DNA of 35,529 nucleotides from a virus (taxonomy: Duplodnaviria; Caudoviricetes). Positions 1 through 35,529 of this stretch are shown piece by piece. The stretch is from positions 1 to 35,529 of IMG/VR virus record IMGVR_UViG_3300011339_000471, one strand, 5' to 3'. The position numbers and the translations under genes are program-made. The notes below the pieces were generated by a model that was given only the letters and a program-made list of their open reading frames with translations, made no database searches and was not told the origin of the DNA. How positions within the stretch are numbered: the stretch's first letter is position 1; the number at the start of each line of letters is the position of its first letter.

Positions 1-30
1 GGTCAATAAACTCTCTTGTCTCTCTTGTGC

Positions 31-480
31 ATGAACAAAAAAAGTAAGGTTGTCAAAATAAGCCACGAAGCCATCGGAAACGCTTGGGGAATTTCCAAAC
101 AGGCCGTTGCAAAATGGGTGAAAATGGGATGCCCAACTTCGTCGGTTGAGGACGCAACAAAATGGCGCGACGAATATTTGCAAGCGTCAGGAAAAGCCGC
201 ACCGGCTACGCTCAACGAAGCGCGACTTGAAAAGACCCTGCTCGAATCCGAACGCATCCGCGTCCGGCTTCAGCAAGACAGGGGCGAGTTGGTCGAGATC
301 GCCGTTATCCGCGAAGCCGGAATCCGCATCGGCGCGATCTTCAGCGCCAAGCTCGCGGCGCTCGTCAACGACGCATCGGGCGCATTGGCCGGACTCGATG
401 AAGCGAGCTTGCGAAAGAAGCTACATGAGCGCACGCAAGCTATCCTAGCCGAGATACGAAATGAGCTTGAAAAGGTATAA
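31..480 (+). CDS. terS: Terminase small subunit (Nu1-like)
   Basis: N-terminal HTH (IGNAWGISKQAVAKWVKMGCP) followed by a coiled coil (EARLEKTLLESERIRVRLQQDRGELV) typical of Nu1-like proteins; upstream of TerL. ATG at 31 preferred to the TTG at 16. Confidence 0.8.
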   Translation: MNKKSKVVKISHEAIGNAWGISKQAVAKWVKMGCPTSSVEDATKWRDEYLQASGKAAPATLNEARLEKTLLESERIRVRLQQDRGELVEIAVIREAGIRIGAIFSAKLAALVNDASGALAGLDEASLRKKLHERTQAILAEIRNELEKV

Positions 481-523
481 TCAAACAACCGATGAACAAA
501 TTGAACACGAAAGGGTATAAAAA

Positions 524-742
524 GTGACATACGAAACACGCACAACAAAAATGATAGTCGGAGTAAAAGGTGAGCAGATATTTGATGATAGCGTGACCGA
601 AATCGAGATCGTCGACGAAGCCGCTGGGGAGTTTCTTGAGGTTAGCCAGGAAGGCGGGAAACTCCGCTTCGACAAAGAAGAATGGCCGCACGTCCGCGAT
701 GCTATCGAGAAGATGTTTAAGTTGTGCAGGAATTACGACTAG
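524..742 (+). CDS. Hypothetical protein (acidic, 72 aa)
   Basis: ORF on the coding strand that fills the gap between TerS and TerL; GTG start after an A-rich stretch. Confidence 0.6.
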   Translation: MTYETRTTKMIVGVKGEQIFDDSVTEIEIVDEAAGEFLEVSQEGGKLRFDKEEWPHVRDAIEKMFKLCRNYD

Positions 743-775
743 TTCAAACTATACTTGAGCTAGGACTGAAAAGCT

Positions 776-985
776 ATGACGAAAAAAGAACTCTGGAAAA
801 TTTACTCAAAACGCAATCCTTCATTCGATAGTGAAGGAATGATAACGCTGTCCGCTGCCGGACTTCGCAAAATGTTTGAGACGACATGGGATATTGCATT
901 CTATGACGGAGAAGAAGAGCCGACTTCTAAACAACCGCCGTCGGGGAATCTTGACGCGCTCAAGCAAATTTTTGGAATGCGATGA
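776..985 (+). CDS. Hypothetical protein (69 aa)
   Basis: ATG ORF whose stop overlaps the TerL start (ATGA). Confidence 0.65.
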   Translation: MTKKELWKIYSKRNPSFDSEGMITLSAAGLRKMFETTWDIAFYDGEEEPTSKQPPSGNLDALKQIFGMR

Positions 986-2712
986 ACCCACTCGCACAAG
1001 GCATTCGCGACGGCATCAAGCTTGCATTTGATGGAACGATCTTAGACTGGGCATCCGACCACGTCAGCTTTCCGAACTCAGACCGCGCTTCGCGCTTCGA
1101 TCCTTCGGTGGCGCCTTGGCTGAACGCGCCGCTGTTGGCCGCAAGCGATGACGAGACAACGCAGGTCTTTCTTCGCGCTCCGACTGGGGGCGGGAAGACT
1201 ACCATGATGGAAACGCTTGCTTGCTTTATCGTAGCACAAAAGCCTGGGCCAACTTTGTTCGTGGGTCAGACTGACGACATGGTCAAGGACTGGACAGAGT
1301 CACGCTTGCTCCCGATATTCCAAGAATGCCAGCCGGTCAAAGACTTGTTCCCAGAAGACAGGCACGCGCTACGCAAGACCACGATCCTATTTCCGCACAT
1401 GGTTCTCTTCGCCGGAGGAGCGAACATGACCAACCTGCAAGAAAAGTCGATGCGCTATTGCATCGGTGACGAGGTATGGCGGTGGAAAGGCGGCATGATC
1501 AAGGAACTTAAGGCTCGACACCACGACCGCTGGAACCGAAAGACACTCTTAGTGTCGCAAGGATGGGACGCTGGGCATGAAGCGGACGCCGAATGGGACA
1601 GCGGAACGCGGGAAGTCTGGGGCTGGACTTGTTTCCATTGCGGGAACTGGCAGCGGTATCTGTTCGATCAGATCGAATACGTGAGCGAACGTGACGAGAA
1701 GGGCGGCATTCTTTGGGATAAGGTGCAGGACTCCGTGCAAATGAAATGCGAGCATTGCGAAACGCGCTACAAAGACGACGCCAGCACTCGACGCAACCTT
1801 GCAAATACTGCAAGTTACCGTACACTCAACCCGCATCCGGTGCGTGGGCATCGCTCGTTTGAGTATCCGGCCTACGCCGTATGGTGGATACCTTGGTTTT
1901 CTATCGTGAAGGAATGGATCGAGGCGAACGAGGCCAAGTCATCCGGCAACCTAGAGCCGCTCAAACAATTCATCCAAAAGCGCAAGGCGCAGACTTGGCA
2001 AGACGAAGTAACGAGCGATCTGCCAGAGATCACGACCGGAGACTACGCGAAGGCGGACTTCATCGAAGGACAAAAAATCGACGGCGAGCATCGGCGCTTT
2101 ATGTGCGTTGACAAACAGCGCGACCATTTTTGGTGCGTGGTTCGTGCCTTTCGCGTGGATGGCTCGTCGATGTTGCTACACGAATCGCGCCCGCTGACTT
2201 GGGAAACGCTAGACGCCATTCAACAGCAGTTCGATGTTGTTCCTCGGTGCGTTGTCGTGGATGCCGGCTACGATACGCCGCTCGTTTACGAACAATGCGC
2301 TCGGCGTGGGTGGACAGCTTCGCACGGATCGGGACAGGACGGCTTTTATCATATCGACAACGGTAGGCGCACACGGCGTTTCGTTTCCAAGATCGAGGGA
2401 GCGCAAGCCGGAAGCGATGGACTCAAGTGCGCGTATTTCTTTTTCTCGAACGAAGGCATCAAAGATAAGTTGGCTTCACTTCGCCAAGCTGAAGCCACGC
2501 CGAAATGGGAAGTTGCTCGGGATGTGTCGGAGGACTACCGAAAGCAAATGCTCTCGGAGATGAAGAAGGACGTGACGAACTCCAAGACCAAACAAGTCGA
2601 GCAAAGATGGGTGCGCATCGGGGGACGCCCGAATCATCTTTGGGACTGCGAGTGCATCGCGCTTGCGTCTGCTATGCTTGCTGGCGTTTTACCGATAGGC
2701 GCGGAGAGCTAG
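982..2712 (+). CDS. terL: Terminase large subunit, lambda GpA family
   Basis: Walker A (APTGGGKT), Walker B (CIGDEV), two CxxC motifs (CFHC, CEHC), RNase H-like nuclease motifs (MCVDKQ, VVDAGY, NHLWDCE). Confidence 0.95.
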   Translation: MNPLAQGIRDGIKLAFDGTILDWASDHVSFPNSDRASRFDPSVAPWLNAPLLAASDDETTQVFLRAPTGGGKTTMMETLACFIVAQKPGPTLFVGQTDDMVKDWTESRLLPIFQECQPVKDLFPEDRHALRKTTILFPHMVLFAGGANMTNLQEKSMRYCIGDEVWRWKGGMIKELKARHHDRWNRKTLLVSQGWDAGHEADAEWDSGTREVWGWTCFHCGNWQRYLFDQIEYVSERDEKGGILWDKVQDSVQMKCEHCETRYKDDASTRRNLANTASYRTLNPHPVRGHRSFEYPAYAVWWIPWFSIVKEWIEANEAKSSGNLEPLKQFIQKRKAQTWQDEVTSDLPEITTGDYAKADFIEGQKIDGEHRRFMCVDKQRDHFWCVVRAFRVDGSSMLLHESRPLTWETLDAIQQQFDVVPRCVVVDAGYDTPLVYEQCARRGWTASHGSGQDGFYHIDNGRRTRRFVSKIEGAQAGSDGLKCAYFFFSNEGIKDKLASLRQAEATPKWEVARDVSEDYRKQMLSEMKKDVTNSKTKQVEQRWVRIGGRPNHLWDCECIALASAMLAGVLPIGAES

Positions 2713-2758
2713 TATTTAAGCTGCTCCGCGAAGGGCAAAAAATAATTTCATTTTTTTC

Positions 2759-2787
2759 TTTTCAAAAATAAAAAAAGAGAAGATATT
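2759..2787 (+). promoter_or_regulatory. Putative early promoter P1 (TTTTCA-N17-GATATT)
   Basis: AT-rich upstream tract; same architecture and spacing as 28958-28986, and both are followed 5 nt later by CATCGAA. Confidence 0.5.
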
Positions 2788-2792
2788 CAAAA

Positions 2793-2823
2793 CATCGAAG
2801 GGCAAGAAGCCCGACGAAGAAAC
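2793..2823 (+). promoter_or_regulatory. Conserved structured 5' leader, copy 1
   Basis: TCG-AA-GGGC-AAGAA-GCCC-GA-CGA; same geometry as the copy at 28992. Confidence 0.55.
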
Positions 2824-2841
2824 CTAAAAAGAAAAAATAAA

Positions 2842-2967
2842 ATGAAAAACGAAACAACAGACCACACGATCAACACCGACTCCCTAGAAGAACTCCGCGC
2901 AATCGAAGAATCACGGCTTGATTATATGGATGCCTGTGATTGCTGCTGGGAGGACTCAGCAGAATAA
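2842..2967 (+). CDS. Small acidic protein (41 aa, MKNETTDHTINTDSLEELRAIEESRLDYMDACDCCWEDSAE), moron-like
   Basis: Translated by hand (not in the ORF track); A-rich start region; flanked by a putative promoter and a terminator. Confidence 0.6.
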   Translation: MKNETTDHTINTDSLEELRAIEESRLDYMDACDCCWEDSAE

Positions 2968-2975
2968 AACCAACC

Positions 2976-3011
2976 GGCGCGGGTTCAATCCCCGCGCCTT
3001 TTCTTTTTTTT
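2976..3011 (+). terminator. Intrinsic terminator
   Basis: GGCGCGGG-ttcaatc-CCCGCGCC 8-bp stem followed by a long T tract. Confidence 0.85.
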
Positions 3012-3029
3012 GACATCGCCATCAAATGA

Positions 3030-3278
3030 ATGGCGATGAACAAATCATTTTTTGGCCTGCCGCTTGCAACTCTGCAAGAATTGCAGGGCGACTTTACGGC
3101 GTGCTTAAAGGCGATCGCCGTTGCCGGCGCTTCGTATAGCATCGCGGGACGCTCGTTCACTCGCGCTAATCTTGCCGAGGTCGCACAGACGATCAAAGAA
3201 TTGCAGGCCGCTATTGACAACGCCAGCGGATCACGTATAAGGAAATTCACGCCGACGTTTCCAACACAGCGCCCATAA
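3030..3278 (+). CDS. Head completion/head-tail joining protein (gpW-like)
   Basis: Small protein between TerL and portal with GASYSIAGRSFTRANLAEV motif; stop overlaps the portal start. Confidence 0.75.
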   Translation: MAMNKSFFGLPLATLQELQGDFTACLKAIAVAGASYSIAGRSFTRANLAEVAQTIKELQAAIDNASGSRIRKFTPTFPTQRP

Positions 3279-5329
3279 TGCAAGACATCATCACCAAAGC
3301 ACTTTCTCTTGTATCGCCCAAGGCCGCGCTGGATCGCATGGTTAACCAAGCGAAGTTACGCAATTTCGGGCGCTTCGACTCAGCGTTGACGAGCGAAAAG
3401 CGCGGGATCAGTCGCGGGGTTAGCGGCGGTGAAGACACAGCAGGAACACGCGAACGCTTCGCTCTTATTCGGGCCGCTCGCGATCTTGCCGACAACTTTC
3501 CGCCTGTCCGTTCGCTTCTTCTCAAATTTGCAACCTACGTTTCGGGGCGCATCGCATACCAAGCCCGCACCGGCGATCACGAAGTTGATACCAAGATCGA
3601 GAAATATTGGCAGAAGTGGTGCGACAACTGTGATTTCTTGGGGCGTCACAACTTCACAACGCTTTTACAGCTTGCTGTGACAGCAATGCTGCGCGATGGC
3701 GACTGCGGGTTCATCATCGTTCGAGATGGAGAAGATTTAAAACTGCAAAGCGTCGAAGCCGACCGCATCGGCTCACCTTACGACAGAACAGACACCGACA
3801 AATACATCGGCGGAATAAATGTAGACGACTATGGAAGACCCGTTTCATACACAATTTTTACGCGCACTATCAATAACCAGTATATTTCTCCTACTGATAT
3901 TGTTGCAAAAGAGTTTATCCACCTTTTCGATGCAGCGCGACTTGACGAATACCGTGGGCGGTCTGCTTTCGCTACTGCGCTAAACGCAACCCGTGATCTG
4001 CAAGAAGCGATAAAGGCCGAAGTGCAAGCGATCAAATACGCTTCATACCAAAGCGGAGTCATCACGACCGAGAGTGGAGCCGCAGACGCTGGCGATTACT
4101 TCGCTCGCGGCAACTCGAACGATCAAGGACAGGTCGCACGCTTGCAGTCGCTCGATCCTGGCACGGTCAACTATCTGACCGCCGGCGAGAAGATGGAGAT
4201 GTTCAAGAGCGACCGACCAACGGGTGCATTCGGTGAATTTATCCGGCTCATTCAAGCTCATATTTGCATGAGCGTCGGGCTTCCTTACGGCTTCGCTTTC
4301 GATGCCGATAAGAGCGGTCCAATGGCACGCATGGAAGCGGCAATGGCAGAGCGCACGTTCTTGCGGTGGCGGGGACTTCTCGAAGGTCAATTTCTCAATA
4401 GGATAAAAAACATTATTCTTCTCGACGCCGCCGCTCGCGGACTCGTTCCCGATTCGGAGTTTCTTCTCGACGGTCGCTGGTGCTGGCCAGCCAAGGTTTC
4501 GATCGACTACGGACGCGAAGCCAATGCTGATATCAACCTTTGGAAGGCAGGACTGAAAACCGCAGGACAGATTTACTCCGACATGGGCGAAGACTACGAA
4601 GAAGCACTTCGCGCACGGGCGAAGGAAAGCGCGATGATCGTATCGCTTGCAAACGAGATGGATATTCCTGCGGAATACATCTCGGATTCTATCACTCCCA
4701 TTCAAGCCGCCGCGCCTATAGCAGCGCCTATTGTGCAAGAAGAGCCACAGACTGAGCCAATACAGACAGAACAACCGAAGCAAGTCGATCTAGCAGACGA
4801 GAACAAGCCAAGCAAGGGCATGATCGAAGAAGCCTTGAAAGGCCTAGCATGGCGCGAAGAGCACAATCGAGGCGGAACAGCCGTAGGCGTTGCACGCGCT
4901 CGCGACATTTCAAACGGCAAGAACCTTTCCGACGATACGGTGAAGCGGATGCACTCCTACTTTTCACGGCACGAAGTTGATAAAAAGGGACAGGGTTTTC
5001 AACAAGGGGAGGACGGCTTCCCATCCGCAGGTCGCATTGCATGGGCATTGTGGGGCGGAGACGCAGGACAAGTATGGGCCGCTGATAAAGTCAAAGGGAT
5101 ACAGGCATCGCAACCCGAACAGATGAAGGTATCGCTTGCCGTTCGCGATCCGTTCGGACGCATTACTGGCTTTGAAACAAAGCATGAGCTTGTCATGCCG
5201 ACGCCCGAAAGAAACGAAGAGCAAGACGACTTCATTGGCCGTTGCATGGTGAGCGGAACAATGACGAGCGAATATCCAGACGAGAGCCAGCGCGTTGCCG
5301 TATGCTCTGCACAATGGGAGAAAAAATAA
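3278..5329 (+). CDS. Portal protein, lambda family, with C-terminal extension
   Basis: Lambda-portal hallmarks (RAARDLADNFP, MLRDGDC, LQSVEADRI, GINVDDYGRPVSY, IHLFD...EYRG) and position; about 190 aa extra at the C-terminus. Confidence 0.92.
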   Translation: MQDIITKALSLVSPKAALDRMVNQAKLRNFGRFDSALTSEKRGISRGVSGGEDTAGTRERFALIRAARDLADNFPPVRSLLLKFATYVSGRIAYQARTGDHEVDTKIEKYWQKWCDNCDFLGRHNFTTLLQLAVTAMLRDGDCGFIIVRDGEDLKLQSVEADRIGSPYDRTDTDKYIGGINVDDYGRPVSYTIFTRTINNQYISPTDIVAKEFIHLFDAARLDEYRGRSAFATALNATRDLQEAIKAEVQAIKYASYQSGVITTESGAADAGDYFARGNSNDQGQVARLQSLDPGTVNYLTAGEKMEMFKSDRPTGAFGEFIRLIQAHICMSVGLPYGFAFDADKSGPMARMEAAMAERTFLRWRGLLEGQFLNRIKNIILLDAAARGLVPDSEFLLDGRWCWPAKVSIDYGREANADINLWKAGLKTAGQIYSDMGEDYEEALRARAKESAMIVSLANEMDIPAEYISDSITPIQAAAPIAAPIVQEEPQTEPIQTEQPKQVDLADENKPSKGMIEEALKGLAWREEHNRGGTAVGVARARDISNGKNLSDDTVKRMHSYFSRHEVDKKGQGFQQGEDGFPSAGRIAWALWGGDAGQVWAADKVKGIQASQPEQMKVSLAVRDPFGRITGFETKHELVMPTPERNEEQDDFIGRCMVSGTMTSEYPDESQRVAVCSAQWEKK

Positions 5330-5742
5330 TGATCACACAAGGAATTGCACTTGAAGCAAAACGCGCCCTGATGACCGGCGTCCATCAACCTAACGACGAC
5401 TACCGCATTGCGCTCTACTCGGCATCTGCAAAGGTCGGGCCACAAACGAAAACCTACGTCACCGAAGGTGAAATTAAAGGCAAAGGCTACAAGGCCGGAG
5501 GCGTCAAGCTCAAGGGATTCCGAACCGGCATCATCGGCAAAAATGCCTTTATGACGTTCGACGATGTCGAACTAAAGAGCGCAACATTCTCAACCGGCGG
5601 GGCGCTCGTCTATAATGCCAGCAAGGGAAACGCCACATTGTGCGTCCTCAACCTCGGCGGCGAGCGTCATGTATTCGACGGCGCATTTGAACTTAAATTC
5701 CCCAAGCCAACCGAAACCAACGCATTGATTTTACTCGCTTAA
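5329..5742 (+). CDS. Putative virion structural protein
   Basis: Start at 5329 overlaps the portal stop (TAATG); YRIALY...GYKAGG...GALVYN pattern resembles common phage virion proteins. Confidence 0.65.
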   Translation: MITQGIALEAKRALMTGVHQPNDDYRIALYSASAKVGPQTKTYVTEGEIKGKGYKAGGVKLKGFRTGIIGKNAFMTFDDVELKSATFSTGGALVYNASKGNATLCVLNLGGERHVFDGAFELKFPKPTETNALILLA

Positions 5743-5744
5743 AT

Positions 5745-6026
5745 ATGAAACCGACCAACCCAATTATTATCGACGGCGAAACCTACGATCTCTATACGCT
5801 CAATCTAGCAGTCACTTCAAAGTATCTTGGCAACGGAGGCGAAGACGCCAGCATTGCAATGCGCCTCGTGCCGACGCGAATAGACAACGGCCAAGTCATA
5901 ACAGCAGATGCCGAAGCTCGCGGACTCTCTATCGGAACGCTTGAGGGGGCGGATGCAGTAACAACACAAACAGCGCTTTCAATTCAAGTCGCGCTTCAAA
6001 CATTTATTGACGCGAAAGGACTCTAA
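5745..6026 (+). CDS. Hypothetical protein (virion gene region)
   Basis: Tightly packed ORF in the head gene cluster. Confidence 0.7.
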   Translation: MKPTNPIIIDGETYDLYTLNLAVTSKYLGNGGEDASIAMRLVPTRIDNGQVITADAEARGLSIGTLEGADAVTTQTALSIQVALQTFIDAKGL

Positions 6027-6029
6027 GCG

Positions 6030-7343
6030 ATGGCAAATTATCGCGCCGTAGCATCTGGGAACTGGAGCGCAGGAGCAACATGGGGAGGCGGGGCAGTCCC
6101 GCCAAATGCTGCTGGGCATAACATATATTCAAATACATTCACGGTCACCGTAGATACAAATGTGGATGTCGCATTGGTTACGAATGCAGCAAACGCAGGA
6201 ACATTTGTTGGTGGTGGAACTGCCGCCGCTGGAGGTGGATTTACTCTTTCTAATGGTATTACATTGACGTCTTCAAATGTTACTCTTGGAACAACCGCAA
6301 CATTGGTCACATTATCTAGCACAAATTCTGCTTCTATCGTCGGAAATATAAATGGAAGCAACAATAGTAATTTTTCTTGTGTAAATAATTCTGGAACTGG
6401 GACATTGACTATTACTGGTGTAATTACAGGAGGAAGCGCCACAAGCTCAAATGTGGGATGCAATAATTCAGGAAATGGCACAATAAATGTTACAGGTAGT
6501 ATTGTAGGGGGTTCCGTGGGTGCAGCGAATTACGCTCTTTCAAATTCATCTACAGGATCAATTACAATGACTGGGAGCGTTACAGGCGGGGCTACATCTT
6601 CTGGCGCAAACAATAGTTCAACAGGAACATTTACGATAATTGGAGATATTACAGCAACAAGTGCGGCAAATGGATTCACATCTGCAAATATAAGTTCAGT
6701 GAATCGACTATCAGGATCTTTTATTTCAGCGGCAAATGGAGTTTCTGCGATTTATGCTATAAAGTATTTTTTAAACACATCTCCAACATCCGCAAAAACT
6801 CGATATTCGTTGAACGGATCGAGCACATATCTGGATATGTTCACCGCAGACAATTCTCTAGGGCAGGCGAGCATTTCGGACGTTCGTTTCGGAACCGTCT
6901 ACGCAAGCGGAGCATTGACTGGGGTTGCATATATTCCAGCCGCAGGATCAGTTGCGGCAGGAACTCCAGTCGATAACACTGTAGGCACAGCAACATTAAC
7001 AGCCGCAAACGTCCGTGCTGCTCTAGGAATGGCAAGCGCAAATCTTGATACGCAACTTGCCGCAATACCTACTGCAATAACAAATGCTGCCGCCGTCAGG
7101 ACTAATCTAGCAACCGAACTCGGGCGCATCGATGCGACAATTTCAAGCCGGTCAACATTGACCGCCGCAAATGTTCGCACCGAACTCACTCCAGAACTTA
7201 CGCAAGTTACCGAGGTTCACAAAATTCACGGTCTCGATATCGCAAACGCGCTCACGGTAACGCCAACGCTACGCTCGGCGGGAGCGATCACGCAAGCGAT
7301 CACCGGAGACGGAACCACAAGCACGATAGTCACGCGAGTCTAA
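6030..7343 (+). CDS. Gly/Ser/Thr/Asn-rich beta-helix-like virion fibre/appendage protein
   Basis: Repeated NNSGTGTLTITG-like units, twice TLTAANVR; AT-rich core. Confidence 0.65.
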   Translation: MANYRAVASGNWSAGATWGGGAVPPNAAGHNIYSNTFTVTVDTNVDVALVTNAANAGTFVGGGTAAAGGGFTLSNGITLTSSNVTLGTTATLVTLSSTNSASIVGNINGSNNSNFSCVNNSGTGTLTITGVITGGSATSSNVGCNNSGNGTINVTGSIVGGSVGAANYALSNSSTGSITMTGSVTGGATSSGANNSSTGTFTIIGDITATSAANGFTSANISSVNRLSGSFISAANGVSAIYAIKYFLNTSPTSAKTRYSLNGSSTYLDMFTADNSLGQASISDVRFGTVYASGALTGVAYIPAAGSVAAGTPVDNTVGTATLTAANVRAALGMASANLDTQLAAIPTAITNAAAVRTNLATELGRIDATISSRSTLTAANVRTELTPELTQVTEVHKIHGLDIANALTVTPTLRSAGAITQAITGDGTTSTIVTRV

Positions 7344-7346
7344 CGC

Positions 7347-7790
7347 ATGATCGCATCCCTGCTCATCGCAACGCAGGGCTTATTGCCAAGCCCATCGCCG
7401 CTCTCAATCGGCGTGCAGGGTTTGCTATTCATTCCAGTCGCGCCACCTATTGCTCCGACCGATCTTCCTGGCGGTGGCGGACGTCGAGACGAGCGAAGGG
7501 TTACGCTTTACGCTCTTGGAAACCGACTCCGATATTCGGTCGGGAGCGTCGATATCAGCGCAGGAACGCGGATAAATGTAACAGGGAGCGCGTTTAATTC
7601 TCGCACGTCCGACGCTTCGCTTTCGATCAGCGCAAGCACGACAGCAAAAGGCAACCGCAACCACGCCGGAACGGGTCGCGCAGGGATCTCGATCTCATCC
7701 ACGTTCGACATTGTCGGGTGCGAAGAAGAGAACGAACTTGAAGTCTATTTAATGGCACAAGCGGCGATGGAATTGATGGACAGCATTTGA
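7347..7790 (+). CDS. Hypothetical protein
   Basis: Tightly packed ORF just before the protease/scaffold gene. Confidence 0.65.
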   Translation: MIASLLIATQGLLPSPSPLSIGVQGLLFIPVAPPIAPTDLPGGGGRRDERRVTLYALGNRLRYSVGSVDISAGTRINVTGSAFNSRTSDASLSISASTTAKGNRNHAGTGRAGISISSTFDIVGCEEENELEVYLMAQAAMELMDSI

Positions 7791-7805
7791 CATCCGCGCC
7801 TTCGC

Positions 7806-8663
7806 ATGGATGTGATCGAAGGCGTTTCAATTATTTCAATCGGCGAAGCAAAAGGCCACGGTCTTTATGTGGACGAGCAGACTTTGATGGAAGTCAAAGA
7901 GTGCGCAGAGTCATACAAGGGCGGCGTGAAGGTCAACCTAGACCACGGCGCAGGCATTAAAGACATCGTTGGATTCGTAAACAATTTTCGCATCGTCGGA
8001 TCGCAGCTTCTCGGCGATCTCAACCTTCTCGAAACATCGCCCATGCGCGACTACGTCCTAGAGATTTCAAGCAAACTCCCCGACACGTTCGGTATCAGCA
8101 TCGCTTTTAGTGGCCCGATTCGCGAACTTGACGGAATGGCATTCGCAAGTTGCACGGAGCTCTACAGCGCCGATCTCGTGCAAACTCCAGCCGCAAATGC
8201 AACTGGGCTTTTCAGTTTTACCGCCAAGCAAGTTGACAATTTTTCCCAACAAATGGAAGACGCAACAATCGAAATCGAACCCAAGGAGGACGAGGTCAGC
8301 ATCGCCGACATCGTTTCTCGTCTCGCCGCTCTTGAAACCGCCTTCGGCGACTACAAGAACAAAATGGAAGTGCCAGCCGAAGAGCCAGCCGCCGAGCCTA
8401 TGAAAGAAGAAATGGCCGCTGAACTCAGCGCAATTTCCAAGCTCGAAGCCAAGCTCGATACGATCATTTCGAACTTCGGAGCCGCTCCAGTTAAGGCTTC
8501 GGTTGTCGCTGAAGAGAAAGCCGAAGAGAAATTCGATCTCAAAGCAATCATCACCCAAAAGACCGAGGAACTCGGCAGCCGCACTGAAGCCATCCGCTTC
8601 GCAATGCGCAATCACCGCGAAGCCTACATCGAGGCCCGCGATAACAACCAACTCAATTTTTAA
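7806..8663 (+). CDS. Capsid maturation protease/scaffold fusion
   Basis: N-terminal domain with GEAKGH, VNLDH, FGISIAF and ADLVQTPAAN motifs; acidic coiled-coil C-terminus; upstream of the decoration and capsid genes. Confidence 0.75.
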   Translation: MDVIEGVSIISIGEAKGHGLYVDEQTLMEVKECAESYKGGVKVNLDHGAGIKDIVGFVNNFRIVGSQLLGDLNLLETSPMRDYVLEISSKLPDTFGISIAFSGPIRELDGMAFASCTELYSADLVQTPAANATGLFSFTAKQVDNFSQQMEDATIEIEPKEDEVSIADIVSRLAALETAFGDYKNKMEVPAEEPAAEPMKEEMAAELSAISKLEAKLDTIISNFGAAPVKASVVAEEKAEEKFDLKAIITQKTEELGSRTEAIRFAMRNHREAYIEARDNNQLNF

Positions 8664-8675
8664 TCCAACTAATTT

Positions 8676-9035
8676 ATGGCAACACAAAATGACATGGGGA
8701 TTCGGAGCTTTGCCTTCGCTTCTGCCATCACCGCGAATACGCTCGTCAACATCTCGGGCGATAACGCTGCGCAAGCAGCATCAACCGGCGCTAATGCCAT
8801 CGGAGTCGTCCAGAATGACGTTGCCGCTGGTCAACAAGGCGCTGTCAAACTTTTCTTCCCTTCACAATTCGGCATCGTGTCCGCGATCGTGACAGCCGGT
8901 AACACCGTTTATGCGGTGACCAACGGCTTGATCCTCGGCACATACGCCAACGCTTCGACTGTGACTCTTGGAGTCGCGATCAACAGCGGCGTAGCCGGTG
9001 ACGTTGTGGAATACGTTCCTAAATTCAACCAATAA
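8676..9035 (+). CDS. Capsid decoration/cement protein (DUF2190-like)
   Basis: 119 aa, Ala/Gly/Val-rich (AIGVVQNDVAAG, LGVAINSGVAGDVVE); directly before the major capsid gene. Confidence 0.75.
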   Translation: MATQNDMGIRSFAFASAITANTLVNISGDNAAQAASTGANAIGVVQNDVAAGQQGAVKLFFPSQFGIVSAIVTAGNTVYAVTNGLILGTYANASTVTLGVAINSGVAGDVVEYVPKFNQ

Positions 9036-9047
9036 TTTAACACTACT

Positions 9048-10001
9048 ATGGCACTCTCATACACAACCATCCGCGCTGATATTGCGCAGGCCGTTTTTGA
9101 AGGTCTTTCCAACAAAAACAATTTGTTCATCGGAACCGAAGTCATGCCCGTGTTCAGCTCAGACGTTCGCTCCGGCGCATATCTGAAATTGAACCTCGGC
9201 GACTCCGAAGCCCTCAACGACGACGCGCTCAAGATCGCCGCTGGTGCTGGATATCCACGCACAAGCCGCCGCTTCACAAGCGACTCGTTTGATGCTATCG
9301 AGTACGGTCTCGAAGAGGTTCTTCCTGACTCCAACCGCCGCGATCTCGACAGATTCTTCGACACCGAAGTGAACATTGCCGCAATGCTCCTTCGCCAGAT
9401 CCAAGTCAGCCACGAGGCTCGTGTTGCTTCCGCAGCATTCGCCGCCAACGGTTTGACCGCGATCAGCGCATCGGCAGCATACACCGACGCGAACATCACA
9501 TCGTTCGACGTTCCAGGTGACGTGGCTCAAGCCAAACTCGAACTCGCCAAATACGGCGTGCTCGCGAACACCTTGATCATGTCCATGCCTGTATTCGAGC
9601 GCATCCGCCGCTCTGCCAAGGTTCAGAACCAGTTCTTCGGCATTGTTCCTTCGGATCAAAGCCGTCTCTTGAGCGAAGGCGAAGTTGCCGCCGCTGTCGG
9701 AGTTGACCGCGTTCTCGTAGGCCGCGCACCCAAAAACACAGCCAAAAAAGGCCAAGTATATTCGGGTGGGTTCATCTGGAGCAACACCTACATGGCACTT
9801 GCCAACACGGTTGGTGGAGACTTCTCCGGTGGTGGATTCGGTCGCACTATCGTATGGGCCGCAGACAGCCCCGTGCCTTTCGTCTCCGAAACCTATCGCG
9901 ACGAAGCCCGCCGCGCTGACGTTCTCCGCGTTCGTCAGAACAGCGCCGAGAAAGTCATCGACGGTTCTAGCATCATCCGCATCACAACCGGATACGTGTA
10001 A
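9048..10001 (+). CDS. Major capsid protein (gpE-like, HK97 fold)
   Basis: Size, position, FIGTEVMPV and ETYRDEARRADVLRVRQ motifs; followed by a terminator. Confidence 0.85.
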   Translation: MALSYTTIRADIAQAVFEGLSNKNNLFIGTEVMPVFSSDVRSGAYLKLNLGDSEALNDDALKIAAGAGYPRTSRRFTSDSFDAIEYGLEEVLPDSNRRDLDRFFDTEVNIAAMLLRQIQVSHEARVASAAFAANGLTAISASAAYTDANITSFDVPGDVAQAKLELAKYGVLANTLIMSMPVFERIRRSAKVQNQFFGIVPSDQSRLLSEGEVAAAVGVDRVLVGRAPKNTAKKGQVYSGGFIWSNTYMALANTVGGDFSGGGFGRTIVWAADSPVPFVSETYRDEARRADVLRVRQNSAEKVIDGSSIIRITTGYV

Positions 10002-10024
10002 GATTCCCCGCAAGTAAGCATCGG

Positions 10025-10054
10025 AAAAGCCACCTCGAAAGGGGTGGCTTTTTT
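10025..10054 (+). terminator. Intrinsic terminator after major capsid gene
   Basis: AAAAGCCACCTC-gaaa-GGGGTGGCTTTT stem-loop followed by a T tract. Confidence 0.9.
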
Positions 10055-10085
10055 GTTTTTGTTGACATATGCGTCATGTGTAAAC

Positions 10086-11759
10086 ATGAAACAAAAAACG
10101 AAGCTAGTCGCAGGCTTAATTTGCGGCAACGAAGAGCCGCGCATCGCTCGATGCGTTAAGTCACTCCAACAGATATGCGACGAGATCGTTGTCGTCCGCG
10201 CAATCGGAGCACTCAAGCCAGATCGCACGCTAGAAATAGCGAAAGAACTCGGATGCCATGTTGACGAATATCTCAACTCTCCGCTTGTGGCCGACTGGGA
10301 ACATCTCGACAATTTCGGCGAAGCCAGGAACAAAGCATTTGCGAAAGCCTACGAACTAGCCGGTAAGGAAGGCTGGGTAATGTGGGCAGACTGCGATGAC
10401 GTTATTGAGCCGCACATGGTCGCGCCTACATTGGCCGCGCTTGAAGAATGCCCACCAGAGCAGGACTGGATCTTGACCGACTACGTTATTCCCGAACAAG
10501 GGAAACGCGCACCGAGAGAGCGTTTCTTCCGATATAAGACGGCATGGTGGCATCGTCCGGTTCACGAAAACGCGCAGCCTACAAAGGACGTGCAGGTCTA
10601 TATGCGCCGCGATCTTGAAATCATACACCAACCGCCGCTCGGTCATCGCAACAGCAGCGAGCGCAACCGTCGCATCTTAATGCATCAAGATAGGATGACT
10701 TCGCATTTCAAATTCTATTTGCACTACGAGAACTTCATTGCCGACAACAAGGAACTCGCCGCGAAATACGGCTCCGAAGCATTGGCGTTAAGCGATCTGG
10801 ACGGCGTTAACCGCTACGAAGTATTGTTAAACTGTGCTAACCTGACATCAGGCGCAACATCGCTCACCCTTGCACGCAAAGCGAGAGAGCTTGAGCCAAA
10901 ACGCCGCGAAGCCTACGGACTTGAGGCCAGCATTCTGCTTGACGACAAAAAATACCAAGATGCGCTGAAAGTGGTAGAAGAAATGCTCGAAGTGCCAACT
11001 CCTAAGTTTCCGCAATGGACGCACCGCAAGGAGTGGTATGGATGGAAGGGCGATCAACTCTACGCTTGGGTTCTCCGACTTCTCGGACGCAACGAAGACG
11101 CCGAAGAGATCGAGCGCGAAACGCTGGCAGGATCGAACAAGCCCAAGATTTCTCTCGTCCACGCAACGCGAGGAAGGCCCGTGCAGGCCGTTCAATGTAT
11201 GACGTTATGGCTTTCCCGCGCAACGCATCCAGAGCGCGTGGAACATATCTTTGCAGTCGATCACGACGACGACACAGCGGACGTGCTCCAACGCTTTCGA
11301 TCTGTGACGCAAAAAGACCAAGGGTATTCTGTCGGGGCTTGGAACTTGGGGGCAGCCAAGGCGTCGGGGGATATTATTATACAATTATCGGACGATTGGG
11401 AGTGTCCGCCAGGGTGGGACGAGATGGTAGAAAAGCGTCTCGACATTTCGCAGCCGCAGGTGCTTCGGATATCGGATGGCTATCGCAAAGACGAATTACT
11501 TTGCATGGCGATTTTAACGCGCAAATATTATGAGCAGCATGGACTATTCAACCCAAGATTCCGAAATGTATACAGCGACACCGATTTCACCTTTCGTGCC
11601 GCGAAAAATGGGGCGATTGTTGATGCTCGTGATATTGCTATCGTTCATCATCATCCGTTTTTTGAAGAGCGTCCGCTCGATTCGACATATCAGCGTGGAA
11701 ACGATCCGGCAGAATATGAAAGAGCGAAGGGAATTTTTGAAGAACTCCACGCAAAATGA
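10086..11759 (+). CDS. Two-domain glycosyltransferase (GT2 - TPR-like - GT-A)
   Basis: N-terminal GT2 (LICGNEEPRIARCVKS, NFGEARN, WADCDD, PVHE), helical TPR-like middle, second GT-A domain (ISLVHATRGRP, IIQLSDDW, YSDTDF). Start placed at ATG 10086 because the longer ORF runs back into the terminator. Confidence 0.88.
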   Translation: MKQKTKLVAGLICGNEEPRIARCVKSLQQICDEIVVVRAIGALKPDRTLEIAKELGCHVDEYLNSPLVADWEHLDNFGEARNKAFAKAYELAGKEGWVMWADCDDVIEPHMVAPTLAALEECPPEQDWILTDYVIPEQGKRAPRERFFRYKTAWWHRPVHENAQPTKDVQVYMRRDLEIIHQPPLGHRNSSERNRRILMHQDRMTSHFKFYLHYENFIADNKELAAKYGSEALALSDLDGVNRYEVLLNCANLTSGATSLTLARKARELEPKRREAYGLEASILLDDKKYQDALKVVEEMLEVPTPKFPQWTHRKEWYGWKGDQLYAWVLRLLGRNEDAEEIERETLAGSNKPKISLVHATRGRPVQAVQCMTLWLSRATHPERVEHIFAVDHDDDTADVLQRFRSVTQKDQGYSVGAWNLGAAKASGDIIIQLSDDWECPPGWDEMVEKRLDISQPQVLRISDGYRKDELLCMAILTRKYYEQHGLFNPRFRNVYSDTDFTFRAAKNGAIVDARDIAIVHHHPFFEERPLDSTYQRGNDPAEYERAKGIFEELHAK

Positions 11760-12076
11760 GTGATCGACCAACACCAGAAACAGACGACATCGCGCGAGGA
11801 AATCATGTCGTTCCGACCGAGTGGGCGAAGCAACTAGAACGCGAGCGCGACAAGGCAAATGAAGAACTTCATAAACAGCTTGTTCGATATGACCAGTTGT
11901 TTGACGAGGCAGAAAAAATCAGGATCGAGCGCGACGAGGCGAGAAGAAAGTTGAACAACTTAGATGTTACCGCAATCCATTCGTGTCACAACGAATGCCA
12001 AAGGCCGATCTGTGTTCTGCGTAGAGAGCGCGACGAGGCTAGGGAGGCATTAAACAAAATATTAAAAAATGAATAA
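11756..12076 (+). CDS. Coiled-coil protein with ERDEAR repeats
   Basis: ERERDKA, IERDEAR and RERDEAR repeats; overlaps both neighbours. Confidence 0.7.
   Translation: MSDRPTPETDDIARGNHVVPTEWAKQLERERDKANEELHKQLVRYDQLFDEAEKIRIERDEARRKLNNLDVTAIHSCHNECQRPICVLRRERDEAREALNKILKNE
11843..12039 (+). repeat. Three 14-nt direct repeats GAGCGCGAC(A/G)AGGC
   Basis: Copies at 11843, 11927 and 12026. Confidence 0.8.
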
Positions 12077-12653
12077 AGATGTCACTCTCATCGTCTTTGA
12101 AGGATTAAAATCAAGGCACGAGCAAAGCGAGAAGCTATTTAAACACCTTTGCGGATTGGGTGGATTCGGTGATGCCGTTTACATCGCCGAAGACTGCACA
12201 TACCAACAAGCGATGCATTGGGAGCTGGGCCGCTTTGCCGACTATTTCGACACGTCGCACGCGCTCATCTGCACGCACGATGGGTTTATTGCAAATCCGC
12301 ATCTATGGAATGATTCATGGCTCGAATACGACATGATCGGAGCGCCTTGGCCTGCGTTTTGGAACGTCGGACATCGCGTCGGCAATACAGGATTTACACT
12401 CCAAAGCCAAAAGTTTTTACAGATGGCAGCAAAGGCCGAAGCGCTTTGGAAGGGCGAGGCAGGAGATGTTTTCTTGTGTCGCACAATGGAGCAAGGTTTT
12501 CGAGATAACGGCATCAAATATGCGCCAGTGAATGTTGCGGCGGCATTCTCGTGGGAACATTTCATTGAAGAAAATACAGCTGGGCCGGATCGCTCCTTCG
12601 GTTTCCACGGGTGGGTGGCAGGGAAAACGCGCGAACAATATTACACGTTTTGA
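12069..12653 (+). CDS. DUF5672-like putative glycosyltransferase
   Basis: LICTHDGFI, YDMIGAPW, VGNTGFTL and FGFHG motifs typical of this GT-A-like family. Confidence 0.75.
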   Translation: MNKDVTLIVFEGLKSRHEQSEKLFKHLCGLGGFGDAVYIAEDCTYQQAMHWELGRFADYFDTSHALICTHDGFIANPHLWNDSWLEYDMIGAPWPAFWNVGHRVGNTGFTLQSQKFLQMAAKAEALWKGEAGDVFLCRTMEQGFRDNGIKYAPVNVAAAFSWEHFIEENTAGPDRSFGFHGWVAGKTREQYYTF

Positions 12654-13312
12654 ACATCCTAATTGTTTACCATTTGCGTCTCGGAGACATCGCGCGGTGC
12701 TTACCGATAGCGAAACATTTCGCGGATCAAGGCCACAACGTGATGTTTGAATGCCTGCCGGAGTATCACGGTCTTTTCGAGATGGTCGATTATTGCAAGC
12801 CGCTTTATCCACAGAACGATCACAGCGGATTTCACCGCATCATCAACTTGCAAATATGGCCAGACTTGCACGAAGACTTTTGCGCGAGTCCGCTGGGATG
12901 GAGCGACTATGTTTACGGGCTTTTTCCAGAAGGCAAAGATATCGACCGTCAGATCGTTCTCAACTCGCCCGCAATAGTTACACCGCCCGAACTAAAATCA
13001 TGGGTTCTTTGCTTTCCGACCGGATACTCGCAAGATAAAAAGATCGACGTTCGGGATGTTATCACCATCGCGCACCAAGTCGCGAACGGCAGGCCAGTTC
13101 TTTGCGCAGGAAAGGCCGCTCACGGCATGGCTGAGTTTGAAAGCATAGAATATATGTGTGCTTACATTCGGGACGCACTAGAAATGGTTACGATCAACAC
13201 AAGCACAAGCATCCTTGCATCCGCGCTCCGCAAAAGTTGGGTTCACATCGCGGACAGCCCGAAGCACGACTTCGCGCATCCAAACCAGCGGCGTGTAGAG
13301 CGCAAGTTTTGA
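12650..13312 (+). CDS. GT-B glycosyltransferase (GT9/heptosyltransferase-like)
   Basis: ILIVYHLRLGDIARCLPIAK N-terminus and TINTSTSILASAL late motif; TTG start at 12650 overlaps the upstream stop. Confidence 0.7.
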   Translation: MNILIVYHLRLGDIARCLPIAKHFADQGHNVMFECLPEYHGLFEMVDYCKPLYPQNDHSGFHRIINLQIWPDLHEDFCASPLGWSDYVYGLFPEGKDIDRQIVLNSPAIVTPPELKSWVLCFPTGYSQDKKIDVRDVITIAHQVANGRPVLCAGKAAHGMAEFESIEYMCAYIRDALEMVTINTSTSILASALRKSWVHIADSPKHDFAHPNQRRVERKF

Positions 13313-13327
13313 CGCATCGTCCCCTTT

Positions 13328-13636
13328 GTGGGACTGCTCGACATTTTTACGAACGATTTAAGCGCGATCATGAACGAACTGCCGTTGGCAGTTACGTTCG
13401 GAGAGCGCAATTTTCTCGCGAATCGGACAACATACCGTCGTGACAATAGCCTGGCTGACGGCGGATTTATGGATTCGGCATCCATGACCATTACGGCGAT
13501 CTACGACGCTTTCGTTCAGACTATTTCTCTCGGTGACGTTCTTATCATCGGGGGCCGGCGCTTTCGCGTTACGTCCGCAGAGCTTTCCCAAGACGCTGTC
13601 AGCGTCGATTTCACACTAGAGGACATTAACAAATGA
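13328..13636 (+). CDS. Head-tail joining (head closure) protein
   Basis: 102 aa, beta-rich, LGDVLIIGGRRFRV motif of gpFII-like proteins. Confidence 0.65.
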   Translation: MGLLDIFTNDLSAIMNELPLAVTFGERNFLANRTTYRRDNSLADGGFMDSASMTITAIYDAFVQTISLGDVLIIGGRRFRVTSAELSQDAVSVDFTLEDINK

Positions 13637-15276
13637 GCATTTTCTTTCCAGAAGACGAGGGGCGCGAAGTCCCAGAGACAGACTATCAACCCATCCTTCG
13701 CACCGAATTAGTAACGGGCGCAGCGGGGCCGACCGGATCACAGGGCCAGAAGGGCGACACGGGAAATACCGGAGCGGGAGTTGTAACAGGCGGACTTACA
13801 GGACAGGTGCTCGCGAAAAAGAGCAATACAGACTATGACACAGAATGGGTCACAGGCGGTGGTGGTGGCTCTGCTATATGGGGCGGCATTCTTGGAACGC
13901 TTTCGAACCAGACCGACTTACAGACCATCCTAAATAATAAGGCACCTGCATCGGGCATTTCGCCAAGCGCAATTTCTGGAACGGCAGTAATTACGACGGA
14001 TTCACGTCTAAGCGATTCGCGCACGCCTACAGGCGTAGCATCGGGCGATCTTGGTGGGACATATCCAGCGCCTAGCGTTGTTAAGTTGCAAGGGTTTTCA
14101 GTTGCGACGGCAGCTCCTATTACTGGTCAATCCTTGCGATGGAATGGATCGGAGTGGGCTGCGATAACTCCGCTAACCGTTGTAACATGGGGGAGCATTA
14201 CCGGCACGCTCGCAAACCAGACCGACTTGCAAAGTGCCCTTGACGCAAAGGCGCTCAAAATTACGGCGATCACGGCAGGAACAGGGCTGACAGGCGGCGG
14301 CGACTTATCGCAGTCGCGCACGATCTCGATGCTCCCCGACGTTCCTGCGGACTCGCTCAATTTTAACACGGCGGCGACCGAAGCAAATGCTGTCGGGAAG
14401 ATGTTTTGGAATGCAACCGAAGGCGCTCCGCAAGTTGGACTAGCAGGCGGAAATTTGCAGCTTCAAATGGGATCAATGCTTGTTGCCTACGTTCGCAATG
14501 CCGAGGCTACAACGCTTAATAAGGGCGAGGTGGTATATCTGTTCGGTGCAACTGGCAACCGCGCCAGCGTCAAACGAGCATCTAACCAAGCTGATTCCAG
14601 TTCATCAAAAACTATAGGGCTTGTTGCCGAAAGTATCGGTGCAAACCAAAATGGTTTTATTATTACACAGGGTACGATCGATGGACTCTCGTTAGGATCA
14701 CCTTATGTTGAAGGCGACTCCGTCTATCTTGGAAACACTCCAGGGACATTTACACGGGTCAAGCCAACTCAGCCAAATCACATCGTTTTTATCGGCGTTG
14801 TAGAACGTGCGAATGCTGGCAACGGCCAACTTTATATCCGACCACAAAACGGCTTTGAGCTTGAAGAGTTGCACGATGTTCTAATCACTTCGCCAACGAA
14901 CAATCAGACCATACTCTGGAACTCAGCAGTTACGCTCTGGACGAACTCAACCTTGACCGTAGGAACCATCAGCGGACTCTCAGCCGATCTTTCCGGCAAG
15001 GTCGCATCGGTCGGGGCCACTTCTCCCGTTGTTTCAAGCGGAGGCACAACACCGACAATTTCGATTCCAGCCGCAACAGCTTTGACAAACGGATTTTTGT
15101 CCGCGATTGATTGGGCTACATTTAATGCAAAGCAAGCCGCAGGCGCTTATGTAACATCTATTACTAGCGGGACGACAGGAGCAACGCAGCTTACAAATAT
15201 GATGCAGATTACGTCCGCTGGATATAGTGCCATAACTTCGCCAGCCGCAAACACGCTCTATATTATCGTAGGATGA
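13633..15276 (+). CDS. Fibre protein (short collagen-like stretch, WGxIxGTLxNQTDLQ repeats)
   Basis: GAAGPTGSQGQKGDTG collagen-like triplets; two WGxIxGTLxNQTDLQ repeats at about 13879 and 14188; C-terminal NTLYIIVG motif. Confidence 0.75.
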   Translation: MSIFFPEDEGREVPETDYQPILRTELVTGAAGPTGSQGQKGDTGNTGAGVVTGGLTGQVLAKKSNTDYDTEWVTGGGGGSAIWGGILGTLSNQTDLQTILNNKAPASGISPSAISGTAVITTDSRLSDSRTPTGVASGDLGGTYPAPSVVKLQGFSVATAAPITGQSLRWNGSEWAAITPLTVVTWGSITGTLANQTDLQSALDAKALKITAITAGTGLTGGGDLSQSRTISMLPDVPADSLNFNTAATEANAVGKMFWNATEGAPQVGLAGGNLQLQMGSMLVAYVRNAEATTLNKGEVVYLFGATGNRASVKRASNQADSSSSKTIGLVAESIGANQNGFIITQGTIDGLSLGSPYVEGDSVYLGNTPGTFTRVKPTQPNHIVFIGVVERANAGNGQLYIRPQNGFELEELHDVLITSPTNNQTILWNSAVTLWTNSTLTVGTISGLSADLSGKVASVGATSPVVSSGGTTPTISIPAATALTNGFLSAIDWATFNAKQAAGAYVTSITSGTTGATQLTNMMQITSAGYSAITSPAANTLYIIVG

Positions 15277-18233
15277 TCTTAACTGATTCGACTTCCGCCA
15301 GAATACAATCGTCTATTGTATCTACAATAGCTAGTGCTACGTCTGCATTTCGCCATTTTATGGTATATGCAGACACCGCTGTATCTTCTGCAATTTCTGG
15401 CACTATTGGAATAATAAAAAATGGTCTTGGAATTTTAACTTTATCGGGAAATAATACTTATTCTGGTAATACTGCTATCAATGCAGGAGTTTTATCCATA
15501 ACGGATATTACATCTTTGCCGGGGTGGAATACGAATGGAAGATATTCTGTGGAATCCGGCGCAACGCTTGCTGTATATAATGCAGTAACCGATGCAAATG
15601 TTGTTACGATGTTGGCAACGACAAACTTCAAAGCAAATTCAGCGATTGGTTTTGATACAACATCTGGAGTTAGAACATATCCGAATGTTATTGCTAATAC
15701 AGCGCAGGGAGTATTGGGACTAACAAAGATAGGCGCAAATACATTAACGATTTCTGGAGCAAACACCTACACTGGGCCAACGCTTGTTATCGCTGGAACT
15801 CTTGCGACATCAGCGGCTAACAGAATCCCAAATGCCTCTGCCGTTACAATTCTATCTGGCGCGATAATTAATCTCGGAGGCTCAGACACCTTTGCTACTC
15901 TTGCAGGTGCAGGGACATTAACTTGTGGTGCAAATTCTTTGACTCTTAGCTCCGCAAATTCCGCAGCATTCAGCGGAACATTAACAAATACAGCAGGAAC
16001 ATTCTTTAAGTCAGGAACCGGAACGCAAACACTTTCTGGATCAACAACTGTTGCTGCAAATGTTCGGCTTGATGGTGGTGGAATTGTATCCAGCGGGACA
16101 TTTACGCAAACAGCGGCAGCAGGCTCTCGTAACTTTCAGATTGCTATTAATACAGGAACAGCAGCAACACTAACTGTATCTAGTGGAACAATGACCATTA
16201 CCGGATTGTTCTTCGGGGAGAATAACGGCGGATCAGCAACGATGAATGTTAATGCCGGAACGCTTCAAGTGAATGGCGAGACATGGATGGCTGGTCTTGC
16301 CAGCACACTTAATGTTAATGGCGGAACATTTAATGGATCAGCTTATGATATTGGTGGTGGTGGTGGAACTACGACAAGTATTGTAAACATAATATCTGGG
16401 ACATTTGCATTAACTGGGAACCTTCGCTGGGGTATCGGCGGAGCGTCTGCAACATCTGTAATAAACCTAGATGGAGGAACATTCCGTTGCAATAACTGGT
16501 TTAGAAATGGCGGGACGAATACATTCAACTTTAACGGTGGAACATTTACTACAAACGCTAATAATTTAACTATAACTCAGCCGCTTATATCCTGCTTGAT
16601 TAAAAGTGGTGGAGCTATATTCGGAAATGCCGTTACGCTTATTTTCGATACTGTTTTGGCAAATGCGCCTAGCGTTTCGGGAAATCTCGTAATGAATGGA
16701 ACCGGAACGCTTGTTCTTAATCAGGCTAATACATTCTCTGGAACGATCACGATAAATGCTGGAATTATCCAATTTGGAAATAGTTCTACAACCGGATCGG
16801 CTGGCTCAAGCAGCGGAATAACAAACAACGCAACGCTTGCATTCAACCGCACTAATACAATAACGCAGGGAACAGACTTCCCTATTATCAGCGGAAGCGG
16901 GATTCTTATTCAGACGGGAATCGGAACAACTATACTTGGTCTATCAAATAGTTATACAGGAGAAACTAGGATCAACGCTGGAACATTAAGATTAGGTCAC
17001 GCTAATGCACTTGGTTCTGGGAGCATTCGCTTTAACGGTGGAACAATGCAATTTGGTAGCGGGATAACGTCAGATGTCTCTTCGAGGATTGTAAATAATT
17101 CTTCCGCTATTCGTATAGATACAAATGGTCAGAATGTTGATTTTGCATCGCTCGATTCAACCAATACTGACGGACTGGTTAAGACGGGAACTGGGATATT
17201 AACAATGTCTAGCTCTGGTAATACTTATACTGGAGTCAATACAATTAGCGTAGGGGAAATGACATTCTCTGGAACCTATACTGCAACAAATGCTGTCAAT
17301 ATCAATGGTTCAGCTAATCCGATATTAAATATCAGCGGTAATTTTACACAGACATTTACTGGAAGCGGTGTGCGTAGCTTCCAACTCGCAGTCAGTGCAG
17401 GAAATACAGGAACCGTAAATGTAAGTGGATCGGCGGTTGTTACACTTAATGGCGGAATGATGCTTGGTGATAACAATGGGGGCAACGGGACATTCAATCA
17501 AACAGGTGGCACGGTCAATACCAGCACCGCAGGCGTTTGGTTGGCTGGCGCTGTTTGTTTGATTAATGTTTCTGGCGGCACATTTACCGCAAATGGGATC
17601 GAATGCGGCGGAGGAACAGGGGCTGGAACAATAACAATTTCTGGAGGAACGATAAATTCAGATAGCTTAATTCTAAATCGCGGAACTGGGGCCAGCGTAT
17701 CGTCTACATTAAATTTAAATGGTGGCAATTTTACCACAACCGGCATTTCTCATGTCACGACAACTAACCCAGCGACCATTAATTTTAATGGGGCAACATT
17801 CTCGCCGCAAAATACAATGTCGATACCAACAACTGTATCAACTGTTGTAAAATCTGGTGGAGCGATTTTTAATTTATCTGGAGCAGCAGCATTAACGATT
17901 GCAGGAGCATTAACCGATGGAACTGGTGGAGGTGGAGTAACAAAACAAGGGACTGGGACTGTTAATTTAAATGGAACGAATACATACACCGGCGCAACAT
18001 CAATTTTAGGTGGGAATATTGTAGTTCCAAAAACCAATGGTGGCAGTAGTGGAACTGCAACCTTCACAAATACGACCCTTTCTGTTTCATTTAATGTTGC
18101 CCCTACGGTTGGGATGACATTTCGTTATTTTCCAGGAACGACTACGCAAACCTACGCATCTGTAACTTTGGTCGGTGCTCCAGGTCGAACAGCAACATAC
18201 AACTCCAGCAACTCAACTCTTACAATAGCATGA
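15273..18233 (+). CDS. Adhesin/receptor-binding protein with autotransporter-associated beta-strand repeats
   Basis: Several copies of GLTKxGxGTLTLSGxNTYTGxTxINAGTL; Gly/Thr/Asn-rich; AT-rich DNA; no signal peptide or barrel domain. Confidence 0.8.
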   Translation: MILTDSTSARIQSSIVSTIASATSAFRHFMVYADTAVSSAISGTIGIIKNGLGILTLSGNNTYSGNTAINAGVLSITDITSLPGWNTNGRYSVESGATLAVYNAVTDANVVTMLATTNFKANSAIGFDTTSGVRTYPNVIANTAQGVLGLTKIGANTLTISGANTYTGPTLVIAGTLATSAANRIPNASAVTILSGAIINLGGSDTFATLAGAGTLTCGANSLTLSSANSAAFSGTLTNTAGTFFKSGTGTQTLSGSTTVAANVRLDGGGIVSSGTFTQTAAAGSRNFQIAINTGTAATLTVSSGTMTITGLFFGENNGGSATMNVNAGTLQVNGETWMAGLASTLNVNGGTFNGSAYDIGGGGGTTTSIVNIISGTFALTGNLRWGIGGASATSVINLDGGTFRCNNWFRNGGTNTFNFNGGTFTTNANNLTITQPLISCLIKSGGAIFGNAVTLIFDTVLANAPSVSGNLVMNGTGTLVLNQANTFSGTITINAGIIQFGNSSTTGSAGSSSGITNNATLAFNRTNTITQGTDFPIISGSGILIQTGIGTTILGLSNSYTGETRINAGTLRLGHANALGSGSIRFNGGTMQFGSGITSDVSSRIVNNSSAIRIDTNGQNVDFASLDSTNTDGLVKTGTGILTMSSSGNTYTGVNTISVGEMTFSGTYTATNAVNINGSANPILNISGNFTQTFTGSGVRSFQLAVSAGNTGTVNVSGSAVVTLNGGMMLGDNNGGNGTFNQTGGTVNTSTAGVWLAGAVCLINVSGGTFTANGIECGGGTGAGTITISGGTINSDSLILNRGTGASVSSTLNLNGGNFTTTGISHVTTTNPATINFNGATFSPQNTMSIPTTVSTVVKSGGAIFNLSGAAALTIAGALTDGTGGGGVTKQGTGTVNLNGTNTYTGATSILGGNIVVPKTNGGSSGTATFTNTTLSVSFNVAPTVGMTFRYFPGTTTQTYASVTLVGAPGRTATYNSSNSTLTIA

Positions 18234-18481
18234 TAATTCAACCTAATGAAGATGGCTGGGCATTCGACGAGTCAACCGCATGGAAGCTGGTTTACGATGG
18301 AAGCACGATCATCTTTTTCGACGAAACAGAGAAAGCGATCTCGACGCAAAGCATGTTGTTCGTAGGAACAAAAGACGAATGCGGAGCAGAGATCGCGCGG
18401 CTTGGGCTTGTTGACGTTACCGCCCAAGAGAATGATAACGGACTCGACCTACACGCTGACGCTGGAGAAGGCGCTGACTGA
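18230..18481 (+). CDS. Hypothetical protein
   Basis: ATGA overlap with the adhesin gene. Confidence 0.6.
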   Translation: MIIQPNEDGWAFDESTAWKLVYDGSTIIFFDETEKAISTQSMLFVGTKDECGAEIARLGLVDVTAQENDNGLDLHADAGEGAD

Positions 18482-18878
18482 CACTTTCGTGCTTGCACTC
18501 CAGCAAGAGATGCAGAGCGCCCTTGTGGTAACGGCAGCGGAGAACTTCGGAACGATGACGCTTCCGGCGTGCTTCGTGAAATGCACTCGCCAGCGCGAGA
18601 GCATTATCGACTCCGCCATTTTCCAGTTCTCGGTCGATATCGCGTTGATCGTGCAGGCCGACGACATGGATCAAATGGCGATGGAGAACTTATGGTCGCA
18701 GGTGCTCTGTATTTCGCATGATATTACCGGCCTAAAGACAAAGCTCAACGCCGTCCGTCCGCAATATGCTTTCGTATTCGGCATCCTTCGAGACGGGCCG
18801 GTATCGATCTCGACAAACGAGCGGCACTTTGAGCGGTCGGTTACGATCACGGTGCACGCTGCACTTTTCGCGAGTTGA
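18432..18878 (+). CDS. Putative tail terminator/completion protein
   Basis: Directly before the tail tube gene; TLPACFV motif; ATG 18432 lies 21 nt after a TTGAC motif. Confidence 0.6.
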   Translation: MITDSTYTLTLEKALTDTFVLALQQEMQSALVVTAAENFGTMTLPACFVKCTRQRESIIDSAIFQFSVDIALIVQADDMDQMAMENLWSQVLCISHDITGLKTKLNAVRPQYAFVFGILRDGPVSISTNERHFERSVTITVHAALFAS

Positions 18879-18896
18879 CAATTTCCACGAAATATC

Positions 18897-19262
18897 ATGC
18901 CAGCAACCGTCATCACATCATCCGTAGCGTCCGGCGTTGAGTTCGGACTCCTTCAAGAAACTGGGCTTTTGCTCAACTCATTCTCTCGATCCGTTCAGAG
19001 CGATAAAGCAACTGTAATGGACGCGCTCGGCGATACCGTTGCCGTGGCTTACTTCAACAAGACTGCCACGATCTCGCTCGACGGTGTTGTAAATGGTGGA
19101 GTCGCATACGAACTCGCCAACATCCTCACCCTCGCCAACGATACGACATCCTATGGCGTTTCCGGTGGTGCAGTTATCGTCGATTCCGTTTCCGAAAAGA
19201 CAGGCGCCGGCACGTTCAAAACGATCACCGTTTCCGCTACTCAATACCCCGAGATCGTCTAA
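18897..19262 (+). CDS. Major tail (tube) protein
   Basis: Small beta-rich Thr/Ser/Val protein followed by a terminator-like hairpin, chaperone genes and tape measure. Confidence 0.65.
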   Translation: MPATVITSSVASGVEFGLLQETGLLLNSFSRSVQSDKATVMDALGDTVAVAYFNKTATISLDGVVNGGVAYELANILTLANDTTSYGVSGGAVIVDSVSEKTGAGTFKTITVSATQYPEIV

Positions 19263-19281
19263 GCAACTGGCTCATGCCGTT

Positions 19282-19313
19282 GGCTCCCCGGCTAAAGGGA
19301 GCCGCCTTTTTTT
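19282..19313 (+). terminator. Probable intrinsic terminator after tail tube gene
   Basis: GGCTCCC-cggctaaa-GGGAGCC stem followed by gcc and a T7 tract. Confidence 0.65.
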
Positions 19314-19319
19314 AAATAT

Positions 19320-19718
19320 ATGGACGCAAACAAGAAATTCTTTCACACGATCAACTTAAAAGCCGCCGTCGCACTCGCGACAATGGGCTTCAAAATGAAC
19401 TTCCCACCGGTCACTCGACTGGTTCGCACCGACGGCAAGGAGTCCACGGAGTTCTGGTTTGAGGGAGAGAACGACAAGGGCCAAGACGCTTCACAAGTCT
19501 ATCGCCAGATGACCAAAGAAGGCGACGAACTCGAAGCCAAAGAGCCAGAGAACCCGCTCTGTTACATCCGCGCCGCATTAGCCAACCGCGACGTCTTGGT
19601 GGACATCATCCGCAATACTCCGCGCTTGATCGAGATCGAGCACAACGGCAAACGCATTGCCATCAGCGAGCACGCTTCGGACAAGACGAAGCAAGAAATG
19701 ACCAGATTTTTGAAATAA
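19320..19718 (+). CDS. Hypothetical protein (tail region)
   Basis: 132-aa ORF; stop overlaps the next start. Confidence 0.7.
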   Translation: MDANKKFFHTINLKAAVALATMGFKMNFPPVTRLVRTDGKESTEFWFEGENDKGQDASQVYRQMTKEGDELEAKEPENPLCYIRAALANRDVLVDIIRNTPRLIEIEHNGKRIAISEHASDKTKQEMTRFLK

Positions 19719-20119
19719 TGAAAAAGACACAAAACACAGACCTAGTAAAAGACGACGAAATTCTTCGCATTCAAGCAATGGAGGATGGGCCGAAGAAGGT
19801 GAACGGACGCATCCTGCGACCCATCACGGCGCTTACAATTAGTTGGATGCAACGCAATGAGGTATTTTCTGGCGATATGGATCCAGTTTGGAAGGCGGCA
19901 GCATTTACTTTCCTTCACTCCGAACCAATGAGCACGATCCGTGGGGCCGTCAATGACCGCGACACGTTCATCAACGCCGTCGATTCTTGGATCGAGAAGA
20001 ACATGAGGCATCATCATGAGACTGGCGCAATGTCGGAAGCGATGGGTGCGGCATTTGATCTTTACAATTCCGCTTCTCCAGCATCGGAAGCCGGTGAAGG
20101 CTCAGGAAGCCCAAACTAA
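19718..20119 (+). CDS. Tail assembly chaperone (gpG-like)
   Basis: Between tube and tape measure genes; ends in slippery heptamer C CCA AAC directly before its stop. Confidence 0.75.
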   Translation: MKKTQNTDLVKDDEILRIQAMEDGPKKVNGRILRPITALTISWMQRNEVFSGDMDPVWKAAAFTFLHSEPMSTIRGAVNDRDTFINAVDSWIEKNMRHHHETGAMSEAMGAAFDLYNSASPASEAGEGSGSPN

Positions 20120-20367
20120 ACAGCCCCAACTGGCTTGCTATCTACGCCTACCGGCTAGTCAAGATAACGGGTTGGGGCTTTCGAGAGATCATGGAAGAAC
20201 TGCCATTCGCGGCAGGGCTTCAACTCCTGCACGCTGACGACTACGCCAACGGCAGGCATTCAGCCTGGGCTAACAACAACTCCCGAGTTGATGTTGACGC
20301 TCTCGCCACGATAGAGCAAACGCTCGCAAAACATGGCAAAATTCAAATTCGAGAGTCTGAAATTTGA
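20110..20367 (+). CDS. gpT-like extension reached by -1 frameshift (gpGT about 216 aa)
   Basis: The -1 frame reads LNSPNWLAIYAYRLVKITGWGFREIMEELPFAAGLQLLHADD...RESEI* with no start codon near its 5' end; not in the ORF track. Confidence 0.75.
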   Translation, partial: PKLNSPNWLAIYAYRLVKITGWGFREIMEELPFAAGLQLLHADDYANGRHSAWANNNSRVDVDALATIEQTLAKHGKIQIRESEI

Positions 20368-21187
20368 GCAGATAATGAAGGACTACGCGACCATTCGCGA
20401 GGTCACGATCCCTGACGCCGTTATGCTCAACGCTCGCCTTCTTTGCGTGGAGTTGGCTAGGCGAACGCAGCCGTTTGGCATAGACGATAAAGCGAAACTA
20501 ACGGGCGAAAAGGCGATCACTCGCGATCTTGTTGGGGGTAGATCATCAAGCGCCGTGCATTCGACTCGGCGTATTGGTATCTTTGGCATCATCGGCGACG
20601 CAATGAATATCGCAGGTGGCTATGCTTGGTATAAAACAGGCGAGAACGTCCGCTTATTTATCGGGAAAGACGGATACGCCTACGGAACAGAGAAGAGCTA
20701 TTTTCGGCCAGATGCGTCGCAGTCTGATATGCGATCCTTCCACAAAAAGTTTTTTGTGAATGGCAAAATGTCATCAGCAGGATCACGGGATCGGACTATC
20801 GGACGCTGGAAGTTTTTGGATAAAATGTTTGTTAGCGAAGCTACGATGAACTCTTACAAAGAATCTGTCTTGAAAAAGGTAGGTATCGCCAAGGCAGGAT
20901 GGGCATCGTGCGCACTCAAGCTCAAAAAAGTTAACAAGGGAAGCCTAACCGCAGGCTTCCCGAAATGGGTCACAAGACATACCGGCGACTTCGACAACGG
21001 GCGAGTGCAGGACATGACATCGGACTTAAAAAATCCAAGGGTTGAACTAATAAACAAGACGCCTTGGGCAAGTAATGTTATTCCAGAATCTGAAAAGGAA
21101 TTTGCCAAGGCCGTCATCGTTGCAAAGATGAAAAAGCAAATGGAAGCAATATTAAAAAAGAGACAAAAAGGGCTTATAGAAACATAA
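20333..21187 (+). CDS. Basic virion morphogenesis protein (HK97 gp10/neck-like)
   Basis: Lys/Arg-rich, ARRTQP and GIAKAGW motifs; tail region. Confidence 0.55.
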   Translation: MAKFKFESLKFEQIMKDYATIREVTIPDAVMLNARLLCVELARRTQPFGIDDKAKLTGEKAITRDLVGGRSSSAVHSTRRIGIFGIIGDAMNIAGGYAWYKTGENVRLFIGKDGYAYGTEKSYFRPDASQSDMRSFHKKFFVNGKMSSAGSRDRTIGRWKFLDKMFVSEATMNSYKESVLKKVGIAKAGWASCALKLKKVNKGSLTAGFPKWVTRHTGDFDNGRVQDMTSDLKNPRVELINKTPWASNVIPESEKEFAKAVIVAKMKKQMEAILKKRQKGLIET

Positions 21188-21191
21188 TATC

Positions 21192-23582
21192 ATGGCAGAC
21201 GTATCAGTAACATTTGGGGCAACCGATGAGGGACTTGAGAAAACACTCAAGACCGTCAGAACGGAACTAAACACCCTGGAAGCCAAGGTAAAGGCGGGCG
21301 GTATGTCCATGACCGAACTTGAAAGCACGATGAAGCGCATCGGTCAAGTCAAGTCGATGGAAAAAAATATCAAGGCCATCGGAGATCAGTCGAAAGACAC
21401 AACCGACAAGGTCAAGACTCTCGGCAAAACGAGCGAAGAAGCTGGAGAAAAGGCAAAGCTCGGCTTCGGGAAAATAGCCGTAGGGGCAACACTCGCCGGA
21501 GCCGCAGCGAAGCTCGGATCAATGGCAATCGAGGGCGCATTTGCCGTTGCACAAAAGACCGTGCAGAGTTTTGGGGCCGCGCTTGATATGGGCGGCAGGC
21601 TGAATGACCTAGCCGACCGCACGGGGCTTGCAGTTGATCGCGTTCTTCTTTTGGAGCGAGCATTTCAAAACGCTGGCGTCGGCGCCGATTCTCTTGGCCC
21701 GATTATAAACAAAATGCAAAAGGCACTTGTGGACGCCGAAGATGGCACAAGCAAAGCCGCATACGCATTCGTTGATCTGGGTCTTTCGCTTTCTCAACTC
21801 AGGAACCTATCACCAGAAGAACAACTTCGCACGATAGGAAAGGCTATTGCCGCAATTCCAGATCCAGCACAGCGGGCCTCGACAGCGATGGAGATTTTTG
21901 GCAAGTCGGGCGGTGCGCTCAACCAGGTATTCGCCAATTTCGACGACGAGGTTGAGACTGCGAAGCGGCAACTCGGATCGTTGCCGGATATAATGAAGGC
22001 GGGATCGTCGCAGTTTGACCGCATCAGCGACAACCTTGTTGTCGTAGGTGGCAAGTTCATCGAGTTCGCAGCGGGCTTGATCGACAAAGTAAAGCCCGCA
22101 CTCGACGCCGTAACCACGGCCATCTCGATGATCGACGCCGCTGGCATAGGTCAAGAGATCGGAGAGTTCTTCGTAGGCGCCGGTGAAGGAATGAAGATGT
22201 TTCAAAAAGCCGTTGACGAGTTTAAGGTTGGCAACTTCTCCGAAGGCTTCAAAGCGGCATTTGAGGCGATCAAAATGCAAGCTATGGAGACGGGTAACTC
22301 TATTTACACAAAGCTAGTTGCGGCTTTTAAAACCGCAGCGGATGCTATTTCTTCTTTATTTGCAAAAGATAGCGCAGTCATGATGGTTCTGTCATCTGCT
22401 GGAACAGCGGTTGGTGGAATAATTCAAAAAACTATTTTTGATTCCCTTGCGCAAATTGCAGACCAATTTCCTATTTTTGGAGATAAGTTTAAAAAGGCAA
22501 TGGAGCTTAAATCTGGTGGGGCGGCATTAGCTGTTGATAATGCTTTTCTAAGGATAGGGGCATCAGGGGAGCTTGTCGCAGACCAAATAGGCGAAACATT
22601 TGGAAATATCCCAGATAAGTTTGAGAAAAATATGGCTGGAATAAAGCCGCTTTTCGATACTACCGTAAAAGAACAAGATCGCATAATTGATAAAAACAAG
22701 GAGATCGAGAAGAGCGGGGATGCGGCATTTAAGCACCGGCCATTCAACTTCGTTGAAATATCGAAGGCACAGCAGGCCGAAATGGACAAGACCGCAAATG
22801 CTAAAGCCGAAGAGGAGCGAGCCGCAAATGCTGAAAAGGCACGGCAAGAAAAACTAAAAGAATCCGCCGCGCTCAAGCGTGATGAAGTCGCCCTCCAGCT
22901 TAAAATAAACGATGCGATTGCATCTGGTAATACTAAAGAAGAGGATCGGCTAAAAGCTGAAGCAGCTTTAAACAAAAGCATCCAAGACATGATCAAAAGC
23001 GGGATGGGTGAGGAAGAGGCTACAAGACTAGCAAACGAGCTTGAGCGAGCATCAAGGGCTGCCGACAGGACGAAAAATTCCCTCGCCACAAAGATTGGCG
23101 AGGACATTAAAAAACGCCAAGAATCCGAAGCCGTTGACCCAGGCGGAAAATTGATGAGGAAGGCGCAAGAGCAAATTGCAAAAGGCCGTTACACATCTGC
23201 GGAAACTACGATGCGCCAGATTAAAGACCGCGAAGCTGATGTAAATATAAGAGGCACAGGCAAGGGCCGCGACACTCGCGCTCTCGAGGATATTGGGCGG
23301 CAGGATTATGGCATAAGGAGAGATTTCGGAGAGTCTCAATCCGACTTTCGCGAGCGCATCCGACTTGCCCGCGAGGAGGGGAAATACGGGAAAGAGGCAA
23401 ACGAAAACATAAAGAAGAGCCTAGCCTCCACCCAAAAGAGAATGGGCGAGGGGATGAAAAAAGACGCCGAAAAGAAGGCAGAGGAAAAGAAAACTCCGAT
23501 GACTCTCGAAAGCATGGTGAAAGCAATTCAAACCGCTGTTGAAAAACTTGAAACAAAACTACCACAGCCGGTAATGGCTTAA
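21192..23582 (+). CDS. Tape measure protein
   Basis: 796 aa, Ala/Lys/Glu-rich helical; LNDLADRTGL and AMEIFGKSG motifs; follows the chaperones. Confidence 0.9.
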   Translation: MADVSVTFGATDEGLEKTLKTVRTELNTLEAKVKAGGMSMTELESTMKRIGQVKSMEKNIKAIGDQSKDTTDKVKTLGKTSEEAGEKAKLGFGKIAVGATLAGAAAKLGSMAIEGAFAVAQKTVQSFGAALDMGGRLNDLADRTGLAVDRVLLLERAFQNAGVGADSLGPIINKMQKALVDAEDGTSKAAYAFVDLGLSLSQLRNLSPEEQLRTIGKAIAAIPDPAQRASTAMEIFGKSGGALNQVFANFDDEVETAKRQLGSLPDIMKAGSSQFDRISDNLVVVGGKFIEFAAGLIDKVKPALDAVTTAISMIDAAGIGQEIGEFFVGAGEGMKMFQKAVDEFKVGNFSEGFKAAFEAIKMQAMETGNSIYTKLVAAFKTAADAISSLFAKDSAVMMVLSSAGTAVGGIIQKTIFDSLAQIADQFPIFGDKFKKAMELKSGGAALAVDNAFLRIGASGELVADQIGETFGNIPDKFEKNMAGIKPLFDTTVKEQDRIIDKNKEIEKSGDAAFKHRPFNFVEISKAQQAEMDKTANAKAEEERAANAEKARQEKLKESAALKRDEVALQLKINDAIASGNTKEEDRLKAEAALNKSIQDMIKSGMGEEEATRLANELERASRAADRTKNSLATKIGEDIKKRQESEAVDPGGKLMRKAQEQIAKGRYTSAETTMRQIKDREADVNIRGTGKGRDTRALEDIGRQDYGIRRDFGESQSDFRERIRLAREEGKYGKEANENIKKSLASTQKRMGEGMKKDAEKKAEEKKTPMTLESMVKAIQTAVEKLETKLPQPVMA

Positions 23583-23586
23583 AGAT

Positions 23587-24321
23587 ATGGCACATATTTA
23601 TCACGGGTCGGATGACCTAATTTTAGTTGACGTTCAAAGACAGGACTTCCCATCCAACCTTTCACGTATTGATGCGACATACAAGTGTCGCACAACGAGA
23701 GCCGATGCGCTCGCGCCGTTGCTCGCCGCTGGCAACCGCCTGCCAGAATATCCGGCTTATATCATTCGACAAAACCCGACGCGCGAAACGGGTCAAGACG
23801 GATTCACAACATTCACGTCATCTTCATTTTCTTCCACGGGAACTGGAATTTCGGTTGGAACTCCTGCTGTTTTTGGCGCCATAATTACGCAGGTCAATGT
23901 GCCTTTTTCTGTTTTATATTTGAGCGGATCCACTACAGGCAGCTCTCAGGGGCTGCCTTTCACAGTCCTGTCGGACACCATCACGCGCACATTTACCCTC
24001 GCGGCTAACGTGTCGGTAACGACGCTCGCTCTCCCCGCCGAAACTTTGAACTACAAAATAGTCAGTTCAACGGAGGCTTTGGACAACATTCTAGGAAGTG
24101 GAACATATTCGCAAAAAATATACAACACCACTACACGATCCTTTATTTTAGTTCCCTTTGACCGGAATAACATTTTTACAAAAGTCGCAATAATAAATGT
24201 AAATAGATCAACTTACGGCGGTGTTGATGAGGTGCAATGCACATGGGGATATGATTTCGCTAATTGCGGATTGAACTTGGTGCAAACTGCCGGTTCTCCC
24301 AACCCCTACATCACCGCATGA
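23587..24321 (+). CDS. Putative distal tail/baseplate protein
   Basis: Directly after the tape measure gene; beta-rich. Confidence 0.55.
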   Translation: MAHIYHGSDDLILVDVQRQDFPSNLSRIDATYKCRTTRADALAPLLAAGNRLPEYPAYIIRQNPTRETGQDGFTTFTSSSFSSTGTGISVGTPAVFGAIITQVNVPFSVLYLSGSTTGSSQGLPFTVLSDTITRTFTLAANVSVTTLALPAETLNYKIVSSTEALDNILGSGTYSQKIYNTTTRSFILVPFDRNNIFTKVAIINVNRSTYGGVDEVQCTWGYDFANCGLNLVQTAGSPNPYITA

Positions 24322-24569
24322 ACGACTTCCCAGTTGATTTTCAGACCGTAGCAAAGGGGGGGCAACAATTAAAGCCGATCTCGTCATCTGATCTTATGCG
24401 AAATTTCGCTTGGGCAAAATTGCAAGCCGATCCGACGCTTGTTGAGGAGGTCGCTTCGATGGGATTCACCGGCTTCAAGCTCAAGATTCCACCAGTCCCA
24501 GGCGGCGGCACATACGTCCTCGGCGCGGTGGATGGCGCGCTCACTTGGCTCTCCACCGAAGAATGCTAA
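24318..24569 (+). CDS. Small tail-region protein
   Basis: ATG at 24318 overlaps the upstream stop; MNDFPVDF...WLSTEEC. Confidence 0.65.
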   Translation: MNDFPVDFQTVAKGGQQLKPISSSDLMRNFAWAKLQADPTLVEEVASMGFTGFKLKIPPVPGGGTYVLGAVDGALTWLSTEEC

Positions 24570-24570
24570 A

Positions 24571-24930
24571 ATGACTCTAGGCCGCACACCAGAAGGCGTG
24601 ATCAAGATCAAGACCGACGAAGAAGGTGGCGGCCTTCGCGCGGTGAATTGCGCGTGTTGTGTGACATGCGAATTGACTTGCTCATGCAGTCCTTTTTGTG
24701 GGTTTACTCAAATTCAAGTGCAGGGCGGAGAGATTTTAGATGGTTGCAATGATGGTTCTTTTTTTTGCGATTTATTTTCATGGAGCAAAGTCGGATATGG
24801 CTCCGTAGATTTAGATACCAGTAACATGATTGCATCTTGCAACATTACTGGTTTCGGGTTTGGCCTTTTATTGGGAACGACATCACCTTATGGAACCTAC
24901 TCAAACGGAGTTACAATCATTCCGGTCTAA
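24571..24930 (+). CDS. Cys-rich tail-region protein
   Basis: ATG 2 nt after the previous stop; NCACCVTCELTCSCSPFC. Confidence 0.6.
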   Translation: MTLGRTPEGVIKIKTDEEGGGLRAVNCACCVTCELTCSCSPFCGFTQIQVQGGEILDGCNDGSFFCDLFSWSKVGYGSVDLDTSNMIASCNITGFGFGLLLGTTSPYGTYSNGVTIIPV

Positions 24931-25186
24931 ATTAAATCCAGAAATGTTTGAAAGATTGCTCAAATCTTTGAAGCGTTTTGCAGAAGCCGGAATGCCAAGT
25001 GTATCACCCGAAGCACTAGCCACCCGCGAAGCGACGTGCCGCTCATGTCTCGAATGGGACGCCGCCGCGCTGAACAACACGGGCCGCTGTCGCAAATGCG
25101 GGTGCAGCACTTGGGCAAAACTAAGAATGGCAACCGAAAGATGCCCGATAGGCAAATGGGAAGCTGTTGACAAAACACCCGAATAA
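24890..25186 (+). CDS. Cys-rich small protein (CxxC...CxxCGC...CPxGKW)
   Basis: REATCRSC...RCRKCGC...RCPIGKW motif; start uncertain (24890 or 24944). Confidence 0.7.
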   Translation: MEPTQTELQSFRSKLNPEMFERLLKSLKRFAEAGMPSVSPEALATREATCRSCLEWDAAALNNTGRCRKCGCSTWAKLRMATERCPIGKWEAVDKTPE

Positions 25187-26491
25187 ATGGCACGCGACCT
25201 TTATATCGATATGACTAACCGCAGGCTGGCGACGAGCTTGACCAACCTTACGCCCTCAGCCGCTCCGCGCTTCATAAAAGGCGACAATGGCGCTATCAAC
25301 CTTTATTTTCTTGAAGCCACGGGCAACGTATCCGCACCTTTCAATGTTGTCGATATGACCGGAACTACGGTCAAATTTGGCGTAGGAACAAGGACGGGAA
25401 CGCCTGCCAGCGGAACTTTCACGCTCTCCTTCGGTGGCGAAACGAGCGGAGCAATAGGGTTCAGCGCAACCGCCGGCGCGATATCGTCCGCGCTCAACTC
25501 ACTCTCAGCAATTACGAGCATCGGTAAAGTGTCCGTTGACGGCACGATGGCAACGAACTTTGTCATTTCGTTTAACTCCGCAGGCACTCGTAGCGCGATC
25601 ACCGCGAACGTCTCGCATCTCATTCCGACCACATCGGCACTCATTGACGAGCGCATCGTCGGAGACGCCACGACAAACGAAATTCAAGAGTTGCAGTTGC
25701 GTCTTGCGCCTGCCGTTTATCAGCCAACTTGGACTGATCTAGGCACGGCCTTAACCGTTAGCGTCGCCACGACATTAACCGGATCGACACTCCAAAACGA
25801 AGTGCAGCGCATCTCATTTTCGCGTCCTCCCTACCAAGGCAGTTATCGCGTAACCGTGCCGACATACAACGTGGACATCGCCTCGACCGTCACGGATGGC
25901 GTATTTATTACGTCAAGCAACCACGGACTGACGCTCGCTCAGCCAGTTGTATTAACGGGCTTCACGGCGTTGACCGGCTACACGGCAGGCATCCAGTATT
26001 TCGTTCGATCAATTCCGCAAACGACCGAGTTTTTGCTCGGCGTAACAGCGGGAGCAACCGCGATCACAACCGGCACAGGCACGGTAACAACGGGAAGCGT
26101 CGCAACAACCGTCCTACGTCAGACCGACCCTCTCGACGCGAGCACAACAGCATCGGGACTACAATCAGCCTTGCAGGCGCTCGACTCTATCGGCCTCGGC
26201 AATGCGACCGTGAGCGGCATCCAAGGCAGTTACTACGACGTGACGTTCGGAGGCAGCAAAAGCTTTGCTGACCTTCCTACACTTCAGACGCAAAGCGGCT
26301 TGAGCGCGGCGGCGGGTAAGACGGCATCGGTCAACTTCTCGACCTTTGGCGTGCGCGACTATTTGCTAAATGCAACGAATGCGACCGCCGATCTGGAGAT
26401 CGAACTCACCGAAAGCGGAGAGCGCAACACGATAATTCTTCAGCAATGCACACTCACCGAGGAACTCATAACGCAAGCCAGCTTGACATAA
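25187..26491 (+). CDS. Virion structural protein (tail tip/fibre anchor)
   Basis: Thr/Ser-rich, NEIQEL and NEVQRI repeats, last gene before the lysis cassette. Confidence 0.65.
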   Translation: MARDLYIDMTNRRLATSLTNLTPSAAPRFIKGDNGAINLYFLEATGNVSAPFNVVDMTGTTVKFGVGTRTGTPASGTFTLSFGGETSGAIGFSATAGAISSALNSLSAITSIGKVSVDGTMATNFVISFNSAGTRSAITANVSHLIPTTSALIDERIVGDATTNEIQELQLRLAPAVYQPTWTDLGTALTVSVATTLTGSTLQNEVQRISFSRPPYQGSYRVTVPTYNVDIASTVTDGVFITSSNHGLTLAQPVVLTGFTALTGYTAGIQYFVRSIPQTTEFLLGVTAGATAITTGTGTVTTGSVATTVLRQTDPLDASTTASGLQSALQALDSIGLGNATVSGIQGSYYDVTFGGSKSFADLPTLQTQSGLSAAAGKTASVNFSTFGVRDYLLNATNATADLEIELTESGERNTIILQQCTLTEELITQASLT

Positions 26492-26655
26492 TGGAGAGTC
26501 ACACTTTCCATTCTCTTGTCGGCACGTCCGCACCCGCCGCTGCCGTTTTGATCTCGTTCAGCGAGGTTGAAGCATGGCTCCGCATTCTTTCGCTTTTGAT
26601 GGGAATTTGCATTGGGGCAGTTTCGTTGTATAAAATGACCAAGTCTAAAAAATGA
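26491..26655 (+). CDS. Small membrane protein (holin/antiholin candidate)
   Basis: 54 aa from ATG 26491; hydrophobic helix WLRILSLLMGICIGAVSLY and a basic tail. Confidence 0.6.
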   Translation: MESHTFHSLVGTSAPAAAVLISFSEVEAWLRILSLLMGICIGAVSLYKMTKSKK

Positions 26656-26816
26656 AAACACTACTCGCAAAATTGAAGGAACCGTCAACCATCCGTGGAA
26701 TCGCTATCATCGGTGGCGTTGCCGGTTTGAGCTTAGAACCAGCAAAATGGGACGCTATCGGCGCGGCGGTAGCCGCCATCATTGGACTCATCGAAATCTT
26801 CCGAAAGGAAAAATGA
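26652..26816 (+). CDS. Holin candidate (54 aa)
   Basis: Translated by hand: MKTLLAKLKEPSTIRGIAIIGGVAGLSLEPAKWDAIGAAVAAIIGLIEIFRKEK; two hydrophobic segments; ATGA overlaps on both sides. Confidence 0.7.
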   Translation: MKTLLAKLKEPSTIRGIAIIGGVAGLSLEPAKWDAIGAAVAAIIGLIEIFRKEK

Positions 26817-26980
26817 GCGCCAAAACCATCGCGCTTTGGATGATCGTTCTTTCATTTGCTTTCTTGGGAATGGCGTTCCTGACTTCATGCGCTGGGTTCA
26901 ATAATCCGGCGGTATGCGTTAAAACGGATTACGGAACTTTTTGTTATGAGCTACCAGAAATACCATCGCTCAAAAAATGA
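26813..26980 (+). CDS. Lipoprotein, spanin candidate
   Basis: Signal peptide with lipobox LTS-C; adjacent to the endolysin. Confidence 0.6.
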   Translation: MSAKTIALWMIVLSFAFLGMAFLTSCAGFNNPAVCVKTDYGTFCYELPEIPSLKK

Positions 26981-27453
26981 CCTTTGACGACCGCAGCGAG
27001 ATCCAGCTTGCAACGCTCCACCCTGAGATGCAGAAGGCCATGCGAGCCTTCCTTGGCGTGGCAAAGACTATTGCCGCGAAGACCGGACATGACGTTAAAG
27101 TTATTAGCGGAACACGCAGCTACATGGAACAAGATGCGCTCTATGCTAAAGGCCGCACGATTCCAAATACCTCGATTGTAACACGGGCCAAAGCGGGATT
27201 TTCACTACATAATTTCGGCATATCAGCCGATATAGGAATCTTCAAAGGGAAAGAATATTGCGGCGAGCATCCGCTGTATAACGAACTCGGCACGCTCGGC
27301 AAAAGCCTCGGCCTTGAATGGGGCGGTGACTGGAAATTTGTTGACGAGCCGCACTATCAGCTCCGCCCGCATTGGGCGAAGGGAATGACAGAACGCGAAA
27401 TGCTCGCAATTTTACGCACTAGAGTATCTAAAAAAATAGACATCCTCGCTTGA
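26977..27453 (+). CDS. Endolysin, M15 family L-Ala-D-Glu peptidase
   Basis: SGTRSYMEQDALYAKGR, SLHNFGISAD and WGGDW..FVDEPHYQ zinc-peptidase motifs. Confidence 0.92.
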   Translation: MTFDDRSEIQLATLHPEMQKAMRAFLGVAKTIAAKTGHDVKVISGTRSYMEQDALYAKGRTIPNTSIVTRAKAGFSLHNFGISADIGIFKGKEYCGEHPLYNELGTLGKSLGLEWGGDWKFVDEPHYQLRPHWAKGMTEREMLAILRTRVSKKIDILA

Positions 27454-27692
27454 AAAAAAAGAGACAACCGACGGTTGAATCGGAGCGTGCGGAAGCACTC
27501 GCGGAAGCGAAGCGCATCCTGTCGGAGCATTACGACTGCGGCTTGACGATCGTTAGCTGGGAACAAGGCGGGGAGACGCATCACGGGGAGTTTGTCTTTG
27601 GCAACAAATACGCCGTCGAAGGACTAGCTGGCGATTCTTTCAGTATCTTATTTCCAGACTTGGAAGAAGAAGAGGAGGAGGACGAAGCATGA
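27450..27692 (+). CDS. Hypothetical protein with acidic tail
   Basis: Overlaps both neighbours by 4 nt. Confidence 0.65.
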   Translation: MKKKRQPTVESERAEALAEAKRILSEHYDCGLTIVSWEQGGETHHGEFVFGNKYAVEGLAGDSFSILFPDLEEEEEEDEA

Positions 27693-27913
27693 AAATGACA
27701 CTTGAATACGACGAAACAGAGCGATACGAGCACGAGGTGGCGTGTAAGGCGCTTGATATTCTCATTCTTGTTGATGATATAGACCAAGAGCTTCGATCCG
27801 CTCTCAAGCACGAATCCGGAGCATTTGCGAAAATGGACGAAGACACGATGGAAGCCGTCCGCGCTTGGATTTGGGAGCAACGTAGCGAGCGAAATATTCC
27901 AGAACTTAAATGA
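27689..27913 (+). CDS. Hypothetical protein
   Basis: ATGA-coupled ORF. Confidence 0.65.
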   Translation: MKMTLEYDETERYEHEVACKALDILILVDDIDQELRSALKHESGAFAKMDEDTMEAVRAWIWEQRSERNIPELK

Positions 27914-28632
27914 AAGGCTGGAAAAAATGGATGGCTGTTGGATGCTCGCATGGCGATCAAATAGACCCAGAGGCTCGCAAGGCCGTTCTCGTGTTCAAAG
28001 ATCGCTGGAAGCCGGACACGACAATCCATCTTGGAGACTTCCTTGATCTCGCGGCCTTCCGATCTGGTGCTATTTCAGACCCGAACTCAAGCGACCGCGC
28101 AGCGAGTATCAGCGACGATCTCAGCGCCGGCATTGACTTCCTGCACGAACTCAGACCGCAACACATTCTCTACGGCAACCACGAAGCCAGACTTTACAAG
28201 CTCGCGTCTTCACCCAACGCGCTTGCGGCGCACGCCGCAACGCTAACCATCCAAGCCATTGAAAAGACCGCAAAGGAACTCAAAGCGAAATTATACCCGT
28301 ATCACATTCGTAGCTTTTACGAACTCGGCGGAACCAAATTCTTGCACGGCTATATGTATAACGTGCAAGCGATCCGCGATCATGCGGAGACATATGGCCA
28401 ATGCGTATTGGCGCACCTTCACCGCGTAGGCTGGGAACGCGCTAGAACGCTTGATGGGCCTAGCGGCTATTGCGTCGGGATGCTAGCTCGTTTTGATATG
28501 GAATATGCGAGCACACGCAGAGCAACCTTTGGATGGTCGCAGGGGTTCGCATTTGGCTATTACAAAGACAACTCGATAAACATAAATCTATGCGAAAGAC
28601 GACAAAACAACCCTTGGCTATTGCCGATGTAA
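27910..28632 (+). CDS. Calcineurin-like metallophosphoesterase
   Basis: GCSHGD, HLGDFLD, GNHE, FLHG and AHLHR motifs. Confidence 0.85.
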   Translation: MKGWKKWMAVGCSHGDQIDPEARKAVLVFKDRWKPDTTIHLGDFLDLAAFRSGAISDPNSSDRAASISDDLSAGIDFLHELRPQHILYGNHEARLYKLASSPNALAAHAATLTIQAIEKTAKELKAKLYPYHIRSFYELGGTKFLHGYMYNVQAIRDHAETYGQCVLAHLHRVGWERARTLDGPSGYCVGMLARFDMEYASTRRATFGWSQGFAFGYYKDNSININLCERRQNNPWLLPM

Positions 28633-28868
28633 ATAAAGCCTGGGACGCTTTCTACGAGACGACCAAAGTCGAAAGTGAAAAAGACCTAGCCAAGCAAGGC
28701 TGGAAGACCATCCGCGCTATTGCGAACGAGTCAAAGTTGACCGTCGCATCAATTTCTTGCCGAGTTGAAACTGCCATTGGGAAAGGGATACTCGAAACAA
28801 AAAAGGCAACGATACAGACGAACCAAGGCGCTCGCGAGGTAAATTTATACCGACCGATCTCAAAATAA
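28590..28868 (+). CDS. Winged-helix-like DNA-binding protein
   Basis: GWKTIRAIANESKLTVASISCRV...GILE...LYRP; ATG at 28590. Confidence 0.55.
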   Translation: MRKTTKQPLAIADVNKAWDAFYETTKVESEKDLAKQGWKTIRAIANESKLTVASISCRVETAIGKGILETKKATIQTNQGAREVNLYRPISK

Positions 28869-28957
28869 AAAAGCCCGCAGAAGCGCACAGGCATTGGTTG
28901 CGCTCATTTGTAAAGACTTTTCTCAAGAATTATTTTTGCACTTCGCGAAAATTTTTC

Positions 28958-28986
28958 TTTTCATCTTTTCGCAGATGAAAGAATGT
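28958..28986 (+). promoter_or_regulatory. Putative early promoter P2 (TTTTCA-N17-GAATGT)
   Basis: Lies at the boundary between late and early modules; same architecture as 2759-2787. Confidence 0.5.
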
Positions 28987-28991
28987 TTGCC

Positions 28992-29023
28992 CATCGAACG
29001 GGACGAACCCGAACGAAAGAAAC
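28992..29023 (+). promoter_or_regulatory. Conserved structured 5' leader, copy 2
   Basis: TCG-AA-CGGG-ACGAA-CCCG-AA-CGA; stem covaries with copy 1. Confidence 0.55.
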
Positions 29024-29036
29024 AAAAACTAAATAT

Positions 29037-29189
29037 ATGGACCCACTCACATTTCTCGCCCTCTTCGCCACCTGCATGATCTGCTCGTTCATCGGTGGAT
29101 ACCTAATAGGCAGTATAAAATCCACCTGCGATGCCGAACAAACTCGCAGATGGTGGATGAACCGTCAGATCAAACGGGAGCGCCGGTAA
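29037..29189 (+). CDS. Small single-pass membrane protein
   Basis: MDPLTFLALFATCMICSFIGGYLIG followed by a basic tail; A-rich start region. Confidence 0.65.
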   Translation: MDPLTFLALFATCMICSFIGGYLIGSIKSTCDAEQTRRWWMNRQIKRERR

Positions 29190-29500
29190 TGACAGAAGCG
29201 GAATTACATGACGCGGAATGCCAATTCACCCGCGCATTACTGTGCGGGATGATACAGCAGGCCGTTGCTGACCTTCAAAGCGAGAAGGTCTTTCAGACTA
29301 AACAGCTAAATGAGGCTCAAGAACTCGACAGGGAGTCGGCAATTCATTTCATCAAAAGCAAAGCATTTCAAGGCATCTGTGACGTTCTCGCACTCCCAGC
29401 CGACAAGATCAAAACTAGAGCACTAAAAAATGATATTAGCACTCGATCCAGGAACGACGCACAGCGCGTTCGTACAATTCGACCACGGAAAGATAGTTGA
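29189..29500 (+). CDS. Hypothetical protein
   Basis: TAATG-coupled start; helical (ALLCGMIQQAVADL...FQGICDVL). Confidence 0.65.
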   Translation: MTEAELHDAECQFTRALLCGMIQQAVADLQSEKVFQTKQLNEAQELDRESAIHFIKSKAFQGICDVLALPADKIKTRALKNDISTRSRNDAQRVRTIRPRKDS

Positions 29501-29867
29501 CCACGGTCACCTACCGAATGCCGAGATCCGACAGGTTCTTATCGGTCGCGAATACGACCGAGTTGCTTGTGAAATGATCGCCAGCTACGGCATGGCAGTA
29601 GGAGCGAGCACATTCGAGACGTGTCTCTGGATCGGGCGCTTCATCGAAGTTGCACGGGTGGACGTGGAACTTATCTTTCGTAAGGACATTAAAATTTTCC
29701 TATGCGGCACGATGCGAGCAAAAGACGCCAACGTGCGTCAGGCATTGCTCGATCTCATCGGGCCGCAGGGAACAAAGGCCCAGCCGGGGCCAACATACGG
29801 CATCAAATCCCATTCATGGGCGGCATTAGCTGTGGCCGTATTCGCAGCACAACAAAAAAGAAAATAG
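29430..29867 (+). CDS. RuvC-like Holliday junction resolvase
   Basis: MILALDPGTT, VACE, KDANVR and WAALAVA RNase H-fold motifs. Confidence 0.8.
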   Translation: MILALDPGTTHSAFVQFDHGKIVDHGHLPNAEIRQVLIGREYDRVACEMIASYGMAVGASTFETCLWIGRFIEVARVDVELIFRKDIKIFLCGTMRAKDANVRQALLDLIGPQGTKAQPGPTYGIKSHSWAALAVAVFAAQQKRK

Positions 29868-29870
29868 AAA

Positions 29871-30800
29871 ATGAAAATAACAAAAGGAAAACAAACACGC
29901 GCCCAGCGCGTAGTCATCTACGGAGTCGAATCCGTAGGCAAATCAACATTCGCGGCCAAATTCCCAAAGCCGCTGTTCTTGGACATCGAGGGCGGCACGA
30001 GCCACCTGGATGTGGATCGTTGCGAGATCAGCACGTGGAAGCAGTTAACCGATGCGTTAACTGAGGCCAAAGCGACCGACTACAAGACCATCGTCATCGA
30101 CAGCGCCGACTGGGCCGAACGCCTGTGCGTTGAAGACCTACTCGCTAGCACCAAAAAGACCAGCATCGAAGACTTTGGCTTCGGGAAGGGATGGGTGATG
30201 GTCGCAGAGCGCATGAGCCGGTTCTTGTCATCTGTCGATCAGTTGATTGACGCCGGCAAGAACGTGGTGATGATCGCTCACTCCAAGATCGTCCGCTTTG
30301 AAGCGCCTGACGCCTTGGCAGCATATGACCGATATGAGTTGAAACTAAGCAAACAATCGGCGCCGTTGCTTAAAGAGTTTGCGGATGAACTTTGGTTCCT
30401 ACGGTTTAAGACTAAGGTAAGCACTACCGACAGCGGCAAAGGAAAAGGCATCGGAGGCAAAGAGCGTATATTGCTCACAACGCACAGCGCCGCCTACGAT
30501 GCAAAGACCCGCAGCGGCCTTGCGGAAGAACTCCCGCTCGAATGGGCATCGGTCGCGCATTTATTTGAAGCCGTTGCAACTAAACAGCCCGATCATATCG
30601 TTGACGCCGACGAAATGGTCGGATGGCAGGCCCGACTTGCAGAACATGAAGGCGCGGTGAATCAGTTCCTCATTGGGCGTGGAGTGCTAACAAGCGAACA
30701 GACTTGGCGCGACTGCGCGCCGGAATACCTGCATCGCGTTGCGCTTCGCGTCGATCAGTTCGTGAATACGGCGATCGAGTGGAGGAAGGCGAACTCGTGA
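29871..30800 (+). CDS. Sak4-like AAA ATPase (ssDNA annealing)
   Basis: GVESVGKST Walker A, FLDIEGG, TIVIDSADW, IAH and AKTR motifs. Confidence 0.85.
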   Translation: MKITKGKQTRAQRVVIYGVESVGKSTFAAKFPKPLFLDIEGGTSHLDVDRCEISTWKQLTDALTEAKATDYKTIVIDSADWAERLCVEDLLASTKKTSIEDFGFGKGWVMVAERMSRFLSSVDQLIDAGKNVVMIAHSKIVRFEAPDALAAYDRYELKLSKQSAPLLKEFADELWFLRFKTKVSTTDSGKGKGIGGKERILLTTHSAAYDAKTRSGLAEELPLEWASVAHLFEAVATKQPDHIVDADEMVGWQARLAEHEGAVNQFLIGRGVLTSEQTWRDCAPEYLHRVALRVDQFVNTAIEWRKANS

Positions 30801-30854
30801 CAAATACTACCCATTATTTGCAACGGCACTTATACCTTAAACAATTAAAATAAA

Positions 30855-31868
30855 ATGAGTAAAGAAATATCACCTTCAACGCTTCCTAAACTCGCCGAGT
30901 GCGCTCTCTTCGAGGGCGCAAACGGCACAAGCTCGGCAGCGGAGCGCGGCACGGCAGTCGATCTTGCGATCCGTAACCTAGTAGCAGGGAATGAACTTGA
31001 GCCGATGGCCGATGTCGTCGGGTTTGACTTCAGCCCCATCGCCTTTGGAGTCAAGCAACTCAAGCGACTTGCGCGGAATTCGTTTATCGAAACGCGAGAA
31101 GAGTATCTCGCAATGGCAGTGCCTGGGCTATCGAAATTAGGAACAGCGGACGCAGTCTGCAAAGATCAAAAATGGGTCGCCGACATAAAAACAGGACAGG
31201 TCAGAAATTACAGAAATCAGTTGATGGCATACTCATTAGCTTGCATGGAGGATAACTTTGAAACGTCTTGGACGGCTCATGTTATCTACGTCGATCAAAA
31301 GCTCATTCGTAGTTATGATTTTACATACGAAGAAGCCAAACAAGGCACGCAGCGAGTTATCGACCGCGCAACAAGCGCGGAGGCGAAGCCGACGCCGTGT
31401 GAGTATTGTAGCTGGTGCAAGCACTACAATAATTGCAACGCTATCGTGCGACAGGCTGAGAGCGCAATCGCTCTTATCCCAGAGGCAACCGGTAACAGCA
31501 TCGAGGCGATCAAAGAGCGCATCCTTGCAACGCAAGAATCGTTTGGATCTTTCATTCGCGAATGGAAGCTGGCAGAAAAGGAGATCGCGGAGCCGCTACT
31601 CGGTCACCTCAAAACACGTCTCGAAAACGGGGACGAGGTTGCCGGCTGGAAACTCACAAGCGTAAGCGGAAGGAAGTTTGTGGAAGCTGACGCTATTGCT
31701 AAAGCATCCGAAGGTATCACGAAAGAGACACTAATTCTCGCGATGGGTGGTAAGCTATCGGAAAAGAGTTATATCGAGCTTTGCGCCAATAACGGCGTAG
31801 AGCCAGATACAACGGCGATAAAGGCCGGAGCGCCAACAACACAACTTAGACAGACTAAGATCAAATAA
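30855..31868 (+). CDS. Cas4-like PD-(D/E)XK exonuclease (DUF2800-like)
   Basis: GTADAV, ADIKTG, QLMAY and CEYCSWC...C motifs. Confidence 0.82.
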   Translation: MSKEISPSTLPKLAECALFEGANGTSSAAERGTAVDLAIRNLVAGNELEPMADVVGFDFSPIAFGVKQLKRLARNSFIETREEYLAMAVPGLSKLGTADAVCKDQKWVADIKTGQVRNYRNQLMAYSLACMEDNFETSWTAHVIYVDQKLIRSYDFTYEEAKQGTQRVIDRATSAEAKPTPCEYCSWCKHYNNCNAIVRQAESAIALIPEATGNSIEAIKERILATQESFGSFIREWKLAEKEIAEPLLGHLKTRLENGDEVAGWKLTSVSGRKFVEADAIAKASEGITKETLILAMGGKLSEKSYIELCANNGVEPDTTAIKAGAPTTQLRQTKIK

Positions 31869-31871
31869 TTT

Positions 31872-31946
31872 CCTCGCCAACCTACAAAGGTCAGTCCCGT
31901 AGGTGCAGGGGCAAAAGGGGGCTGCGCATCCTAAAAAACGCTGACC
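31872..31946 (+). ncRNA. Putative pseudoknotted leader upstream of the SSB gene
   Basis: ACCTAC/GTAGGT stem whose loop GGTCAG pairs with downstream CTGACC. Confidence 0.5.
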
Positions 31947-31972
31947 AACAACAACAAAAATAGAAAATACAA

Positions 31973-32479
31973 ATGCCAACATATAAAGCATCAGAACCAA
32001 AGCAGGCCGCGATTTATTTCGTCGAGCCTGGAACCTACGAAGTCGAGATCGTCAAGGCCGTCGAGAAGACAAGCCAAGCCGGAAACCCGACGATCAAGCT
32101 CGACGTCGCCGTCATTCTTGAAAGCGGAATTGAAGGGCCGAAAATGTGGGAGCATCTCACGTTCACGCCCAAGGCTGCGTGGAAAGTTGACCAAGTGCTA
32201 TCCAGCATCGGTCGGGCTGTCATCCCAGGCGAAGACGTAACAGTCGAAGCGGAAGACCTAATTGGTGAAAGGGGAGTTTGCGTCGTCGGCGTAGAGCCGG
32301 GGCAGACCAACCCAGACCATCAGTTCAACTGCATCGAGCGGTGGTTGTTCGGTGACGAGAAAACAAAATGGCTCGGCAACCGTCGCAAGCCCGCGGCCAA
32401 GACAGACAAGCACATCGTTGCAAAAAGCAACGGATACGTTGCTCAACCCGCCGACGAAACCGACGACATTCCGTTCTAA
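31973..32479 (+). CDS. DUF669-like single-stranded DNA-binding protein
   Basis: EPGTYEVEIV...SQAGNPTIKL N-terminus; acidic DDIPF C-terminus. Confidence 0.82.
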   Translation: MPTYKASEPKQAAIYFVEPGTYEVEIVKAVEKTSQAGNPTIKLDVAVILESGIEGPKMWEHLTFTPKAAWKVDQVLSSIGRAVIPGEDVTVEAEDLIGERGVCVVGVEPGQTNPDHQFNCIERWLFGDEKTKWLGNRRKPAAKTDKHIVAKSNGYVAQPADETDDIPF

Positions 32480-32482
32480 ACA

Positions 32483-32692
32483 ATGAATGGAACTCTCTCA
32501 CTCCGGCTGTGTATCTGTATGAACGAATGCCCTGTTGGCTTACGTCTCGAAAGGGGCGATCCCCTGCCAGTTTACCAGCATACATATGACGACACACCGG
32601 AGGGGAGAGCACTCGCGGAAACCCACCTAGAAAGAATCTCAGATTATGTTCGACGGCATCACAAAACTACTAAATCTCACAAGACTTGTTAA
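32483..32692 (+). CDS. Hypothetical protein
   Basis: ATG 3 nt after the SSB stop. Confidence 0.55.
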   Translation: MNGTLSLRLCICMNECPVGLRLERGDPLPVYQHTYDDTPEGRALAETHLERISDYVRRHHKTTKSHKTC

Positions 32693-32825
32693 AGAACAGA
32701 TGGCTGATCTTGAATTACTAGTTGAATTATTAAACATTCGCATCGAGTCGCTCACAGAAGAGAACGACCGACTCATAAAAGAAAACAAGGCGCTCCGCCA
32801 ATTTCTCTCAGGTCAAGATGAATAA
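32646..32825 (+). CDS. Small coiled-coil protein (59 aa)
   Basis: Translated by hand: MFDGITKLLNLTRLVKEQMADLELLVELLNIRIESLTEENDRLIKENKALRQFLSGQDE; alternative start at 32700. Confidence 0.55.
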   Translation: MFDGITKLLNLTRLVKEQMADLELLVELLNIRIESLTEENDRLIKENKALRQFLSGQDE

Positions 32826-33009
32826 CCAAATGCAATGGCGCGGGTATCCGCTCCGCTGTTGGCCTAATCACCAAGACGACTGCTATCGATGGGATTGGGA
32901 GATCCAGATCGACGGAAAGTGGGTTGAGGTTGTTACTCAAGCCACGCGGTGGATCGAAGAAGAGGCTGAGGAGACACTTAGACATTACTTGACAAGGCTG
33001 AAATCTTAG
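32818..33009 (+). CDS. Hypothetical Trp-rich protein
   Basis: 63-aa ORF overlapping the previous gene. Confidence 0.6.
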   Translation: MNNQMQWRGYPLRCWPNHQDDCYRWDWEIQIDGKWVEVVTQATRWIEEEAEETLRHYLTRLKS

Positions 33010-33017
33010 ACTAAATT
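32989..33017 (+). promoter_or_regulatory. Sigma70-type promoter TTGACA-N17-TAAATT
   Basis: Perfect -35, canonical spacing, 4/6 match at -10; directly upstream of a structured leader. Confidence 0.65.
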
Positions 33018-33022
33018 CAACG

Positions 33023-33132
33023 CGGCTGTGAGAAGCCGTTCAATACAGCAAATGAAACCAACTTTTTCCCGCAATACATCCATCCGGCTCGCTGTTAAGC
33101 CTATTCTCACATGGTTGTATTGCGGGATTTTT
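33023..33132 (+). ncRNA. Structured leader/attenuator with loop-bulge pairing
   Basis: Hairpin CGGCT-gtgaga-AGCCG; 12-bp stem TCCCGCAATACA/TGTATTGCGGGA followed by Ts; TGTGAGAA complementary to TTCTCACA. Confidence 0.6.
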
Positions 33133-33138
33133 AGATGA
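33052..33138 (+). CDS. Putative leader peptide (28 aa, MKPTFSRNTSIRLAVKPILTWLYCGIFR)
   Basis: Spans the long stem; stop overlaps the ATG of the next gene (ATGA). Confidence 0.45.
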   Translation: MKPTFSRNTSIRLAVKPILTWLYCGIFR

Positions 33139-34040
33139 AAGAATATAATATGAAAACACATTGGGTCGCGGATATGTATCCGCTAAACGAAACGGATGTT
33201 TCGGCATTGGCTGAAGACATCAAAACAAACGGGCAGATCGCTCCAATCAAGATGCTGAAAGATGGTCGCATTATTGATGGTCGCAATCGCTGGATGGCTT
33301 GTCAGAAGGCAGGAGTTGACCCGCTTATTGATATTATCAATCCAGACGGGGAAGAAGTCACAGACGAGAAGCTCTTCGCATTGGCGACATCCTGCAACTC
33401 CATGCGAAGAGACCTGACAACAAGCGAGCGCGCTGTGGCTTCGGCTGTTGCCTGGAAGCGGTTGTTTCCAGAGGGTGCGCCTGGCAAAGGTGCAAGAAAT
33501 GACATTCAACCTAAGTCCAAAAATGGACTTACGTTCGAAGACTTCGCAAGCCAATCCTTCAAGGTTGGAAAGAGCTACGCAAAGCAAGCACTCGCCATCG
33601 CTAACTACTCGCCTGAGTTGCTGGAGGCCGCGAAGGAATCTTTGGATGGAGCTTACAAAACCTACCAATCCGAGAAGCTCAAACGCGAAGATGACAAAAG
33701 AAACCGACAGCTTCTTGTTGATCATCCAGACCTAAAGGAACGTGTCGCAAATGGAAATCTATCCGCTGAAGAAGCGATCACAATCGCCAGAAAGCGAGAC
33801 GCTGAAATTATTGCAAAAGAGGAATCACTCAAGCAACAAAAGGCGTTTATCGCTCAAGGATTCAATCGCACGATAGAACTATTTCATGGCCTACTAAACT
33901 GGGAGTCAAATGATATCCTTGAGGCCATAGAAAATGAGACGATAGCAAATGCTGCGTCCCAACCAAAGCACGAAGGAGAATCCCTTCTTCTTGCAATCAA
34001 AACAATGACAGAAATACACAACAGGAAATACTCAAAATGA
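33135..34040 (+). CDS. ParB/Srx N-terminal domain protein with HTH
   Basis: LAEDIKTNGQIAPI, IIDGRNRWMAC and NSMRRDLTTSERA motifs. Confidence 0.8.
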   Translation: MKEYNMKTHWVADMYPLNETDVSALAEDIKTNGQIAPIKMLKDGRIIDGRNRWMACQKAGVDPLIDIINPDGEEVTDEKLFALATSCNSMRRDLTTSERAVASAVAWKRLFPEGAPGKGARNDIQPKSKNGLTFEDFASQSFKVGKSYAKQALAIANYSPELLEAAKESLDGAYKTYQSEKLKREDDKRNRQLLVDHPDLKERVANGNLSAEEAITIARKRDAEIIAKEESLKQQKAFIAQGFNRTIELFHGLLNWESNDILEAIENETIANAASQPKHEGESLLLAIKTMTEIHNRKYSK

Positions 34041-34579
34041 TAGACATAAATAACGAGACAGATGAAATCCTAGAAGAAATCATTCTTCCCGGAAAACTAA
34101 ATGACAAGCTGAAAAGCATTGTATCAAACGACAATCAATCCTTATCAAAGTCATTCGATCCAGATGAGCAATGTGAGCGTTTATGCCAAAATCACTTCCA
34201 TGATATTGTGCAGCACCCAGAGTTCAGCGTTATTGCTGTTCAAAAGCTAATCCGTCAAGCATCTGGACAAATCGCACGCAGTGGAGTTGCCTTACTTCTT
34301 GATTCAATGAATCACGAGTCAGGTCAATTTCAGTTAATAGTTGAAGCTGGCCTTACAATAAAAATTGATTCCAATCAATATGTTCCCCTTGCCGTAGCTA
34401 CATCGACGCACCTTAATGAATGCGCCTCAAGGATAGAGCAATCAGCAGAGCTTAAAGTAAGTCAAGCCGCTCGTGTCCGAACATTAGTAAACACGATCAC
34501 CGATAGGATGAACTCCGCCGGAGTTAGTTTCTTCGGTGATCTTGCAACAGATGGCGAAATTAAATTTTCGCTCCAATAA
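34037..34579 (+). CDS. Hypothetical protein
   Basis: ATGA-coupled to the ParB-like gene; AT-richer DNA. Confidence 0.7.
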   Translation: MIDINNETDEILEEIILPGKLNDKLKSIVSNDNQSLSKSFDPDEQCERLCQNHFHDIVQHPEFSVIAVQKLIRQASGQIARSGVALLLDSMNHESGQFQLIVEAGLTIKIDSNQYVPLAVATSTHLNECASRIEQSAELKVSQAARVRTLVNTITDRMNSAGVSFFGDLATDGEIKFSLQ

Positions 34580-34874
34580 AGACAGGGAACTGCCTGCGTG
34601 GGGAAACCTACGCAGGCAAGTTCACGCAAGGTCTAACGGTTGTTGTGAGTTTTGCGGAAAGCCACTTGGATTTAGCCAATACTTTGAAACGCACCATCGT
34701 TGGTATCCTAACATTGACTCAGAAAAAAACCTTATGGTTGTCCATAGACTTTGCCACAAAGCAATTCATTTCGGAGGAAAGATAAGCGCAATAAAGGGTT
34801 CTCTTGCATCATCTGGTGACACAGGAGTTGGCGCAACGAAGCAATGGAAATTATTTTTAGACAACACGCCATGA
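34551..34874 (+). CDS. HNH endonuclease
   Basis: CEFCG...THHRWY...NLMVVHRLCHKAIH. Confidence 0.8.
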   Translation: MAKLNFRSNKDRELPAWGNLRRQVHARSNGCCEFCGKPLGFSQYFETHHRWYPNIDSEKNLMVVHRLCHKAIHFGGKISAIKGSLASSGDTGVGATKQWKLFLDNTP

Positions 34875-35236
34875 TCCTCTCACCCGACTTCTGCGATCAT
34901 TACAAGACGAAGATCCTGCTACGCCTAGCTGGTCACGCAGGGGTATTTTCACTTCTCAAATTGTGGTCGCAATGCCAATTTCGCAAATGCGAGCGTATCG
35001 AAAAGCCAGCCGCAATAGTCGCAGCTATTGCCGACTGGACAGGTGACCCGATGCAACTTGAAAATGCGTTGATCGAAAGCGGCTATGCAAGGCGCGAAGG
35101 CGATGCGTTTATTCTTCACCAATGGCAAGATCAAAACAAGCGTTTATTCTCGAATTACAAAAATGGGAAGAAAGGCGGAAGACCTAAAAATGACGTTCAA
35201 AAGCCTGCAAAAAAGCCGGTCGGAATGCGTCTGTAA
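34871..35236 (+). CDS. Replication initiator-like protein (N-terminal wHTH domain only)
   Basis: PDFCDHYKT...LLKLW...ALIESGY...HQWQDQN...NGKKGGRP; followed by iterons and a helicase gene. Confidence 0.7.
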   Translation: MILSPDFCDHYKTKILLRLAGHAGVFSLLKLWSQCQFRKCERIEKPAAIVAAIADWTGDPMQLENALIESGYARREGDAFILHQWQDQNKRLFSNYKNGKKGGRPKNDVQKPAKKPVGMRL

Positions 35237-35238
35237 AT

Positions 35239-35300
35239 AACCCAACAATAACCCAACGATAACCCAAATGAAACCCAACCGTAACCTAACACAAACCATA
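35239..35300 (+). repeat. Iteron-like array: six AACC(C)AA units with 11-bp period (putative origin)
   Basis: Units start at 35239, 35250, 35261, 35272, 35283 and 35294; the last two are degenerate. Confidence 0.8.
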
Positions 35301-35308
35301 GGTGGTCT

Positions 35309-35382
35309 AGATAGATAGAATATCTATCTATTATCATAGATAGATAGGCTTCGCCTCTCTCGCTTAAGGCGAGAGGCGAAGC
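35309..35382. repeat. TAGA/TCTA inverted repeats and a 12-bp GC-rich inverted repeat
   Basis: AGATAGATAG..TATCTATCTA..ATAGATAGATAG; GCTTCGCCTCTC/GAGAGGCGAAGC at 35348-35382. Confidence 0.75.
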
Positions 35383-35410
35383 ATCTAGGGGGAACAAAAG
35401 AAAGGAAAAG

Positions 35411-35529
35411 ATGGCAATTTTAAAACGAGAAGAATCAGCAACAAGGTCGGCAGTCCCGACAGCGCCGAGTGCGGAGAAAGCGGCGATCTCGATCCTACTC
35501 CAAAACTACGAAGTGCTCGACGCCGCGAA
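35411..35529 (+). CDS. dnaB: DnaB-like replicative helicase, N-terminus (partial, runs off window)
   Basis: MAILKREESATRSAVPTAPSAEKAAISILLQN resembles the DnaB N-terminal P....AE..vl..ll motif; purine-rich RBS; follows initiator and origin. Confidence 0.6.
   Translation, partial: MAILKREESATRSAVPTAPSAEKAAISILLQNYEVLDAA

Follow-up and report, generated by a model that had tools for sequence, protein, structure and literature searches.

TTGAC boxes close to late-gene start codons in a phage likely to infect Verrucomicrobia, and a probable compact late promoter

The window, i.e. the whole 35,529-nt stretch analysed (IMG/VR record IMGVR_UViG_3300011339_000471), carries TTGAC(A/G) words shortly upstream of late-gene start codons. 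Eight TTGACR copies and one TTGAT variant had been listed in a first-pass annotation; all nine motif and start coordinates, with their distances, proved correct on rechecking. In the following list conservation is given as the number of distinct upstream sequences of close relatives with TTGAC at 19–26 nt (for 20294, with that more distant box).

2976..3008, plus strand: terminator-like hairpin with T run, immediately 5' of the 3010 box
3010..3015, plus strand: TTGACA box; distance to ATG 3030 (head-tail adaptor) 20 nt; kept in 19/19
6007..6012, plus strand: TTGACG, likely a chance occurrence, 23 nt before ATG 6030; 0/2 distinct relatives
7787..7792, plus strand: TTGACA box; distance to ATG 7806 19 nt; kept in 38/38
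10022..10060, plus strand: terminator-like hairpin, 3' of the major capsid gene
10062..10067, plus strand: TTGACA box; distance to ATG 10086 (glycosyltransferase) 24 nt; 30/30 at 23–26 nt
13309..13314, plus strand: TTGACG box; distance to GTG 13328 (putative head closure) 19 nt; 38/38
18411..18416, plus strand: TTGACG box; distance to ATG 18432 (putative tail terminator) 21 nt
18875..18880, plus strand: TTGACA box; distance to ATG 18897 (putative tail tube) 22 nt; 34/34
20294..20299, plus strand: probable extra box TTGACG; distance to ATG 20333 39 nt; kept in 31/36
25167..25172, plus strand: TTGACA box; distance to ATG 25187 (tail protein) 20 nt; 35/35
35411..35529, plus strand: 5' stub of a 420-aa gene, cut by the contig end

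The gene names of the first-pass annotation stand for the head-tail adaptor, the glycosyltransferase and the tail protein, which have PHROG hits, and are weaker for the others: head closure has just a weak Pfam match (E 0.035), and the protease, tail terminator and tail tube labels follow from gene order, with no informative match. The gene at 7806 (putative protease or scaffold) is the first of the capsid block, and its start codon is preceded by G at −2 and C at −1. The box at 18411 is found in relatives at 21 nt (24/39) or 34 nt (8), and is missing in 7; that at 18875 lies 22, 21 or 19 nt from the start codon and never closer. The site at 20294, overlooked earlier, has a T-A step at +18/+19; it is placed inside a coding sequence, so that its conservation may be codon-driven. 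The hairpin 2976..3008 gives way to different sequence in some of the relatives that retain the 3010 box, and the chaperone gene at 19320 follows a terminator-like hairpin and yet has no box.

The TTGAC box before late-gene starts is a genuine motif. Among 54 gene starts of the window, picked from the ORF list by the analyst when the earlier observation was already known, 8 have TTGACR 19–24 nt upstream vs 0.3 expected (P 8e-10), which bears out the rough estimate of well under one. The positional enrichment that the first-pass annotation had proposed to check was found as well: shuffled upstream regions reached eight boxed starts in 0/5000 trials, and TTGAC at 19–24 nt ranked first among 52,020 combinations of five-mer and distance range (P 3e-8, about 0.002 after correction). 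In five control genes TTGAC stands at the box distance in 0/159 sequences. Seven of the eight copies are thus real sites by conservation, and the copy at 6007, which encodes Ile-Asp in the gene upstream, is not; the TTGAT at 5725 was rejected as a box (TTGAC in 0/27 relatives, TTGAT itself variable). The sixth base is A or G in the window and A in 91–100% of sites at 19–22 nt, i.e. the motif is a TTGACA hexamer. The CGCC-like word noted after several copies is not a family-wide feature in the spacer comparison across relatives. Only late genes of the phages carry the box and host genes lack it, with the integrase genes of the G267 and G174 prophages as an exception.

Across three phage clades (A–C) the distance from box to start codon has a sharp lower limit at 19 nt. 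The dereplicated counts are 1 at 17 nt, 0 at 18 nt, 47 at 19 nt, 26 at 20 nt, 10 at 21 nt and 20 at 22 nt, followed by a tail; the tube-gene spacers shorten from 22 to 19 nt and then stop. The bacterial transcription start element is Y-1 R+1 Y+2 (PMC12641261; here and below the cited papers are drawn on in part). At 19-nt sites a pyrimidine precedes the start codon in 26/29 cases vs 118/246 box-less starts (P 1.6e-5) and in 20/22 cases of an independent prophage set; the small numbers of the window's own clade give no such signal (3/5 vs 58/107). At 21–28-nt sites a YR step falls at +18/19 or +19/20 in 45/69, compared with about 44% elsewhere in the spacer. The segment −19..+20 folds at −7.2 kcal/mol at 19–20-nt sites (n=38) vs −4.0 at box-less starts (n=281; P 8e-5) and is less A-rich there; both are expected if it lies outside the message.

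No further conserved sequence element was found beside the box. Counted from the first base of the box, A at +8 with T at +12, as in a −10 element, is found in 4/70 19-nt sites, and TANNNT 16–18 nt downstream of the box, where it would overlap the start codon, is absent from most 19–22-nt sites; a −10 element is thus not retained here as it is at P1 Lpa, RinA and MotA-type late promoters. Neither the spacer nor the 12–15 nt upstream of the box contains conserved bases that could form a second word or an upstream site. G at +17 accompanies the box in prophages (11/12 at 20 nt) and in only 2/26 cases in clades A–C. Shine-Dalgarno words are nearly absent from the window. Clade B spacers contain Shine-Dalgarno-like words in 12/31 cases vs 24/83 box-less starts, which counts against leaderless messages, as these need none.

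In the sister clade D, TTGAC is found at 34–37 nt (24 sites) and at 19–22 nt in three cases; 8/31 sites at 33–42 nt are followed by TANNNT after a 16–18-nt spacer. These canonical-type promoters precede some gene families that are boxed in the other clades, and most clade D genes have no TTGAC at all. A re-specified compact box was not found in clade D, either per genome or pooled. Clade D is a single branch of a quick, midpoint-rooted terminase tree (20/21 genomes), so its contrast with clades A–C counts once. The phage of the window and its relatives likely infect Verrucomicrobia, a call made from short contigs in bins of which 1/3 is not Verrucomicrobia. A host-wide signal was rejected: in five chromosomes of the phylum Verrucomicrobiota TTGACA-N13/14-ATG occurs 114 times, with no excess over a control spacing (117), and the canonical spacing gives 175. 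In the host genome G267, 9/17 such sites fall into three clusters, two of which are prophages with the gene described next.

The presence of the box coincides with a helix-turn-helix gene preceding terS, found in 20/21 clade A–C genomes vs 0/8 of clade D. The gene, hereafter the candidate activator, has the replication genes on one side and terS on the other, so that making its product would turn on the late program. In the window it lies beyond the contig end: in complete clade A relatives (e.g. L308:11465-11902, minus strand; L307:10954-11391, plus strand) it is next after the 420-aa gene, presumably helicase-like, whose stub begins at 35411, and stands before terS. As the activator alignment was built from clades A–C and G267, hits there arise partly by construction. 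A homolog is present in 14/401 host genomes. In 20 regions, chosen by the activator alone, from 12 of these 14 genomes, 28, 9, 5 and 8 boxes stand at 19, 20, 21 and 22 nt and at most 6 at every other distance, with a box in 9/12 genomes. Prophage regions of 13 genomes with distant capsid hits and no or weak activator hits contain isolated matches and no box cluster. In cultured phages, two activator homologs were unmatched among 50,697 records, and the capsid gave one weak match. The regulators proposed in the first-pass annotation, 28590-28868 and 29189-29500, were both discarded, for neither tracks the box: homologs of the former occur in clades A and C only and those of the latter in clade A only.

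Predicted models suggest that the activator resembles a lone DNA-binding domain (region 4) of a sigma factor, the likeness being weak. For two models the best structural matches are sigma region 4 domains: in one the top 11 rows are region 4 (Z 5.2–6.0), in the other the best Z is 5.7, and these values are below 8 and tied with other helix-turn-helix folds. Foldseek gave no match for the models at E 0.001. In sequence comparisons the activator gave E 0.09 against Pfam Sigma70_r4 and E 0.005 against phrog_351, and matched Atlas Sigma70_r4 clusters at 0.75–0.77; a PDB search with its profile gave only generic helix-turn-helix rows. The best match of the profile to host sigma-A is the region 4.2 helix (hhalign probability 4.7%). 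Six homologs searched at full length against Pfam and PHROGs had no region-2 match, and the clade A protein has just about 35 residues ahead of the domain. The predicted complex of activator and sigma-A from G249 scored 0.01. Activators only about 20% identical to each other still accompany an unchanged TTGACA, and the reading helices vary widely among homologs all paired with this word.

Three activator-bearing genomes without the TTGACA box (G210, G213 and G081) contain one near-identical prophage, the activator homolog of which has a different reading helix, HKAAISR. Here GCAACG is situated 19–21 nt upstream of five late genes, with 5 same-strand matches in 15.5 kb vs 73 in 3.3 Mb. The word was first picked by eye; an unbiased scan of five-mers, comprising 48,175 tests, reached P 2e-5. 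Region 4.2 of host sigma-A is invariant in 29/29 sequences from other genomes and is expected to be unchanged here too, which makes the phage protein the likelier reader.

Probably, then, the box is a compact late promoter under the control of the lone sigma-4-like phage protein, giving leaderless or near-leaderless messages. From the observed motif, spacing, conservation, co-occurrence and lack of a −10 element we infer the transcription start, the DNA binding and the polymerase contact as follows. The TTGAC(A/G) hexamer, kept 19–25 nt upstream of late genes, is likely the sole sequence element of the promoter; the phage protein would bind it and recruit host RNA polymerase. The transcription start would lie some 19 nt beyond the box's first T, which puts the hexamer at −19 to −14, just upstream of the melted region, in place of an extended −10. 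Genes at 19 nt would then be leaderless and those at 20–25 nt would have leaders of 1–6 nt, with about 4–5 nt predicted for the 10062 box. In Akkermansia leaderless starts make up 10–15% of starts (PMC4782308). The capsid region is represented to a small extent in 22 RNA runs, as assembled contigs, which can neither show starts nor rank genes. With six runs compared over 2700-20600 and 18640-19090, tube-gene contigs begin at 18908, 18946 and 18978 in three; a second contig lies further upstream in one of these three, and in a fourth run a contig spans the tube-gene box. The non-canonical late promoter with a phage factor suggested by the first-pass annotation is the best-supported reading of the sequences, with another gene as the factor.

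Several other explanations have to be weighed. The same compact promoter might be read by region 4 of host sigma-A, which the phage protein, as a decoy for its normal docking site, would move beside region 2, as lambda Q does in the loading complex. The spacing in the Q complex is 1 bp, and by our own arithmetic a Q-like geometry would put region 4 at about −19 to −14. The box is moreover the exact −35 word of sigma-A, unchanged beside the divergent activators, and in the Q-loading complex region 4 is indeed repositioned onto a −35-like site directly upstream of region 2 (PMC9388147). Against this, the Q case retains a −10-like element, found here in very few 19-nt sites, and GCAACG is left unexplained, the sigma-A helix of that host lineage being expected unchanged; such a relocation is unlikely. 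Slightly less likely still is a signal in the message, with a phage protein or the ribosome reading UUGAC some 19–25 nt upstream and opening GC-rich starts that have no Shine-Dalgarno word. The tie of the box to start codons, the scarcity of Shine-Dalgarno words in the window and the more structured box starts, which a translation activator could relieve, speak for it, and the start-associated sequences of cluster K mycobacteriophages were proposed to act in translation (PMC3203893). DNA is the better fit to a spacing that is one-sided and trails out to 39 nt, to the pyrimidine at −1, to the canonical clade D promoters at shared families and to the helix-turn-helix partner. UUGAC is not complementary to the 3' end of host 16S rRNA, where CCUCC is retained in 3/3 genes read, and the box spacer is 13–19 nt, outside the 3–12 nt of 16S-pairing Shine-Dalgarno or start-associated words. 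The translation signal, the alternative offered by the first-pass annotation, is therefore disfavoured.

TTGACA is also the consensus −35 word, and transcription from an ordinary promoter would begin within the called gene, about 16 nt in, with the true protein start further down. Some genes do have a nearby second in-frame ATG (3036), but the tube gene offers no second start near its beginning, the start codon at 19–22 nt is conserved together with the reading frame behind it, and TANNNT at the proper spacer is missing from most sites, which makes this reading very improbable. Chance combined with overlapping TGA stop codons explains 6007 and 5725, and three copies in the window do include the upstream stop, as was cautioned at the outset. 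This overlap does not account for the motif: six sites are kept in every relative even with a different stop, 7787 retains TTGAC in relatives with a TAA stop or a different upstream gene, and the box recurs in other phage families and prophages. For the seven sites the enrichment and conservation counts rule chance out, and as a general explanation it deserves almost no credence.

The compact promoter with its sigma-4-like activator is likely a new promoter type, and no description of a compact TTGAC element was found in the open-access literature. The TTGAC promoter word usually lies 35 bases upstream. In P1 Lpa promoters the site is near −22 and the −10 box is retained, while with T4 MotA/AsiA sigma region 2 still reads the −10 box. 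Sigma-70/sigma-A promoters share the TTGACA word and the predicted YR start (PMC12641261, PMC4782308), leaderless messages are known for them in Verrucomicrobia too (PMC4782308), and their layout is found in relatives of clade D and at one gene of clade B. In contrast, the phage box is about 16 bp nearer the start, has no −10, is confined to phage late genes and is linked to a phage gene; the sigma-70-type promoters of the cited papers depend on the −10 element for DNA opening. At lambda PR' the Q-loading complex likewise places region 4 on a −35-like word just upstream of the melted region, and the Q gene, like that of the candidate activator, lies just ahead of the late genes (PMC9388147). 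The target of Q, however, is an elongation complex paused at a single site that has a −10-like element and, upstream, a separate element bound by Q (PMC9388147), whereas the phage box is present at many gene starts with neither a −10-like element nor a conserved upstream site. P1 Lpa resembles the present case in serving many late promoters with one phage activator encoded before the packaging genes, but it binds a 9-bp inverted repeat (PMC10695390); the present site is an asymmetric hexamer with no −10. Sigma appropriation by MotA/AsiA takes two proteins, and its box differs from the host −35 word (PMC7403470). Thermus phage Lalka27a has dense late promoters, leaderless transcripts, host polymerase and a suspected phage factor, as proposed here; unlike the present box, its late promoters keep a TAGGGT −10 with mapped starts 6 nt downstream (bioRxiv 10.64898/2026.04.20.719267). 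The cluster K sequences are also asymmetric repeats at a fixed site before start codons, with putative function, but they are 13 bp long, lie 3–7 bp from the start, contain AGGAG and precede non-structural genes (PMC3203893).

It is possible, though somewhat short of an even chance, that this is a one-element promoter class in Verrucomicrobia phages of several unrelated head types: a lone sigma-4-like protein, a hexamer at −19 to −14, a start on the start codon and no −10, with the box changing from TTGACA to GCAACG along with the reading helix. If true, one hexamer beside the bubble and an activator of 140–220 residues would be a new initiation route for bacterial RNA polymerase and a sigma substitute that is both minimal and reprogrammable. 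A test system would be at hand in one small gene, a 25-bp promoter and two natural specificities, and these could also provide a phylum poor in genetic tools with an orthogonal switch of very small size. The box would mark true start codons, and the promoter would explain how abundant freshwater phages, and many prophages of Verrucomicrobia, control their late genes.

The word TTGAC(A/G), the box, begins 19–24 nt before 8 of the 54 start codons of the window, where 0.3 is expected, and this placement is the best among 52,020 word-by-window tests. The motif coordinates of the first-pass annotation are correct on recheck. Conservation in close relatives, which are abundant (138 loci in IMG/VR), holds for most of the late-gene sites it had listed: six are present in every distinct upstream sequence and the one at 18411 in 24 of 39, but those at 6007 and 5725 are lost. 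A ninth site (20294) lies 39 nt before its start and is kept in 31 of 36 relatives, and the box is found in 0 of 159 upstream sequences of five control genes. TTGAC and its distance stay constant in the relatives while flanks and spacers change freely. A terminator-like hairpin (19281–19319) follows the tube gene and ends 6 nt before ATG 19320 of the chaperone genes, which has no box; their expression would need read-through or the site 20294 further down.

The window is a tailed-phage contig of 35.5 kb and 50% GC; it spans its entire record and is cut off inside a gene of 420 aa in relatives. Every called gene lies on the plus strand, in the order terminase, adaptor, portal, capsid, tail, lysis and then recombination and replication. 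Shine-Dalgarno words are almost missing, with AGGAG before 1 of 54 starts. Since capsid relatives among species genomes are confined to three short contigs, of which two belong to Verrucomicrobia bins and the third to another phylum, Verrucomicrobia are only the likely host. The likely replication origin directly follows the gene of a short replication initiator (about 120 aa) and comprises five 11-bp direct repeats (35228–35297) and TAGATAGATA palindromes with a 12-bp hairpin (35308–35382). The fibre-like protein encoded at 15273–18233 is 986 aa long and contains six passenger-associated transport repeats (Pfam PF12951); this region is variable among relatives and has no coverage in the RNA runs examined.

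Capsid clades B, C and D were added to the window's own clade A for comparison. The distance from box to start in clades A–C has a sharp lower limit at 19 nt and a tail at longer distances; neither between box and start nor upstream of the box was a -10 box or a further conserved base found. At 19-nt sites a pyrimidine precedes the start codon in 26 of 29 cases (dereplicated) and, among prophages, in 20 of 22; the figure for box-less starts is 118 of 246. The signal is not seen in clade A by itself (3/5). Y-R-Y has been described as the bacterial transcription start element (PMC12641261). With longer spacers a YR step remains near +19 (45/69), and G at +17 moves with the box in prophages; in clades A–C it does not. 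Compared with box-less starts, the sequence over box-bearing ones has more structure and fewer A. Shine-Dalgarno-like words in 12 of 31 clade B spacers count against a purely leaderless reading, tempered by 24 of 83 in box-less starts.

Clade D, one branch on the terminase tree, provides a natural control. Its TTGAC sites number 3 at 19–22 nt and 24 at 34–37 nt, and TANNNT stands at the normal spacer in 8 of 31 sites at 33–42 nt. Some front the same gene families (head closure, protease, tube), and the majority of clade D genes are without TTGAC. Five host-phylum chromosomes show an excess at canonical spacing (175) and none at 19–20 nt (114 versus 117 in the control). The compact layout is therefore phage-specific. 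The normal layout also occurs at one clade B regulator gene. Clade B family F45 (e.g. L312–L319, L344) encodes a helix-turn-helix protein of 98 aa behind a leaderless promoter of normal layout, TTGACA-16-TAGGNN; in G416 and G413 its gene directly precedes the candidate activator gene, giving two promoter layouts in one genome.

This candidate activator is the one unnamed family linked across clades A, B and C by profile comparison of gene families (21 phage genomes). Clades A and B carry its gene between replication genes and terS; in clade C it immediately precedes adaptor and portal. It is missing from the window because the window is cut. It occurs in 20 of 21 A–C genomes versus 0 of 8 clade D genomes, in which a wider profile finds no homolog either. 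The regulators proposed from the window in the first-pass annotation do not track the box. A profile built on A–C alone matches two box-carrying prophages of host genome G267 (E 1e-10), and 179 proteins are homologs at E 0.001 (8000 scored); none was found in cultured phages. Homologs occur in 14 of 401 host-phylum genomes. As a forward test, regions were fetched for 12 of these 14, and 9 of the 12 contained sites at 19–22 nt (50 in all), mostly right downstream of the activator gene on the same strand. The activator-gene sites and the exceptional prophage discussed below are:

L418:12388, site at an activator gene
L409:6658, site at an activator gene
L413:10269, site at an activator gene
G210:C1:920039-935532 (L427, L491; also in G213, G081), prophage with re-specified box

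In G433 a 19-nt box precedes the activator gene itself and may provide positive feedback; in G249 and G300 this gene has TTGACA at 36 nt. In G300:C34 (L413) two facing elements each carry an activator homolog and 19-nt boxes, and G001 has four homologs; this suggests that satellites or other mobile elements also carry the activator. Integrase-like genes in L365 (G267), L371 and L408 (G174) carry TTGACG 19 nt upstream of ATG within the near-palindrome TTGCCAGTTGACGTGGCAA; this could be an integrase promoter under activator control or part of an attachment site.

In the predicted protein (140–220 aa) the N-terminus varies and is acidic or helical; a three-helix helix-turn-helix domain follows, and a basic helix forms the C-terminus. 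It matches no Pfam or PHROG family above its cut-off; in the weak matches and in the two fold searches sigma region 4 comes first, with other helix-turn-helix folds within 1 Z. Most probably, it would bind the hexamer, which would occupy -19 to -14, and recruit the host polymerase; transcription would begin at the purine some 19 nt past the first T. Host sigma-A region 4 might itself be shifted to the box, as it is in the lambda Q-loading complex (PMC9388147). That would account for the exact TTGACA word but leaves the GCAACG lineage unexplained, and we consider it unlikely. The three exceptions to the box (G210, G213, G081) are one near-identical prophage; its activator homolog, with a different reading helix, is encoded antisense ahead of terS. 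Five of its late genes have GCAACG 19–21 nt upstream, frequently with CCATTTGT-ATG after it, and in G210 G-T precedes ATG at 4 of the 5 sites; the word was first spotted by eye and counts as a single event.

It is improbable that the box is a translation signal, as the first-pass annotation had offered beside leaderless transcripts. The box is neither a Shine-Dalgarno signal nor one of the SAS type (PMC3203893).

No description of this element was found in the open-access literature searched. Activator dependence would be shared with the late promoters of P1 (Lpa; PMC10695390), with T4 MotA/AsiA (PMC7403470) and with the late promoters of Lalka27a, for which a phage factor is suspected (bioRxiv 10.64898/2026.04.20.719267). 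Such activator-dependent phage late promoters retain a -10 element, which is absent here. The compact box may work as they do, minus this element, and could tentatively be regarded as a new one-element promoter class.
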